In this document: one piece after another, positions 1-64,000 of the stretch
Layout: every line of letters starts with the position of its first letter
Numbering within the stretch: position 1 is the first letter of the stretch
Source of the DNA: a virus
Taxonomy: Duplodnaviria; Caudoviricetes
Virus record (IMG/VR): IMGVR_UViG_3300020576_006124
Location: 133,240 to 197,239 of that record
Length of the DNA: 64,000 nt
Direction: 5' to 3' (one strand)
Position numbers and translations under genes: made by a program
The notes under the pieces: model-generated
What the model saw: the letters and a program-made list of their open reading frames with translations, nothing else
Databases searched by the model: none
Told to the model about the DNA's origin: nothing

Positions 1-3000
1 ATCTGTGATACTTGGGATCTCTGATGGTCCTTGAAGAATTTGATCCATGGATCCGCTGTGACCGCCCCCTTCCCCTAATATTAGTCCGTGTCCTTGAGAA
101 CCACTTCCCCCACCAGAACCCCCCGTCCCATACCCATTTTCTGCCCCAGATCCTTCTTCCCCCCCACCTCTTGGGGATGATTTAGAAAGTTTGTAGGGTC
201 GATCTTGTACCTTGTCAACCCAATCAATAAAGGGGTTAAAAGCCAGGACGTTTGAGGCGTTAGTCCAATTACTTCTCCATCTATTATAAAAATTTGGTCT
301 AAATCCCTCAATAGAGGATCCCGAGACTGGGGATCTATTCCCTAATATCCAAAGTCTATTGGTTCTAATAGGATCTTCTCCAAAAGCTAGATAGTCCTGT
401 TGTTCCTCAAAACTTCGTGGGGTAAAATATTGATCTAGACCTGGTACAGCGTCTACTATTCTCTTAGATATGTCATTTAGACCTGTAACTTCTTGAATAA
501 GGCTCTTACCCAGAGAAAGAGGCCCCAGAACTCCTGCTGCAACCTCTGGAAGGGAGGGTAGGCCACTAGAGTCTAAAGAGTTGTTAAGTGCTCCCCAGGC
601 ATAGAATCCTGCCACTACTGGTAATACCCTTGTGAGCCCAAAGGCTGTCATTGTAGAGCCTACAGAACCCAGAGAGGCATTATTAACCCCCAGGCCTACC
701 TCACCAAGGACATTATTAGCAGAGCGGGCCATGACTGTAGCTCTGTAAGAGAATTCATTAAGGGCAGTAGAGGGAGATATAAGACCCTTTAATCCCTCAA
801 ACAAGTTAAACCCTGCAGCTATAGCGTAGTTTGGGATATCATCAAATTGGTTATCCCCCAGTATAAAAGGAGAAAAGCTCTTTCCTGTTACCTGAGATGT
901 GACGCTGCTTCCAGTAGATCCAGCGAGGGTTGATAGGAATTTTAGAGATTGTCTCTCTAAGAAATCTTTTGATCCAGTTAAAGATGTTGCATCTTCCATC
1001 GCATTCTTAAAGATGGGTAAATCTAAAGCCGTTCCACCCAGAACTTCTTGAGGATCAAGGAAAGCGGTGGTGAATCTTCTAAACGAGGATACATTTAGTT
1101 CGGGAGTACCTGTTTTAACAGACCCGGGCCTCAACAAAGAAAAACTCATACTCATGATTTCTTCTGCTGTATTGACCCCTATTTTTTTATACTCTTCTAC
1201 TAGGGCGTCCTCTAGCATAGGGTCCTCCAAATAAGAGGTACCTAAAGAAACGTGTTTAGAAGCTAGCTCTAATACCCTACTACGAGTTAGTTTAGAATTT
1301 TCTACGAACTGAGATTCTGATATATCTCTGATGATTTCTTTTTGGACTGCTTTCTCGGCCTCCAGGTGTAAGGCAGAATGAGATGGGTCTCCTATTAGTC
1401 CTTTTTTAATGCCAGTAATAGTGCCTGTAAAATCAGAGATCCCCCCAGAGTCCTGCTCGGAGACGCTCAGGTTGAGTTCGTGTGGGTGTGATTTAACTCT
1501 TTGAGCTACCCGATAAATATCTGTGGAGCCGGATTCCAATAAGAAATTCTCTAGAGTTTCCGCAGTACCTAAAGCCTTTTCTGGACTTTGTTCTATTGCG
1601 CTTAGAAGCTCTGTTGCGGCCTGAAGAGTGTCAGATCCCCCATTTAATTTAGAAGAGATAAAACTTTTAATAAGGGAGGAGTGGGACTTTGAGGTGTCCT
1701 GTGAAGAGTGAAGAATATGGAATAGAGCTTCGTTCAAATGTTGTGGATCTATCTTCTTGATTTCTTCTGGGTTGTTCAAGATAAAGTTTAACAACTGTTT
1801 AGGGTTAATAGCTTTGTAATCATAGTCCCCCTGCTTCCTTAAGTAGTCAAAAACTAACGCTACCTTATCATTTTTTGGCTGTAGTGTAAAGCCTGTGTTA
1901 GGATGATAACCTATCTCAAAAAACTTATCAGGGTGGTTTACAGCTGCTTCATATATCTTTGAAACTCTTCCCCTATCTCCCCCCTTAAAGAACTCTTTAA
2001 ATGAGGTAAATATACTCTCCATACCTCTAGATTCCACTAGTGATCTTGCTTTTGTATTATGAGATAGGCCTATAACCCCTATGTTTGCCTCTTCTGTTAA
2101 TGAAGCTCTCAGAGTTTTTGGGTTTAGCTCTAAGAGGGATTCCCCTACAGCTATACCATAATTAGATCTTTCAAGATTTGGCATTATTCTAAGAAGATCA
2201 GCTTGTTTTGAGATTTTCCCCAGACCTCTCACTACTTTTGAGTCGCTAGAGTTAAAATTAAGTATGGTTAGTGGGACATTCATAACCCCAGGAAACAAGG
2301 GGACTTGTAGCCTATTAAGAGTTTTGAAAAGGGATTCCTTTCCTCTTTTTTCAAGCATAGACATAGGAACGATACCATGCTTGGTTCTAACAAATCCAGT
2401 TTGGGCATTTAGGGCTCTTTCTTTCCTTTTTATTACCTCTCTTATCATTTCTGAGTCAGAAATCTTTTTACCTTTTAAGGTTTTTTGAGTCATCTGGGCT
2501 ATATGATCAGAAATAGACTTCTCATTTATATTTTGGTCTATGTCTGAGAAGAACCCCAGATCTTTTAAGAATTTACTTCCGTCTGGGCTATCTAAAAGAT
2601 CTTTCAGGGTGAGAGCCTCGGCGTCCTTCCCGAATAGTTTTTTTGCGTGAGCTACTACCCTTTCATTTTCTTTTGCTATGGTTTTTTCAAGAGCCCGATC
2701 TATATCTTTAAAATTAAGTCTTTGAGATACTGCATCCCTGTTAACAGAAAAGTGTCCTCTTTCTATCCCAGAGTGAAGACTATTCAATACATCAATAGGA
2801 GAGTTAAAACCTGACTTAAAATTATCCTTGCCTATAATAGTTATAAGCTTGTTAACCAAGTCAGATGTCACCGACTTTTTAGCTTCCGAAGGGGTATTAG
2901 CTCTTGTATATTCCCTAAAGATAGATGTAATCTGATTTTTAGAGGTAGCTGAATTAAGTGGATTTGAGTCCGTCAACATGGACCCAACCATATTGAAAAG

Positions 3001-3342
3001 ACGTTGCTCCCTTCCGGCATGATTGACTGAGGAAACTATCTGAGACAAAATATCAGACTCTCCATTTAGACTTAGACTCATGGAAGAGCTTCCACTGTGT
3101 ATTAGTGTTTCTGCAAGACCAAGAGAGGTTAGTCCGCCATAAACCTTTTTTGGGTCAATTAATCTAAGAGTTGAAGAAAGGAAGTCTTGAATGGGCTCTG
3201 CCAAGGCTGTGTCAGAAAAAGATAGACCAAGTTTTTTCTTAGCCCCATATGCAGCAATAGCAATTCCAGCAGCGTACTTGGAGTATTTGAAGATAGGGTT
3301 TTCCCCAACATCTTTAGCCTCTCTGTAGCTTCCCTTGAACAT
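1..3342 (-). CDS. Tape-measure-like giant virion protein (partial; runs off window start)
   Basis: ATG at 3342 directly after the tail chaperone stop. The frame reads open to position 1 (1114 codons, MFKGSYREAKDVGENPIF...); missing from the ORF track because it has no stop in the window. Position after sheath/tube/chaperones; hydrophobic Gly/Ala segments. Confidence 0.7.
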   Translation of the reverse strand, partial: MFKGSYREAKDVGENPIFKYSKYAAGIAIAAYGAKKKLGLSFSDTALAEPIQDFLSSTLRLIDPKKVYGGLTSLGLAETLIHSGSSSMSLSLNGESDILSQIVSSVNHAGREQRLFNMVGSMLTDSNPLNSATSKNQITSIFREYTRANTPSEAKKSVTSDLVNKLITIIGKDNFKSGFNSPIDVLNSLHSGIERGHFSVNRDAVSQRLNFKDIDRALEKTIAKENERVVAHAKKLFGKDAEALTLKDLLDSPDGSKFLKDLGFFSDIDQNINEKSISDHIAQMTQKTLKGKKISDSEMIREVIKRKERALNAQTGFVRTKHGIVPMSMLEKRGKESLFKTLNRLQVPLFPGVMNVPLTILNFNSSDSKVVRGLGKISKQADLLRIMPNLERSNYGIAVGESLLELNPKTLRASLTEEANIGVIGLSHNTKARSLVESRGMESIFTSFKEFFKGGDRGRVSKIYEAAVNHPDKFFEIGYHPNTGFTLQPKNDKVALVFDYLRKQGDYDYKAINPKQLLNFILNNPEEIKKIDPQHLNEALFHILHSSQDTSKSHSSLIKSFISSKLNGGSDTLQAATELLSAIEQSPEKALGTAETLENFLLESGSTDIYRVAQRVKSHPHELNLSVSEQDSGGISDFTGTITGIKKGLIGDPSHSALHLEAEKAVQKEIIRDISESQFVENSKLTRSRVLELASKHVSLGTSYLEDPMLEDALVEEYKKIGVNTAEEIMSMSFSLLRPGSVKTGTPELNVSSFRRFTTAFLDPQEVLGGTALDLPIFKNAMEDATSLTGSKDFLERQSLKFLSTLAGSTGSSVTSQVTGKSFSPFILGDNQFDDIPNYAIAAGFNLFEGLKGLISPSTALNEFSYRATVMARSANNVLGEVGLGVNNASLGSVGSTMTAFGLTRVLPVVAGFYAWGALNNSLDSSGLPSLPEVAAGVLGPLSLGKSLIQEVTGLNDISKRIVDAVPGLDQYFTPRSFEEQQDYLAFGEDPIRTNRLWILGNRSPVSGSSIEGFRPNFYNRWRSNWTNASNVLAFNPFIDWVDKVQDRPYKLSKSSPRGGGEEGSGAENGYGTGGSGGGSGSQGHGLILGEGGGHSGSMDQILQGPSEIPSITD

Positions 3343-3346
3343 AGTA

Positions 3347-3901
3347 TTACTTAAACTTCATGTTTTTGAGCATAGAAGATCTTTCCTCTTCCGTGATCTC
3401 TCTTGGTTTTCGCTCAGCTATTGCTCGATCCTGAGCTGACTTTTCTCCCTTTTCAATTCCAAAATACTCTTCAAGGTCTATGCCAGCGGAAGGGGCTGAT
3501 GCCATTGCACAAATTTTATACTTTTCATAAATAAGAGGGTCACAGTTGTCTAAGTATTCTAGGCTGACAGTGGGGAACATCCTAATAATAAGAAACTCAA
3601 GTTTACCTTTTAGGGATTCAATCCACTCATTTGCTTTCTTCCTAACAGGGGAATCTTCCCCTAAAGCAGAGGCCTTAATAACTGCTATCGTCAAGGCCTC
3701 CTTTACTCCGTCAGGAATATTAGCAATTAGGTCTTGCTCAAATACCGCCTTGCTTATTATGAAATCTTGCCTTTTTATCTCCCCCTCGATAGAGTACAGG
3801 CGAGTAGTTTCAGAGGATGTAAGCCCCCTATAGGTAAAAGTCCAGGACTTACCGTCGGGGGTCTTAAATTCTCTTTTGTAAGTTCTGTAGTTATAGCTCA
3901 A
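3347..3901 (-). CDS. Putative tail assembly chaperone
   Basis: Lies between tube genes and tape measure; FTYRGLT motif resembles the preceding chaperone-like ORF. Confidence 0.55.
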   Translation of the reverse strand: MSYNYRTYKREFKTPDGKSWTFTYRGLTSSETTRLYSIEGEIKRQDFIISKAVFEQDLIANIPDGVKEALTIAVIKASALGEDSPVRKKANEWIESLKGKLEFLIIRMFPTVSLEYLDNCDPLIYEKYKICAMASAPSAGIDLEEYFGIEKGEKSAQDRAIAERKPREITEEERSSMLKNMKFK

Positions 3902-4607
3902 TTTCTTCTGTGTCTACTAAATCGTACCCACCAAGCTTACTGATCTTAGCGGATAAAGCTAAGTCTAGACCTGCTACTGAACTGTTCCAATCGTAATCCT
4001 TAGGGTATACAACACAAGATTTAAGAATACTTAAAACCTCATCATCCTCCTCTCTTGCAGTTCTCAATTCTTGTCTGGTTAGGGGCTTGCAAATAAAATA
4101 CTTCAATCCACATCTCATTAACCAAAGCCTGATGCCCGAGTACTCTTTAGTAATTTTATCTATAACATCTTGGTCTGGGTAGGGTGCTATTTGTTCTGCG
4201 TTTAGAAGGGTGGTTTGTGGATCAATCCCTCCCACTCTAAATCCTCTAAAATCAATACCATCAAACCCCGACTTCTCTGTTATTTTAGCTATCATAGATG
4301 GAAGGTCTCCGACATCCAGAGACATCATATCTTCTGGTTCTAGCTTAGGGAATAGTACACATTCCTGATAGATATAGATTTGTGCCTTATCGTAGGGGTC
4401 TTCTAATGAAACTACCGAGTGGTCTTGATTGCCATTGGCAATTGCTTTAGCCACTTTGGAGATCTCCCTAGTCATAGCTGTATAGACTATCTCGTGAGTT
4501 TTTTGTGTTTTAGGGTCTACTTTTGTTATCTTAAACAAAGACCTGTTTGGAAACTCTTTCTTGAAATTACTTATAATTTCTTTTGGACAAATTCCTTTCT
4601 TAATCAT
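3891..4607 (-). CDS. Putative tail assembly chaperone (internally duplicated)
   Basis: Two similar halves (CVLFPK...SGF / CVVYPK...LGGY); synteny. Confidence 0.55.
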   Translation of the reverse strand: MIKKGICPKEIISNFKKEFPNRSLFKITKVDPKTQKTHEIVYTAMTREISKVAKAIANGNQDHSVVSLEDPYDKAQIYIYQECVLFPKLEPEDMMSLDVGDLPSMIAKITEKSGFDGIDFRGFRVGGIDPQTTLLNAEQIAPYPDQDVIDKITKEYSGIRLWLMRCGLKYFICKPLTRQELRTAREEDDEVLSILKSCVVYPKDYDWNSSVAGLDLALSAKISKLGGYDLVDTEEIEL

Positions 4608-4609
4608 AA

Positions 4610-5332
4610 TTAGTCAATTGGTCTAGTACCTTTAGCAATAAAAGAGAAAAGGGAGACAATAGGCTTACCGCTATCATCTACTCCGTAACTCTCCTCATTA
4701 AACTTAACTCCCACTATTTTAACACCTTTTGGGTTAGGATAGGGGTGGATTTTATGCTTAGTTATAGAAAAATCTTGAAATTCATTCTCCGGGCTATAGA
4801 GGGCTTTTTTAACTCCATCATCTTCTCCGAAGATTACGGTTATAGTGTGTTCTTTTTCTGGAGAGTAAACAGGGTGGGTTGCTTCCGGTATTCGGGCGTA
4901 GAACCTATTGTAAATATTATCTAGAGGACGAGTGGAGCTTTTTTCTGTGGTGTTAATGTTGGAGGGGGAAGATCTGCCTAATTGGGAACTAAATTCTTTA
5001 CTCTTATCCTTAGGAACACTTGGGTTTTCTCTAGTCTCGAAACTAGCAAGCCCGCTTAAAAGGTTTTTTAAGTAGTGAGGACTCTTCAGGTTAACAGCTA
5101 CTCTTCCAGCCACTATTCTAGCCCCGGAGTGAATTAAAGTAGCCTCATAGGAGTTCCAATTAGTAAGTGGTGTTTCCTGTTGGCTTTCCTGCCAGCTGAT
5201 TTGAAGAAACTCCTCTACAAAAATGTCGTCTACATAGAGGCTTGTATCTAGCCCAGTATAATAGGTAGAGTCCATGTTGTCAAAAACAACATAGGGGGTC
5301 TTATTAAACAGTTGCGTGATAGGTTTTCTCAT
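4610..5332 (-). CDS. Tail tube-like protein (paralog 3)
   Basis: YYTGLD...GARIVAGRV...FSFIAK aligns with FYSGGD...GKRQIAGSM...VNFVCK of 6722-7510. Confidence 0.6.
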   Translation of the reverse strand: MRKPITQLFNKTPYVVFDNMDSTYYTGLDTSLYVDDIFVEEFLQISWQESQQETPLTNWNSYEATLIHSGARIVAGRVAVNLKSPHYLKNLLSGLASFETRENPSVPKDKSKEFSSQLGRSSPSNINTTEKSSTRPLDNIYNRFYARIPEATHPVYSPEKEHTITVIFGEDDGVKKALYSPENEFQDFSITKHKIHPYPNPKGVKIVGVKFNEESYGVDDSGKPIVSLFSFIAKGTRPID

Positions 5333-6661
5333 TTAAGCCTCAAAGACTTGCACGTTGATATTAAAAGTTCCAGTGTTATCACCATATTCTCCGGACTTAT
5401 CATTAAACTGGAGCCAAAGCTTACCTACTGCACCTGTTTCTTCATATGCTCTGTTTATTTGCCTACCATCTAAAATAGATCGGCCTGGAGTGGTTAAAGA
5501 TATTGCCCCAACAACAGACCATGGCCTACAGTTGCTTGAAGCTAATGTTCCTGTGCCTCCTGAGTAAACTTGAATACAAGAAGCGGGGTTATAAGTAGAA
5601 TAAGAAGCATACTTCCCTTCTGGATAACAATTATCTGTTCCGTCTTGGACTGGGGTTGGGCTAACGGTAATGGATATTCTCTCAGCACCTGTTAATAGCA
5701 CCCCTGTATCATACCAAGAAGCATCTGTAGAATCTAGTGTAACAGATGTTTCTAATAACATATCTCCAGTTAAAGGAAGACCATCTGGTCCTATAGAACT
5801 TACTATCGGGGGTGAATGAGAGGTTCCTGCTGTTGTAGAGGTTACTGTGGTGGCAGTGGTAGAAGAGGACGCTGTAGTGACCACTAATGTAGCTGTGGTG
5901 GCTGTAGTGGTCACAGTGGCTGTAGTGGCAGTAGTAGTGGAGGTAGTAGACGCTGTGGAGCTTCCTGTGGTAGATGTTTCTGCCCCTCCTCCCTGCACTG
6001 GAGAGAGTCTAATCCTATTGGGGTGAGATAGAGACGGTAAAGACTTTCTCTTATCTTCTAGACTCCCTACACTTTTTACCTTTTTACATATAAAGGAGAC
6101 TGTGCTCATTGTGGGTCTGGATTCCATAGTAATATTAATATTACTATCCACAATCTTCATCCCAGCTACTTGAATACCATATAACTGACCTGTTCTAGAG
6201 GTAAAGACTAAAACAGCATCAAGTGGCGGTAGATTTTGGGGCTTATATATTCTATCCTTATTTTCAAGAGCTAAGAACTTATTGTATCTATTCATTACTT
6301 CTGAGAAGGGATGCTCGTCAATAATGTTAAAAATTAGAGATCCTGCCTCAGTTAGGTGCCCCTCTGTAAAGCTCTTAAAGGATAATTGAGAATTGGCAAA
6401 AACAGGGTATACGTCTTTATGGTCGGAGAGATTCATCTCCACCAGTCCAGGCAGTCTAACCATGGGCGCTTGACTATCGTCTTTTATAAAGAAGGGGAGG
6501 ATAATACTGCACACGGCCTGCACCCCAGAGATACTACCGGGCAACATAGACAGGCCATGCCTCTCCTCTTTATTCAAGTTAGAGGTAGAGTATGGAAGAC
6601 CCTCTTCTGGATCCAGATAAACCCCAAGGTTTGGAAGATTAGTCCTGTTTATGCTAGACAT
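5333..6661 (-). CDS. Tail tube-like protein with Thr-rich linker and C-terminal lectin-like (PA-IL/LecA-like) domain
   Basis: N-terminal tube-like motifs (AGSLIF, LPPLD, VSFICK); Thr/Ser/Ala linker; C-terminal WYDTGV...LWLQFND..GEYGDNTGTF. Start moved to ATG 6661 because the longer start lies inside a terminator. Confidence 0.6.
   Translation of the reverse strand: MSSINRTNLPNLGVYLDPEEGLPYSTSNLNKEERHGLSMLPGSISGVQAVCSIILPFFIKDDSQAPMVRLPGLVEMNLSDHKDVYPVFANSQLSFKSFTEGHLTEAGSLIFNIIDEHPFSEVMNRYNKFLALENKDRIYKPQNLPPLDAVLVFTSRTGQLYGIQVAGMKIVDSNINITMESRPTMSTVSFICKKVKSVGSLEDKRKSLPSLSHPNRIRLSPVQGGGAETSTTGSSTASTTSTTTATTATVTTTATTATLVVTTASSSTTATTVTSTTAGTSHSPPIVSSIGPDGLPLTGDMLLETSVTLDSTDASWYDTGVLLTGAERISITVSPTPVQDGTDNCYPEGKYASYSTYNPASCIQVYSGGTGTLASSNCRPWSVVGAISLTTPGRSILDGRQINRAYEETGAVGKLWLQFNDKSGEYGDNTGTFNINVQVFEA
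5822..5985 (-). repeat. Low-complexity Thr/Ser/Ala-coding stretch
   Basis: Encodes TSTTGSSTASTTSTTTATTATVTTTATTAT... Confidence 0.8.
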
Positions 6662-6663
6662 AA

Positions 6664-6695
6664 CAAAAAATTGTGGGAGAAAGCCTCCCACAATT
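6664..6695 (-). terminator. Intrinsic terminator after major tail tube gene
   Basis: ATTGTGGGAG-GCTTT-CTCCCACAAT followed by a T-run on the minus strand. Confidence 0.75.
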
Positions 6696-6721
6696 AATAG
6701 AGTCAAACTATGGGCAACAGG

Positions 6722-7510
6722 TTATGATTTACCGTTCAGAACAGCAGGGGTTACACCATCAATGTCGATCTTCTTCCAGTGTCTGCGATGCTTACACACG
6801 AAGTTTACTGCTTGGGAAGAGGACATATCCGCAAGGGTCATCGAAAAGGCTTCCTGCAAGAACTCAACCCCAAACAAGACCATAGCAGAGACATTTCCAT
6901 CCTTAACAGCTACAATTGTAACATCAATTGGGGGAAGCTGATCTAAGTATTCGATCTTTCTGGATCCAATAAGTCGAGCAGCCACAATCATGTTGTTTTG
7001 AACCTGATCTTCAAATGCCGTAGAAGTAATTGTAGTAGGAACAAGGTCTACTGTAGTGGTGATAGATTGGTTTGATGTGGTAGAAGAGTTTACCCAGGAA
7101 GCTGTGACAACCTTCTTCGCAGCATAGGATGCAGCAGCGGAGTTAGGGTCCCAGAGATCCTTCTGAGTTATAGTGCCTCTCTTAGACAGACTAAGGTACT
7201 CTTCAAGAATGGCGTCCTTATCAGCCATAGAAAACATCATAGAACCCGCGATCTGTCTCTTGCCCTTTACTAGGCCCTGGCTGTCCTGCTGACCCATTTC
7301 CCAAATCTGGGCTCCATCTGTGGCAATACTGCACGAGATGGACTCAAGACGTGGCATACGCTTATGATTAAAGAATACATTAATATCGCCACCAGAGTAA
7401 AAAATTCTCTGGCCGGAATCAGATCCCAGATCCACATCCCCCAAGACCGTCTTGTCAAGGGGGCTATAAGAAGCGTGGGAGAACAGGTTTACTTGATCTT
7501 TATTTGCCAT
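6722..7510 (-). CDS. Major tail tube protein
   Basis: Immediately downstream of the sheath; GKRQIAGSMMF and DQLPPIDVTI motifs typical of large-myovirus tubes. Confidence 0.7.
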   Translation of the reverse strand: MANKDQVNLFSHASYSPLDKTVLGDVDLGSDSGQRIFYSGGDINVFFNHKRMPRLESISCSIATDGAQIWEMGQQDSQGLVKGKRQIAGSMMFSMADKDAILEEYLSLSKRGTITQKDLWDPNSAAASYAAKKVVTASWVNSSTTSNQSITTTVDLVPTTITSTAFEDQVQNNMIVAARLIGSRKIEYLDQLPPIDVTIVAVKDGNVSAMVLFGVEFLQEAFSMTLADMSSSQAVNFVCKHRRHWKKIDIDGVTPAVLNGKS

Positions 7511-7521
7511 TTCTTAATTCC

Positions 7522-9240
7522 TTACTGCTGAATGAACAGAGTGGATATAATATCCTTAATTGCATAAGCGGGCCAGATCCTCAAGTCTACCCGAACTCTT
7601 CCTACCTGAGAATCACCAGCAATCTGATAGATGTTCTGCAGGTATCCTACTCCCTCTCCCCCTCTCAGGGCTCCCATGTTTGCAAAGGCATCCATGACGT
7701 TAATAAGGGATGCAGTCATAGCTACCTTAGTAACCTCATCGTAGGGCTGACTTAAGAACGCATATAAACGATACTTAATAGTCTGCTGAATGGTGTTGCA
7801 CAAGTGAACTGTACTTTGATCCTTCAGGGAGTAGTCCCGAGCCGCACAGGTGGGATCGCTATAGATAACAGGGGATCCATTAGGGCTAATCTCATTATTC
7901 TGCAAGCAGACAATGCCACCACCACCAGACAATTCATCTGTAGCGGAAGCTCCGATGCCTAGATGCAGAAGCTTAGCGTATTTCCCTGAGGGAATTGGGC
8001 CATAAGCCTTAATACCACTAAGAGAGGTTTTAGCGATGGACTTCTGGGGAGGGGTAGACGCATATTTAGCCGCCACCGAAGCCGCCAAGTCCCAAACGTA
8101 ATCTCCGATTTCTGGATGGCTAAAGAGAGCCTCTCCAACCACAGCAGTCACATATGAACCCAGATCAACCGTACCACCCAGACTAGAATCAGTAAGACTC
8201 ATAGCATCCTTTCGAAGGAACCAACCTCCTTTATTCCATCTCAGGGTTGCATTATAGGCTCCTGAGGATGTAGACATAACGTTGTCCGTTAAGTATGTAA
8301 GGTAAGAGGAATAATCCTTGATTCCAGAAGGGCGAAAAGCCATAACACCATGGGCAGGCTGAACCTCCTTAGCATACTTATACAGGAAGACTGCAAAGTC
8401 TGTCAAGGCCGATTGGGTGGTAGTTGATCCAATCTTGTCGTCAATATGAAGCCCATCAACCAAAGCAACACTAAACAACTTCTTACGACCGATAAGCATG
8501 TCGTAGATACCTGTATCTGCTGTAGTTAAGGCTGTATTAAAGTTGGACAAATCGGATGCGTAATCCTCACCAGTGGCAATACATCCATCAGTACCTGCAG
8601 TGCTGACTGTCCCAGATCCTAGGGTGATAGTAGCCGGGGCACTTAAAGCAGAGAGCAAAGTACCCTCTTGTCCAGAGACTGCCGTAAAGGTAACTAGGTT
8701 CTGCCCTGCGTTCATGTAGTCACAAAGTTGTGAAACCGTAGTGGTTCCCGCATAAGAGCCAAAAGTGAATACTCCACCTTTAATGGCCGGTGTGGTCATT
8801 GTGACGGTGTAGTTTCCTGTAGACACAGCGAGTGCAAAGGTGATCTGGTTATAAATTCTACCGGGATTAAGGGCCGTAGCCACAATAGTGTTTACAGGGC
8901 TACCCCCCGAGGTAGCAAAACTGGTTGTAGATGCTTTGGTTCCCCCACCACGTACAGCCAAAATATTTGTAGCACCACCATCTATAAGTCGTTGGATACT
9001 CTTTACCAGAGTTGCACCAGCATCGGAACCATCCGAGGTACTGGTCACAGGACTTTTGTATCCATTTCGATAATCAGCCGGTCCAAAGATTCTAGATGCC
9101 TGAGCAGGAGAATCAATCTCAATAGGCTCCCCACTAGGACCGTCCTGAGCAGTACCGATAACTAAAACAGTTTCTGTTTGATTTTGTGGAGTGACTGCAA
9201 CGAGTCTATCTCCTTTAATTTCTAAAGTTACTCCAGGCAT
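7522..9240 (-). CDS. Tail sheath protein
   Basis: N-terminal MPGV...VLVIGTAQDGP; C-terminal VRVDLRIWPAYAIKDI; 572 aa. Confidence 0.85.
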   Translation of the reverse strand: MPGVTLEIKGDRLVAVTPQNQTETVLVIGTAQDGPSGEPIEIDSPAQASRIFGPADYRNGYKSPVTSTSDGSDAGATLVKSIQRLIDGGATNILAVRGGGTKASTTSFATSGGSPVNTIVATALNPGRIYNQITFALAVSTGNYTVTMTTPAIKGGVFTFGSYAGTTTVSQLCDYMNAGQNLVTFTAVSGQEGTLLSALSAPATITLGSGTVSTAGTDGCIATGEDYASDLSNFNTALTTADTGIYDMLIGRKKLFSVALVDGLHIDDKIGSTTTQSALTDFAVFLYKYAKEVQPAHGVMAFRPSGIKDYSSYLTYLTDNVMSTSSGAYNATLRWNKGGWFLRKDAMSLTDSSLGGTVDLGSYVTAVVGEALFSHPEIGDYVWDLAASVAAKYASTPPQKSIAKTSLSGIKAYGPIPSGKYAKLLHLGIGASATDELSGGGGIVCLQNNEISPNGSPVIYSDPTCAARDYSLKDQSTVHLCNTIQQTIKYRLYAFLSQPYDEVTKVAMTASLINVMDAFANMGALRGGEGVGYLQNIYQIAGDSQVGRVRVDLRIWPAYAIKDIISTLFIQQ

Positions 9241-9294
9241 TTTTGTTTGTTTTTCCTAATTTGTAGGTCTAATATAATAGAGTCCTAAAAAATC

Positions 9295-10131
9295 CTAAGC
9301 TGTATCAAAACTACTATTTACTAGAGGTATTAAAGTATGGGTAATTACTAATTTTCCTCCCACTGCGGGAAGAAAAGAGTTAGACCAAGTTAAAAGACCA
9401 TTGTTATTTTCGTAAGTGGGAGTATAATCCTCCGTGGTTAGATGTGATCCTACATATGATCCTGGGGCTTGATATTTTACTTCGTCTATGGAATCCACTT
9501 TAAATCCCACCTCAGGGGAGATTTCAAACGGATTCGTGTCGGATAAAGTATAGGTATTAGTTTTATACCTCCTCATTAGATTAATCTTGGTTGTTATTCT
9601 TTGGATCTTCATGCTAGTTACAAGCATTTGAACAGGGAGAATAACTTTAAACTTTAAGGTAACATATCTTAAATTGGAATTTCCGTATGAGTTTCGCAAT
9701 TTAGGGTCGGATTGGGCTAGAAAGGATGTGACTATATCGCCATACCCATCCGATGTCATTGCGTCAGTTACAGATTCAAAGGCTTTTTCAAACTCCCAGG
9801 CCATATCGTGTAACTGGTCTACTGAGTCTGAGAAAAGCTCGAATCTGTAGACTATGGTATAGGTTTGAGTATATAGATCTTTTACTTCACCATTCTCATC
9901 CACCAACCTTTTATCAAAGGCTGGACGAATAGCTCCACCCCCACCGTGTCCTTTGTCGTCCCCGGGAGATCTGGATTCTATGGTCCAAACTATAGCATTT
10001 TCTAGCAATTGATCGTCAGGAGTCGCTGGAGCAAATCTAGCATTAAACCTCCTGAGTGATGGTTGCATTTTTTCCCACAGATATTTAGGAAAACTGTAGG
10101 GAGTTATTGACTCGTATCCATCAAAAGGCAT
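9295..10131 (-). CDS. Putative tail terminator/completion protein
   Basis: Synteny upstream of the sheath; YRFELFS...LHDMAWEFE pattern. Confidence 0.45.
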   Translation of the reverse strand: MPFDGYESITPYSFPKYLWEKMQPSLRRFNARFAPATPDDQLLENAIVWTIESRSPGDDKGHGGGGAIRPAFDKRLVDENGEVKDLYTQTYTIVYRFELFSDSVDQLHDMAWEFEKAFESVTDAMTSDGYGDIVTSFLAQSDPKLRNSYGNSNLRYVTLKFKVILPVQMLVTSMKIQRITTKINLMRRYKTNTYTLSDTNPFEISPEVGFKVDSIDEVKYQAPGSYVGSHLTTEDYTPTYENNNGLLTWSNSFLPAVGGKLVITHTLIPLVNSSFDTA

Positions 10132-10133
10132 GA

Positions 10134-11540
10134 TTAAAAATTCACTCCAAACTTAATCTCTAGTATTTCGTCATATACTGTGACTCGCATTTCAACTGAA
10201 AGGGTGGATTCAGCTACTATCGCAGAGCTGTTTATGTAGGTGATATCCTCTGGTAGATTGGATTTTAACAAATCTCTTAGGCCCTCTTCTACAATTAAGT
10301 TTCTCCCAGAAGGTAGAGGGTTTCCTATGAAGCTATAGAGATAAGGTCCCGTTATTTGAGCAATCCTAGAGGCCGCCAACCTCTTAGTGGCATCTATGTT
10401 TCCACCATTTACCGTTTTGTACAAACAAGATCCTGAGTAGATCCTTCTTGTAGATGCATTTACCCCGGCCTGATATAGTATATCGAGTTCCTCTTGAGAG
10501 AGATCTCTAACTAGTTCTGAATTTTTGAGGGGTAAGTTAGAAAGGCTTATCTGTCTATTTTGGGACAGATAAGAGAGAGAGGCCGCTTCTGCTAACGATC
10601 TTTCTATTTTAGCTTCATCTGTAGAGTAGATGTTGTTTCCAAAAAAGAACAGGGAGTCAGACTTTACAGAATCTGAGTAGAATGTACCGGCCCAGGCAGA
10701 AACGTCAGTACCTATCTCACCCGCATTTAAGAAGAATGTAAGGGAGGGGTTCTCCTCTGCAAAAGTATCTACGACACTCTGGGCTGCCGCATTGGTTGCT
10801 CCTAGTATAACTACAACTTCCACATCAGGGGGAAAAGTAGATTCATTAAAACAGGTTGATAAAAGAGATGACGAAAAATCTCCATCAGTACCTCCCGACA
10901 AAGAGCCTGTAGCGTTGCTTAAACTGTTAGGAACCTCTGTACAATAGCATGGTATTACACCAATTTCTGCCAACTCGTTAGTCTCAGCCAAGAATTGTTG
11001 TTTTGAAGAATACGTTACTACAGTACTTGGGTAGTCTGGATCCATTCCATAAAAAGTAACGTTACTCCCTACAATGCTAATTTTAGAGTTATTGTATTTA
11101 ACACCTGATGTTCTTGCAACAAAGGAGAATCCCCCAACAGTCAGTGTTGCAGGAACTCCTCCAAGACGAATACCGTAGGTTTTTATGCCTAGTCTTATAC
11201 TTCTTTTTAGCGCAACGGCTAAATCTTCAACCCCATAATACGGAGTATAGCTTAACTCAACTAGTTGGTCTTCCTGGTCCCCCCCAATCCATACAAAGGA
11301 TAGAGTGTCCCCACTAGCATTTAGACTTTTAAAAAGAAGAACCCTCTCATACCCATTAACCTTATCATCTGGGGTAGCTAATGCTTTGGGGCTTAAAGTA
11401 ACTGTAGTTGCTCCAGGAGAAAGGTACTTCTGAAAAGAATATTTAGTGTGTAAGAAGTCTTCTACATCTTCAATTGTGGAATATTCCCTTACTTGGTTAT
11501 CCACACCGTCAGATGCAAGGCCTATAAAAAGAACAGACAT
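10134..11540 (-). CDS. Second tail sheath-like protein
   Basis: VLFIGLASDG, LSGGTDG, ELDILYQAGVN and C-terminal VEMRVTVYDEILEI parallel the main sheath. Confidence 0.7.
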   Translation of the reverse strand: MSVLFIGLASDGVDNQVREYSTIEDVEDFLHTKYSFQKYLSPGATTVTLSPKALATPDDKVNGYERVLLFKSLNASGDTLSFVWIGGDQEDQLVELSYTPYYGVEDLAVALKRSIRLGIKTYGIRLGGVPATLTVGGFSFVARTSGVKYNNSKISIVGSNVTFYGMDPDYPSTVVTYSSKQQFLAETNELAEIGVIPCYCTEVPNSLSNATGSLSGGTDGDFSSSLLSTCFNESTFPPDVEVVVILGATNAAAQSVVDTFAEENPSLTFFLNAGEIGTDVSAWAGTFYSDSVKSDSLFFFGNNIYSTDEAKIERSLAEAASLSYLSQNRQISLSNLPLKNSELVRDLSQEELDILYQAGVNASTRRIYSGSCLYKTVNGGNIDATKRLAASRIAQITGPYLYSFIGNPLPSGRNLIVEEGLRDLLKSNLPEDITYINSSAIVAESTLSVEMRVTVYDEILEIKFGVNF

Positions 11541-12077
11541 TTAAACCCCTTTGTAGCTTACTATTTTGTAGTTCCTGGTAATAGCTTTTCTTGCTGTAAG
11601 ATTATCTCCATCTAGAGCCTTGATATTATACTTACCCAAAGTATCGTCTCTCATTTGAGGACCTTGAGAGTCTATTACCTCAAAAACTTCTCTAATAGGT
11701 CCCACTTCGTATTTTCCATTTCTCAAGGAAATCACGCAATCCACAATTAAATCCCCACCCTTTATCCCCGCTGATAAAGGAAAGTGTGCCATTATATTGT
11801 AGTTTAGTAGATTACCTGGGGTTTCGTTATTTAGGTATTGAGAGGGATTAGTGAAATCATCTATCCTACCTTTTGAGGCGTAAGCAGAGTTCCTAACCCC
11901 TAAACCCTTGCAAAGCTCACATTGCAAGTCCTGGAATTTCTTGGACCTACTGTAACTGTCAAAATGCTTTGGACAAGCAAAATTGGAATCCATACTTACT
12001 ATTAGAAATACTTTTGCCCACTTGTCTATTTCTCTTTCTAAAATTTCTTTCGGGTTCATTAGAATCCTGTATTCCAT
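11541..12077 (-). CDS. Putative head closure/neck protein (Cys-rich)
   Basis: Synteny; C-P...CELCKGLG. Confidence 0.45.
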   Translation of the reverse strand: MEYRILMNPKEILEREIDKWAKVFLIVSMDSNFACPKHFDSYSRSKKFQDLQCELCKGLGVRNSAYASKGRIDDFTNPSQYLNNETPGNLLNYNIMAHFPLSAGIKGGDLIVDCVISLRNGKYEVGPIREVFEVIDSQGPQMRDDTLGKYNIKALDGDNLTARKAITRNYKIVSYKGV

Positions 12078-13603
12078 CCTTGACCATAGTAGGTCTGATT
12101 TTCTGTACTATATGGAAGCTTTGTAGTAAATGGGAACCACTCTCTAACACCGTAATCGGAGGGTTTGAAGTTCCCATATAGGCTCCCCACAGTAGCACCT
12201 AGTTGGGGGGGAGAAAGGTTATTTAGAATTGAGTTCGTAGCCACTATTCTTTCCTCATCTGCCCTAGCTTTTAGGTCCTGTAGAGCCTTTAAGAGGTCAT
12301 CTGTGACCTCTACACTATATTGCCCTACCTTAATAGAGGTCCCTATACTGAGGACGCTTTTATAGATTAAAGAATCCACATAAAAACACTTAGCAAAGGC
12401 ATGAGCCAGCCTAAAGAAATCAAAACTAGTTGGGTCGGTTGCAGCTACTACGTCTGATAGACTGGCAGTGTAGTCAATATTTTCATTAGCTACCAACCAG
12501 AATTGCTTAGCTAAAAGAGATCCTTTGTAAGATGTTTTTATTAGATCTGAGTTGGTGAAGTTGACCCCTGTTGGGAACTCAGACTTCATGGTTTCTATGT
12601 CTACATAGAAGGGATTAGGTTTTGTGAAGAAGTTATACGTGGAGGTCTCCCCTAGTGTGTAAGAGTCTCCAGTTACTGGTAGGCTAGAAGAGACGGTAAT
12701 TGAATATTCTGTGGTGTCAGAGATAGCAGTATTAAAAGTAATTGTTATTGTATTTGTTGAGGCTACAATAGTTACGTCTGCTGCCGTAAAAAACGGGGCC
12801 GTAGAGTACAGCTGATAACTCTTTTGTTTAACGGTAACATAATCCTCAGCAGAGGTCCCTAAGTTCTTACTAAAAGTAAGGGTCATCTCTGTCGGGTACT
12901 CTGAAAGAATCTCGTCTGTATCTGGAATGGTGGTAGATTCTATATAAAAAAGGGAGTCTAGAGTGTTATACTCGGACCCTCCACCTGCGGCTGTATAGTT
13001 AAACTGGAAAACTTCCGACCAGCCCCCAACACCCGAACCGTCTTTAGCTCTCACCCTCCAGCAATAGGTTTTGTTTAAAACGGGGGTAAATGTTGGGGTG
13101 TAAGTTTCTGTGGTCGGGGAGCTAGAAGAGACAACGGAACTAAAGTCCAAAGTGTCAGACAGCTCAAAATCGTATGCTGTAGCTCCTACAACATCTTCCC
13201 AATTGAAAGTAATAGGGGTATCTACTACATAGGTTGCGTCCGGGGGAACTAGTAGTGTGGGTGAAGTAAGGCTAGCAGGACTCGTTTTAAAATAGAATGC
13301 GTAAGTCTTAGTAGTTTTTCTTCCAATAGTGTCTTGGACCCCTGATAAAATACTTACTAAGTAGTTGTTGTCTGGTAATAGGCTGGCAGTGGGAGTAAGA
13401 ATGGTATTCTTTAGATCCGTCGCATCTATAGTTACAGCAATAGGGGTGTTTGTCTGGGCATCAAAAAGCTTTACAAGTCCTACAACAGTAGAAAACTGAG
13501 TTTCTTCCATATCCTGAGACCAGGATATTGTTATGTTAGGAAGAAGAGTAGAACTTAGCTCCGATGGGCTAAAATCTATGACTTTGGGAATGTTGTTAGC
13601 CAT
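12059..13603 (-). CDS. Ig-like/FN3-domain virion protein, probable head-tail adaptor
   Basis: Big_5-like repeats (ILTPTASLLPDNNY, YSITVSSSL), FN3-like YCWRVRAKD..GGWS; follows the major capsid gene. Confidence 0.6.
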   Translation of the reverse strand: MANNIPKVIDFSPSELSSTLLPNITISWSQDMEETQFSTVVGLVKLFDAQTNTPIAVTIDATDLKNTILTPTASLLPDNNYLVSILSGVQDTIGRKTTKTYAFYFKTSPASLTSPTLLVPPDATYVVDTPITFNWEDVVGATAYDFELSDTLDFSSVVSSSSPTTETYTPTFTPVLNKTYCWRVRAKDGSGVGGWSEVFQFNYTAAGGGSEYNTLDSLFYIESTTIPDTDEILSEYPTEMTLTFSKNLGTSAEDYVTVKQKSYQLYSTAPFFTAADVTIVASTNTITITFNTAISDTTEYSITVSSSLPVTGDSYTLGETSTYNFFTKPNPFYVDIETMKSEFPTGVNFTNSDLIKTSYKGSLLAKQFWLVANENIDYTASLSDVVAATDPTSFDFFRLAHAFAKCFYVDSLIYKSVLSIGTSIKVGQYSVEVTDDLLKALQDLKARADEERIVATNSILNNLSPPQLGATVGSLYGNFKPSDYGVREWFPFTTKLPYSTENQTYYGQGWNTGF

Positions 13604-13621
13604 CTATATAAATAGAGTCAC

Positions 13622-13652
13622 AAAAAGAAGGGGACCCCTTTCGGAGTCCCCG
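13622..13652 (-). terminator. Intrinsic terminator after major capsid gene
   Basis: GGGGACTCC-GAAA-GGGGTCCCC-TTCTTTTT. Confidence 0.85.
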
Positions 13653-13678
13653 ACCACAGAATGAGCAACCAAATAATC

Positions 13679-14872
13679 TTAGGCAGGCATTGATCGAACA
13701 GAGTAGACAGGGGCTCGGTTGGGGGCAATAACCACTCCAACAGTCTTAGCAACACCAGCACCCTTGTCCTTCAAGATAGCCTTGGTCTCTCGCTTAACCT
13801 TAAGACCTCGACCGTCTCGCCAGAATTCAGCTTCCTCAGCCATTTCCAGTGATCCCTTCTCAGCCAATGCAATGGAATCTTCCTTGCTAAGTGCGTAGAT
13901 ATCAGTATAACTAGCACCAGAGAAGTCTCCACCCTTGCTGTATCGCATGGGAGCATAGGGGACGTATTGAATGCCAAAAGGCATGTTCATCGACTGGTCG
14001 AATCCGGGAGCCGCACTCCAGATACTATTACCAATCTGTCCACCGTGCATGAAGGTAGCTCTCATAAACGGATCAGATGCAAAGATCGCCCAACCCATCG
14101 GATGAGTTAGAACGTGAGTCACGTTCTTCTCAAACGACATGGGGATAGCAACCAGGTCCACCAAGTCCTCATAGCTAAACGTTCCATTAGCCGTATCCGA
14201 GCTGTCAACACCCTTGGTGGCGTAGCCGGAACCAGTGCTGTTTCCAGTGGAGTTGTCAGCCGCAACGTTATAAGTGCCTGTAAGGGCCGTATAGCAGTTG
14301 CTTTCAACAAGTCGGTTAACAGCGTTAGCACACTTCTTCATCAGAAGAGCAGCCGTATTGAGGTTTCTATTGTCAAGAGCCTCATCAGGAAGGATGTAGC
14401 CGATTCCCTGCTTTCCAACTCGAATAGCACCCGTTCCTTCCATGAGAGCCATATTAGCCATCTGGTACTCTTGACCAGGAGCCATCTCAGTAGCAACGAA
14501 TGCTGACGAGTCAAGCAACTCAAGGGTCTGGGTGTTTGACACCATAGGAACCTTCTCAGCAATGTTCTCAGAAAGGAACAGTGCAGGCTCCTTCTCAGTA
14601 ACGAGAACCCGAGTAACTACTTCTCGGATAATTCCGTCCAGCTGAGAAGCTGAAACCATGTCCTTGATAGACAGGTCAAGACTTCCCTTCCCAGAGAAGG
14701 CATCAAAAATCTTGTTGGAAAGGAGCTTTCGTTCCGAAGAATACGCTTCTAAATCGGAAAGAGTTGCGTCCTCTGCTGACTTACCCGCTCTTGTTAAGAA
14801 TTCGGAGAAGTCAGGATTCTTCTGCATTCTCTCTCGGGCTTTATCTTTAATTGTATCGAGTAATGATTTCAT
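13679..14872 (-). CDS. Major capsid protein (HK97-fold)
   Basis: 397 aa; after protease and decoration genes; EMAPGQEY, VGKQG, VLTHPMGW; followed by a strong terminator. Confidence 0.8.
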   Translation of the reverse strand: MKSLLDTIKDKARERMQKNPDFSEFLTRAGKSAEDATLSDLEAYSSERKLLSNKIFDAFSGKGSLDLSIKDMVSASQLDGIIREVVTRVLVTEKEPALFLSENIAEKVPMVSNTQTLELLDSSAFVATEMAPGQEYQMANMALMEGTGAIRVGKQGIGYILPDEALDNRNLNTAALLMKKCANAVNRLVESNCYTALTGTYNVAADNSTGNSTGSGYATKGVDSSDTANGTFSYEDLVDLVAIPMSFEKNVTHVLTHPMGWAIFASDPFMRATFMHGGQIGNSIWSAAPGFDQSMNMPFGIQYVPYAPMRYSKGGDFSGASYTDIYALSKEDSIALAEKGSLEMAEEAEFWRDGRGLKVKRETKAILKDKGAGVAKTVGVVIAPNRAPVYSVRSMPA

Positions 14873-14939
14873 TTCTTCCTATTCTTATATAGAGTCAGGC
14901 TTGAGAGGAGGAGTGTTTAGTTCCTCCTCTCACTTTTCC

Positions 14940-16295
14940 TTAGTTAGCCCAGAAGATCAGTTCTCCTGAGACCCCAGAAGCGTTCAGGTGAGCGGGGGTA
15001 CCTGCACCTGTTCCAGAAATTGCACCATCGGTCAAACCAATCTGACCGGGAGCAAAGTTGGGAGTGAATGGACTCGTGATCTGCTTGTAGGTGATTCGAG
15101 CAGCAGTAATCGTCAGAGCAGACGAGAACTGAACTCGACCTTCAACCCAGTCAACACTGTGATACTTGCCGATCAATCCGCTGTGGACCGTCTGATATCG
15201 AGTATCGTTAGCATTCGGCAGGGTGTACCAATCCGAGGCAGAGTACGAAGTAACCGTACCACCATCGTTCACAGTACCCTGAATCTCAATCGTAACGGCT
15301 GAACGAGGATCAATGACAACGTTCTTGCTTGACTGAAGAACGTAACCGGCGCCACCAGAAACCGTAAAGGTCACAGCAGAGCGATCGGCCGTAGTCATAG
15401 CAACCATGTCCCCGAACAACTCAGAGAGAGGCCCCTCGTAAGAACCTGTCTTCACATAGGGGAATAGCTTATCATATTCCCTAACGTTGGACAACGGATT
15501 GATTCGGACTAGCTCTCCGCCAATCTGATCGGCATCCTGGCCGTAAGTGAACCAGACCTCCTGGGCGGTTGTACCACTGTACTTCCAAAGGTTGGTCGAA
15601 GTATTCCAAACCAGGTTCGAAGCGTTGGTCGCAGATACTGCGGAACCCGCGTTGTTCTTAACACCAACGATCTGAGGAAGAACACCAGCGAGGTTAGCAC
15701 CAGTCAGGTCAATGTTAGTGGAGTTAGAACCGTTATTGACGTAGTAGGTCGCTTGCGGCTTAAACTTAACCTGAGCACCTCGAAGAGCAAACTGCTGATT
15801 CGAGAGAGAAGCAGTGTAAGCCGTGTCTGCGGTCAGTCGAGTAACGGCACCAGCGTGAGCCGTAAGTCGATCACCAGCAGCAAGAGTACCATAAGCATCG
15901 CTGATAGCTGCAACATATGCGACAGAGCACTGTGCATTCTTAACAACAACAGCATCGGGCATCGTGTGAGCGCCAGAACTGTCTTGGGCAGGCTTCGCCA
16001 TATTCTGATGAGCAACACCCATAGGCTTAACGGTAAGACCGTTTGCCGTAGTAATAGGAGTTCCTCTGTCGGTTGCCGAGTTTGCGAGGGCAGTGTTGCC
16101 CTTTCCAATTCCGACAAATCGACCACTCAGGATTGCGAGAGCACCAGTCGGGCCGTAGGTTGCCTGAGCAACCTGGGGCAGTGTGGGATCTACGAAATAG
16201 TGTCCGACAAGTGTCTGAGCAGAGGGGTTAACTGCAGCAGTACCCGTCCACACGACTTCTCGTAACTTTTCACCTGTGATAATGTAACTACTCAT
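14940..16295 (-). CDS. Putative capsid decoration/cement protein
   Basis: Between protease and major capsid; Gly/Ala/Thr-rich beta-type protein. Confidence 0.55.
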   Translation of the reverse strand: MSSYIITGEKLREVVWTGTAAVNPSAQTLVGHYFVDPTLPQVAQATYGPTGALAILSGRFVGIGKGNTALANSATDRGTPITTANGLTVKPMGVAHQNMAKPAQDSSGAHTMPDAVVVKNAQCSVAYVAAISDAYGTLAAGDRLTAHAGAVTRLTADTAYTASLSNQQFALRGAQVKFKPQATYYVNNGSNSTNIDLTGANLAGVLPQIVGVKNNAGSAVSATNASNLVWNTSTNLWKYSGTTAQEVWFTYGQDADQIGGELVRINPLSNVREYDKLFPYVKTGSYEGPLSELFGDMVAMTTADRSAVTFTVSGGAGYVLQSSKNVVIDPRSAVTIEIQGTVNDGGTVTSYSASDWYTLPNANDTRYQTVHSGLIGKYHSVDWVEGRVQFSSALTITAARITYKQITSPFTPNFAPGQIGLTDGAISGTGAGTPAHLNASGVSGELIFWAN

Positions 16296-16363
16296 TTTTT
16301 ATTATTTTCTCGGCAACTATATCTACTAGAGGTTAATTACTGTCAAATATAATAGAGTTCTGT

Positions 16364-18163
16364 TTAAAACCCTAAAACTTTAAAAGCATCCTCCTGAGAT
16401 AGCTCGTGGTTTGCAGACGTTCCGCCAGTATCTGAGTCCTCAACAGAGGATACGGAAGTTGGGGAGGTTACGGTCTGGGTACTGTCCTCACTCTCTACCT
16501 TTTTATGGTTTCGAATAAGCTTTGATAGGGTGGAGCTAGAGAGTATTGAGTATCTCTTTGCGTCCTCCTCAAAATCCGACACGTCTAAGTTAACACTTTT
16601 AACTACAGAGTAAAGCGAAGCTAGAAGAGTTCTTGTGTCTTTGGGATCTAGATTAACGAAATTGTCTACCAAATCAAAGACCGAAAGAGAAAGAGTTTTA
16701 CTATTTTCCAAATCTTCGATTGAAAGAGTAGACTTATCTTTTGTATCTCGGGCTTGAATTAGGGAGCTAACAGTAGAGTCAAGGGTCTTAATCTGATCTT
16801 CTGACAGAAGGGGTTTCAAGGATTCCACTTTAGCGAGACCCTCTTCATCCAGTTTAATGGTCATGTCTGCGATTTGCAAGAAGCTATCAGTAGTGATTGA
16901 TACTAATGCCAGCTTCTTGTCAAGGGCCTCTAGGTGCTCTCCCATAGTTTCGGTCAGAGAGAGTAAGGTATCCACTGTGAGAGTGCCCTCTTCTAGAAGC
17001 AAATGGACAGCCTCTCTCTCAGCGTCTGAGAGACTTGATTCTAGCAGTTTAGAGAGACCCACTACTCTGGTCCCGTCTAAAAGAACCAAAGATTTATACG
17101 GAAAGTCCACATGTGCAGTATCCTCAGCACCGGTCTCTGTGCCTTCAGGTGCATTATCCTCTGGAGTTGTATTTAAAATGTCTTCTGGTTTCTGTTTGGC
17201 CATATTTCTGTCCTGAAGAATTACAAAACTCTGTTTCGTGCTTTTAATAGAGTCGGTAATTCCGATTAATCCACAAACTTCTTTTACTTTTTCTTTAGTA
17301 GCAATGTCAAAAAAGCCATAAGAATCTTTAGACCCTGTAATTTTCTCCGCTACTAACAATCTTGAGTCAACCTCTTCTCTCCCTATATCCCCACTAAGGG
17401 TATACGCGGAAGTGTCTGCGGGGGTGTTTACGTAAGATAGCTCCTTGAATTGAATCCCACTATAGATTAAATAGGACAAGTGTTCTTTTTTGTCTACGGT
17501 GTATGTTTTACCTGTTTCATATGGAGGAAATTCATCCCACATCTCTTTTTTGTAGAGATCTACTAAGTCCAGCCCACTGATACTCTCAAAAACTTGAGCG
17601 GAACGAGCCCCTATAGATACGGTATGATATCTTCCTCCAAGGACCTTTTCTATCTCTGCATCACCAGTAATAGCAGCAACTACCGATATATGCCCAGACC
17701 CATTAGCAAAACCTGGGTACAAGGAATCTTTACAAGGTATTCTTTCGCTTTTTGGCCTTTTAATGAAGGACGAAGAGATTATTCTCCCACAGGGCTCATC
17801 GGCACTAGTCCCGAACCAGCTATCACCGGAACGATGCTCGGTAATAACTGGGCAATTGTAGGGATAAATAAAGGACTGATGGCCCGTAGTGTCTTCAGGG
17901 TAAGAAGGATCATAAGAACCTTCCAACTCGCTGGCCGGGTAGTATCTGTAATTTAAGTTTAGTTTGTCACTATGACAAACTCTGATTTCAGGGTAGACAG
18001 CTTTGACGTCTTTCTCTGAAATCTCTGATAATATACTATCTTTGACTAGAGCATTTTCACTATCCCGAGAGTTATTAATCATTACTGAGTAGGAGTCAAA
18101 AATTGCTCCACCCGAACTCCCAGCCTGAAACCCTAGTATTTCTTGGATTTTCTTCTTATCCAT
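16364..18163 (-). CDS. Prohead protease fused to acidic scaffold-like C-terminus
   Basis: ITEH, EPCGRI, RYHTVSIG, ELSYVNTPAD protease motifs; helical acidic C-terminal half. Confidence 0.8.
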   Translation of the reverse strand: MDKKKIQEILGFQAGSSGGAIFDSYSVMINNSRDSENALVKDSILSEISEKDVKAVYPEIRVCHSDKLNLNYRYYPASELEGSYDPSYPEDTTGHQSFIYPYNCPVITEHRSGDSWFGTSADEPCGRIISSSFIKRPKSERIPCKDSLYPGFANGSGHISVVAAITGDAEIEKVLGGRYHTVSIGARSAQVFESISGLDLVDLYKKEMWDEFPPYETGKTYTVDKKEHLSYLIYSGIQFKELSYVNTPADTSAYTLSGDIGREEVDSRLLVAEKITGSKDSYGFFDIATKEKVKEVCGLIGITDSIKSTKQSFVILQDRNMAKQKPEDILNTTPEDNAPEGTETGAEDTAHVDFPYKSLVLLDGTRVVGLSKLLESSLSDAEREAVHLLLEEGTLTVDTLLSLTETMGEHLEALDKKLALVSITTDSFLQIADMTIKLDEEGLAKVESLKPLLSEDQIKTLDSTVSSLIQARDTKDKSTLSIEDLENSKTLSLSVFDLVDNFVNLDPKDTRTLLASLYSVVKSVNLDVSDFEEDAKRYSILSSSTLSKLIRNHKKVESEDSTQTVTSPTSVSSVEDSDTGGTSANHELSQEDAFKVLGF

Positions 18164-19745
18164 TAATGTTATCCTTAAAATGCTCTAATAGAACTTCTCT
18201 CTCTGATAATAGAGCCTGAATTTCCTTAGGATCTATCCCAATCCCTGCTTCCTCAAAGATATAATAGAGTTCTTGTAGAGATGTAGAAGAGTCTAGTAAC
18301 TTACTTTCAACACTGTCTTTCTGGTCTTTTTTCTTAGGGCGTCCACCTTCTTTTTTCTCAAGTGACTTTGGTTCTTCTGGTCCGGCGCCCCCGTACAGGT
18401 GTTGGAAGGTCTTAGAAAGATTAATTGGGGAATCTATATCAATTCTTTGTCTCGCCTCAACAATATCAATGATTCCCTTTGTAAACAGATCAGCTACATG
18501 GGACTCATGTTTAGAAAGAATGTCACCATCTGCTTGATGGAATCTGATAGATACCTGATGATTGGGGTTAGTGTATGGGTCATACCCCATTTCCCACAAA
18601 AGCTCAAAGAATAGCTCTTGGGTAAAGAAGCTCTCTAGATTTTTTTGAGTAGATGCCAGATTTTGGATGAACCCTAATAAGCTTTTATCTGCAGCTAGGG
18701 TAGAAGTATTATCCATCCCCATGAGGTAGGCTGGAATTCCCATCCCAGTAATTACCCTCCTGGTCAGGTAGTTTAAATATTCATTAACCCTTAGAGCGTG
18801 GGACTCTGATCCTTTTTGCTCTATGTTGTGCCAGGCTGGTGTAATCAAAATTGAATCATGTCTCGCAGCCTCTACAACATTGACTCTAGCTCTAGATATC
18901 TCTTGCTCTATAGTCAGCCCACTTCTTGCCTGTATGGGATCTTTAGGCCTGTCAATAGTATAGTGTGTCAAGGGAAGCGCATGCTTCTTTAACATAGTTA
19001 CCATTAAATTTTCTGCTATCTTTAGATTAGTCAGATCATCAAGTACAGGCATCACAAGGCCAATTCCAAAAACAGTTCCTGGATCTTTTTTATAAGTTGC
19101 AACAGATACATCCAACTTATTAATTAGGGTTTTGGAATCCGGCTTCCAGGAGCCAAAGTCCATTTTAAATTTGTACTCTTTCTTTTGTCCTCTTCCTTGC
19201 TCCTTACCCAAATAAGCCTGGACTTCTTCAAAAGTAATACCTTTTAAGGTCCAACCTATGTGTTTCTGCTTATGCTTCAGGGGGTAGAACTGAAGAGGGG
19301 AGATAACAGCTAACCTAGAGATAGAATCAGGTCTATCCTTATACAGACCTCGATAACTCTTTGATGCATCGGTGGCAGAAGATGTACCCCTTATTTTTAC
19401 TAAAGGGGCGGTCCCAGTCTTAAAGAGTTCGTGAATAAGTTCAAACTTGAGTGTATCCCATGTAGTACCTGAGGCAAAACAAATTTCCTGTAGTCTCTTT
19501 GTTAAGACATCTACAATCTTTTTTTCTCCAACAATGTCGAACCTAGAACAGTGATCTGTGTATACATCCACACCTTGTCGGGCGATTCCGTCTTTAATGT
19601 AGGCATCTACACACCTCATTATTGATCTGGAGATGAGAGCATCATTTACGTGCCTAGTCAGGGTGGCTGAAGGTTTTTCTTCAAGGCCTAGAACCTGACT
19701 TTCGGCTTTAGAGCTCTTAGGTAAAGAGGCGTCTGTAAATTCCAT
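18156..19745 (-). CDS. Portal protein
   Basis: 529 aa between terminase and protease; FGIGLVMP, GMGIPAYLMG, GIIDIVEARQ. Confidence 0.8.
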   Translation of the reverse strand: MEFTDASLPKSSKAESQVLGLEEKPSATLTRHVNDALISRSIMRCVDAYIKDGIARQGVDVYTDHCSRFDIVGEKKIVDVLTKRLQEICFASGTTWDTLKFELIHELFKTGTAPLVKIRGTSSATDASKSYRGLYKDRPDSISRLAVISPLQFYPLKHKQKHIGWTLKGITFEEVQAYLGKEQGRGQKKEYKFKMDFGSWKPDSKTLINKLDVSVATYKKDPGTVFGIGLVMPVLDDLTNLKIAENLMVTMLKKHALPLTHYTIDRPKDPIQARSGLTIEQEISRARVNVVEAARHDSILITPAWHNIEQKGSESHALRVNEYLNYLTRRVITGMGIPAYLMGMDNTSTLAADKSLLGFIQNLASTQKNLESFFTQELFFELLWEMGYDPYTNPNHQVSIRFHQADGDILSKHESHVADLFTKGIIDIVEARQRIDIDSPINLSKTFQHLYGGAGPEEPKSLEKKEGGRPKKKDQKDSVESKLLDSSTSLQELYYIFEEAGIGIDPKEIQALLSEREVLLEHFKDNING

Positions 19746-19754
19746 TTTATTCTA

Positions 19755-20189
19755 TTAAATTAGAGCCCCGAATACTCTATCGACAGAAGTATCATTGGGC
19801 TCCAAAAAGTAATCTACGATCAGAATCTGATATTCTGCGTCGCGTGGGAAGCTTTTTACCTTCTCTAACATCCCTATATTATTGGACCAATCTTCCAGAG
19901 ACACACCAGTCATACTGTTAGCAACTTCAAAATTTGTTGAGTGTTCTGGTCCGTGGATGCAGATTATCCAACCAAGTAGGGGTATAAATATATCAAAATG
20001 AAGGGGTTTACCTTTATAAGTAACAATATTTGTATCCCCATCTAGAAATACAAGGGGAGAACTTAAAGAAAGTTTCTTCTCCAGGAAATTAAGAATGCAT
20101 TCAACCCATTCTTTTCTAAAAGATTCTTGGCTTTCTTTTAGAACTTGAAGGGAAGTTTTATTAAATTTGAACATATCGAGAAATTTCAT
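19755..20189 (-). CDS. Restriction-endonuclease-fold (DUF559-like) protein
   Basis: LHFDIFIP..IICIHGPEH; the usual catalytic Glu appears replaced. Confidence 0.4.
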   Translation of the reverse strand: MKFLDMFKFNKTSLQVLKESQESFRKEWVECILNFLEKKLSLSSPLVFLDGDTNIVTYKGKPLHFDIFIPLLGWIICIHGPEHSTNFEVANSMTGVSLEDWSNNIGMLEKVKSFPRDAEYQILIVDYFLEPNDTSVDRVFGALI

Positions 20190-21219
20190 CTAAAATATCC
20201 TTTGTAGAGTTTTTATTAAGGATAAGTGGAAGATTATACCTTCTAATCTCATTAAGCTGTTGGATCTCAGAATATCTCTCTAATAACGACCCCTCAACTT
20301 CTGAAAGAACGGACAAAAGACTTGCCTCCATCTGCATTGAAAGAGCTTGTAACCCAGAGTTTCTTAAGGCGTCATCAGACAAAATGGAAAGTGTTGTCAT
20401 AGCTGATCTCAGATTCTTATCCAGGTATATCGCATAGTTATTCCTGCCTATCAAATCAGACAATCTCTTATTCATGTCATAGTAAGGGAGAACAGCCACT
20501 GCAAGGTACTGATCTGTTATATGTTTAGTAGTATTTCTCCAAAGACCTAAGACAGACGAGATGGAGGCGTATACATCTGTATCTTTCGACCCCTGCTCCA
20601 CTAAGGACTGCTGTCTTACTAGATTTGAAAATATTCTTATTTCATCTTTGAGACTAATACCCCTCTTCTCTGAGAAGGAGCTAATGAAATCTTTCAATGA
20701 AAAATAATAGCTTTGGAAACTAGCTAGATAGTGTTTGGTGACTACCTCTAAAGAGTTCGGATTTTTTTGGGTGTATCTAAGCCATTGATTCTCTAGGGAG
20801 TACTTTATAATCCTAATATTGGACTCCGATACGGTTAAATCCGCCAAGGCAATTACCCTATAATCTCCTTCCGAAGCGGCTTTGGCGATCAAATCTTGTA
20901 GGGTTGAGTAGGAGATTGGATTGTACTTTTCTGGATGATAGGGATCAAAAGATAGATTCGAAAATTTATCTACTATCTCACCAGAAATAGTGCCAGTAAA
21001 GGAGTTTTTTGTATCAGTTTTTTTTTCTTGAATAAGATCAAGCAAAAGTTGAGACTCCCCGATCAAAGTTTCTACCAGAATTTTACTAGAGACTTGGGAA
21101 TTTGTCTGGGATGAATAGACAAGAGAGTTAGAAATATCTTTCGTTAAAGTAAGGCTTTGATCAATAATCTGGTCTACAACCCTTGGAATATCTGGTTTTT
21201 GGAATAGGCTTTTACTCAT
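20161..21219 (-). CDS. Hypothetical protein (packaging region)
   Basis: 352-aa ORF overlapping the terminase stop. Confidence 0.6.
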   Translation of the reverse strand: MSKSLFQKPDIPRVVDQIIDQSLTLTKDISNSLVYSSQTNSQVSSKILVETLIGESQLLLDLIQEKKTDTKNSFTGTISGEIVDKFSNLSFDPYHPEKYNPISYSTLQDLIAKAASEGDYRVIALADLTVSESNIRIIKYSLENQWLRYTQKNPNSLEVVTKHYLASFQSYYFSLKDFISSFSEKRGISLKDEIRIFSNLVRQQSLVEQGSKDTDVYASISSVLGLWRNTTKHITDQYLAVAVLPYYDMNKRLSDLIGRNNYAIYLDKNLRSAMTTLSILSDDALRNSGLQALSMQMEASLLSVLSEVEGSLLERYSEIQQLNEIRRYNLPLILNKNSTKDILDEISRYVQI

Positions 21220-24200
21220 TAGAAGTCCGGTAAAAATTTCTCAAATTGATATAAGTCTGAGCTAGTATAAGGGTCTACTTGTAAAATGTCTTTGGATGTG
21301 ATTACCTGGGTCTCATAAGGTCCTATCTCTGTTTGGCCCAACCCTACATCAGAAAGAAAGTCCCCAATCTTCTTCCAAGAAGTATAGAGAGCAAAGAAAA
21401 GACAGTCTATCATATGTTCATCTTTTCTGCTAAACTTAATAGTAGAGGTGGAAGTATTTAGAATTTTGTATTTATAATACTGCTCCTTCATCTCTAGATC
21501 ATTAGCGTTTAAGATAACTTCATCGTTCTCAAACTTCATTCTAGCTAACTGATAGGCAAACTCTTTAATTCTCTTCTTCTCCACCTCTCCAGTTTCCTCA
21601 TTTATCACCTCTTCTTTTCCTTGCATTGCTATCCTAACAAGGACATCTGAGAGATCAATCCCTTTCTCTAAACCTAATCTAAGAATGATCTCAGCATTAG
21701 CATCAATTCCGGATGAGTCAACGGCCACATGGGAAACTTTGTACCTCTGGTAGAAATCTATTATATGCTCTGCAGCATCATGGAACCCCATAACGTCCTT
21801 TTTCATGGACTCATATCTGTCTAGGCACTTAATTTTTCTGGTTGTAGGATTATACCCCCACACAACCACATTAGACCCTGCCTGAACTTTATCAAAGTCA
21901 ACTGTAATGAGGTTTATGCAACTAGTATCTAGGTTATGTTCACCATATTGGTAGTCATGTCTAAAGGCCTGGTCTATGTGAGGGCGATAGAATGCGTCCG
22001 TACTACCTGTCTGACGAATGTCTAGAACATATTCTGTCCTCCAACGATCCATGTCTGATTTCTCAGCCTCAAACATGGCGTTCTTTTGTTCAAGGGTTAG
22101 AGATGTATTATCCCAAATTCCGCATTTAACCAATCTTGAACTGGGGGGAAGATTTTTAAGACAAACTCTGTTATAGAATTCCCCTTCAGGGTCCTTTACC
22201 GTCCCCGCTATGTAGCCTTTAATCCTACTAAGGTGCTCTGGTGGGCAGGCAAAGTACATAGGGTTAAGCACAGAGAACCCCTCACTAGGAATTGCCCCCG
22301 CCTCATCAATTATGATAATATCGGGCTGTTTGACGCCCCTGAGCGTGTCTATCTGCTTTTTATTAGCAGAGACAATATGTCCTAAGATTTGAGATCCCTG
22401 TAAGAAGGTTCTTATGGGGGGAGAGTTTAATTGGACGCCATAAGGATCTACGAAAGCCTGAACAAAAGGTGAACCTTCTATTAGAGTATCGAGGTCTGTA
22501 AAGAAAGCGTTTCTATTGGGGTCAGATTGACAGAAAAACTGGATGGTTCTTCCTGGGTCGAATATAAGATGCCACAAAGCGATAGCTGCCAGCCCGAAAG
22601 AGTTGTGGACTACGATGTCATTTGCTATAAAGTTGTGGTCGTCGTGGTCTACTGTCAGGTCATAAACCTTCTTTATACCCACATTTTGAACCTGAATTAT
22701 AGAGAGCCATTTGCGGGCAGAATGTACGTCTTTTACTAATGGAATTAAACCCGCCTGATGAAGAAAAAGATCAGTGCTAGTGGGGTCTTGAATTATAATT
22801 TCACTAGCGGGACCCTTAAATGACCAAATACCTAATCTTAAAAGCAAATGGGCAAAGTCATTCGAGGAAGCTTTTGGTACATTGAATTCAATCTGTCGGA
22901 AAAGGTCATTAAATTTTCCGTACTTTTTAAAAACTGACAAGACAAAGTTCATCAAAAACTCGTCAGCTAGTTTAAAAACTGGGTCTGGGATTATTCCTGT
23001 AGAAGTCATTTCTGTAACCCAGGAATCTATTTCACCCCCCGTAGAAGACCCCTTAAAGCCTGTGTTGATCTTCCCTGGGGCCAGAACTCTATCCCCTATT
23101 TGAAGGTGACCCGCTTGTATCCATCCATGAGATCTGCTGAAGACCTGATGATCCCTGCTCAATGTTATGTCAAATCCATTATCAAAGATAAGCTTGATAC
23201 AATGCTTCTCCCCCGATTCAACCCACTCTGTGGGGGAGGAGAGGGTTTTATTTAAGGAGAAATCAAAAACTAGAGTTTTTTTAGTTTTACTCAAGTCTTT
23301 AATTGGTGTAGGCCTCCCTGTGAAGGAGTCTATAACTCGACTACTGCCATCAATACAATTGTGGGTTGTGATGTAGTAATCTGTGAGATAGAGTTGGTCC
23401 TTAGAGTCAAGGGTGATGCACTGACATGTAGCATACTCTTCATCCATCTCCACATTAATTACTTTTCTCCTGAGGTCCTTTTGGAGACTACCCTCCCAGC
23501 TCTCTGAGAACTTGTCACTAAATAAAAGTCCAAGCTCAACTGGTAAATAGATCTCCATCAAAGATTGTCTATTTATCGTCTTTAAATGGGCTACACCTCC
23601 AAGACCAAAAACAAGTTGCTGTACATGTCTGGCAAAGGATTCTGATGGGGCTCTGTACTCGTAGTATTTATTTGTGGGGTGGAAATAACTTTCCGTTAGT
23701 ACTTTTTCAAGATAACGGGCTCTGAGTTTTGAGCTGCCGTAGATAACTTCGTTGGGGATATCCCTTGAGGCAGGAGTAATTGGCTCTTCCAAATAATGAA
23801 GGGATGATGATAAAGAGTTATTTATCTTTGACGAAGTAAATTTCATCAAAGAGCAAGCCTTAATAAATACTTCTTTACCAGAGTCTACCAGCTTAGATAG
23901 TGCTAGTGTGTCTACCATCCACTCCTTTCCACCAGAGATAACAACCCAGAGATGGTCTTCTGTGGCCCTAGTATAGGTCCCGTCTTCCATAAAAACAGTC
24001 ATCACAGGGACATAGCCGTAAGGGTGAATGTCTTTAATTGTGGCAGAATCACCAGAAGGGGTTAGAACTTTATCCCCAACAGACAAATCTCCCATTCTTC
24101 GGAAACCTAAGGGGGTTAGTACCCTGGCTGATTGAGGTTGAGCTTTACCACCCCTTCTATGGACCCAGATGTATATGTACTTCTCAGGAGCGTCCATAAA

Positions 24201-24368
24201 TTCAGCCTGGAAACCTCTAGGATTGAAAGGAGTCCAATCCATCCCGTCTTTCACTCGCAGGAAGTTTCTAGCAAAGGCGGCCTTTGATAGTCGGGCTTCA
24301 TCAATTTTGGCTTTGAACCCTGGGTTGGTTTTTGCTTGATTTAAGATTTCTTCTAGTAGTTTCGACAT
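21219..24368 (-). CDS. terL: Terminase large subunit interrupted by two inteins
   Basis: Walker A HRRGGK|S, Walker B IIIIDEA, C-terminal nuclease (TVDFD, EHMIDC). Confidence 0.92.
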   Translation of the reverse strand: MSKLLEEILNQAKTNPGFKAKIDEARLSKAAFARNFLRVKDGMDWTPFNPRGFQAEFMDAPEKYIYIWVHRRGGKAQPQSARVLTPLGFRRMGDLSVGDKVLTPSGDSATIKDIHPYGYVPVMTVFMEDGTYTRATEDHLWVVISGGKEWMVDTLALSKLVDSGKEVFIKACSLMKFTSSKINNSLSSSLHYLEEPITPASRDIPNEVIYGSSKLRARYLEKVLTESYFHPTNKYYEYRAPSESFARHVQQLVFGLGGVAHLKTINRQSLMEIYLPVELGLLFSDKFSESWEGSLQKDLRRKVINVEMDEEYATCQCITLDSKDQLYLTDYYITTHNCIDGSSRVIDSFTGRPTPIKDLSKTKKTLVFDFSLNKTLSSPTEWVESGEKHCIKLIFDNGFDITLSRDHQVFSRSHGWIQAGHLQIGDRVLAPGKINTGFKGSSTGGEIDSWVTEMTSTGIIPDPVFKLADEFLMNFVLSVFKKYGKFNDLFRQIEFNVPKASSNDFAHLLLRLGIWSFKGPASEIIIQDPTSTDLFLHQAGLIPLVKDVHSARKWLSIIQVQNVGIKKVYDLTVDHDDHNFIANDIVVHNSFGLAAIALWHLIFDPGRTIQFFCQSDPNRNAFFTDLDTLIEGSPFVQAFVDPYGVQLNSPPIRTFLQGSQILGHIVSANKKQIDTLRGVKQPDIIIIDEAGAIPSEGFSVLNPMYFACPPEHLSRIKGYIAGTVKDPEGEFYNRVCLKNLPPSSRLVKCGIWDNTSLTLEQKNAMFEAEKSDMDRWRTEYVLDIRQTGSTDAFYRPHIDQAFRHDYQYGEHNLDTSCINLITVDFDKVQAGSNVVVWGYNPTTRKIKCLDRYESMKKDVMGFHDAAEHIIDFYQRYKVSHVAVDSSGIDANAEIILRLGLEKGIDLSDVLVRIAMQGKEEVINEETGEVEKKRIKEFAYQLARMKFENDEVILNANDLEMKEQYYKYKILNTSTSTIKFSRKDEHMIDCLFFALYTSWKKIGDFLSDVGLGQTEIGPYETQVITSKDILQVDPYTSSDLYQFEKFLPDF
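22602..23357 (-). mobile_element. Intein 2 (Cys1, class 1), 252 aa
   Basis: Starts CIDGSSRV; block B SRDHQVF; VYDLTV...NFIANDIVVHN followed by Ser. Confidence 0.9.
23358..24143 (-). mobile_element. Intein 1 (Ala1, class-3-like), 262 aa
   Basis: Starts AQPQSARVLTP after GGK; block B ATEDHLW, block F CQCITLD, ends TTHN; degenerate LAGLIDADG remnant. Confidence 0.88.
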
Positions 24369-24454
24369 AAATTAAAAAGCCCCTTTAGGGCAGGGGAGTG
24401 CTATGAGCACAATTCCATTACTCTATTCTTATATTATAATAGAGGTCTAGCTTC

Positions 24455-24868
24455 TTATCTATTGGTGTATCTTGCAGCATATGCCGCTGCTTCTTGCCTA
24501 AAGATTGCAGCACTCTGAAACCTTGTTGAGGCATAGTTAAGACTGCTCATTGCAACGTCCATTGGTGCTCTAGAGAGGGAGTATGGGGAACCTTTTATAT
24601 TATACTTTATATCATTATAGGTTCTGTACCCTGAAACTGTTCCGTGAAGTGCTGCTCCAGCTAAAGCTGTTCCCGTTATTCCTACGAATTGTGCTGTGGG
24701 GGATAGGCCAGAAACGGCCCAAGCAGACCCAAGCCCTAAAGCTGCCCCCCTTAATCTATGATCCGGGCTGGTCATAAAACCAATGGCAGCACTAGTTGCT
24801 GCTGTGGTGGTAAACCATTTTCTATTTGTAGACGCAAAGGCCTTTAGAAAATCAAAGGTGGCAGACAT
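24455..24868 (-). CDS. Gly/Ala-rich hydrophobic protein (possible internal virion/ejection protein)
   Basis: 137 aa; hydrophobic GA-rich helices. Confidence 0.5.
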   Translation of the reverse strand: MSATFDFLKAFASTNRKWFTTTAATSAAIGFMTSPDHRLRGAALGLGSAWAVSGLSPTAQFVGITGTALAGAALHGTVSGYRTYNDIKYNIKGSPYSLSRAPMDVAMSSLNYASTRFQSAAIFRQEAAAYAARYTNR

Positions 24869-25185
24869 TATTTAAAGAAATTTCTTCCGGAGATCTTACT
24901 GAAGCCTCTTAATCCTGCACCTTTAAAAAAGCTGCTCCCATTTCCCCTAAAGGAGTGGAAGGAAGCCATTCCGAGGCCAATACCTGCTGCTCCGTAAAGA
25001 CCAGCAGTAATAGGAGCCCTACGCCGAGCTGACTTCCTAGACATACCGAGGGAATACATTCCGGCTAACCCCATTCCAGCAGCCCCCCATCTTTGTTGTG
25101 CGGGAGTTAATTTTTTATAAAATCTTCCTACTTTATTACCAGCATAAAGGAGGTTTTTAAACATAGAACTCGATCTAATAGCCAT
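24868..25185 (-). CDS. Basic Gly-rich membrane-like protein
   Basis: 105 aa; coupled start/stop. Confidence 0.5.
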   Translation of the reverse strand: MAIRSSSMFKNLLYAGNKVGRFYKKLTPAQQRWGAAGMGLAGMYSLGMSRKSARRRAPITAGLYGAAGIGLGMASFHSFRGNGSSFFKGAGLRGFSKISGRNFFK

Positions 25186-25188
25186 TTC

Positions 25189-25866
25189 TTATCTCCTTAG
25201 TGAATTTCCTAGGTTTTGAGCTGATGTAATCTCTCTCATCAAATTATCATAAGTGGTTGTAGGGTCTGGGGCACGATTGTTATTTAACACCATATTCCCA
25301 AACTCTTTGGCTGGACCAAAAACAGCCTTTCCTATTGACAGGCCTACAGCTAATCCTGCATGCGGGGCATAACGTCTTATATCATTTTTGGGGAGATTTT
25401 TATAGGGGAATAATCTCATTCCCATAACTCTAAAGTTTTTCTTCTGAAGGTTGTCTATGCCTTCCATTCCGTACTTTAGCTCTTCTTGTATAACTTTTCC
25501 TGCGGGAGTTCTATAGAATTTCCCTAATAATTCATTTTTTGACTCTGTAATTCCGTGGAAGAACCCAGTACCTGAATCCCCAGTCCCCATAAAAGCTCTA
25601 CTCCATTTTCTCATGGATTTAGCTCCTAAGCTGAAACCTATTCCTGCGCCTAAAGCAGCCCCTACAGCTCCGGCCCCAGGACCAAAAGTAGAACCCATCC
25701 ATAGACCCACCCCTGCACCCAGAAGAGGGCCCACTCCATAGCCAAGAGTCCCAGCTACTAGGTGTGATCCACCCTCTACGCCTTTGGTAAAAAATCCTAA
25801 GCCGGGAGTTCCGACGTGTCCGACACCTGCTTTAAAAATATTGAATGAACTCTTATTAAATCTCAT
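25189..25866 (-). CDS. Glycine-zipper protein
   Basis: GxxxG repeats (GAGVGLWMG...GAALGAGIG). Confidence 0.55.
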   Translation of the reverse strand: MRFNKSSFNIFKAGVGHVGTPGLGFFTKGVEGGSHLVAGTLGYGVGPLLGAGVGLWMGSTFGPGAGAVGAALGAGIGFSLGAKSMRKWSRAFMGTGDSGTGFFHGITESKNELLGKFYRTPAGKVIQEELKYGMEGIDNLQKKNFRVMGMRLFPYKNLPKNDIRRYAPHAGLAVGLSIGKAVFGPAKEFGNMVLNNNRAPDPTTTYDNLMREITSAQNLGNSLRR

Positions 25867-25871
25867 TTAGA

Positions 25872-26576
25872 TTAACCACTAAGCTCTCCCTCAATTATGT
25901 CCTCGATAACTGCCCCGCCAGAGTCTTTAGTAAACCCACTAATAAGATTTTTAAGTTCATCCATAGAGTCTTTTCTAAAGGTTCCTTTTACCTTATCTTT
26001 TCTAGAGGCGTTTAGCTTGTTTATGGCGTCGTCCATACCTTTTTCGAATTGTGATCTAAACTTCAGAAGCTCATTCACTTCCTTTCTATGATAAACAGTG
26101 GAGTTTCTACTATCTATCAGTCCAGGATTAGTCTGCCACATGCCATTTACCCCCAGATCCATGCCTATTCTGTCAAGGATCATCTTGTTCATGGCAATTT
26201 GGGCTACATACCCGAGATCAACTAGATTGTCATCTTCTATTTCAAGCTTCTTTATTAGACCTGTGACTAGCCTAGCTGCATTAAGCATCTCAAAGCGGCA
26301 CTCAGAATGCCTCAGCTTTTCCTGCTCCTCCGGTTTCCCGGCTAAAGATCTCATGATAGGACAGGCTTCTGCATAAGGACAGTCGGAGGCTCTGCATACC
26401 ATGTATCCTTTTAAAAAGAGACCAAGCTTAGAGAAGGCTGTTTCGCCCTCTACCATGCTAAAATGTGGTAGAGCGCCTAATTGATCATTAATGTATCGCT
26501 CTACCGCTTCCTGAAATTCCTTCTCGGTTCTTACTATCTTCCCTGTAAGACTGAGGCTGTTGTCTTTTTCTTCCAT
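25872..26576 (-). CDS. Cys-rich protein, possible terminase small subunit
   Basis: CRASDCPYAEACP...EC followed by a coiled region; upstream of terL. Confidence 0.4.
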   Translation of the reverse strand: MEEKDNSLSLTGKIVRTEKEFQEAVERYINDQLGALPHFSMVEGETAFSKLGLFLKGYMVCRASDCPYAEACPIMRSLAGKPEEQEKLRHSECRFEMLNAARLVTGLIKKLEIEDDNLVDLGYVAQIAMNKMILDRIGMDLGVNGMWQTNPGLIDSRNSTVYHRKEVNELLKFRSQFEKGMDDAINKLNASRKDKVKGTFRKDSMDELKNLISGFTKDSGGAVIEDIIEGELSG

Positions 26577-27082
26577 TAGTCTAGTTCTTTGACCATAATT
26601 TGATTCAGGTCTTTAAGGTTGGGTTTAACTCTTCTGAGGCAATAATAATGAACCAAGGTATCTGGACCAACTTCTACTGGGTTTTCTGGATTCCAGTCAG
26701 CTATTAGATGCTCAAAGGTTTGAGTACCATAGGTCTGAACTAAGGTTTCCATATCTCCAAAGAGAGTTAACTGCCATTCAGGTGCCAGTATTGATTTCAA
26801 TGGAGAAAATTTGTAATAAACGAGTTCTACATTCAGGACAGTTCCAGCTTCAAGCTTTTGAATCAAATCTTCTTGAGAGATTCCCTGGTCCAAAAAGCTA
26901 AAGAACTCTTCATCCTTATAAGCTCTAATTTGAAAAAATTGTTTGGGAGACAAAGATTGACTTAAGGGATCTTCGTCTAGATACATTAAAGAAAACTTTC
27001 CACCCTTATTATTAGACATAAGAATTTTTATGTCTTGTAGAGTGTATTTGTTAGTAGGTATAACGGTCCAGGATTTAGACAT
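26576..27082 (-). CDS. Hypothetical protein
   Basis: 168-aa coupled ORF. Confidence 0.6.
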   Translation of the reverse strand: MSKSWTVIPTNKYTLQDIKILMSNNKGGKFSLMYLDEDPLSQSLSPKQFFQIRAYKDEEFFSFLDQGISQEDLIQKLEAGTVLNVELVYYKFSPLKSILAPEWQLTLFGDMETLVQTYGTQTFEHLIADWNPENPVEVGPDTLVHYYCLRRVKPNLKDLNQIMVKELD

Positions 27083-27836
27083 GGTAACAGTTCCTTATAA
27101 TGGAATGGATTATCCGTCTTACGTTCTTATCTTCGAAATAATCTATATGTCCTATAGGAAGAAGCTTCCTCCACCATTTGGTTCCTACTCTGGTGTAAAT
27201 ATCTAGGATTTTTCTGAATTTATAGTGAATGTTGAGATCAGATACTGGATAAGATATTACATCATTTATGCCAACTATATTTATCCACTTGGTTTTTTCT
27301 TTAAACTTTGGGGGCTTTCCAAAGTTAGGGTATTTCAGCCCAAATATAGCTAGTGGAGATCCTAAAGTAAAAAAGAACTCAATATTTTTTCTCAAATAAT
27401 CCCCAATGCTTCCATATATTTCAGATTGAGGGTGGTATAAAGGGCTTGTTTCTTCCAGCCTATCCCATAGCCATCCACAAGATATAATGGTACCTAAAGA
27501 GTGGCTTATTAATACTATTTTTTTGTTTAATTTTTGAGCTTTTTTTAATTCTATGTCAAGCCTATAGTGGATGCAATCATACACAGCTTTGTGGTTAAGG
27601 TCATAAGCAACAACGTCTCCATAGTATTTGAATGCGAACTCTCGAACAAAAGGAAAGCAAAGTTTATCAGAAGTGGCTTTCTCATACCCCAATTCTTCTA
27701 AGCTTCTTACGCACTCTTGCCAACAAATTTCCCCCCAAAATTCTTTGTCTACTTCTAGATATTTTCTTAAGTTCTCAGAGTAGCCGGGGGCTTGGTCCCC
27801 TATCCCATGAACAATTATGTAATAGTATTCTTTCAT
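27075..27836 (-). CDS. Alpha/beta-hydrolase-fold protein
   Basis: IIVHGIG, SHSLG nucleophile elbow, FTLGSPL, DVISYP, GHIDY. Confidence 0.75.
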   Translation of the reverse strand: MKEYYYIIVHGIGDQAPGYSENLRKYLEVDKEFWGEICWQECVRSLEELGYEKATSDKLCFPFVREFAFKYYGDVVAYDLNHKAVYDCIHYRLDIELKKAQKLNKKIVLISHSLGTIISCGWLWDRLEETSPLYHPQSEIYGSIGDYLRKNIEFFFTLGSPLAIFGLKYPNFGKPPKFKEKTKWINIVGINDVISYPVSDLNIHYKFRKILDIYTRVGTKWWRKLLPIGHIDYFEDKNVRRIIHSIIRNCYHV

Positions 27837-27857
27837 GGGAATAACACACTCCTAAAG

Positions 27858-27878
27858 AAATAGAGTCAGACTCTATTT
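27858..27878. promoter_or_regulatory. Back-to-back late promoter motifs
   Basis: AAATAGAGTC-A-GACTCTATTT perfect inverted repeat between divergent genes. Confidence 0.7.
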
Positions 27879-27892
27879 TAAGTAGGTTAAGA

Positions 27893-30800
27893 ATGGATCT
27901 TTTTGGAGCGCCTAGAGATAACAAAAGCCTGCTCGAAGAGTATATGGAGCAGGCGGAGGCTGGGATTTTTGACGGCAATGAAGAAACTCCCAGAGGATTT
28001 TTTAGGAAAAGAATATCCCTTACTATGGGGGCTGATCCCACTAGATACCATGGTATAATTAGCTCAAGTGGTGGGGAGAGTTATCTAAATACCTCTAAAA
28101 AATCCATTATACAAGCCTTCAACTCAGAAATAAACCAGGCAAGAAATATTAATCTGAATGAGTATGCACAGATATTCTTCAACTTAGCACATCAAAAAGG
28201 ATTGATAGAACATCAAATAGGGGTTTCTTCTGAGAGATATAGAACTAGGGTCTCTCCTATGGTAAAGACTAGTTTTAATACGGCACAAGAACTAGTAGAG
28301 GGGACCCGGGGAGGGAGATTTCCTAAAAGTCCCATGGATTTAATAACTAGGGGGATCTCAAAATATAAAAAACCCACCAGTTATCTTGCTGTATTGCGAC
28401 AGCCTTTAGATGTTCAAGAGGGGTCGGGAGAGAAGTTTATGAGATTCTTAAACTCTTTCGAAAGTGCTGTTGTTAAGAATGACGCCGATGGAGATGAGAA
28501 TGATGTTCTCAAGTTAAAAGCTTTTATTCATCATAAAATGCAGATCTTAGGAGAATTGATGAGTAAGAACCCTGTTCTGGGGGATCCGAGATTTACTAAA
28601 AGATATCAAGCCTCTTTCGAGGATCTTTTCCCGATGGATTCTACTGAGTGGTGGAAAGATCCCTCTATACAAAAAGATTTTCTTAGAGACCTTAAGACAT
28701 ATGCCTCCAACAAATCTTTTAAATCTAATGTAGATTCCTTAAGAGCAAGAATAAGAGTCTCAAATGTAGGAAAGATCGTATCTGCAACTAACTCGATTGA
28801 ACAGTGGCAGATGATGCAAATGTCGGAGCAATACCCTAATATGCATCCCAGGGATATAATGAATCTTATTGCTGGTTCTGGGCATTGGACTAATAAAGAG
28901 AACGACCCGGGGATGGGAGCTGGTAAGAAGTATTTAGGGGAAGTTCAGAACTATTTAGAAGAATATGCTTTAAAATCAAGTAACAAGAATCTAGTCAGAA
29001 CAAAGAGTAATATCTTAAATCCAGATAGCTTTGTTATTAGAGGAATGAATTGGAGAGAGAGGCAAGATTTTAGAGAGGGAAACTTTACCGGAGCACAAAG
29101 AGCAGCGGTGGCTAAAGAGCTTCAAGAAGGGCCAAGTAGAAAAATTAGGGTTAAAGAAATACTAAGAAACTCCACCCCCGTCATAACTAAGCCTAGACCT
29201 ACTAAGAAGTTTTTAGCACAAGTTAGTGACTTAAATTTGCTAAGAGATGAAGTTGAGGAAGGAACTTTTTGGGATAGGTATAAATATTATAAGAAAGAGA
29301 TAGCAACTAGGACTAAGTGGGAAGGGGATTTAGATTCTTATAATGCTTTTTTCGGGGTTCACGTTTTTCCTGCTGATGAAGAGAATCCACCGGTTTTAAG
29401 TGGTCAAAGCTTAGATAAAAAGCTTCTTCCTTGGAGATCTGGATCGGATCGCACAGTAGCGGCGAGAAGTTTGTTGAAGAATCTAGGTATTGATTATACC
29501 GAAGTGGCTGTAAGTGGGGATCACGCTGTCTGGGCTGAGGAGCAAGGGATAGAGCCTGTAGGCTATATCCTTAGTAGAAGCATGAGAATAGTACAACAGG
29601 CTGAGGAGGGAGGTATAAAATCGGAGCTGGTAAAAGGACTCCCTTTAATGGGCCAGCTAGAGAACAGGACAGTGTTAAATGAGACTCTTCTCTCTGGTGC
29701 TACAAAAATGCTACATCCAATGTATCAAGTGGAGCAGGGTAAGCTGGTCCAACACATAGACCCCATAGACCAGCTTGCTCACATATTAGAGGGGAATTTA
29801 ATACAGCCAGGAGCAAATGGAGATCGTGCGATTAAAAATGCTCGTATGTTTGGAGAAGTTCCAAAGGAGACTGTAAATTTCTTAAAATCAAGGCTTAGAT
29901 CCTTAGACAGTGACGTTATGGTATCTTTGAGAAACAACGGGGTTGACCCCGTTGTGCTGCAATCTTTCCACGAAAGGTTTCTAAAGTTATCTCAAGGGTC
30001 TCATCCTAAGGGAATGATGGATAATCTACTCTCAGAGTTCCAAATTCTAAGGGATACTACGTTCCATGCCGGGAAGTACCTAGAAATTAAAGATCAAATA
30101 AGAGAATTTCTAGATGAGTATGGGTCTAATGTGAGGGCTGAGTACTCTTTTGTAGGAAAGGGGGGGCTAAAAGGACAATATATTGCCAAAGTATCCGATC
30201 AAAATCTAGACTCTTTAGGAAGAGTAGCTTGGCTAGTGCAGAATACTGGTGGTAAGATGGGGTTCACCCAGATGGAAGATCTGGTTCAGGCGTTCAATGT
30301 CGTCTCTGGCCATGCCCTTATGGGAACTAAGCCTAGGGACTTTTTTAAGGGAGGTAAAGTTACTTTTGGCAGACCAGGATTTCTGGATGCACATCCAAAC
30401 AGGGTAAACCAGCTACAGAGCCAAATGCTGGACTCCATACATGTGCAACAGAATATGGTGATGGTTAATATGAGTTTTGATTCTGTTCGGGATCTGTATA
30501 AAAGAACTTCTAGGCTAGATCTGCCTGAGTTTGCAGAGAAGAACCCGGGAGAATCTATTGCAATTATGTCCAAATATGGGCGTGACCAATTTAGAGGAGC
30601 TAAAGATCAATTTCACATGCTCCCTGGAGTTCAAGATCCTTCTGGGACTGATTTGGGTGTTCTATATAACTCAAATGGCTTGGATGTTGTACCTGTAATG
30701 GGGGCAAACACCCACCTAGAGAAGTTAATGGCTGAGGGAAAAATTACATTTTATAATGGAGACAGAATAACTTCCACTAACGTTGATAGAATTCTAGGGA

Positions 30801-31540
30801 GTGACGGCACCCACTATGGCTTAGCAATTACTTCTGGGGAGTCTATGTCTAAAAATACCCTGACAGCGTGGTGGCTGCAAGCGCTTAAGAGTTATGGCCA
30901 CGAAGTTCCAGGATTAAAAGATTATTCACCGGAAAGCCTTAGTGATTTTGCTAAATCTCTAGATACTCCTGAAAAGTGGAAAGATTTTGTGGACAACCAT
31001 GTTAGTAAGCTGGCTGTAGATCTTGATATAGATGGTCAAAAAGCTAAAGGCTTAAAGCTGGGACATCACGAGGCAGGTCTATGGGTTCCAGGAGGGCCCC
31101 CCGGGAGAACCTTTAATCCGATTATTCGAGGCACCTCTTCCAACGTAGCAGATGCAACCGTTTTCACAGCAGCTCAGGAATTAATGCCGAATGTCTCTAC
31201 AAGGGATATACAAAAAACCATGAGTGAGGCGTTAGATATGTCTGTGAATGCCTCTGGGAAAACTAGTGCAATGGGCACAGCTCTGGACGACATTGGGGAT
31301 TACCTTGCTGCTTCTACTGAAAAAGGGGGATTTATTTTCCCCAAATTTAATTCTATTTCTTATCCTAGCACAGCTCAATTAATAGACAAAGATACTGGAG
31401 CAAAACTGGCTTCTGTAGAACTGGGGGCAGGAGAAGTCCCTCTTAAGAATAAAAAACTACTTAAAGCAATGAGATCTGCGGCGGAGGCTGCAACAGAAGC
31501 TATGGCGAACTTCCACTTAGAATTTCTCAGGAGAAGATAA
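27893..31540 (+). CDS. Putative single-chain two-barrel RNA polymerase A (probable virion RNAP), 1215 aa
   Basis: VLRQP (R169)...LN-x9-DADGD (D197/199/201); C-terminal GKITFYNGDR (K950/R958)...DGTHYGLAITSGESMSK; colinear with 52663-54894. Confidence 0.75.
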   Translation: MDLFGAPRDNKSLLEEYMEQAEAGIFDGNEETPRGFFRKRISLTMGADPTRYHGIISSSGGESYLNTSKKSIIQAFNSEINQARNINLNEYAQIFFNLAHQKGLIEHQIGVSSERYRTRVSPMVKTSFNTAQELVEGTRGGRFPKSPMDLITRGISKYKKPTSYLAVLRQPLDVQEGSGEKFMRFLNSFESAVVKNDADGDENDVLKLKAFIHHKMQILGELMSKNPVLGDPRFTKRYQASFEDLFPMDSTEWWKDPSIQKDFLRDLKTYASNKSFKSNVDSLRARIRVSNVGKIVSATNSIEQWQMMQMSEQYPNMHPRDIMNLIAGSGHWTNKENDPGMGAGKKYLGEVQNYLEEYALKSSNKNLVRTKSNILNPDSFVIRGMNWRERQDFREGNFTGAQRAAVAKELQEGPSRKIRVKEILRNSTPVITKPRPTKKFLAQVSDLNLLRDEVEEGTFWDRYKYYKKEIATRTKWEGDLDSYNAFFGVHVFPADEENPPVLSGQSLDKKLLPWRSGSDRTVAARSLLKNLGIDYTEVAVSGDHAVWAEEQGIEPVGYILSRSMRIVQQAEEGGIKSELVKGLPLMGQLENRTVLNETLLSGATKMLHPMYQVEQGKLVQHIDPIDQLAHILEGNLIQPGANGDRAIKNARMFGEVPKETVNFLKSRLRSLDSDVMVSLRNNGVDPVVLQSFHERFLKLSQGSHPKGMMDNLLSEFQILRDTTFHAGKYLEIKDQIREFLDEYGSNVRAEYSFVGKGGLKGQYIAKVSDQNLDSLGRVAWLVQNTGGKMGFTQMEDLVQAFNVVSGHALMGTKPRDFFKGGKVTFGRPGFLDAHPNRVNQLQSQMLDSIHVQQNMVMVNMSFDSVRDLYKRTSRLDLPEFAEKNPGESIAIMSKYGRDQFRGAKDQFHMLPGVQDPSGTDLGVLYNSNGLDVVPVMGANTHLEKLMAEGKITFYNGDRITSTNVDRILGSDGTHYGLAITSGESMSKNTLTAWWLQALKSYGHEVPGLKDYSPESLSDFAKSLDTPEKWKDFVDNHVSKLAVDLDIDGQKAKGLKLGHHEAGLWVPGGPPGRTFNPIIRGTSSNVADATVFTAAQELMPNVSTRDIQKTMSEALDMSVNASGKTSAMGTALDDIGDYLAASTEKGGFIFPKFNSISYPSTAQLIDKDTGAKLASVELGAGEVPLKNKKLLKAMRSAAEAATEAMANFHLEFLRRR

Positions 31541-32163
31541 TGGATTTCTCCAGACTTGTTCAGAGCCAGTTATATGCTGTTGGAATAATAGATAATTCTC
31601 CCAAACTCACCCCCACAGGCTGGTTGAAAGAGGGGACTTCAAGAACAGCCTCTAGTATAGAAGAAGAGGATTTTGGGGATTCTTCCCCTGTAGCTAAAAA
31701 TAGTATGTCACCCGATAGAAACTTAGATCATATTTATCCTGATTTTAAGGATAAAGCTTTAGCAGTCTTAAAGTTGATGGAGAGTTGGTGTAAGACACAC
31801 CAACCCAATCTATCTCCGATGTTTGGAGAGGGATTCAGGTCAACCGCCAGACAGCAGGAATTATATGCTCAAGGCAGAACTAAGCCTGGTAATAAAGTTA
31901 CCAATGCTGATGGCATAAGGAATAAAAGTAAACACCAAAGTGGTCTGGCTATGGACCTTTGGGTAAAGAAAGATGGGAAGATTGTTTGGGATGCTCCTAA
32001 AGCTTTCTGGGACTATTATGGCCATGCTTGTAGAGCCAACGGCCTGGAATGGGGAGGAGACTGGAAGGGCCTGGTAGATCAACCACACACGCAATGGCCC
32101 TCAGCAGATAAAGCAACTTATGAAAAAGCCAAGGTATGGCTAAAAAGTAAAGGGCTTTTATAA
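31540..32163 (+). CDS. Endolysin, M15 family (L-Ala-D-Glu peptidase-like)
   Basis: EGFRSTARQQELYAQGRTKPG, SKHQSGLAMD, LEWGGDW, DQPH. Confidence 0.9.
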   Translation: MDFSRLVQSQLYAVGIIDNSPKLTPTGWLKEGTSRTASSIEEEDFGDSSPVAKNSMSPDRNLDHIYPDFKDKALAVLKLMESWCKTHQPNLSPMFGEGFRSTARQQELYAQGRTKPGNKVTNADGIRNKSKHQSGLAMDLWVKKDGKIVWDAPKAFWDYYGHACRANGLEWGGDWKGLVDQPHTQWPSADKATYEKAKVWLKSKGLL

Positions 32164-32166
32164 CGG

Positions 32167-32199
32167 AGAAAGGGGGGAAATTTCCCCCCTTCTTTTTTT
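32167..32199 (+). terminator. Intrinsic terminator between convergent genes
   Basis: G-run/AAATTT/C-run hairpin followed by TTCTTTTTTT. Confidence 0.8.
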
Positions 32200-32271
32200 C
32201 AACTATGAGTTACTAAAAAACCTTTAGTATTAATATAGACGAGCACTTCTTTTCAAAGGTTTCAATTTTTT

Positions 32272-32949
32272 TTAACAAATTGGGCCGTTTCCTGTAATCC
32301 CAACCGATTTACCACAAATTTTACAAGTTAAATAAAATGTTTTGCCTGGAGGTATGTATAACCCAAGTAGCCCAAAATCATGTCTGCACCCTGTTGGGGC
32401 TAAGTTGTAATCCTGTTTCAATATCCGATGTAGTCGAAAGAGTTCGGAATCTTCTATAATCCAAGGAGTGGGGGAGATCTTATCAGGCGGAAATGGGGTG
32501 GTGGTTAGGAGGCCGCCCTTAGGGGTCTTTTTTTCTTTTAGGATCTGTTTAAGGAGATCCAGTACGGGAAAACCCTCAAACACTCCTTTCTCTACCATTA
32601 AAGAGAAAAGAGAATCCCAATCTACAAAAGGTCTGCTGCTGATAGACGGATCTGTTTTTAACGGAATATTAAACCCTTTATCGTCTATGTAAAGGTCTGC
32701 AAGGGGTTTGGGGGAAGTGGACCAACTACTTTGTTCTGGGTTGATTTGAGAACTCCAGATAGAAATATTATTTTCCTCAAACCACTTTTCTGCTTCTTGT
32801 AAGTATTTACCTGATCTGCAGGTAAAAAGAAGAAGCTTAATTCCTAGAACATTGAATAGTTTAAGATAGGGTACAGCCCCTATGTCTTTTCCTATTTTAG
32901 GGAAATCATGTGAAACCACAGTTCCATCAAAGTCTAAACTAATAATCAT
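32272..32949 (-). CDS. HAD-superfamily hydrolase (BT0820-like) with C-terminal Cys motif
   Basis: ISLDFDGTVV, LFTCR, SPKPLADLYIDDK. Confidence 0.85.
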   Translation of the reverse strand: MIISLDFDGTVVSHDFPKIGKDIGAVPYLKLFNVLGIKLLLFTCRSGKYLQEAEKWFEENNISIWSSQINPEQSSWSTSPKPLADLYIDDKGFNIPLKTDPSISSRPFVDWDSLFSLMVEKGVFEGFPVLDLLKQILKEKKTPKGGLLTTTPFPPDKISPTPWIIEDSELFRLHRILKQDYNLAPTGCRHDFGLLGLYIPPGKTFYLTCKICGKSVGITGNGPIC

Positions 32950-33139
32950 CTCTCTTATTGTACCTATCTTCTAGAAGACTAGTAGCAAGAAATATACCTA
33001 TTAAAGATATAATAACCAAAAAAATGTTTTTTTCTTCCAAAGAGAGATATAAGTCAAAAATCAAAAAAAGCCTAAGAATATGAATTACGGCTCTAGGCAG
33101 GGCGCAGGAAAATTCAAAGAGAATTTTGTTCTTCTTCAC
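32939..33139 (-). CDS. Small membrane protein
   Basis: 66 aa; hydrophobic segments. Confidence 0.45.
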   Translation of the reverse strand: MKKNKILFEFSCALPRAVIHILRLFLIFDLYLSLEEKNIFLVIISLIGIFLATSLLEDRYNKRDDY

Positions 33140-33731
33140 TTTTTTTGATTTTATCTATGTAGGAGGCAAGCTCAGATTTAGAGTCTCTTTCTTCCATCAA
33201 CCTGATATGAGACTTTTTATACTCTTCATAGAGAGAAGTAAGATCTTTTAAGTATTTTAAAGTTAGTTCTATACTACCAATCTCTAATACAGCCTGATCA
33301 GTACTTTTTCCTAAAGACTCAAGGGATTCAATGGAAGGAATCGTATCTCTTTTATTAGATAATTTACCTTTGGCATCCAAAGTCTTAAGTTTTAAGGACT
33401 TTGCCATTTCTTGCAAACTCTTAGTTTCGGCTGATTCGATTTTTAGTAAAACTCTTTCGAGAAAGTCCAGTCTCTTCTCAGCTAAATCCTGCCATTCAAT
33501 ATCTTTTTTTACTTCTTCTAGTATTTGGGGTATAAGGTTTTTTAACTGGTTGTGTCTATCTATTTGAGAAGAAGAGATCCACTGCACAAGGTGGGTACTC
33601 TTTGTGGCTATGTCTTCTAAAAGAGCCTCTACAGCCTCAGTGTTTAGATTTAAATCTACTTCGGAAAGAAAAAGTTCAGATAGACAGGCCCTTTCTTGGG
33701 TTAAAAATCTTTCTATTGAGGGATAAAACAT
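33114..33731 (-). CDS. Coiled-coil hypothetical protein
   Basis: E/K/L-rich; preceded by the late motif. Confidence 0.6.
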   Translation of the reverse strand: MFYPSIERFLTQERACLSELFLSEVDLNLNTEAVEALLEDIATKSTHLVQWISSSQIDRHNQLKNLIPQILEEVKKDIEWQDLAEKRLDFLERVLLKIESAETKSLQEMAKSLKLKTLDAKGKLSNKRDTIPSIESLESLGKSTDQAVLEIGSIELTLKYLKDLTSLYEEYKKSHIRLMEERDSKSELASYIDKIKKSEEEQNSL

Positions 33732-33738
33732 CCTAAAA

Positions 33739-33763
33739 TAAATAGAGGTAAAGACTCTATTTA
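33739..33763. promoter_or_regulatory. Divergent pair of late promoter motifs
   Basis: TAAATAGAGGT-AAA-GACTCTATTTA between divergent ORFs. Confidence 0.7.
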
Positions 33764-33779
33764 TAAAGAACTAATTGCT

Positions 33780-34127
33780 ATGATTAAAGTACCTGCCCAC
33801 TTAGCCACATTAACCCCCACTTCGGGGACTAGTGTAATCACTGGTTACATCTGTTTTAACGATGGTTCAACTAGAGTTGTCTCTTCTTTAAGCATTACTG
33901 GGAGCGGCACTTTAGGTGATTTTCTAGTAGGAGCTACTATTCTAACAGAGAATGAACTAGATAAGGTTCTGTTCTTTTACATTACAGAGGTTGCCGGGGC
34001 TGATTTTTACTGCGGGAGCCAAGGTATCTCTGGAGTGTACTCAGAAGACGCCCAGGTAGGCAATCTCTTGATACAAGTGGGTGTATATAACACTGATCCT
34101 TATAGATTAGGAGCTATTTTTAGTTAA
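33780..34127 (+). CDS. Hypothetical virion-associated protein
   Basis: 115 aa; first gene of the late-motif-driven tailspike cluster. Confidence 0.55.
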   Translation: MIKVPAHLATLTPTSGTSVITGYICFNDGSTRVVSSLSITGSGTLGDFLVGATILTENELDKVLFFYITEVAGADFYCGSQGISGVYSEDAQVGNLLIQVGVYNTDPYRLGAIFS

Positions 34128-35347
34128 TGGATTTAGTTGGCATTTCTTCATTATCAAAGGCAAATTCTACAGCAGTTAACCTAGTTTCAGAATATCCTGT
34201 AACTAACCCAGAGGTTATTGCTGCGTCTGTTGCAGCCATGAAAACTAGCAGAACTAGTATTATTGTGCTGGGGGACTCTAACACGAATCCAGGCTACGGA
34301 TGTGACTCGAAATATCAGCACAACTGGGCTTTTCTATTCACCCGTGGGATGCAAGAATTATTAAAAAGGCCTGGAGGTTTTGGGTTTGCGCCTTTCTGTG
34401 TGATGTCTGGTTCTGCGGGGGCTACTGCCTGGACAAGTAGGCTAGGAACCGCTATTTCTTCGGACAACGTGACACTGGTAGGGACTGCGGCCTATAATGG
34501 TCAATGGATTGCGGCTCCTGGTATGTCTGTCATGCGTGGCACAGCTGGAACTGCTACCAGCATCACCCAAACGATTGGAGAGGCCATTGGCACATCAAAC
34601 CAGATCACGATTCTGGGATTAAATCAGGGAGGAGGTACTATTGGGATTACAGTCAATGGGCCAGGCACTACCGACTCGGTAGCTTCTACTTCTGGTGCTG
34701 AGACTGTATTCACTAAGAGTCTTACGTTTACCGTTGGTACTGGTACTTCAGTCACGATTGCATTCTCCTCAGGATCGACTTGGACCTCTGGGTGTATCTA
34801 TGACCGGTCTGATCTGGACGGGCCGACCCTATTCAACTTTGCACATCATGGAAGAAGATTAGTGGATGATGGTACCAGTGCAACAGGGTTTTATAGAGCA
34901 AACAACTCTAATGGAATCACCAACAATATAGCCACTTATTCAAGCAGAACTCCTGCCATGGTGATTGTTCCTACATGGCAAAATGATGCGGCAAGTTCAT
35001 CTGTTGACCTGGTCACTTTCGAGGCTGGGATGCAAGCGATTGTTACTAGAGCAATTGCTGTGGGGACCAGGGTAGTATTTATAAACTCATTAAAGCCCCA
35101 TGTGTTAGATAACAATCCTGCCAGCTACTCTACCCAAAGAAGAATAGTGGCCTCTCTTGCGGCTGCTAATCCTACTGTGGTTGCTGTTATAGATGAAGCT
35201 TTTGCTTTTGATTTTTGGGGGGATTTCCAGAACGCGCTTGTTGCTGGAGGTGTGGTGAACCTAAGGTTTGACGCATCACACTACAACCAAACTTTCCATC
35301 ATCTTAGGGCTAGTAGCCTTCTAAAGATCTTCAAAAAATACATATAA
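34127..35347 (+). CDS. SGNH/GDSL-hydrolase-domain virion protein
   Basis: VLGDSNT, WQND, DASHYN. Confidence 0.75.
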   Translation: MDLVGISSLSKANSTAVNLVSEYPVTNPEVIAASVAAMKTSRTSIIVLGDSNTNPGYGCDSKYQHNWAFLFTRGMQELLKRPGGFGFAPFCVMSGSAGATAWTSRLGTAISSDNVTLVGTAAYNGQWIAAPGMSVMRGTAGTATSITQTIGEAIGTSNQITILGLNQGGGTIGITVNGPGTTDSVASTSGAETVFTKSLTFTVGTGTSVTIAFSSGSTWTSGCIYDRSDLDGPTLFNFAHHGRRLVDDGTSATGFYRANNSNGITNNIATYSSRTPAMVIVPTWQNDAASSSVDLVTFEAGMQAIVTRAIAVGTRVVFINSLKPHVLDNNPASYSTQRRIVASLAAANPTVVAVIDEAFAFDFWGDFQNALVAGGVVNLRFDASHYNQTFHHLRASSLLKIFKKYI

Positions 35348-35352
35348 AAAAA

Positions 35353-36900
35353 ATGGACTTAGTTGGTATTCCGGAATCGGTCAGTCTTCTGAACTCAGAA
35401 GAAATTATCTCTTCTTTAAAATCTACTCAAAATGGGTGGGGGTCTTTTGTTCCTGTTTGCTATAGCCCAAGTGGGGCTATTCCTATGTCCAGAAGAAGTA
35501 CTTCAACGAGGTCTAATGCGTCTAGTATACCTCAACCATTTGTCGTAGACACTGAGGGGTTTATACGACTTCTTTATATAAATTGTTACAACAACACTGG
35601 GTCTAGTCGGGCTGAAGACCCCATGTCATCAGCCCTAAGCATTCAGGATTATGTAGTCTTCCCTAATGGTGAAGAGCACCCAGTAACATTCACTCAGAGT
35701 GGGGGTTACATAGGCACTGCCCCCACTTTAGGGTTCCTACTCTCAGATCCCATAAGGTGCAGTGCAGACTTTACAAGAAACCAGGAAATTAGAATTAGAT
35801 CGAATAAGTCTGTGGCTACTGCTGGCTCCAATATGTTCCCAGAAAACTGGGTTGCATGTGATCCTACTAGTACTGGTGCCTCTATGCAATGGGATGCCAC
35901 TAACGTACTTGCGGATGTATCCACAGTTGCGTCTAGATCCACTGCAATTACAAATGACATAAATAGTAGGTTAGCGTTTGTTCCCATTATTTTAGGGAAG
36001 CCTAAAGTCTCAGTAAAGGTAATAGGAGTAATAGGACACTCTTTCTTTAACAGGTTCGGTCCAGTTTATGGGTCTAGTCCGGCGTATACTGAGTGGGGAA
36101 AGTCGGGGATAATAGGGAGAGCCCAAGCCCTCAAATCAGCCTGCGTAGTGAATGTTTGTGCTGCATCTGAATCATATGCTACCCTCGCAGCAAATGGATG
36201 TGTGGCCCTTAAAACTATTCGTCTACCATTATTGATGGGCTGTGATAGAATTTTGCTGGCTCCACCAGTAAACGACGTTCTTAGTTCTAGAACATCCACG
36301 CAGATGATGAACGATATAGCCTCTGTCCGAGCTTTTATCACTGCTGCTACGGGAATAACAGATTTCTGGTACTCTACTGTTCCCCCACTAGGCTCAACAT
36401 CAGATAATGGGGTCCTTGCTTCTAACTTCACTGTGGGGGCTAACGAATCTAATAGAACGGCTGTAAATACTGCTATTAGATCTCTGGCTGGATCTAAGCT
36501 AATAGATATTGACGCAGATATCATTACACAGGGGGGTACTGGAGGAAAGTATCCAGACGCTACTGTTTTTACGACTAAAGCAACTACAGCCGCCAACGCC
36601 AATCTATTAACTTGGACAGAAGCAGCCCCTAATGGGTATGGGTACTACTACCATATGGCCGCCAAGGCAAAAACAGGGACTGCTGGGAATATAGGCCAGG
36701 CAAGGCTTGTTAGTGGATCTAGGGATAATGGGTCTAATGTTGTTCGTGTAGATTTAAATTCCGGTTTATCTTTTGCTACTACTATTGGAGACACGTTCGA
36801 CATCTACAAACTGTGGACGACGGACGGCACCCACCCAGGACACTTGCAGATCGACCGGTGGGCGGCACTGATGACCGTCAGCGGAGGGCTTTTCGGCTAA
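35353..36900 (+). CDS. SGNH-hydrolase-domain tailspike-like protein
   Basis: VIGHSF, PVND, TDGTHP. Confidence 0.7.
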   Translation: MDLVGIPESVSLLNSEEIISSLKSTQNGWGSFVPVCYSPSGAIPMSRRSTSTRSNASSIPQPFVVDTEGFIRLLYINCYNNTGSSRAEDPMSSALSIQDYVVFPNGEEHPVTFTQSGGYIGTAPTLGFLLSDPIRCSADFTRNQEIRIRSNKSVATAGSNMFPENWVACDPTSTGASMQWDATNVLADVSTVASRSTAITNDINSRLAFVPIILGKPKVSVKVIGVIGHSFFNRFGPVYGSSPAYTEWGKSGIIGRAQALKSACVVNVCAASESYATLAANGCVALKTIRLPLLMGCDRILLAPPVNDVLSSRTSTQMMNDIASVRAFITAATGITDFWYSTVPPLGSTSDNGVLASNFTVGANESNRTAVNTAIRSLAGSKLIDIDADIITQGGTGGKYPDATVFTTKATTAANANLLTWTEAAPNGYGYYYHMAAKAKTGTAGNIGQARLVSGSRDNGSNVVRVDLNSGLSFATTIGDTFDIYKLWTTDGTHPGHLQIDRWAALMTVSGGLFG

Positions 36901-36903
36901 AAG

Positions 36904-37842
36904 ATGTTTGAATATCTTAGAGCTGAAGCTCAGTACCATTCGGCACTGCTTAAAATAAATGGTTACACTGAGGGTGGAAGGCCGTTAGTGGGAAATTATT
37001 ACTCACAGAAGGGGCTACTCAATGTGGAAGAGGCCCTTTCTCTTAAATTACTGGGCACAGCTTACTACGACAACGATCCTAATAGAATTAAATACAAGAA
37101 GATAGTTCTAGATAAGGAGTATATACCCTTTAACAGACCCCCTAGTACTGATAATTTAGCTGTCTCTTATCAAATTTTGGAGGAGGGAGGAGTTATCTCT
37201 GATAAGGTGGTTAGAAATGGGCAGAGCCTGGATTGGAGTAATGGAGGAAGTGTAGCTTTGGGCTCAAGGTCTTCAGGATCGAAGGTCAATCGGATGATTG
37301 CAAAAAACAATTCCTTCATCAGAAACTCCGGGTCGGGTCTTAGTATTTACAATGTAAACGATTTTGAAGTCTCAAACTGTACTTTTATAGACTGTTGTGA
37401 GAAGACAGAGGATTTAGGATATCTTTATACCTGGGGCCGCAACCAATCTAGTGGTGGAGTTGTTAAAAATTGCTCTTTCATCAATACTAGAGCGATAAGA
37501 AAAGGCAGAGGCTGGCCCCAAGCAGGATTTGGAATTACAGCCCCCTATGGTGCTTGGGTTTATGGCGTACAGATAGATGATAATAGAGGTGATGTTATCA
37601 TTGATAATTGCTTTTTTGATGGTTTAACAGTTGCCATTATTATCAATGGAGGAGACAATGTCATTATCAGAGACTGCACCTTTGGGCCAAGAACTAAAAT
37701 GCATCTTTGGGTAATAGGCGGAGGGAAAGTGTTAGTTGAAAATAGCCCCACCTTTGATCAAAATAAAGTTCTCCATCACACAGGTATTCCTCAAATATTT
37801 AATAATTCTGTTTTAATTTCGCCCCAACACTCTCTTATTTAA
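36904..37842 (+). CDS. Right-handed beta-helix protein
   Basis: Repeating VSNCTF/VKNCSF/IDNCFF/IRDCTF; EDLGYLYTW. Confidence 0.7.
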   Translation: MFEYLRAEAQYHSALLKINGYTEGGRPLVGNYYSQKGLLNVEEALSLKLLGTAYYDNDPNRIKYKKIVLDKEYIPFNRPPSTDNLAVSYQILEEGGVISDKVVRNGQSLDWSNGGSVALGSRSSGSKVNRMIAKNNSFIRNSGSGLSIYNVNDFEVSNCTFIDCCEKTEDLGYLYTWGRNQSSGGVVKNCSFINTRAIRKGRGWPQAGFGITAPYGAWVYGVQIDDNRGDVIIDNCFFDGLTVAIIINGGDNVIIRDCTFGPRTKMHLWVIGGGKVLVENSPTFDQNKVLHHTGIPQIFNNSVLISPQHSLI

Positions 37843-37897
37843 CTGTAAGTTAAGCTCTATTAAACTTGAAAGTATAGTAATAAAAAAGTTACTTTAA

Positions 37898-38104
37898 ATG
37901 GACCATCTTTATCTAATTTTTCTTTTATTTGGGCTACTATTTCTTTCTACAGCGATGCTCTTTGTAGTTTCCGTTCATGTAAAGCAGTTTCTTGCTTCTA
38001 TGGACAAAAGCACAGAGATGCTACAAAAAATGGGGGAGGCTATAAATAAGAAAAGTGGGGTATTAGAAAAGATGGTTAGCGTTTTAGAGGAGAAAAAGAA
38101 GTAA
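37898..38104 (+). CDS. Small membrane protein
   Basis: N-terminal TM segment. Confidence 0.6.
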   Translation: MDHLYLIFLLFGLLFLSTAMLFVVSVHVKQFLASMDKSTEMLQKMGEAINKKSGVLEKMVSVLEEKKK

Positions 38105-38106
38105 GT

Positions 38107-38409
38107 ATGACGTCGGACATTCTTATCCCAATTGCCACTACCTTAATTACAGGAGCCATCGTAGGACTAGTAGGATACCTGCTTGCTATTTATCGGGCAG
38201 ATCCTAAGCAACTGAAAGAAGATATTTCTTCTATGAGAGAAGAAACAAAAAAAGAACTTTTCTCTATGAGAGAAGAAAATAGGAGGGAATTTCTGACTTT
38301 AAGGAAAGAGGTCTCCGAGGAATTTAGGGAGGCTAGGGCAAAAATGGACAGCATCAGCGACAGGTTGGCTCACCTTGAAGGTGCTACAGGGACTGGTAGG
38401 AAGTTATGA
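38107..38409 (+). CDS. TM + coiled-coil protein (holin/lysis-associated candidate)
   Basis: N-terminal TM, repeated SMREE coil, RLAHLEG. Confidence 0.5.
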   Translation: MTSDILIPIATTLITGAIVGLVGYLLAIYRADPKQLKEDISSMREETKKELFSMREENRREFLTLRKEVSEEFREARAKMDSISDRLAHLEGATGTGRKL

Positions 38410-38654
38410 GCACAGGAGGGGGAACTGTAGATCCTGGTAAGGTGGACTTGTGTATAAAAGGGGAATGGACAAGCCAAATTGTAATAGACGGTAATGTTTA
38501 TATAGCGGCCGGAGCGCAAGTAAATACTCCGGGGCCAACTACTATCACGGGGCAACTAAAAATAAATTTGTCAGGGGGAACTTCGGTACATTTGGGGGGA
38601 CCAGTATCAGTTGGGAGCCAATCAATAGGAACCGATCCAGTGCCATGCGAGTAA
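38406..38654 (+). CDS. Hypothetical protein
   Basis: 82 aa; overlapping start/stop. Confidence 0.55.
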   Translation: MSTGGGTVDPGKVDLCIKGEWTSQIVIDGNVYIAAGAQVNTPGPTTITGQLKINLSGGTSVHLGGPVSVGSQSIGTDPVPCE

Positions 38655-38872
38655 GGAACTTTGATTTGTTTTTAATTTCTTTTATATTCATGGTTTTGGG
38701 TGTGGGAGGGATGGTCCTGTCTTATATTCAACTAAATATTGCTGTAGGTGAGGCCCATAACGAAATTAAAGCATTCTCTAAAGAGTCTAGGGGAACAGTG
38801 TTTAAGAGTGACGGGGCCGTGTCAGTATCTGGGGATTTAAATATTAATACAGGAGAACGTAAAGAGGGATGA
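38645..38872 (+). CDS. Small membrane protein
   Basis: One TM segment. Confidence 0.55.
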   Translation: MRVRNFDLFLISFIFMVLGVGGMVLSYIQLNIAVGEAHNEIKAFSKESRGTVFKSDGAVSVSGDLNINTGERKEG

Positions 38873-39063
38873 AGTCAGTAATGTCATGGGGTCTAGCGAT
38901 ATGTGCTCTCGCTGGTTTGGTGGGTATACTAATTCTTATTGGGTTGGGAAGGTCTGTTCCAGCAGAGGTGGTAGGGATTGTTAGTGGAGCTGTAGGGGCT
39001 TTGGGTGGAGCGTATATGGCCCATCAGTCGCCAGGGTCTTCTTCCTCACCCGAAGGAGAGTAA
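38869..39063 (+). CDS. Two-TM holin-like protein
   Basis: 64 aa; two hydrophobic helices. Confidence 0.45.
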   Translation: MKSVMSWGLAICALAGLVGILILIGLGRSVPAEVVGIVSGAVGALGGAYMAHQSPGSSSSPEGE

Positions 39064-39623
39064 GGCATTTTAGGGATAAAAGATATAATCTCATCTACGT
39101 GAGAGTAGTCTGACTTAACGGTAGATTCAATAAAACCAATTTTGTTGTTGATGAGGAGTCTTTTTAAGCCTTCATCAACTTTTTTTGCCTCTTCCTCTGT
39201 CTGAGTCCTACCCTTAGGGTTGTATTTATGTGCATCAGAATCTCTTACAAGAAAGATGTTTAAATTATTGAATAGATTAAATTGATCTATTACTCCCTTT
39301 TTCCAATTATCTGTGGTGCCGAAACCTCCATAATGTAACCCTAGAAGTATAGGGGAGTCAGTTACAGCAACCTCTACTTTCCCTAAAATCCTAAATTGAG
39401 AGTAAAGCTGTTTAGCAGTTGTGTAGGGCTGACAAACCTTAGCAGGAGAGAGGGGCTTTGGGTCTAAAGAATGATCCTCTTCCCAAGTTTTACCCTTTGC
39501 GTACTCTGTAATCAATTCCGCATTAAATCCAAGGGCTTTTAGCTTTCCAAAAATTAAAGCCGCTGAGGTACTCTTACCTGTACCAGGGCCTCCAAATAGA
39601 TTAATTATTAAGGTGTTGTCCAT
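39024..39623 (-). CDS. P-loop NTPase (NadR/AAA_28-like)
   Basis: INLFGGPGTGKST, TEYAK, VTDSPI, GRTQTEEEA. Confidence 0.85.
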   Translation of the reverse strand: MDNTLIINLFGGPGTGKSTSAALIFGKLKALGFNAELITEYAKGKTWEEDHSLDPKPLSPAKVCQPYTTAKQLYSQFRILGKVEVAVTDSPILLGLHYGGFGTTDNWKKGVIDQFNLFNNLNIFLVRDSDAHKYNPKGRTQTEEEAKKVDEGLKRLLINNKIGFIESTVKSDYSHVDEIISFIPKMPYSPSGEEEDPGD

Positions 39624-40066
39624 TATAAGGTAAAAATGTTTATCAGTCCCGGATGGAGTTTATTGGGCCCCATATGTTCTTTCTCTGGCTTCTTTTTCCA
39701 TATCCACCTGAGTCTTCCATTGAACCCACCCCTCAAGAGTGGAAACTCTTCTTTTGAGAGCCTCTAACTCTCTTTCTAAATCTTCAAATTCTTTCATTTC
39801 GGAAATATCCATCTTCTCTCCCTATCTTTTAAAGCCTCAAACAGTTGATCATCTGTTATTTTTGGGGATAAAGTTTCTGTTATATAGTTAAATTCTTTTA
39901 ATCGAACTAATTCATTATACCACATTTTTAAAATCTCCTCTAGGCCTCTAGGTGGGACCTTTCCTAGAGATGTGGAACACCCTATTCCCAAAAGATTTTA
40001 TATTTAAAAAAAGCACACTTTCAGGGCCTAGTGGGAAAATGAAGGTATTATTAATGAACTTAAATG

Positions 40067-40303
40067 TCAAAGTCTTCCTTTCTCTATCTCATCCCAAGTT
40101 CCTTTATAACCTACTCCATCAATCCAGATATCATCCCATTCAAAATCCTCTTCACTGTCCTGTGAGATAGTAAATGGCATATTTAATTCGCTAAAAATGG
40201 CGTTAAGAAGGAACACATCTGGATGTCTGTCAGAATCATAAATCTTCTTACCATTTATGTATAATGCTGAGTAACAGTCTCCTTTCAAAATATTTATAAT
40301 CAT
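40067..40303 (-). CDS. Hypothetical protein
   Basis: 78-aa coupled ORF. Confidence 0.55.
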   Translation of the reverse strand: MIINILKGDCYSALYINGKKIYDSDRHPDVFLLNAIFSELNMPFTISQDSEEDFEWDDIWIDGVGYKGTWDEIEKGRL

Positions 40304-40788
40304 ATACTTTCCATTAATCCTACGAAATCAGGATTTACTTTCTTCCTATTAATTTGGTAATCCTTCCGATCATTTTCACAATATAGACAAGAAAATGCTT
40401 CCGCAAAGGATTCTAGCCAGTTATTCTCTGAGTATTTAGTTGTTGATGTGGTAATGGTATTTAACTTATCCAAGTTCCAATGCAGGACATGTCCAAGCTC
40501 ATGCACAACTACCCATGGGGGTTCATCCCCCACCAAAACAACAGAGGGAATTTCATCTATCCTGCCACTGATGTAGTGGCAAGGGTAAACTGCGTGGCTT
40601 GTGGTTTTATAGGACCTCCCATCTTCAGTACCCTTAATATCATGAAGGTTAAATGAGGCTGGGTTAATCTCTTTCTCTACAATAAACCAGTGACAGTCTA
40701 AGTATTTATGGATGTTCTTAGGGATCTTTCGGAGGGCTTGGAAAATAGCTTCATTATTAATAAATGTTCCTGCGAAAGATTTGATCAT
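40300..40788 (-). CDS. Zincin-like metallopeptidase
   Basis: VVHELGHVLH...ESFAEAF. Confidence 0.7.
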   Translation of the reverse strand: MIKSFAGTFINNEAIFQALRKIPKNIHKYLDCHWFIVEKEINPASFNLHDIKGTEDGRSYKTTSHAVYPCHYISGRIDEIPSVVLVGDEPPWVVVHELGHVLHWNLDKLNTITTSTTKYSENNWLESFAEAFSCLYCENDRKDYQINRKKVNPDFVGLMESI

Positions 40789-40797
40789 TTTAGGATA

Positions 40798-41355
40798 CTA
40801 GTATACTACTTCAATAGACTCGACTAGATCAAGTTTATAATGCTTTTCTGTGCTCTGACCCTTTCTCCAGCCAGAAACAAATAGGAAGGGTTGGGTCTCA
40901 AGGAAGTGAGTTTTAGCATCTGACCACTCTTCTGTAAACGGTGCCCCCCTTTTCATGTAGGTAATCCTAGTAAGGGGAAGTCTAGGGAGATCTACCTCTT
41001 CTGGTAGAGCTTCCATGACCAATAGAACGCTAAAATCTGCATCGTATTCACAAGGAAGAGGTTTCACTTCTCCATCCTTATCCATAACATGAGTTGCCTT
41101 TGCACCCTCTGCCAATTGGATAGGGATGTATCCATCAGGAAGATTGTACTCTAAGGTGGTTGTTTTCTTCATCTTAGTGTTAATGTTCATAGGTTCTTGG
41201 GTTTCTTTTATAAGCCACCCTTTAAGAGATCTTGAATATAGACAGGGGAGTTCTTTTACAGACCCATCAAAGTCCCAAACATGGGTTGCCTGTTTTGGAT
41301 CTGATGTTAGAGTGTATCCTAAGGGAAAATGTTGCAGGAAGTTAAATGCGCTCAT
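40798..41355 (-). CDS. Hypothetical protein with internal repeat
   Basis: Two copies of P.GY...ATHV.D.DG.VK.LPC.Y. Confidence 0.65.
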   Translation of the reverse strand: MSAFNFLQHFPLGYTLTSDPKQATHVWDFDGSVKELPCLYSRSLKGWLIKETQEPMNINTKMKKTTTLEYNLPDGYIPIQLAEGAKATHVMDKDGEVKPLPCEYDADFSVLLVMEALPEEVDLPRLPLTRITYMKRGAPFTEEWSDAKTHFLETQPFLFVSGWRKGQSTEKHYKLDLVESIEVVY

Positions 41356-41628
41356 ATTGGTTTTATATATTTCTCTGGTGTGATGCTAGGAGGTAGAGGG
41401 TGGTCTGGGATAACGACATCTGGTGGTTGTGGAGAGGGTACTGGCTTGGAGGGGCAAAGTGCTCCGGGAATGCTTCATAGGGTGTCTGCCCAAGTAACTC
41501 CGCAACCTCTTTATGGACGAGGGAATAACAGACGCCTGGACCCGGGTTCCTTTGATGTAAAGTTGTGCGTACTGACTAGAGGGCCTAGATACCAGGTGCT
41601 TGTACTCCATAACTATGATTTTAGGCCA

Positions 41629-42102
41629 TTAAGACCCAACTCTCTCCTCTGTTCCTTCCCAGACAAACTCCTCTACAGGAAAATGCTTACCACAGCCTAT
41701 ACAGAAAGTATTTCCGTAGAAATTGGGGTTTCTTGCATATGTCTCAGCAATATCCTTACTCATCCCTGTAACTGCTCCACAGTTTACAGAATCAAGTTGT
41801 CTCTGAGTCCAAAATCTACCAACTAAACAAGAGTCTGAGTTCTTAGGATATTCCTCATAAAGAACATATTCGTATTTACCGTGCTCTTCTAGTTCTTCTG
41901 GGGTAAGTGGCCGAGTTTCATATGTAGGGGCTATGCCCACATGCACGTAGGTTTGTCTTAACGGTCTAACAAACCCCTTAGATCTCTCTTCCTCTGAGAG
42001 AACCAAATATCTCTCATACTGGCCGTTGGATTTTAAGGTGCCATTAGGGTTGCCCAGATCTACTGCAGCACCGTCAGTAGTAGCAATATTCTCAGTATCC
42101 AT
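41629..42102 (-). CDS. Phage hypothetical protein with Cys motif
   Basis: YLVLSEEERSKGFVRP...CGAVT...FCIGC. Confidence 0.7.
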   Translation of the reverse strand: MDTENIATTDGAAVDLGNPNGTLKSNGQYERYLVLSEEERSKGFVRPLRQTYVHVGIAPTYETRPLTPEELEEHGKYEYVLYEEYPKNSDSCLVGRFWTQRQLDSVNCGAVTGMSKDIAETYARNPNFYGNTFCIGCGKHFPVEEFVWEGTEERVGS

Positions 42103-42180
42103 TACTTTAATCCATTATACCCTCCACATATACCTTATGCGGTTATATAAAGAATTTCTGCTGAAAAAAAATAGAAAAAA

Positions 42181-42254
42181 CTTCTGAGGGAGTTTTATGC
42201 AGTTACTCCCCAGGCGAAATGATTAACCAGTGCGATCTCACCGCTGCAATACCC
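42181..42254 (-). ncRNA. Candidate small structured RNA/attenuator with pseudoknot
   Basis: Begins ~8 nt after a late motif; TGCAG/CTGCA, GGTGAGAT/ATTTCGCC and GGGAGT/ACTCCC pairings; ends in a T-run. Confidence 0.45.
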
Positions 42255-42277
42255 TATTATTATAGAGGTAAAAAACC

Positions 42278-42562
42278 TTACCAGTAATCTTCGTTCATCC
42301 AGCAGTCAGGATCATTGCAGTCTAAACACTCTACCCAAGAGAATTTATAGGATGGGTTAGTCTCCTTATATTTACGGGTGGGGGTTGTTTTAGAACCCCC
42401 AGGGTGTACGTTTTTAATAGAAAATCCTTTTATGTTCAGTAAAGCCCATACGATCCAATCTCTTCCACCAGGAACAGAAAGAACCTCATGAATCTCAAGA
42501 CCTTTATACTTACCAAAGTCTAATTTGTCTGTGGACAGATATTCTAGTTTAGGCTTACACAT
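42278..42562 (-). CDS. DUF3820-like small protein
   Basis: LDFGKYKG...WIVW. Confidence 0.6.
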   Translation of the reverse strand: MCKPKLEYLSTDKLDFGKYKGLEIHEVLSVPGGRDWIVWALLNIKGFSIKNVHPGGSKTTPTRKYKETNPSYKFSWVECLDCNDPDCWMNEDYW

Positions 42563-42569
42563 TTTTTTT

Positions 42570-42878
42570 TTATAAGACTCTTACTTTATAGGAGTTGTCA
42601 ACTAGAATTCTAGTAGAGATGTCAGAGTTCTTTGGCCTTATAACCAGCTCAGCAGAATCTTCTTCAAAGAACACAGTGATAGACGGATAATTTTCTTCTG
42701 AGGCCCATAGAGAAAGTAGTGGTAAATCAAATAGAATAAGTTTAAGAAAAGCCGAGTTTAGTGCCGTATTAAAATTCTGATCATAGTCTTCGTCAGAGTT
42801 TTCTTTATACCTCACAACAGCATTAATATATTCTTTCTCAGCATTCTTTAAAAGAATAGAAATTACCTTAGATAACAT
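42570..42878 (-). CDS. Hypothetical protein
   Basis: ATG 42878 lies downstream of an extended -10 (TGGTATAAT). Confidence 0.5.
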   Translation of the reverse strand: MLSKVISILLKNAEKEYINAVVRYKENSDEDYDQNFNTALNSAFLKLILFDLPLLSLWASEENYPSITVFFEEDSAELVIRPKNSDISTRILVDNSYKVRVL

Positions 42879-43217
42879 AGAGAGAAGTACATTATACCAT
42901 TTACTGAATGGACTGTGTAGTGGGGGAGGAAAAATAAACAAGGAAAAAAACTAGAAGTAAAAAGAACAATACAAGAAAATACATATGATAACACTTCTAT
43001 ATATATACCGGGGGGATGGAGTTTAAAAACCCCCAGGGTAGTACAGGGTATTTAATTTGTGCGTGAGAGATTTCCCTCGCTGCGCTCGGGGTTTGCCCTA
43101 ACCCCTATACTTGGGCATTGTCTTTCAGTTATACAGACCTAATTACCCTACTTCTCATGTTCCCTCGTTCGTTAGGCTTACGAGTTCTCACTCGCTCTCG
43201 CTCGTGAAGGAGCCTTA

Positions 43218-43520
43218 TTGACAGTTGGAGAAATACTGATGGAAATGATTAATGAGAATTACTGTGTAGCGAGAAGCACAACAGTCGGCGCGGCTTATGT
43301 CCGAACTGGACAAGAGATTTCTGGTGTGGAGTATGGATTTTCCCGTGGTCCGTTAGTGGTCCTTGACCGATTCAAGACGGGCAACAGGGTTACGTTAACA
43401 GTGGAAGTTTGCAACAGCAGGCATGAAGCTCCAGTACATCTGCACTTAAACGTATTTGATGAGGTGAAGGTCTTGTCTGGGCTGATCGTGTATCGCCCTG
43501 GTAAGTACCTCTACGACTGA
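43218..43520 (+). CDS. Early hypothetical protein
   Basis: RBS AAGGAG; first gene after the strand switch. Confidence 0.6.
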   Translation: MTVGEILMEMINENYCVARSTTVGAAYVRTGQEISGVEYGFSRGPLVVLDRFKTGNRVTLTVEVCNSRHEAPVHLHLNVFDEVKVLSGLIVYRPGKYLYD

Positions 43521-43572
43521 GATGGACGTCGAAACCCCCTTAATTGGGGGTCTGTAGTATGGAGAACTAACA

Positions 43573-43779
43573 ATGGCAAACATTACTTTTAACAAAGCAA
43601 CTCCAGGTCAACTGGAACAGACTAAGACGAGACTTCGTGTCATTCTTGGCAAGGACCTCGCAGAACAGTTCGAAATCCTATCTATCCAGGACTGGGGTGG
43701 GCAACCAATCGGAGTGTTCCTAGAGCACAAAGGCTTATGCCCCCTGCCAGTCTTCGTGGAACTAGGAGCGTACTTGTGA
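43573..43779 (+). CDS. Early hypothetical protein
   Basis: RBS GGAG. Confidence 0.65.
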   Translation: MANITFNKATPGQLEQTKTRLRVILGKDLAEQFEILSIQDWGGQPIGVFLEHKGLCPLPVFVELGAYL

Positions 43780-43830
43780 TATGAGGGTCACGTCAACAAT
43801 TTAATAGCGTTCGTAATAGGAGAAAAACCA

Positions 43831-44280
43831 ATGTTAATCGACAAAGAAAAGGCAATGATTAGCCTGATTATCATCAACATGCCGCTACTCAGTCAGCTGG
43901 TACTGAACACCGAAACCCTAGACAAAAGAGATGAAAGTGTTCTGAAACACGTGATTTGCATGGGTGAGACCCCAGAGGACAGGAAAAGGGGCCCCAACGA
44001 AATCCGGGCTCTCAGGAAACTAGTGAGGGAAGAGCGTTCCACCCTCCGAGAAACCATCATCTGGATCACCAGGCACTGCTGGGAAATTGCGAAAGAGTCT
44101 CTTGAAGACCTTGAGGGACTAACTAGTGAAGTACTTCAAGACCAGCTTCTTATGTACACCTTTGCAGACCTGATCCCAGATGAAGCTCTTTTGGAATTCT
44201 TCCTCAGAGAGTTGGAGATGTCCATCAACAACGAAGATGAGAGACTAGAAGAGTATTTCGCTCTGCTGCTGGAGCCATGA
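43831..44280 (+). CDS. Early acidic hypothetical protein
   Basis: RBS AGGAG; E-rich C-terminus. Confidence 0.7.
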   Translation: MLIDKEKAMISLIIINMPLLSQLVLNTETLDKRDESVLKHVICMGETPEDRKRGPNEIRALRKLVREERSTLRETIIWITRHCWEIAKESLEDLEGLTSEVLQDQLLMYTFADLIPDEALLEFFLRELEMSINNEDERLEEYFALLLEP

Positions 44281-44365
44281 CCTGATTACCCTTCAGTTAA
44301 TTTGAGACTTAACACTCTTGGGTTAACTGAGGGGTACGTTTAGGAGTCTTATTTGAGGTATCACT

Positions 44366-44650
44366 ATGACCAACACTACTGAAGAAACTCGCCGTTTGCA
44401 AGACCAATTCAAGGAGCTTGCCATGACCCATCTCAGGAGCATTCTTGGATCTCGTGCTGAAGAGTTTGACCCTGTGTACATATTCATGCAGTTACAGGAG
44501 GACCGAAGCCCTAGCTTCAGGTACATCAAGAATGATGACAAGTTCATCGAACTGACTTTCCACTCTCAGGATTCTTTCTTGAGACTGAATGGGAACCATA
44601 TCAGCCTTGGTGAACTTTGCCTTCGTATGGGGTGGACTGATGAGAACTAA
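44366..44650 (+). CDS. Early hypothetical protein
   Basis: RBS GAGGT. Confidence 0.65.
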   Translation: MTNTTEETRRLQDQFKELAMTHLRSILGSRAEEFDPVYIFMQLQEDRSPSFRYIKNDDKFIELTFHSQDSFLRLNGNHISLGELCLRMGWTDEN

Positions 44651-44719
44651 ACTTATCGGGCTACTCGCAGGAATAGCTACCTTCTTCGTCATCCTTCAGA
44701 TCATGGGGGAAGATGAGTA

Positions 44720-44917
44720 GTGGAAAAATCCTTACGTGTCGTCAGGCTTCTCGAACCTGAAATGTGTGATCAATGTAACCACGGAGGATTGGCTGTTATC
44801 ACCATCAGAGGTGAAAGGCAGGTTGTTATCAAGTGCAGAAGGCTTGACTGTGACAACTGGGATTACAGCCAAATCGAAGAGGGATCAGAAATGAAACCCC
44901 TTCTTGACAACAACTGA
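44720..44917 (+). CDS. Small Zn-finger-like protein
   Basis: CDQC...CRRLDC. Confidence 0.55.
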   Translation: MEKSLRVVRLLEPEMCDQCNHGGLAVITIRGERQVVIKCRRLDCDNWDYSQIEEGSEMKPLLDNN

Positions 44918-44940
44918 ATAGAGCGTTAGGAGAAACGATC

Positions 44941-45039
44941 ATGAAAACCAAAAAGCATCGTCATTACCGCGATCTCTCACCGAAAGCTAAGGCTAAGGTT
45001 CAGATTCGCAATGCCCGAAAAGAGAGGGGACGCTGGTGA
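44941..45039 (+). CDS. 32-aa highly basic peptide (not in ORF track)
   Basis: AGGAG RBS; MKTKKHRHYRDLSPKAKAKVQIRNARKERGRW; stop overlaps the next start. Confidence 0.55.
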   Translation: MKTKKHRHYRDLSPKAKAKVQIRNARKERGRW

Positions 45040-45227
45040 AACTCACTGAAGCTCTCGCAGGCCTAGTCACCATCATGTTTATGTGGGTTGTATACCTCTA
45101 CATGACTGACTCTCCCTGGATCACACCTGTATTGTTCTTAGCTACCCTTTCCGTATTCACTTACGGGTACATGAAGTACGAGAAATGGTGTGAGCCTGCT
45201 GAAAAGGAGGAACCCAAGCAGGAATGA
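45036..45227 (+). CDS. Small two-TM protein
   Basis: Two hydrophobic segments. Confidence 0.6.
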   Translation: MKLTEALAGLVTIMFMWVVYLYMTDSPWITPVLFLATLSVFTYGYMKYEKWCEPAEKEEPKQE

Positions 45228-45769
45228 GATACTATTCTGGAGTTGGCTCCAGAGAGTCCCCCCAGTACGTACTGGACCAGATAGCTGAGATCGCTGAGTT
45301 CTTGGCTAAGTATGGTTTTATGCTACGTTCTGGGGGAGCTTCAGGTGCTGACTCAGCATTTGAAAGAGGAGTTCGTAGGGCCAATGCTCCGAGTTGTATG
45401 ACCATCTATCTTCCCTGGCATGGAGCCTTCGGAAGAAGTGGTTCTTGCTACTCAGCTAAGTACTACGACTTAGACAAGAGTCCTGAGGCGGATATTGCCA
45501 AGGCTCATCATCCCGCATGGGGCACTCTGACTGACTCAGTCAAGAGACTTATGTGCAGGAACGTTAATATACTCGTAGGGGATAACATCGAAACATCTCC
45601 GAACTCTCAATTCGTCATATGCTGGACCAAGGATGGAAAAGCAAGTGGGGGTACAGGGCATACCATTAGAGTGGCAAACTCTCTTGGAATTCCTGTGTAC
45701 AACCTCAAACTGGAAGAGGACCGTGAAAGACTCATAGAACTTCTCAATCGCATCAAGGAGAATATCTGA
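45224..45769 (+). CDS. SLOG/DprA-like protein
   Basis: YSGVGSR, LRSGGASGADSAFE, SGGTGHT. Confidence 0.8.
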   Translation: MRYYSGVGSRESPQYVLDQIAEIAEFLAKYGFMLRSGGASGADSAFERGVRRANAPSCMTIYLPWHGAFGRSGSCYSAKYYDLDKSPEADIAKAHHPAWGTLTDSVKRLMCRNVNILVGDNIETSPNSQFVICWTKDGKASGGTGHTIRVANSLGIPVYNLKLEEDRERLIELLNRIKENI

Positions 45770-45771
45770 TT

Positions 45772-46023
45772 ATGGATAACAAAACTTACGGAATCATTGG
45801 CGGAGCAGCCGCCCTAGCCGCAGGCATCGGAGTCGCTGTTTACCGACGTTTCAAGAGGAAGAAGGTGGAGATCATCCAACCTCAAGTTCCTCAGTCAATC
45901 ATCGTGGCAGTGTCCAAGTCCAAGCCTGAAGAGATCAAAGTTGAAGCTGAGACTCCAACCCAGGCTCAGGAAACTCTTCCCACACAGGACGAGAAGAAGC
46001 CTGAAGAGACAGTCACCGCTTAA
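45772..46023 (+). CDS. Membrane-anchored hypothetical protein
   Basis: N-terminal TM segment plus acidic tail. Confidence 0.65.
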   Translation: MDNKTYGIIGGAAALAAGIGVAVYRRFKRKKVEIIQPQVPQSIIVAVSKSKPEEIKVEAETPTQAQETLPTQDEKKPEETVTA

Positions 46024-46279
46024 ACCCAAAACTAGGACGATTCTAGTGTTACTCGGGCTGGGCGGATCTCGGTACTGTACGTACCCTCGATCCGTTACAG
46101 ATCTTCGTACACTAGTTTCGTCCTTGTCTCGTTCTATTCTGGCCTTTCTTGGGCTAGGATCCTGATTTGACTGGAGTACATCAAAACTCTTGTCGTGTTC
46201 CCTCGTGTCATAGTACACTTGGGTTCCTTCTCTGTGTTCAGCAGATATTCTGAACAAATCTCACGTTAGGAAAACAATT

Positions 46280-46777
46280 ATGAGCAAAACAGCTAAAGAA
46301 GCAGCAAACGTCGTCAATGCCTTGACCCCTCAGATCGCTGAGTTCAAGAATACCTACATCACGTACTACGACCGTGGTATCGCAGACAAGCCTCGCAGGC
46401 TTCTGGTTGCACAGGGATCAGTTGAGTCTCTAAAGGAGATCAAGAAGTTCCGTGACAACAAGGATCAGGGCTGGGTCTATGCAGTACCTGGAGACCTTCT
46501 CACCGATGAGATTCGGGCTGTACTCATCTACAACCCCACATACGAGAAGGCCAACCGAAACCCTGAAGGGTCTACGTTCCACATGATGGTGAAGAATACC
46601 AGTGTACTGGTATGGATTCCCAGGATCGTGACTGAAAAGTCGCACCTGCTCCCCAACCATGTGCATTTCTTTGTACGTGACCCGAAGGAGCTTGAAGCTC
46701 TTCCATCACTGGAAGATGCTCTTGGATGCAACACCAGTTTCGTTGCAACCCAGGCCGAAGAGTACGTCCTGGCCTAA
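46280..46777 (+). CDS. Early hypothetical protein
   Basis: RBS AGGA; 165 aa. Confidence 0.7.
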   Translation: MSKTAKEAANVVNALTPQIAEFKNTYITYYDRGIADKPRRLLVAQGSVESLKEIKKFRDNKDQGWVYAVPGDLLTDEIRAVLIYNPTYEKANRNPEGSTFHMMVKNTSVLVWIPRIVTEKSHLLPNHVHFFVRDPKELEALPSLEDALGCNTSFVATQAEEYVLA

Positions 46778-46851
46778 GAGTCTCAGTTCACAATATGGGG
46801 TGTTGCTTGTGACAGCACCCCCACAACCATTAAGAGATCTCAAGAGAAACC

Positions 46852-47070
46852 ATGGAAGTCGCAAAGACTATATTCAAAATATTGTTCTGGGTAGTTGTCC
46901 TTGCATTGTTCATCATCCTAGTCGCATGCGGCTTCGATGTAAAGAAGATGAAAGGCATGTTCTCAGACAAGTGGAAGGATGGCTCCAGGCCCAGCACTGG
47001 GCAAATCGTAGACCAAGCAGCAGAGCAGGCTGAAGGGATGGGTAAAACCAAACAAACAGCAGATGCCTGA
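46852..47070 (+). CDS. Small membrane protein
   Basis: One TM segment. Confidence 0.6.
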   Translation: MEVAKTIFKILFWVVVLALFIILVACGFDVKKMKGMFSDKWKDGSRPSTGQIVDQAAEQAEGMGKTKQTADA

Positions 47071-47072
47071 AA

Positions 47073-47099
47073 GATGGGGAGCTAACGCTCCCCACTTTG
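47073..47099 (+). terminator. Putative terminator
   Basis: TGGGGAGC-TAAC-GCTCCCCA-CTTTG. Confidence 0.55.
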
Positions 47100-47789
47100 C
47101 TCACGACCTAACTACTTCCCTGTTAGTCTAAAGAGCACTAGTGAAACTAGAAACTTTAGTTACTAACGAGAGATAACATATACTACTGTAGGGTCACTTA
47201 CTGTCCTTTATAACTTTAGTTTTACCTTTAAGGATAAGTGATTACTGAATGATGTCCCATTATTCTTTTTATCAGTAGTACATATATTAGTTATCTCTTC
47301 TATGTATATATAATAGAAATTATTTTTCTTTACCTATATATACTAAATGTAGATACCCTTTTTCATTCATGACCTAACTACTTTTAAAGTGGTCTAAAAC
47401 ATGTTTGAACCTAATCATTAGGTGACCTAATGTCTTGTCTACTAGTTTTTCTCAAAACTTACCCAAAAATCACTGAAAAAAGCATTTTTTCTCTAGGGCT
47501 TTTTTTGTTTTTTGACCAAAATTTGACACTTTTATGTAGACATTTGTCTCAAAGCGTCTACTAGTTTTTATTAATATAACAGTTAGATTTAAGTGTAATG
47601 TGAAAAAATTCTACATTCTTTCAGTTACCTACAGATACCCTTATACATACATTTAGTGAGTATATAGGGGAATACTTTTTGAACTATACATATATACCTT
47701 TAAGTTCAAATTGAACCTACTTACTTAACCTTCAGTGAACGTGTAAGAACAAGTTATTTATTCCCTCAGGTTCACTTAACACTTATAAC

Positions 47790-47874
47790 TGAATGTGTAG
47801 ATGAGTAACTGAATATGTAAATGAGTAAATAAATATGTAAATGTGTAGATGAGTAAATATGTAAGTGAGTAATT
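47790..47874. repeat. Degenerate tandem repeat (ARATRWGT-like 8-mers in ~20-nt units)
   Basis: GAATGTGTAGATGAGTAACT GAATATGTAAATGAGTAAAT ... in a ~1-kb AT-rich gap. Confidence 0.7.
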
Positions 47875-48047
47875 ACAGGGTAATAGTATCTATAAGATCT
47901 ATTGTATCTGGATTACCTTCTTATATATATATTTCTCTTATGCTCTAATATTTTTCAATACTCTCTGAGTAATGGTATATTATTTTTACTGTCATATAAA
48001 TGTTGTTTTAGGGTTATGCATAGTCTGAACCAAGGAACAACAGCTTT

Positions 48048-48284
48048 ATGCCCACTATTAAAACAACTTCTCTCAAAGAGATTTTCTGGAATACGGTAGC
48101 AGATGCATTAAACTGTAAAGTATATAAAATTCATGAGGATAAGGATTCAGCAGAACTTTACCACCCCTTATGGGGGTACACCACTATCTCCGGTAGGGTT
48201 GCTGAAAAGCTGTTAAATACTTCATTAGAAGGGCTAAAGGAGAAAATAGGACTGTCTAAAGATAATGACCCTCAATCAAGATAA
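48048..48284 (+). CDS. Hypothetical protein
   Basis: RBS AAGGA. Confidence 0.55.
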   Translation: MPTIKTTSLKEIFWNTVADALNCKVYKIHEDKDSAELYHPLWGYTTISGRVAEKLLNTSLEGLKEKIGLSKDNDPQSR

Positions 48285-48296
48285 ACTTATAAACAT

Positions 48297-48599
48297 ATGT
48301 ATAAACTAGCTAGACCTGATTCATTCCTAATTGATCTTTACGATCAAAATAATAACGTAGTATACTTTAGATTTTCTATTAACCCTTCAGGGTCCTCTAT
48401 GTTTAGAGTAGAGAAAACCCCACAGAACAAGTTAATAGCTACCAGCGAGAGGATTAGTCTTATTAACTTCTGTCTTTATCATATACGAGACTCTCAGTAC
48501 CCTAAAAAGCATATATACACTGACTATCAATCAGATGAAAAATTCTACGTTGACCTTACTAAACTTTTAAGGTTATTGAGAAGCACATGTACAAACTGA
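48297..48599 (+). CDS. Hypothetical protein
   Basis: 100-aa ORF. Confidence 0.55.
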   Translation: MYKLARPDSFLIDLYDQNNNVVYFRFSINPSGSSMFRVEKTPQNKLIATSERISLINFCLYHIRDSQYPKKHIYTDYQSDEKFYVDLTKLLRLLRSTCTN

Positions 48600-48913
48600 G
48601 TGATTCAAAAAAGATCTACGTAGCTCGTAGAGATTGTACCGCCAAACAGATCCATGGTACCTATTATCCAATAGGAGATATTTACCCAGTTGAGGTAATT
48701 CGCGAAAAACATAAGGGTAGTTACGATTTTCTCAAATTTAAAAACTCAGAAAGAGATATAGATATAGTTTATAACAGTGTGTATGAATTATCCCATATTT
48801 ATTACAAAAATACTAAGTACCTCTTTGAAGCAGAAAAACCTATAGCCTTTAAGATTTTAAACTTTGAAGTACTCTCCAGAATAGGTAAATATATTACCCT
48901 TAAAGAAACCTGA
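48587..48913 (+). CDS. Hypothetical protein
   Basis: 108-aa ORF. Confidence 0.55.
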   Translation: MYKLSDSKKIYVARRDCTAKQIHGTYYPIGDIYPVEVIREKHKGSYDFLKFKNSERDIDIVYNSVYELSHIYYKNTKYLFEAEKPIAFKILNFEVLSRIGKYITLKET

Positions 48914-49224
48914 TTTTGGGGGTTTTGGGGTTTCTCCCAAGAAGACCCCAAGGGCAATCTTCTAAGCCCTGTAAATAACCTTCAAGCACGAAAGTGTCTG
49001 AAAAGGAACGTATTCTCCCTAGAGGGAGGGACTAGTGACGTAACTAAATAAAACCGTCACAAAGAGAAGGTTTTTCATTTTGTTATTCCTATACATAGGG
49101 GATACTCAGCGGAGTAGATCTTTTAATCATTCCCGAGTGTTACTTTACACGGTAGTGTGACGATCATAGTCAGTAGTAATATTGGCTTCCATTAGCAATT
49201 TCCATACTTTGAAAGTTTTGGGAT

Positions 49225-49302
49225 CGCGGGGTAGGGAAGCCTGGTCAACCCACTAGCCTCATAAGCTAGAGATCAGAGGTTCAAATCCTCTCCCCGTCCC
49301 CA
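49225..49302 (+). tRNA. tRNA-Met(CAT), initiator-like
   Basis: CGCGGGG 5' end with C1 mismatch; CTAGC-CTCATAA-GCTAG; GGTTCAAAT; CCA. Confidence 0.85.
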
Positions 49303-49450
49303 GTGTTCAATCCCCAATCGAACTCACATTCACTAGGTAACTAGTGGATAGATTAATATTTCTAATGTTTTGGGATTGGTTCTTCCGAAAGGAAGTTCCA
49401 AACAGGAGTCCCTAAGGAGGCTGAGAAGCCTCCCCCATATTAGAGGAACA

Positions 49451-49921
49451 ATGATTACCCCTAACGATTTTTCTACTCTAAAAATAATCAGAGACGTTCT
49501 AGCCTTAGCTGAAGAAAATGAGGATCTAATTTATCCTATATTTCCTTGTTGGACTAACAGTCCTAAAGTAGCCATTTCTGCCCTTCTACGGAAAGTAAGA
49601 AACGGGTGTTCAGGCTTTCCTATCTCGGTTGGAGAGAAGCCCGTAATAAACGATTTAAGTTATCTAATATTTAATAAATCGTATGGTAAGATAATAAAGT
49701 ACAATCTTACCAAAAGATCTGGGAGGATTATTAGAAGTCCTCGTTCCTTTAGAAAAGCCGCCCAAAATTATAATGACTTCAGAGATATTTTCGAGAAAAA
49801 GTACGGCTATGAGTTAGCTCCCGCAGTGCAATACGTATTACAAAAAGGAGCTTACAAAAAACCATATGATTTTCCGAATTCACATACAGGATTTACCTAC
49901 TCAAAACTTAGTAAGAACTAA
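49451..49921 (+). CDS. Hypothetical protein
   Basis: GAGGA RBS before ATG 49451. Confidence 0.6.
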   Translation: MITPNDFSTLKIIRDVLALAEENEDLIYPIFPCWTNSPKVAISALLRKVRNGCSGFPISVGEKPVINDLSYLIFNKSYGKIIKYNLTKRSGRIIRSPRSFRKAAQNYNDFRDIFEKKYGYELAPAVQYVLQKGAYKKPYDFPNSHTGFTYSKLSKN

Positions 49922-49943
49922 GTATACCGGAACTGAGGAACAA

Positions 49944-50117
49944 ATGAAGAAGAAGCAGAATTCTCTGTACGCCTTCTTCAATAAAAAGTTCCCGGATCAA
50001 AAGAGAGTAGTTCTAATTCCAATTACACAGAAAAAGATTTACGATAACATAGGGAGATATAAAGGAACAGTCCCAGTATCCCAAGAGATACCTGAAGACT
50101 GGACTTTCTCCTATTGA
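49944..50117 (+). CDS. Small hypothetical protein
   Basis: GAGGA RBS before ATG 49944. Confidence 0.5.
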   Translation: MKKKQNSLYAFFNKKFPDQKRVVLIPITQKKIYDNIGRYKGTVPVSQEIPEDWTFSY

Positions 50118-50641
50118 GGAAGTTTTGGGTGTTAGGCTTGCCTAGTGTCCAAGGGGGGCATAGGGCCGGGAGTTGTCACAAGCAAACCCTAAGCCCGAAG
50201 CCCCAACCCCGAACCTAGAGGACCAAAGTGGGCTTCAAGAATTGGATTGTAAAGATACAGGATCTGAGTAATCAGTCCACTATGTACCAACTCAATCCAG
50301 GTCGAAAACCAAAAAATAACCACTAGACTCTCTAGGGCTTAAGGAACAACTAAATACTGAGTTGAGCCTTTGGAAACCAAGGATTGGCTTCTGACTAGTC
50401 GAGCTCAAGGATCGAACAGAAATGTTCGGTCTATGATTAAAAAGTTACAAATTTAACTAATTTGCAAAAATCAGCACTTTTTCGCTGTTTTGCAATAGGT
50501 AGTCTTTTGTCTGCTTTATTATACTCGTTTTCAGGCCTTACTTTTAGGAGCCTGTTTTGGGTGATTTCGATGCCTCACTGTCTCGTGATCACTACTTCGT
50601 GCGGTCTGGTTTCCTGTACTGCACCCTTCGGAGAAAACCCT

Positions 50642-50941
50642 ATGACTGACACCATCACTCAAGAACCTCAACCCAAGGAAAGCTTTGCAAAGAAGCTATC
50701 CAATGCTTTCACATCTTCCAATAATTGGAAGAAAGCCCTAGGCTACACAGCCTTGTTCGGAATTGGAGCAGGCGCAATCATTTCCGGATTCACCATCTCG
50801 ATGGCGTTGGCCTCTCAGCTTGCCACTGCTGGAATCATCGGAGTCCTTGTCGCTACTTACATTATCATCCAGGCCGGGGCCTATATGATTGGCTCAGCCA
50901 GTGTAGGTGCAAACAACATGACGGTACTCTCCACAGCATAA
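50642..50941 (+). CDS. Membrane protein
   Basis: GGAG RBS before ATG 50642; hydrophobic helices. Confidence 0.65.
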   Translation: MTDTITQEPQPKESFAKKLSNAFTSSNNWKKALGYTALFGIGAGAIISGFTISMALASQLATAGIIGVLVATYIIIQAGAYMIGSASVGANNMTVLSTA

Positions 50942-50948
50942 CCAGTTT

Positions 50949-51034
50949 GCTGGGGTGGCGTAATGGTAGCCGCAGGGGACTTAAAATCCCTTGCCTGTAA
51001 GGGCGTGAGGGTTCGAGTCCCTCTCCCAGCACCA
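50949..51034 (+). tRNA. tRNA-Leu(TAA)
   Basis: Cloverleaf with long variable arm; loop CTTAAAA; ACCA end. Confidence 0.92.
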
Positions 51035-51142
51035 TCAGCAAAACAGTATCCGAGGAATACTTTAGTCTAACAGACTTAAACCGATTGATATTGAGTAGAC
51101 TTAATTGTCTTCATCAGATCATAGGATCCTCACCAGTTTTTT

Positions 51143-51226
51143 GTGGGATTGGCGTAATGGTAGCCGCAATAGCTTTAGGTGCTATCGTCGAGAGACGTGA
51201 GAGTTCGAGTCTCTCATCCCACACCA
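51143..51226 (+). tRNA. tRNA-Leu(TAG)
   Basis: ATAGC-TTTAGGT-GCTAT; ACCA end. Confidence 0.92.
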
Positions 51227-51231
51227 CATTT

Positions 51232-51307
51232 GGGGTAGTAGCTTAGTGGTTAAAGCTCTCGGCTCATAACCGAGCGATCGTGAGTTCAACTCTCACCTTC
51301 CCCACCA
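51232..51307 (+). tRNA. tRNA(CAT), Ile2-like or elongator Met
   Basis: CTCGG-CTCATAA-CCGAG; ACCA end. Confidence 0.85.
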
Positions 51308-51314
51308 AGAATTC

Positions 51315-51390
51315 GAGACGGTAGCTCAGTCGGTAGAGCAACGCCCTTTTAAGGCGTGGGTCCTGGGTTCGAGCCCCAGTCGTCTCACCA
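51315..51390 (+). tRNA. tRNA-Lys(TTT)
   Basis: ACGCC-CTTTTAA-GGCGT; ACCA end. Confidence 0.93.
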
Positions 51391-51454
51391 AACAATTTTT
51401 CGACCTGACTGTATGAAAAGACATACAAACATTCGTCCAAGGAGATAAATTACC

Positions 51455-51850
51455 ATGATGCTATTCATTATTCTCATTTTGACTGCTGTGTCAGTCTACA
51501 TAGAACTACACGTGTTCAGCCACATGTTCTCGATTAGTATGTTTAGGGGGGAACTTTCGGACCCCCCTATGTCAACTGTAGTGCAACACAAGATTGCACT
51601 ATGGATCGCAAAAGTTTGGTGGGCAGCTTTGCTGTTCTCACTAATGCTTTCGCACTTCCTGGGCTACTTCTTTGGAGCCCATGGAGTAACCGCGCTCGTA
51701 GCGGCTATGCTAAGTACCGTTATTACTAACGTGTACTATCGAGTTTATCTAAATAGATGCTCTCGTCAGCCCAAGCCGTTTAACCTCGCAGAATTTCTTG
51801 TAGGTTGCCTTATTTGGCTACCCAAGAAGTTTTATGAGGCCTTTACCTAG
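51455..51850 (+). CDS. Multi-TM membrane protein
   Basis: RBS AAGGAG; 3-4 TM segments. Confidence 0.7.
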   Translation: MMLFIILILTAVSVYIELHVFSHMFSISMFRGELSDPPMSTVVQHKIALWIAKVWWAALLFSLMLSHFLGYFFGAHGVTALVAAMLSTVITNVYYRVYLNRCSRQPKPFNLAEFLVGCLIWLPKKFYEAFT

Positions 51851-51863
51851 GAGATAAAAAACC

Positions 51864-52604
51864 ATGTCTAAAAAGACTCTAAATCTACCAACCATCAATC
51901 ACCCCCACCTGCCCTCGCTTAATCTTAAGCCAGGAGCCCCAACCACCCCCTACTTCATGCACGCTCTGCGTGGATCAGTCCTCCCATTCGAGGATGGGGA
52001 GGAGCCCCGAGCCGGACTTGTTAAGTTCGGAATGGGTATCTTTCATTCGGGATTTGGCTCATTTGAGTACGATATCAATGAGCCTGTTCAACTTACCTTC
52101 AATCCTTTCGGTACTGAAGGTGTTGAAGCCATGGAAGATGCTCATATCGTACGAGTCATTCAAGGGCAAGTTTTCTACTATCGGTCCCCCAATCAGGAGA
52201 TCAAGAGTAGGCAGGCTCAAGCCTTGAGCTTCTCGTATATGGACAGCATCCATAATGTCACAGGGAACTCAGTTCCGAGTTGTCTTTATGACCCCTTGAC
52301 TTTCCTTCAGGAGGAGGAGTTGGAGGCACTGAAAGATGGTTACTACGACCCCCTACTAATCTCAGAGGAGTTTTACAAGCTGATCACCAATCCCAACCTT
52401 GTAGGTCGGGTTGCTGAAGATCAGGTTTGGAAGTGTGACCTTTCTATCGCACTCGTAATCCCATCCATTGGAGTGGGAAGAAGGGGAACTTCCTCCAGAT
52501 GTAGAATTGTCAGTGAAGTCTCCAATAAGGAGACTCTTACTCTCGGGCGAAACGGGGAGGTACTCACTCACCTGCAAAGCCAGATAGTGCGTAAAACCCT
52601 CTGA
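51864..52604 (+). CDS. Hypothetical protein upstream of RNAP B
   Basis: RBS AGGAG; 246 aa. Confidence 0.7.
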   Translation: MSKKTLNLPTINHPHLPSLNLKPGAPTTPYFMHALRGSVLPFEDGEEPRAGLVKFGMGIFHSGFGSFEYDINEPVQLTFNPFGTEGVEAMEDAHIVRVIQGQVFYYRSPNQEIKSRQAQALSFSYMDSIHNVTGNSVPSCLYDPLTFLQEEELEALKDGYYDPLLISEEFYKLITNPNLVGRVAEDQVWKCDLSIALVIPSIGVGRRGTSSRCRIVSEVSNKETLTLGRNGEVLTHLQSQIVRKTL

Positions 52605-52662
52605 TCCCTGATCAGACATAACTGGGGGGTATTTCTGTGCCCCCCACTGGACTCCTGTAAAT

Positions 52663-54894
52663 ATGAAAGAACTCGCAACAGAGGAGATATCTGGACTAGT
52701 TTTCCAGTATCCCGCAAATAAGTTCGGTATCAAGCCTGCCTGGATTCAAAGTCTCCTTAGAGGAGCCTACAGAGCAGCCATTAGACCTCTCCTTCAGGCT
52801 GGGATTGGGGACATAATTGACTTTCTTGGAGTAACCCTCCGAGGGACTCAATCTCCTGTCTTACTCTCAGCCGAACTAGAACCTGGAACCTACGGAATCG
52901 AAAGAGGATTCATAGTCCTTAACGAACAGTCAGCGCTCGCAAGAGCAGCAGATTGCGATGGTGACAGAGCAATCGTAGATGACAAGTACCCTGGGGTAGT
53001 TCTCAAGTATCCCCAGACTACTTTAAATCCACTGGTGTGGAAAAGAGTAGACTATGTCCCAAAACCCAGACTCTCTTCATTCACGGATAGAGACTTCACC
53101 GTCACTTCTTACAATGAGGAGTCTGACTTCAAGAAGGTCCATGTTCCTGTGGAGACTGGACTGCATACCTGGTCTCTGACTAATATGCAGTTCTATCAAC
53201 ATAAGGGACTACCCTCGATCAATAAGGTAATCAAGACCTTTAGTGACCCTATAAGGTATCAGGTGATCGAAGAGAACGGACTAAAGACCGTTCGTAAGGA
53301 TGGTAAGGATTTATCTGGTCAGAGCCTATTCGAAGAGAACGTATTAAATGTTACTCATCGAATCCCGCGCACTGAGTATATGTGTACTCTTTCTGGTAAC
53401 TCTCTTGGGTCTATGTCCGAGAAGGACGTAGACATCTTGATTGACTGGTTAACTGGGGGTTACATTGACAACGTATACCGAAGGTTCACCAGATTGGACT
53501 TCTCTTTTATCCCTAATGCAACCCCGGATTCTCCTTCGGTTGATATGGACAGAAAAGGGGTCCAGACTGTACAAGTTTCAGTACAGTCTTTGATCAAAAT
53601 GGGAGTTATTAAGATCCATGAGGTCCCAACAGACACAGGACACAACGGATATATCGTCCAACTTCTTGATCCTTCAGGAAAACCTGTAATCTTACAGGAA
53701 GCCAAGAGGAGCGATTTGGTTGCTGGATTCCAATTCGTAGTGTACCCCTCCTTCGGATTCGTAAATGGTTCCCCATCTTTACTATCCTTAACTAGACTTC
53801 TGAATGAGGCTATTGCTTCTATCAGAAATCTTTCCAGAGTCAAGAACAAGGAACACTTCTATTCCGATGGGTACAAATACCATCGGAATAGAATTATGAA
53901 GGCCATCCTGAAGACTGTCGGAATGTACGGAGATATGATCTCCTTACAGAACGGAAGACCTACGGACATAGCTAACTTAATCATCCGGAGTACAGTATGC
54001 TTCCGGTATGATCAGGAGCCTACTTACGAGCAGGCTCTCCAGCTACAACATGTAGTGGGTAAGAAGCTGTGTCTGTCTGGGGGTAAGAGTAAGAATCCTA
54101 GTATCCATAAGTATCTGCTTGCTAGAGAAAATGGAACTCCGATTACTTCTCATCCCGAAGCTCACTGTAGGAGAGCTGGGAACTTGAGAGCTCAACTACT
54201 CCAGTCTCAGCCTATAGGCATCTGTAAAGTTGCCGTACTAAGAACTGGCTCTAATGAGCAGGCTCTTTGTACCCGTCAAGGGAAACCGAAGCAAGTCCTA
54301 AGTCTCCAAAGCCTATCCCTAATCAGTCCAATTGAAACCGAGAAATGTACCGAACCTATTCAGTATAGATCCTGGTCAGGAAAGATTGTTAAAGGATTCC
54401 GAGGAGATCGAGACACATCTATCGAAGTAGGCAAAATCTTGGACTCAAATGGGTTCAAGTGCCAGCTTAGGGAGGTAGATTGGGAGGTAACCGATCAGAA
54501 TGGTGAAGCTATACACTTCATTATTCCGCCCCAGGTCATCCAGGACAAGGGGCTGGATCGGGTTTACTACCCCAAAGGAGAAGTTCAGACAGTACAGGTT
54601 ACCCTTATAGACGAGGAGACTGGGGAAGAACATACCCAATCTTACGAGGCTATTGTGTTTAACCATTTCTTCTTTAGAAGTGGGGACCCTGCTGAGAACA
54701 TTCCACCTGGACCTGTCACCCATCGAGTCACTGGATTTGACTCACTGTCTATTCGTGCCGTACTTGCCATGGAGAGAGGCGTTGATGATCTTGGAATTCC
54801 TTACCCAGAGGAGCAACTCCGAGTTCTAAAGAGAAATCTTAACAACATCTTCTCATTACTCCAGCAAGAAGGCATTTCGACCACAATTGAATAA
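52663..54894 (+). CDS. Putative single-chain two-barrel RNA polymerase B (probable non-virion RNAP), 743 aa
   Basis: [22 protein letters not shown] aligns without gaps to beta' [32 protein letters not shown] (K591/K599)...[13 protein letters not shown] matches beta GDKMAGRHGNK...DENGTPVDIVLNP. Confidence 0.8.
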   Translation: [743 protein letters not shown]

Positions 54895-54938
54895 GTTTTG
54901 GGCAGAGCCCCAATCAATCAAACTAAGGAAAACAAACA

Positions 54939-55889
54939 ATGAAACAACCGTATCGACCCAACTCACACAAACTCACCACTTCAGCGATGCTTCTCGTAAG
55001 CTTTGCTGTCTCAGTCAACTCCCTTACCGCTTGTCAGATGCTCGATCCCAATACAGGCCAAGCCTCTGTTGGTATGGGCCACGTCCAAGAGCTCGTCTTC
55101 AAGGCACAGGAACGTCCTGATATGGCTACTCGGAAACGAGTGCCTACGACTTCAGTCGTTGCAAAGGGCGTTGTGGCTTCGAGCTTCGACTTCATCTGGA
55201 CAGCTGAATTTCAGTTGGACGAGAATCAGACATGCTCTGCGGCTTATCAAGCCAACATCAGTGCCGCATTCAAGCCCAACGTGACCAACAAGCTCAATTA
55301 CATCCTCAACATCAAGCAGGTACTTGAAGGAGAAGAGGGTACAGCTGAGAATGAGGTCATTTACTTCGACAGCATCCTTCAGTTGGAGGAGAAGCTGACG
55401 GAACTGGGTGCTGATCTCTCTACCCTGGAATACTTCCCCGCTGACAACACTCAACCTGTTTCTCGTGAACTGCTGACGGTCAACGTTCTCAAAGGAAACT
55501 CGGAGAGCAACTGGGGAGTCCTCACTCTGAAGACCAGCAACTCTTCGGGTGCAATTATTAAGCACCCGGGAGCAAAGTCTCAAGCTCAGGATGGAGAAGG
55601 ATCTGGTACTACCCGAAACAACAACTACGCGGTTGACAGCGCAGCTACTCCCACACACAACCTGATCAAACAGGCAATTGTGGATATGGCGGAAAACCAG
55701 GATATGGTTGACTTCTTGTCATTCGTTCCTGAACCTCAGAAACCCGCCACCATCGAAGAACTCGAAGCGGCCGCTGGGTCTATGACCACTCTGGTTCCGA
55801 CCAGCGTTAAGGAAGCTGTCATGGCAACCGAGCTCGACCTTGGAGTAGATCTTGAGACTTCTACGGGACTTAAGGGTATTACCCAGTAA
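54939..55889 (+). CDS. Hypothetical protein downstream of RNAP B
   Basis: RBS AAGGA; acidic C-terminus; followed by a terminator. Confidence 0.7.
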   Translation: MKQPYRPNSHKLTTSAMLLVSFAVSVNSLTACQMLDPNTGQASVGMGHVQELVFKAQERPDMATRKRVPTTSVVAKGVVASSFDFIWTAEFQLDENQTCSAAYQANISAAFKPNVTNKLNYILNIKQVLEGEEGTAENEVIYFDSILQLEEKLTELGADLSTLEYFPADNTQPVSRELLTVNVLKGNSESNWGVLTLKTSNSSGAIIKHPGAKSQAQDGEGSGTTRNNNYAVDSAATPTHNLIKQAIVDMAENQDMVDFLSFVPEPQKPATIEELEAAAGSMTTLVPTSVKEAVMATELDLGVDLETSTGLKGITQ

Positions 55890-55904
55890 GACTACAAGAG
55901 TGAT

Positions 55905-55942
55905 AATAGGGGGTATGGAATTCCATACCCCCTATTTTTCTT
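55905..55942 (+). terminator. Intrinsic terminator
   Basis: AATAGGGGGTATGG-AATT-CCATACCCCCTATT-TTT. Confidence 0.85.
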
Positions 55943-55966
55943 TAGACCTAACAGATCCAACGAAGT

Positions 55967-56281
55967 ATGATTGTTCAAGAGGAAAAATTAAAGAACCAGG
56001 CACTTATTATCAATATTATTAACTCCATTGATTTTCATTTAAACTCTATTTTTTCATTATCCATTTTTCCTAGAAAAAATAAAGAAGAATTTAATCATAT
56101 CCTCAATACTTGTAAGTTAAGGGCTGACTCTTTACTTATTGATCTACAGAAGATACAAGAGGATTATCCTTCACCCTTCGTGACTCATGCCCCACTAGAT
56201 GTTTTTGTCTTGTTTAATACTGCCTATCAGCTTCTTTATAAACTTTACTCTCGAATAAGAGAAAATCAAAATTTATTTTAA
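55967..56281 (+). CDS. AT-rich hypothetical protein
   Basis: 104-aa ORF. Confidence 0.55.
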   Translation: MIVQEEKLKNQALIINIINSIDFHLNSIFSLSIFPRKNKEEFNHILNTCKLRADSLLIDLQKIQEDYPSPFVTHAPLDVFVLFNTAYQLLYKLYSRIRENQNLF

Positions 56282-56303
56282 AGTATCTTCTTAAGGGGCT
56301 AGT

Positions 56304-56681
56304 ATGTCTTCTACTTTAGATAAAGAAAAAGAACTATCTATCTTTCTTCTTATTATTAAAATTCAAAGATTATTTGCAAGTAATGGATATCACGTAGAGT
56401 TTATAACTTCTGGTAAGAAAAATATATTAGGTGTAGCCAGTCTAGCCCTTAATGTTTCTAAGGGAGGGGAATCAACTCTTGAAATCTTCCCTATTACACA
56501 TGATGGAAAATCCTTTTTGATTTTAGCCCTCAGATTTTTCTTTATAATAGAAGTGCAGATCTCTGGAGATCCTTCAAGGACTAAGTTATATTCTATAAAG
56601 AGACTGAGAAACTTACTAGACACAAGAATAGATTCCTCATTAAGTTATGAACTTTGTCTCTTACTTCTTAAAGGATTTTAA
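56304..56681 (+). CDS. AT-rich hypothetical protein
   Basis: 125-aa ORF. Confidence 0.55.
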   Translation: MSSTLDKEKELSIFLLIIKIQRLFASNGYHVEFITSGKKNILGVASLALNVSKGGESTLEIFPITHDGKSFLILALRFFFIIEVQISGDPSRTKLYSIKRLRNLLDTRIDSSLSYELCLLLLKGF

Positions 56682-56733
56682 TAAAAAAACATAACAAAAA
56701 CGGGGAGCCTCCACACATACGAGGACATAAACA

Positions 56734-57027
56734 ATGAAGAAAAATCAGAACTACATCATACGGTGCGACCGCGCCGGAGTCTTTTACGGGCAGATAGCCG
56801 AACGACGGGGAAGCGAAGCCGACCTGGTAAACGTTCGACGCATACATGGATGGGATGGAGCCTGCTCCCTCTCCCAAATTGCTACAGAGGGTGTTAAGAC
56901 TACGGGTGGTAATAACCGTTGGAGCGTAGTGGTCCCGTCAATGACCGTACTTGGCGTGATCGAGATTATTCCCGTTCTGGACCAAGCGGATGCTATCTTG
57001 TCGGAAATGCCTGTATGGAAGATTTAG
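56734..57027 (+). CDS. DUF6948-like phage protein
   Basis: YIIRCDRAGVFYG...W.GACSLSQIATEG...IEIIP. Confidence 0.7.
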   Translation: MKKNQNYIIRCDRAGVFYGQIAERRGSEADLVNVRRIHGWDGACSLSQIATEGVKTTGGNNRWSVVVPSMTVLGVIEIIPVLDQADAILSEMPVWKI

Positions 57028-57770
57028 TTAATAGAGTTGTAGCATTTCTTGCCCTTAGCCACGGCTACGGCTCTGGCTCCGGCTATGGCTGCGGTTCTGG
57101 CTACGGCTACGGCTCTGGCTACGGCTCTGGCTACGGCTACGGCTCTGGCTACGGCTCTGGCTATGGCGATGGCTGTGGCGATGGCTATGGCTGCGGTTCT
57201 GGCTACGGCTACGGCTCTGGCTATGGCGATGGCTGTGGCGATGGCTATGGCTGCGGTTCTGGGGACGGCTCTGGGGACGGCGTGACTGCATTTGATGGTG
57301 TACCTGTCTATCAAGTAGATGGTATCGCTACGATCATACGGAGCGTTAAGGGATTTCTGGCGCAGGGCTTCATCCTTGCCTCTGATCTCTCCCTGGTTCC
57401 GACATTTATCGCCCGTGTTGGTGATTCGTTCGCGCACGGGGAAACTGCCAAGAAAGCGGTTGAGGACGCTACTGCAAAGCATGAACAAAAAACGCCTGGT
57501 GCGGAGAGAGTATCTGCGTTTCTTGCGTCCATGTCAGACGACCCAATGACGGGAGCGGAATGGCTGTCAGTACATCGCAGGCTCACGGGGTCTTGTCAGC
57601 AGGGATGTGAAGCTTTTGTTATTGACAGAGGTATCGACCTAAAGTCTACATTCACGCTAGCAGAGTTCATTAGGATGTCCGAAGGGCAGTACGGGGGCGA
57701 CGTGATTGCCGAGCTGAAACGGCAGTCCGACTCCCGGTTCATCAAACCAGAAGTGGGAAGAGAGAAGTGA
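57015..57770 (+). CDS. Gly-Tyr-Gly-Ser/Asp repeat phage protein
   Basis: ATG 57015; GYGSG repeat, then FAHGET, HRRLTGSCQQG. Confidence 0.75.
   Translation: MEDLVNRVVAFLALSHGYGSGSGYGCGSGYGYGSGYGSGYGYGSGYGSGYGDGCGDGYGCGSGYGYGSGYGDGCGDGYGCGSGDGSGDGVTAFDGVPVYQVDGIATIIRSVKGFLAQGFILASDLSLVPTFIARVGDSFAHGETAKKAVEDATAKHEQKTPGAERVSAFLASMSDDPMTGAEWLSVHRRLTGSCQQGCEAFVIDRGIDLKSTFTLAEFIRMSEGQYGGDVIAELKRQSDSRFIKPEVGREK
57063..57280 (+). repeat. GGCTAC/GGCTCT hexamer repeat (coding)
   Basis: Tandem GGCTACGGCTCT/GGCGAT units. Confidence 0.9.
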
Positions 57771-57843
57771 GAGACTGTGAATGAGTCGTATCCCATCCCA
57801 GTTTATAGAGGTTGGAGTATTCCAAGACAACGGCTAAAAAAAC

Positions 57844-58656
57844 ATGATAAAAGCTATCAAAGCGATTGGGGACATTCATGGAGATTATGATAGATTCTCC
57901 CAGATATTACATGAAGATGACTTGGTTGATTCCGAAAATAATTGGGTAGCCAAAAATACAACTCTCATCCTTACAGGCGATTACGTGGACAGACATCCTC
58001 AGGGATTAGAAGTTCTCAGAATGATTATCAAAATACAAAAACAAGCTGAGGATCTTAATTCAAAAGTTGTTGCTTTATTAGGGAATCATGACGCCCTGTT
58101 TTTAGCTAAATACCTATCTTTAGATTATCTCCCAGAAGAAATTCCCTATGAACTAAATGAGAATTTCGAATACAATGGAGGTTTATTAAGAGAGATCAAT
58201 TCTCTTCATCTATACCCAGAGATAATTAAATGGCTTTCTTCCCTTCCACTAATGTACTCTTATTCAAATATTCTGTTCCAGCATTGCGACTCAATGAATC
58301 TCTATCTTAATCTTAGAGAGAATGAGGAAGACAGAATAGATGATATTAATAAGGTAGCTGCTGAGAAGCTAAAAACCATGACAGGGTCTTATCAACTTTG
58401 GTGCGATATGACTGATGCCAGAAATTGGGACCTTCCTCATTACCTGAATGGACATAAGGAAGCAGAGCAACATAATCTTAATAAACTTAGAGACTATCTT
58501 TACTTTTTTGATTGTTCCTTCGTTGTACATGGTCATACCAGACACGAAAAAAATAAACCTCTTTACTCTATGGATAACCTGTCTGTAAATATAGATGGAT
58601 CCCTTTCATGCGCCTATACTAAGAGTAAGGATAGAGGCTTTATCTGGTCCCTTTAG
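57844..58656 (+). CDS. Calcineurin-like metallophosphoesterase
   Basis: GDIHG, GDYVDR, GNHD, HGHT. Confidence 0.9.
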   Translation: MIKAIKAIGDIHGDYDRFSQILHEDDLVDSENNWVAKNTTLILTGDYVDRHPQGLEVLRMIIKIQKQAEDLNSKVVALLGNHDALFLAKYLSLDYLPEEIPYELNENFEYNGGLLREINSLHLYPEIIKWLSSLPLMYSYSNILFQHCDSMNLYLNLRENEEDRIDDINKVAAEKLKTMTGSYQLWCDMTDARNWDLPHYLNGHKEAEQHNLNKLRDYLYFFDCSFVVHGHTRHEKNKPLYSMDNLSVNIDGSLSCAYTKSKDRGFIWSL

Positions 58657-58658
58657 AT

Positions 58659-59069
58659 ATGAGTACAGAAGAAAGGATTAAGAGTCTTGAAGTAATATAT
58701 AAATTAGAAGATTCCTTATGTATCCTAAAGCAATCTATTCTTAATTCTCTTTATTCAGAAATAATTACCATTAGTAAGAACCTTAATTATAAAAACTTTA
58801 CTGTACTTAAAAAAGAGATCCCTGGAGCTCTCCTTATAGTACACAATTCTAGTACTATTGCCAGAATGTATTTGTTGAGGTCTAAATCAAGGCAAGTCTG
58901 TCTTGTTCTTAGAGGGATTAGCACATTCGACGATCCTATCATGTTTATATCCTTCGGAGATAAAATTAAAGTTCCTTGGTTTCTTGTGCTCAGCGATGAA
59001 GAACGGAATTACCTATTAGATCTCTCTAGGTTAGTTTGCAATCTACTTGGAAAGATTCCCAATGACTGA
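58659..59069 (+). CDS. Hypothetical protein
   Basis: 136-aa ORF. Confidence 0.55.
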   Translation: MSTEERIKSLEVIYKLEDSLCILKQSILNSLYSEIITISKNLNYKNFTVLKKEIPGALLIVHNSSTIARMYLLRSKSRQVCLVLRGISTFDDPIMFISFGDKIKVPWFLVLSDEERNYLLDLSRLVCNLLGKIPND

Positions 59070-59811
59070 GAAAGAGGAAAACTCACAATACTGCCTAAAA
59101 TCTACAGCCCTAATTCACTGTTTGAAACTACTGAGAGAAAAGGTACTTATAAAAACCATTAAAGAACAAGTACCATTTGTAAAAGAAGTTACCATTGAAC
59201 ATTCAACAAATACTATTACTATTTACTTGATCTTAGATAAATTAGGTATTCCTAAGTCAATCATTGAAATTCGTAGCATAAGTAATTTTGTTGATTTAAA
59301 AATTAAAACCAAAAGAAGAACCTTAACACACATGTTCTTTTATGTAGATGATGGTGAGTTATGCAAAATTCCCTCAGGTTCACTTAATCTAGAAAAAGAA
59401 GAAGTAAATAAAATAGTCAAAATAGTTAGAAAGCTGTACACTATACTTAGTAATTTTAGGTCTGATAAAACTACTGTATTCTTAATTGAAAATCTGAATA
59501 AAACTCAATACTCCTTAGATAAGGAAACTCTTTTTCATCTTCTTAAAATTGAGATTATAAGTAAATTTATACTGTATTCTAGTAGTTTTTCTATAGATCT
59601 CTCAGAAGGGGCTAATAGAATAGGCATAGTTTGTTTCAATGGAAATGTTTCCTTAATTTTACATAATTCAAAGGATGCTTTCCAATATAGCTGGGATGGA
59701 AAGCTATTAAAACCAGTAGAAAACCAGGAAGAATCTTTTAATAAAATACCCAATATTTCTAACAAAACTAAGGAAAAGATTTATTCTATTTTACAGCATC
59801 TCCGAAAATGA
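59062..59811 (+). CDS. Hypothetical protein
   Basis: ATG 59062 overlaps the previous gene end. Confidence 0.55.
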   Translation: MTEKEENSQYCLKSTALIHCLKLLREKVLIKTIKEQVPFVKEVTIEHSTNTITIYLILDKLGIPKSIIEIRSISNFVDLKIKTKRRTLTHMFFYVDDGELCKIPSGSLNLEKEEVNKIVKIVRKLYTILSNFRSDKTTVFLIENLNKTQYSLDKETLFHLLKIEIISKFILYSSSFSIDLSEGANRIGIVCFNGNVSLILHNSKDAFQYSWDGKLLKPVENQEESFNKIPNISNKTKEKIYSILQHLRK

Positions 59812-60260
59812 AAGAAGATTTACAGAACCTTAGAGAAACTGTATATAAACTAAATCTAATATTTCAACAAGTAGCGATATCTCTAATTAATGCAAGAAGA
59901 CAAATTAATAACTTAATCTTCTTAGAGCTTAAGAGAAGTAGTCTCTTAAAAACATTATCATATGAAATAATTCAATACGAACACATACATGCTTCCAGAA
60001 TAAGTTCAATAAAGGAGGATCCTTTTAACAAAACAAGGAAAGGTTTAGTTATAGAAATAAATTCAGACGGTATAAAATTTCATTCCTTAAATAGAAATGA
60101 CCTTACAAAACCCATTCTCCATAATTCATGTGTTACTGAGATTCTTCTTCAGAATGTGAAGCATGATATAGTAAAAAATTTAGATCCAGATGATACTTTT
60201 ATCCTCGTAGTAGATGAAGTTTTTAAAGTTCTTAGTAAGATTCTTATTAATACTATTTAG
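59808..60260 (+). CDS. Hypothetical protein
   Basis: 150-aa ORF. Confidence 0.55.
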   Translation: MKEDLQNLRETVYKLNLIFQQVAISLINARRQINNLIFLELKRSSLLKTLSYEIIQYEHIHASRISSIKEDPFNKTRKGLVIEINSDGIKFHSLNRNDLTKPILHNSCVTEILLQNVKHDIVKNLDPDDTFILVVDEVFKVLSKILINTI

Positions 60261-60269
60261 GGAGTTTTT

Positions 60270-60359
60270 AGAGAGTTCGCATAGTGGCCTAGTGCATCAT
60301 TCTAGAAAAATGAAGATGGTGAAAGTCATCCAAGGGTTCGAATCCCTTACTCTCTGCCA
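60270..60359 (+). tRNA. tRNA-Ser with AGA anticodon
   Basis: AGAGAGT/ACTCTCT acceptor, G73, long variable arm; TCATT-CTAGAAA-AATGA. Confidence 0.85.
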
Positions 60360-60518
60360 CAACTTTTATGAGAAAGGATGTTCTTGTTGATATAAAAGAG
60401 ATAACACAAGATCTCTTTTTAGCGATCTGCCTTATTATTCTAGCACTTATTTGGTATGTCGTAGATATCTTATTTGAACTATATGAAAAAAGCACTAAGA
60501 TTTTTAGGAGAAGCAAAA

Positions 60519-61214
60519 ATGAAACAACCAATAAAACTTAATTTTTGGGCCCCAACTTTAGTTTCTGATAAGCTTAAGCAACTTTGTTCTTATTATCATG
60601 CATTAGCTGGATCCTCTTATGGAGATTCCTCATACGAAAGACACTTAGACACGGTGGTCGGAACAGTAACTGAAATACTTCAAAGTTATATAAACCAGAG
60701 TTGCTGTAGCCCTATAATTCTTGAGGCCCTGAGTTTATTTCAATTAAACCCTAATATAGAAGTAACTTTTAATTTAGCTACACCTAGAATCCTTAATGGA
60801 CGGACTCTTGAAGAGGCTGCAGCAGGCCATGACCTATTAGAAGATACGGAAGTTCCCGAGGATTTACTTAGATCTATCGTTTCTCCTTTTACTTTTGATA
60901 TTATCAAAGCTCTTACAGTCCCTAAAGGTTATTCTAGAAAAAGGGCTATAAAGGAATTCTATCCTACCTTAAAGAATACCCCTGGAGCAGTTTTTATCAA
61001 ACTAGTTGATAGGGCCGTTAATGTAGCCCTTTCAGGGGAAACTAATAAGGAAAAATTTTTCATGTACCTTAAGGAAAACCCTGAATTCCTAAGAGCTATT
61101 TTTGGTCCTAGAGAAGAAATACAATCCATAGAGTATTTTGAATTATTAGCTTTAGGAGATCTTATTGAAGGTTTTAGGACTTATGGTTATACCTTAGGAG
61201 AAATTTTTATCTAG
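60519..61214 (+). CDS. HD-domain hydrolase (RelA/SpoT hydrolase / Mesh1-like)
   Basis: HAL...SYERHL, GHDLLEDT, IKLVDR. Confidence 0.75.
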   Translation: MKQPIKLNFWAPTLVSDKLKQLCSYYHALAGSSYGDSSYERHLDTVVGTVTEILQSYINQSCCSPIILEALSLFQLNPNIEVTFNLATPRILNGRTLEEAAAGHDLLEDTEVPEDLLRSIVSPFTFDIIKALTVPKGYSRKRAIKEFYPTLKNTPGAVFIKLVDRAVNVALSGETNKEKFFMYLKENPEFLRAIFGPREEIQSIEYFELLALGDLIEGFRTYGYTLGEIFI

Positions 61215-61230
61215 TTGAGGGAAAGGTTCT

Positions 61231-61509
61231 ATGGACATCATCAATCAAAACCTAACTTTAATCTCTGTAATCTTTTTAGGACTTTTTGTCCTTTTCGTAG
61301 TTATTCCTTTCCTTAGAAAGTTTATTTTTAATACTCAGAGCTCAAAGGAATTGGAGGAGAATTTTTCTAAAGGAAGACTAGTAATGGCTCTAACTTTAGT
61401 TCTAGTAGGAATTATAGGGTTATGCAGTTCTTGGTTTTTCAATGTCAAAGAAAAAAAAGAAATGGATAAATCCTTTATTAACCAAAGGGAACAAGCAGCA
61501 TCCAAATGA
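61231..61509 (+). CDS. Two-TM membrane protein
   Basis: Two hydrophobic segments. Confidence 0.6.
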   Translation: MDIINQNLTLISVIFLGLFVLFVVIPFLRKFIFNTQSSKELEENFSKGRLVMALTLVLVGIIGLCSSWFFNVKEKKEMDKSFINQREQAASK

Positions 61510-62335
61510 AAAAAGTCACTCTCTCACTCATCGTCCTCCTTACAGCCATCATTCTTTGGGGATGTAGCTCCAACTATTCAACTGTTCCACCTAACTTTAT
61601 TGGAAAGATCCTTACACCCCAAGGGTGGTCTGATGGAATCATCGAGTCTGGTCAGGTGGATATTGGACAGACTAATGCCAATGGATTAGAAAATACTCTT
61701 GTTCTGGTTGAGAATTCTACTGTAACTGTTAAGGAATCGTTTTCTAAAACTAATGAGGAGGATCATCGCATTAGCACTATGAATCCTGAGAAGAGTCCTC
61801 CACTATCAGTAGACGTTCGTGTTCAGATCGGGCTTCCTACAGAGAAGAATCAGAGAGAGGCTATCTTTTCTATGGTTTCCCCTCAAGGAAGAAGAGAAGG
61901 AACCCCTGGATCTGATAGAAATTCAGAGAGAACCTCTTATATTTATCTAGATTCCATTTACTATAAATTAGAACAGTATTCTCCAGATATAACAACTATA
62001 ATGATCTCATGGCAAACTATTCCAAGTTGAACAATGAGATTTCCCAAGTAGTTAGCTCTTCTTTTAAAGAAACCAAGACTCCTCTTGTACTTCTCTCTGC
62101 AGAAGTTTCCAATATTAAACCTGATGAGGCTATTACTCAAGCTCAAAATCAGCTAGCAGCAGCTCAATCAGAGATTGATCAAATGGATGCTGTTGGCAAG
62201 GCTATTCAGAGAAACCCTAGGTATCTTGAAAAGTATAAGTGGGATGTCATCAGAGAAGCGGCTGGTAAGGGTTCTACAATCATTATTGACGCTTCTGAGA
62301 AGAAAAGTACTACTACAACCCTTCCTCTTAAATAA
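61506..62335 (+). pseudogene. SPFH/band-7 lipoprotein split by a frameshift
   Basis: Lipobox LWGC, TVPPNFIGKI; frame changes near 61965 into IRTVFSRY...; SPFH-type C-terminus. Confidence 0.6.
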
Positions 62336-62492
62336 TGCTACTCCCTAAATCAGTAAAAAACATTATCCCCTCAACTGAGGAGTCGAAAGGACTTAGTACT
62401 AATACAGATTACATTCTTAAGACTTTAGTTTGGATTAACTTTATTCTTACTTTTGTGCTTCTAGTTCTTTTAGTGCTTCTTCTCAAACGACA

Positions 62493-62762
62493 ATGAAAAA
62501 CGTCTACTTTCTCGTCCTGATCTTAGCTTCCTGTGCATTAGTTATATTAGACTTTCCACTAGTAGGCTTAGGCTTATTATTTGCTACTTTCTTATTAATT
62601 CTAGTGTCCTCTTATTTTGAGGACAAAAGTACGCTATCCAATTCCTCAGCAAACTTTGAGTACTATCGTCTTCCTGATGACCCACTTAAAAACGGATTTA
62701 GAGTTAGGAAGAATACTTATCTAAAGCCTGTGGATAATACAATTAATGAAAAATCAACGTGA
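62493..62762 (+). CDS. Small membrane protein
   Basis: Two N-terminal hydrophobic segments. Confidence 0.55.
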   Translation: MKNVYFLVLILASCALVILDFPLVGLGLLFATFLLILVSSYFEDKSTLSNSSANFEYYRLPDDPLKNGFRVRKNTYLKPVDNTINEKST

Positions 62763-63132
62763 GGATAATATCTCTTTCTATTTTAGAGGAGAATCTACAA
62801 GCCTAGACTTGCTAATGCGACACCCCACCCTAGAAGGCTAACTTTCTTTTGTCATGAAGACTTTCACAGAACAAACTCATCAAACATACCCGAGTCAAAT
62901 AAAAAGTCTCAATAATTTAAAGGATTTAATCGAGAATCTTTTACTAACTTTTTCTTAAGAGGAAGAATCCATTTTAGACTTATTTCTTGAGTTAACCTCT
63001 TTAATCATTTCAATTGAGAAAACTATTATTATAGAAACATCTAATAGCTCTGAAGAAATTTACCGGAAAGTAATGGCTGTGCGTCTTCATCTCTTAATTA
63101 AAAAACTTCCTTACCTCCTAAGAAAGCAATTA

Positions 63133-63207
63133 GCCGCTTTAGCTCAAGGGTAGAGCATCCGCTTTGTAAGCGGGAGGTTGGGGGTTCGAATCCCCTAAGC
63201 GGCTCCA
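63133..63207 (+). tRNA. tRNA-Thr(TGT)
   Basis: GCCGCTT/AAGCGGC acceptor; loop TTTGTAA; TCCA end. Confidence 0.9.
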
Positions 63208-63231
63208 AAAAAAAATTTGTTGAGGAAAGAG

Positions 63232-64000
63232 ATGACTCTAGAAGATTCAATAAAGACTTCCTTTTCAGAATTCCCACACCTTTTCTGTATGGGAAACTTT
63301 GAAGATTCACGTATTAAAGTCTTAGATCATTACTTCCTATGTATAGGAAATGGAATGGATTGGGCTTATACAGAAAAACCAGAAAATGGTGGTTATCTGA
63401 CCTATCTTAGGTATAATCAGAAAAATAACAAACAATTATTCAATCCCAACTACGGAGAAGAAAAGTATAAAGGGGTCGAAATAGATAGATTCTTTCAAGA
63501 AATCTTTATTGAAATTAATCCCTTGCTGTCTGGGAAACTGTGGGAAGATTTCTATTACGGGGATTACACAAAGCCTGCAATCTTTAGAGGGTTCCTTTCT
63601 GACTGCCCTAAAGGCATATTGAAAAAAAGTGTTCCCAATGGTGTATTTAGAGTCCACACCAAGACCTCAGAAAGGGGTCTAAAGGACATTCAACTATATG
63701 AAGGTTATGATATTAACCTTAAAGACCCAGAATACGGTATTTGTATTCAATCTGGCACTCCTTGGGATAATTTAGGTCCTTATAAGTTCAAGCCTTATCC
63801 TTTCTCTGCTACTTTATGGCCCCTGGCAGAAATAGATGTTAAATTTATACAGCCTGATTGGAAACAGGGAATGATAGATGTAAAAGAAAAAGCTTTTGAA
63901 TATTACAATAATTCGACTTATGAGGACCAAGTTGAAAGCAGTAATGGCCATAATGCCGGGGTATACTCTCCAGTTCTATACAAGTATAGTGAAGAAGGAA
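63232..64000 (+). CDS. Hypothetical protein (3'-partial)
   Basis: GAGGA RBS, ATG 63232, MTLEDSIKTSFSEFPHLF...; appears open to the window end. Confidence 0.6.
   Translation, partial: MTLEDSIKTSFSEFPHLFCMGNFEDSRIKVLDHYFLCIGNGMDWAYTEKPENGGYLTYLRYNQKNNKQLFNPNYGEEKYKGVEIDRFFQEIFIEINPLLSGKLWEDFYYGDYTKPAIFRGFLSDCPKGILKKSVPNGVFRVHTKTSERGLKDIQLYEGYDINLKDPEYGICIQSGTPWDNLGPYKFKPYPFSATLWPLAEIDVKFIQPDWKQGMIDVKEKAFEYYNNSTYEDQVESSNGHNAGVYSPVLYKYSEEG

Follow-up and report, generated by a model that had tools for sequence, protein, structure and literature searches.

The seven-base motif CTCTATT is probably a single-box late promoter whose specificity is phage-encoded, as judged from its sequence context in an uncultured phage of ~200 kb. 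The window (the whole stretch of DNA analysed, 64,000 nucleotides) was re-scanned for the motif; copies are given by the first C of CTCTAT, in window coordinates unless stated otherwise. A sequence-only reading of this DNA had proposed a late promoter, and every copy that it listed was present at its position and in its orientation. The cores were found at 6702, 9282, 13617, 14894, 16357, 18214, 18269, 24444, 27865, 33747 and 42267 (minus strand) and at 27871, 33755 and 37855 (plus strand). The promoter part of that proposal draws support from the placement of the copies, their sense orientation, the lack of a -35 signal, copies that follow terminators, divergent pairs, restriction to a class of genes and conservation in relatives.

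The signal lies in the location of the copies, not in their total number. Over the whole window, the 8-mer CTCTATWW was not enriched (22 observed vs 18.5 ± 4.1 expected), and the core alone is not specific, with 68 genomic copies of which about 50 are inside genes. Across the 197-kb genome, intergenic CTCTATT was observed 18 times (4.25 ± 2.0 simulated) and the longer form [AG][AC]CTCTAT[AT][AT] 15 times (1.25 ± 1.2 simulated; maximum 5 in 200 simulations). For the noncoding windows upstream of genes, 15 sense-strand copies of CTCTATT were counted where 0.81 were expected (maximum 5 in 300 simulations), and an unbiased k-mer screen returned CTCTATT and GACTCTAT as the most upstream-enriched 7-mer and 8-mer, respectively. 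Scanning with a 20-position matrix yielded 16 places scoring at least 16 bits, vs 1.5 in simulated genomes.

The motif is confined to the structural block and to islands of opposite-strand genes, with hardly any copies in the plus-strand early region: it was present in 6/6 tandem gaps of at least 25 nt in the structural block (minus strand), vs 3 of the 41 tandem plus-strand gaps (Fisher p = 8e-6). Genes downstream of it include those for the sheath, the major capsid protein, the portal (variant copy), the terminase and an Ig-like protein. Isolated minus-strand genes within the plus-strand early region also start with a copy (strong at genome positions 6231 and 29166, weak at genome position 23900). 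The motif had been described as always oriented toward the downstream gene; there is one exception, the plus copy at 24421, the inverted partner of 24444. None had been noticed in intergenic gaps beyond 43 kb; core matches do exist there (44923 and 57036 and 57810, minus; 56044, plus), with the flanking consensus absent or the orientation wrong.

Within the structural block, all copies described here are on the minus strand. The copy GACTCTATTAAT (6688-6707, C at 6702; 18.6 bits, leave-one-out matrix) is flanked by the stop of 6722-7510 on one side and a hairpin with a T-run (6695-6669) on the other, upstream of the ATG near 6660 of gene 5333-6660, whose product matched phrog_9206, a major-head-like family; the predicted start of this copy falls within the 5' arm of the hairpin. 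The top-scoring site (22.2 bits, leave-one-out matrix) was GACTCTATTATA (9268-9287, C at 9282), 42 nt upstream of gene 7522-9240, identified as the tail sheath with PHROGs. Two copies directly follow hairpins. GACTCTATTTAT (13603-13622, C at 13617; 16.7 bits) is immediately 3' of an intrinsic terminator (13630-13651; 9 bp, 7 of them GC, and a T-run; folding energy -19.8 kcal/mol, z = -2.6), itself 3' of the major capsid gene. At +14 from this copy is the ATG of gene 12059-13603, which encodes the Ig-like 514-aa protein with its Big_5 domain, and a leaderless mRNA is predicted; the copy, listed earlier at 13619 as 8 nt before the ATG, has the ATG 4 nt after its 12-mer. GACTCTATATAA (14880-14899, C at 14894; 12.0 bits) is directly 3' of an 11-13-bp hairpin (14902-14932; -20.6 kcal/mol, z = -4.9, with 0/200 shuffles equally stable) that follows gene 14940-16295 and has no U-tail on the minus strand. 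This copy is 22 nt upstream of the HK97-type major capsid gene 13679-14872 (PF25209, phrog_3922), and a Shine-Dalgarno sequence, AGGAAG, lies between them.

Further upstream in the block, AACTCTATTATA (16343-16362, C at 16357; 19.4 bits) precedes the 451-aa gene 14940-16295 by 62 nt; the product, earlier called a decoration protein, gave no match in Pfam and PHROG searches. GGCTCTATTATC (18200-18219, C at 18214; 14.9 bits) is within the 3' end of the portal gene and 51 nt upstream of the 599-aa gene 16364-18163. The neighbouring copy at 18269 (7.9 bits) and another at 17252 (3.7 bits) are poor matches to the extended consensus. The portal gene itself (18156-19745) has, 20 nt upstream, a one-mismatch variant, GGCTCTAATTTA (19751-19770, C at 19765; 14.2 bits in the matrix scan), which is a candidate site only. 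ACCTCTATTATA (24430-24449, C at 24444; 18.3 bits) is 76 nt upstream of the intein-bearing large terminase gene 21219-24368, with a weak hairpin and T-run (24396-24380) between them. Because a terminator-like hairpin stands between motif and gene at both 6702 and 24444, initiation inside the stem or read-through would be needed at these sites.

Each of the two divergent junctions (48-56 bp) contains little more than two copies placed back to back, an arrangement that leaves no room for an upstream element. The pair at 27851-27885 (minus C at 27865, 18.9 bits; plus C at 27871, 16.8 bits) forms a 10+1+10 palindrome in the 56 bp that separate the packaging module 27075-27836 (minus) from the gene of a 1215-aa DxDGD protein, 27893-31540 (plus). 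The pair at 33733-33769 (minus C at 33747, 14.4 bits; plus C at 33755, 12.9 bits) fills a 48-bp gap between 33114-33731 (minus) and the operon 33780-37842 (plus), which encodes GDSL-like and beta-helix proteins. Inverted pairs of copies were often found, at 27858-27878, 33739-33763, 24421/24444 and genome positions 20767/20790. Two single copies complete the set: AGCTCTATTAAA (37850-37869, plus, C at 37855; 13.7 bits), 43 nt upstream of the small ORFs 37898-38654, and ACCTCTATAATA (42253-42272, minus, C at 42267; 16.4 bits). The latter is followed by ~165 untranslated nt with a hairpin and a U-rich tract, then by ORF 41629-42102; this leader folds no better than shuffled sequence (z = 0.34).

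For the analysis of flanking sequence, 19 sites were chosen by core and location alone, with position 0 set at the first C of CTCTATT. The chosen sites share features outside the core that other genomic copies have less often: T at -5 (14/19 vs 22/93) and G at +13 (12/19 vs 18/93). R occupies -2 in 17/19 sites and a purine +14 in 18/19, and a shared A/T run is followed by G-A at +13/+14. The consensus in this phage is T-N2-R-M-CTCTATT-(A/T)5-6-G-A, and conservation spans only about 20 bp with seven invariant bases; two of the 19 sites (genome positions 20790 and 23900) fit it poorly. The remark of the sequence-only reading that no -35 is evident agrees with the alignment, in which composition is flat and no position is conserved from -25 to -10. 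When 54 sites from four genomes were considered, the first in-frame ATGs showed a sharp onset at +11 to +14 and were never earlier, which fits a transcription start there and leaderless mRNAs. We infer from these features a +1 at about +13/+14 from the first C, i.e. 6-7 nt beyond the final T of the heptamer; this is near, but not equal to, the start about 8 nt downstream estimated previously.

The motif extends over a clade of at least 8 lineages, with 36-51% GC and portals ~30% identical. CTCTATT was the top upstream 7-mer in G002 (12 vs 2.1) and in the GC-rich G003 (51% GC; 10 vs 0.8), enrichment was weaker in G001, and sense upstream counts in relatives reached 14 vs 1.2, 8 vs 0.3 and 5 vs 0.65. 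The motif is found again at the orthologues of the sheath, Ig-like, terL, HNH and ~1200-aa genes: it is present at the sheath orthologues and kept at the orthologues of the Ig-like 514-aa gene in both G002 and G003, and stands 29 nt upstream of terL in G003. An exact CTCTATT is found 25 nt upstream of the portal gene in L009/L010. A divergent pair of the 27865/27871 type occupies the syntenic junction in L011/L018 (offset 6) and L012 (offset 5), and with wider spacing in G001 and G002; the order of terminator, then motif, also occurs in G001, G002 and G003. In relatives, the motif is present in no more than 30-50% of the gaps of the structural block, and it is missing at the major capsid orthologues. 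In G003, only CTCTATT is kept, with no TATAAT-like hexamer, and G often follows the heptamer.

These observations suggest a mechanism in which the CTCTATT single box would start transcription of structural, packaging and other presumably late genes, late timing being suggested by gene content only. Initiation would occur at a purine at +13/+14, with the core some 14 to 7 bp before it, a -35-type element would not be needed, and several transcripts would be leaderless or have very short leaders. Recognition would probably depend on a determinant carried by the phage and not on the host housekeeping sigma; it may be a divergent DxDGD polymerase candidate or an unrecognised sigma-like factor.

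Candidates for this determinant were sought in the proteins of the phage. Sequence search of the phage found no Sigma70_r2 or r4 domains, and no canonical beta/beta-prime domains (PF00623) were detected. T4 gp55 (L056:3601-4158) had no match at E <= 1 in G000-G003 by sequence search, to which strongly diverged gp55 relatives may be invisible. T7-type RNAP (PF00940) had no match in G000-G003, a weak negative as the control genomes also lack the family. The 743-aa protein that the sequence-only reading had named RNAP B contains a DxDGD motif that is conserved, and 3/5 relatives encode a homologue; a polymerase identity found no support in profile searches, in hhalign or in an AlphaFold model (pLDDT 44). 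Two further conserved DxDGD proteins are equally good candidates, all three being candidate polymerases that the searches did not confirm. PDB sequence searches with two ORFs of a proposed mini-polymerase cluster were empty, and the adjoining 369-aa DADGD protein gave an AlphaFold model with pLDDT 37. A more specific reading, which we regard as possible and hold tentatively, is that CTCTATT is the cognate promoter of an unrecognised, extremely divergent phage RNAP class (the 743-aa RNAP B, the 369-aa protein or the proposed miniature split polymerase), for which the 7-bp box and the start site would suffice.

Host RNAP with its own sigma could instead read TATTWT as a -10 element, with CTC as an unusual extended -10. 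Positions +3 to +8 (TATTAT, TATTTT or TATTTA) indeed differ from TATAAT at one or two bases, the A that is invariant at +4 would be the counterpart of the critical -11 A, the estimated start, 6-7 nt beyond the hexamer, matches sigma-70 geometry, and the late block uses intrinsic terminators. What is invariant, however, is CTCTATT and not the hexamer: the equivalent of the -7 T is T in only 11/19 sites, conservation of the hexamer that follows CTC is lost in G003 (51% GC), where CTCTATT is often followed by G, and the heptamer is kept across phages of 36-51% GC, which probably have different hosts. There is also neither a -35 nor a TG, sigma-70-like matches occur in the window at chance frequency (37 vs 36.7, 43 vs 39.2 and 47 vs 38.0), and the plus-strand early region has hardly any copies of the motif. 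We consider a host-type promoter unlikely.

Equally improbable, in our judgement, is a binding site for a phage late regulator (an activator, a repressor or a DNA-bending protein) that overlaps the promoters and is not contacted by the polymerase. The frequent inverted pairs resemble dimeric operator sites and the core alone is too short for specificity, but most of the strong sites are single oriented copies, and among relatives the distance between paired copies ranges from 5 to 43 bp, at odds with a fixed dimer site. The motif moreover stands in a fixed register with the conserved dinucleotide G-A and with the earliest start codons, which would put it at the -10 position, where activators rarely bind. 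Action at the RNA level, as an endonuclease processing site, a 5'-stabiliser or a translation signal in a polycistronic late mRNA, appears very improbable: copies do lie on the coding strand in intergenic gaps, some near hairpins, as processing sites do, yet divergent junctions of 48-56 bp have no room for an upstream promoter supplying such an RNA, and copies head isolated opposite-strand genes. A motif-to-start-codon distance that ranges from 11 to 87 nt excludes a ribosome-binding role.

To our knowledge, hardly any promoters are known from uncultured jumbo phages. If CTCTATT is a phage-specific late promoter, this compact signal would mark out late transcription units throughout a clade and offer a handle for annotating its genomes. 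It also points to the genes that would be expressed late, among them that of the 1200-aa DxDGD protein, which may be packaged, and it provides a defined template for biochemical tests of the polymerase candidates of the clade. Should a divergent RNAP be the reader, this would be the first sequence-readable late promoter of polymerase-encoding jumbo phages, and a minimal two-barrel enzyme as reader would, together with the motif, make up a very small system for orthogonal transcription.

Among known promoter classes, the sigma-70 class (TTGACA-like -35 and TATAAT-like -10, 16-18 bp apart) is not matched, with no conservation at -35, nor is the T7-type class (a conserved promoter of ~23 bp and a T7-like RNAP gene), with only about 20 bp conserved here. 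T4 late promoters have TATAAATA at -10 and are read by host RNAP with gp55, gp33 and the gp45 clamp. Like the motif described here, they are single short A/T-rich boxes near -10 without a -35, placed before structural genes and often right after terminators; unlike them, the present consensus is R-M-CTCTATT-W-W with two invariant C and not TATAAATA, and sequence search found no gp55 homologue in this phage or three relatives.

Jumbo phages with their own polymerases offer a second comparison. The non-virion RNAP late promoters are A-11 ACA-N6-T-A/G+1 in AR9 and T-3 ATG+1 in phiKZ, and the review that gives them states that late promoters of the studied polymerase-encoding jumbo phages could not be predicted bioinformatically (PMC7598289). 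Shared with both is a jumbo phage with candidate polymerases and a short signal at about -14 to +1 without an upstream element, and with AR9 the layout of a conserved block, about 6 unspecified bases and a purine start. In contrast, the sequence here (CTCTATT-N6-GA) is unrelated, and CTCTATT stands out in a plain k-mer screen; the search with PF00623 detected no canonical beta or beta-prime domains. For YonO, the single-chain two-barrel RNAP of the SPbeta prophage, one late start site has been mapped and the promoter sequence is still to be determined (PMC5467207). Homology of the DxDGD proteins to YonO or RdRP was not detected; if one of them is nevertheless YonO-like, CTCTATT would be the analogous late-gene promoter.

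The virus record is 197,239 bp long (38.5% GC, estimated completeness 85%). Positions 1-27,836 of the window form the end of a minus-strand block of ~75 kb that carries structural and packaging genes: the tail sheath gene (7522-9240), the HK97-type major capsid protein gene (13679-14872), the portal gene (18156-19745) and the gene of an intein-bearing large terminase (21219-24368; 1049 aa, with the intein splicing domain PF14890 at residues ~380-589), all on the minus strand. Beyond 43 kb lies a presumably early plus-strand block of small genes, with six plus-strand tRNA genes (49225-51387 and 63133-63204). Four exact plus-strand copies of the sequence GACCTRAYTAC were seen at the start of this block (43136, 44279, 47105 and 47371); when one mismatch or fewer was allowed, 7 copies were counted against 4.1 expected, not above chance.

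No DNA match to the phage was obtained among cultured phages by megablast. The 451-aa protein encoded beside the major capsid gene (14940-16295) was unmatched in cultured phages by tblastn (this neighbour, rather than the major capsid protein, was the query), as was RNAP B, a 743-aa protein with a DxDGD motif encoded at 52663-54894. The nearest cultured portals, from Bacillus phage 0305phi8-36 and Moorella MTATph1, were 24% identical. Relatives of the capsid-neighbour protein were found at 88% and 54% identity, and one of RNAP B at 57%; a related-locus search of viral and metagenome contigs with these two queries found none.

A late promoter motif upstream of structural transcription units had been proposed in the sequence-only reading, and each listed copy was found at its claimed position and strand. 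For the present analysis the core was taken as CTCTATT (CTCTAT[AT]), with sites named by the first C, numbered 0. Across the whole window the 8-mer showed no excess (22 copies against 18.5 ± 4.1 expected): the signal is positional. ORFs were called roughly (269 genes, 93.6% coding) and k-mers were screened without assuming a motif. Within the 80 nt upstream of genes, CTCTATT was the top enriched 7-mer and GACTCTAT the top 8-mer, and the result was repeated with 65-nt windows. Enrichment over background, the check that had been suggested, was borne out against first-order Markov simulations: 18 intergenic copies of CTCTATT compared with 4.25 ± 2.0, and 15 of the originally proposed extended pattern compared with 1.25 ± 1.2 (maximum 5 in 200 simulations). 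Sense-strand copies in noncoding upstream windows numbered 15 against 0.81 (maximum 5 in 300 simulations). With a 20-position matrix, 16 places in the phage genome reached at least 16 bits, compared with 1.5 in simulated genomes; on leave-one-out, 17 of 19 sites reached at least 12 bits, the exceptions being genome 20790 and 23900 (genome coordinates refer to the whole record).

The copies follow the layout of transcription units. All six tandem gaps of at least 25 nt in the minus-strand structural block held a sense copy, compared with 3 of 41 plus-strand tandem gaps (Fisher p = 8e-6). Further copies in this block occurred in a shorter gap (genome 105133) and beneath an over-extended ORF call (6702), and the portal gene was preceded by a one-mismatch variant (19765). 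The window's two divergent junctions (56 and 48 bp) consist essentially of two back-to-back copies, each directed toward its own gene (27865/27871 and 33747/33755). Isolated minus-strand genes within the plus-strand early region also had a copy at their start: strong sites at an HNH endonuclease gene (genome 6231) and a 90-aa gene (genome 29166), and a weak one at a three-gene island (genome 23900). Copies also occur at 17252, 18214 and 18269, the first of which fitted the extended consensus poorly (3.7 bits).

Several copies lie next to predicted RNA structures. A 9-bp GC-rich hairpin with a T-run (13651-13630) is predicted to end the capsid transcript, with the motif directly after it, and the copy at 14894 is preceded by a very stable hairpin (z = -4.9). 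At 6702 the hairpin is located after the motif, which would place the predicted start inside the hairpin 5' arm, and the 76-nt terminase leader after 24444 contains a weak hairpin and T-run. Between the motif at 42267 and the next ORF lie ~165 untranslated nt that include a hairpin and an extended U-rich stretch (42150-42254, minus strand). This region may give a short late RNA or serve as an attenuated leader; its predicted fold was not more stable than those of shuffled sequences (z = 0.34).

Site anatomy was analysed on 19 sites, for which the sole selection criteria were the core CTCTAT[AT] and a position just upstream of a gene. Conservation extended into flanks that had not been selected: upstream, T at -5 (14/19), a purine at -2 (17/19) and A or C at -1 (15/19); downstream, A/T at +7 to +9, G at +13 (12/19) and A at +14 (13/19; purine in 18/19). 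In the remaining 93 copies of the core in the genome, the same positions had background frequencies. Positions -25 to -10 were without conservation, and therefore no -35 element is present, as had been proposed. Over 54 sites from four genomes, first in-frame ATGs peaked at +11 to +16, with none before +11; at sites 13617 and genome 29166 the ATG lay exactly at +14. At longer-spaced sites a Shine-Dalgarno sequence followed +12, such as AGGAAG (14894) and TAGGAG (27865). Taken together, flank conservation, ATG spacing and Shine-Dalgarno placement point to a transcription start at about +13/+14 from the first C. With such a start, CTCTATT would span about -14 to -7 and several mRNAs would be leaderless.

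For comparison with relatives, the portal protein was used as query in a full HMMER search, which gave a family at 27-43% identity, of which 40 members were aligned, leading to 13 IMG/VR loci of about 8 lineages (~30% portal identity). Three whole records were compared: G001 (194 kb), G002 (IMGVR_UViG_3300020576_005257; 235 kb, 95% complete) and G003 (101 kb, 51% GC). In the upstream 7-mer screen CTCTATT was the top word in G002 (12 against 2.1) and G003 (10 against 0.8, p = 2e-8), and not in G001. Sense counts in noncoding upstream windows were 14 against 1.2 in G002, 8 against 0.3 in G003 and 5 against 0.65 in G001. Across lineages the core was invariant while the flanks drifted (-1 is C in G002 and G003, G in G001 and A in the studied phage); T at +7 and the purines at +13/+14 were retained.

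The motif was found at orthologous genes although their proteins are only 25-35% identical: the sheath gene and an Ig-like gene that follows the capsid terminator (G002 and G003), the terminase and HNH genes (G003) and a gene for a 1248-aa protein (G001). A syntenic gene for a protein of ~1200 aa, divergent from the packaging module, had the motif in front in 4/4 genomes. At this junction, back-to-back pairs were offset by 5-6 bp in the related loci L011/L018 and L012, and more widely in G001 and G002. The order of terminator then motif was also present in relatives. Only 30-50% of the gaps in the relatives' structural blocks carried the motif, and their capsid genes were without it. Two or three copies of CTCTATT were clustered inside the gene between portal and capsid in three related loci (L011:14499-14553, L010:11710-11743 and L017:13609-13661), 150-490 nt upstream of the next start, some of them in repeated P-S-I-S-like codons.

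A second single-box motif, (C/T)AACACTAA, was seen 13-23 nt upstream of start codons in relatives: in G002 at 27095, 30350, 115227, 145253, 157097 and 196143 (minus strand) and 85803 (plus strand), and in G001 at 179007 and 191019 (minus) and 31373 (plus). In G002 it ranked next among the enriched upstream words; in the studied phage it was rare, with one candidate (genome 113019). Both motifs share the frame C-N-C-T-A-W-W, and (C/T)AACACTAA may represent either a variant of CTCTATT or a separate class of promoter.

Several readings of CTCTATT were weighed. A chance A/T-rich word was rejected. A ribosome-binding signal was rejected because the spacing to the start codon is too variable. A repeat or mobile element was rejected on the extent of conservation, which is limited to about 20 bp. 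An oriented, DNA-level promoter is the best explanation and is well supported by computation, since divergent junctions are filled, terminators precede the motif, the register to the purine and the earliest start codons is fixed, and the motif is conserved amid diverged gaps. Late is the natural class for this putative promoter, a timing deduced from the genes that it precedes, which are confined to structural and packaging genes and a few others. Across phages of 36-51% GC the conserved element is the heptamer, not a TATAAT-like hexamer, and sigma-70-type matches occurred at chance level only, which argues that promoter specificity is brought by the phage.

RNAP B or another phage factor had been proposed as the reader of the motif, and the assignment to RNAP B is unsupported. 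Homologues of RNAP B were found in G002 (split in two), G003 (with DFDGD) and a further relative, G005, and none in G001 or G004. The clade has three conserved proteins that carry DxDGD: RNAP B, the ~1200-aa protein (1215 aa here) and a 369-aa protein with GDADGD (genome 42059-43168, L004:4059-5168; GDGDGD in G002, 50556-51815). The ~1200-1270-aa gene is syntenic in four genomes (window 27893-31540; L057:232-4014 in G002; L049:6596-10414 in G001; L058:107-3703 in G003). Its product carries DxD(G/A)D at an equivalent position in all four (residues ~197-228), most pairs are unalignable by BLAST, and the protein is very fast-evolving. It is possibly a virion-packaged polymerase. Its own gene sits behind a motif copy, which would suit late production and packaging of the enzyme; such an enzyme would presumably not be the motif reader.

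Pfam and PHROGs gave no match for the 1215-aa or 743-aa protein. Family searches found no Sigma70_r2 or Sigma70_r4, no canonical beta-prime domain (Rpb1_2) and no RdRP family domain; T7 RNA_pol was also unmatched, but this family was absent from the control genomes as well. No T4 gp55 homologue was found by sequence search, and PDB profile searches with the polymerase candidates were empty. The ESM Atlas gave a lead to a eukaryotic-type RdRP (score 0.85, below the Atlas's own threshold), and AlphaFold models of the 743-aa and 369-aa proteins (pLDDT 44 and 37) were too poor to judge. The suggested paralogy of RNAP A, another claimed polymerase, and RNAP B is not supported by profile comparison, as hhalign of the two large protein families (743-aa and ~1200-aa) gave a probability below 1%. 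With the clade-wide motif, several unrecognisable polymerase candidates could be tested directly by biochemistry.

A full-text literature search found no description of CTCTATT as a phage promoter, and for YonO of SPbeta the promoter sequence has yet to be defined in the literature (PMC5467207). The sequence of CTCTATT is unlike the late promoters of T4, AR9 or phiKZ, and membership in the T4 or the AR9/phiKZ family fails on consensus; of the accessory genes, neither a gp55 homologue nor a canonical beta-prime domain was found by sequence search. In function, its nearest analogues are the late promoters of T4 and those of the AR9 and phiKZ non-virion polymerases. The T4 late promoter is a single -10 box. 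The late promoters of the AR9 and phiKZ non-virion polymerases consist of a short element between -11 and +1 (PMC7598289).
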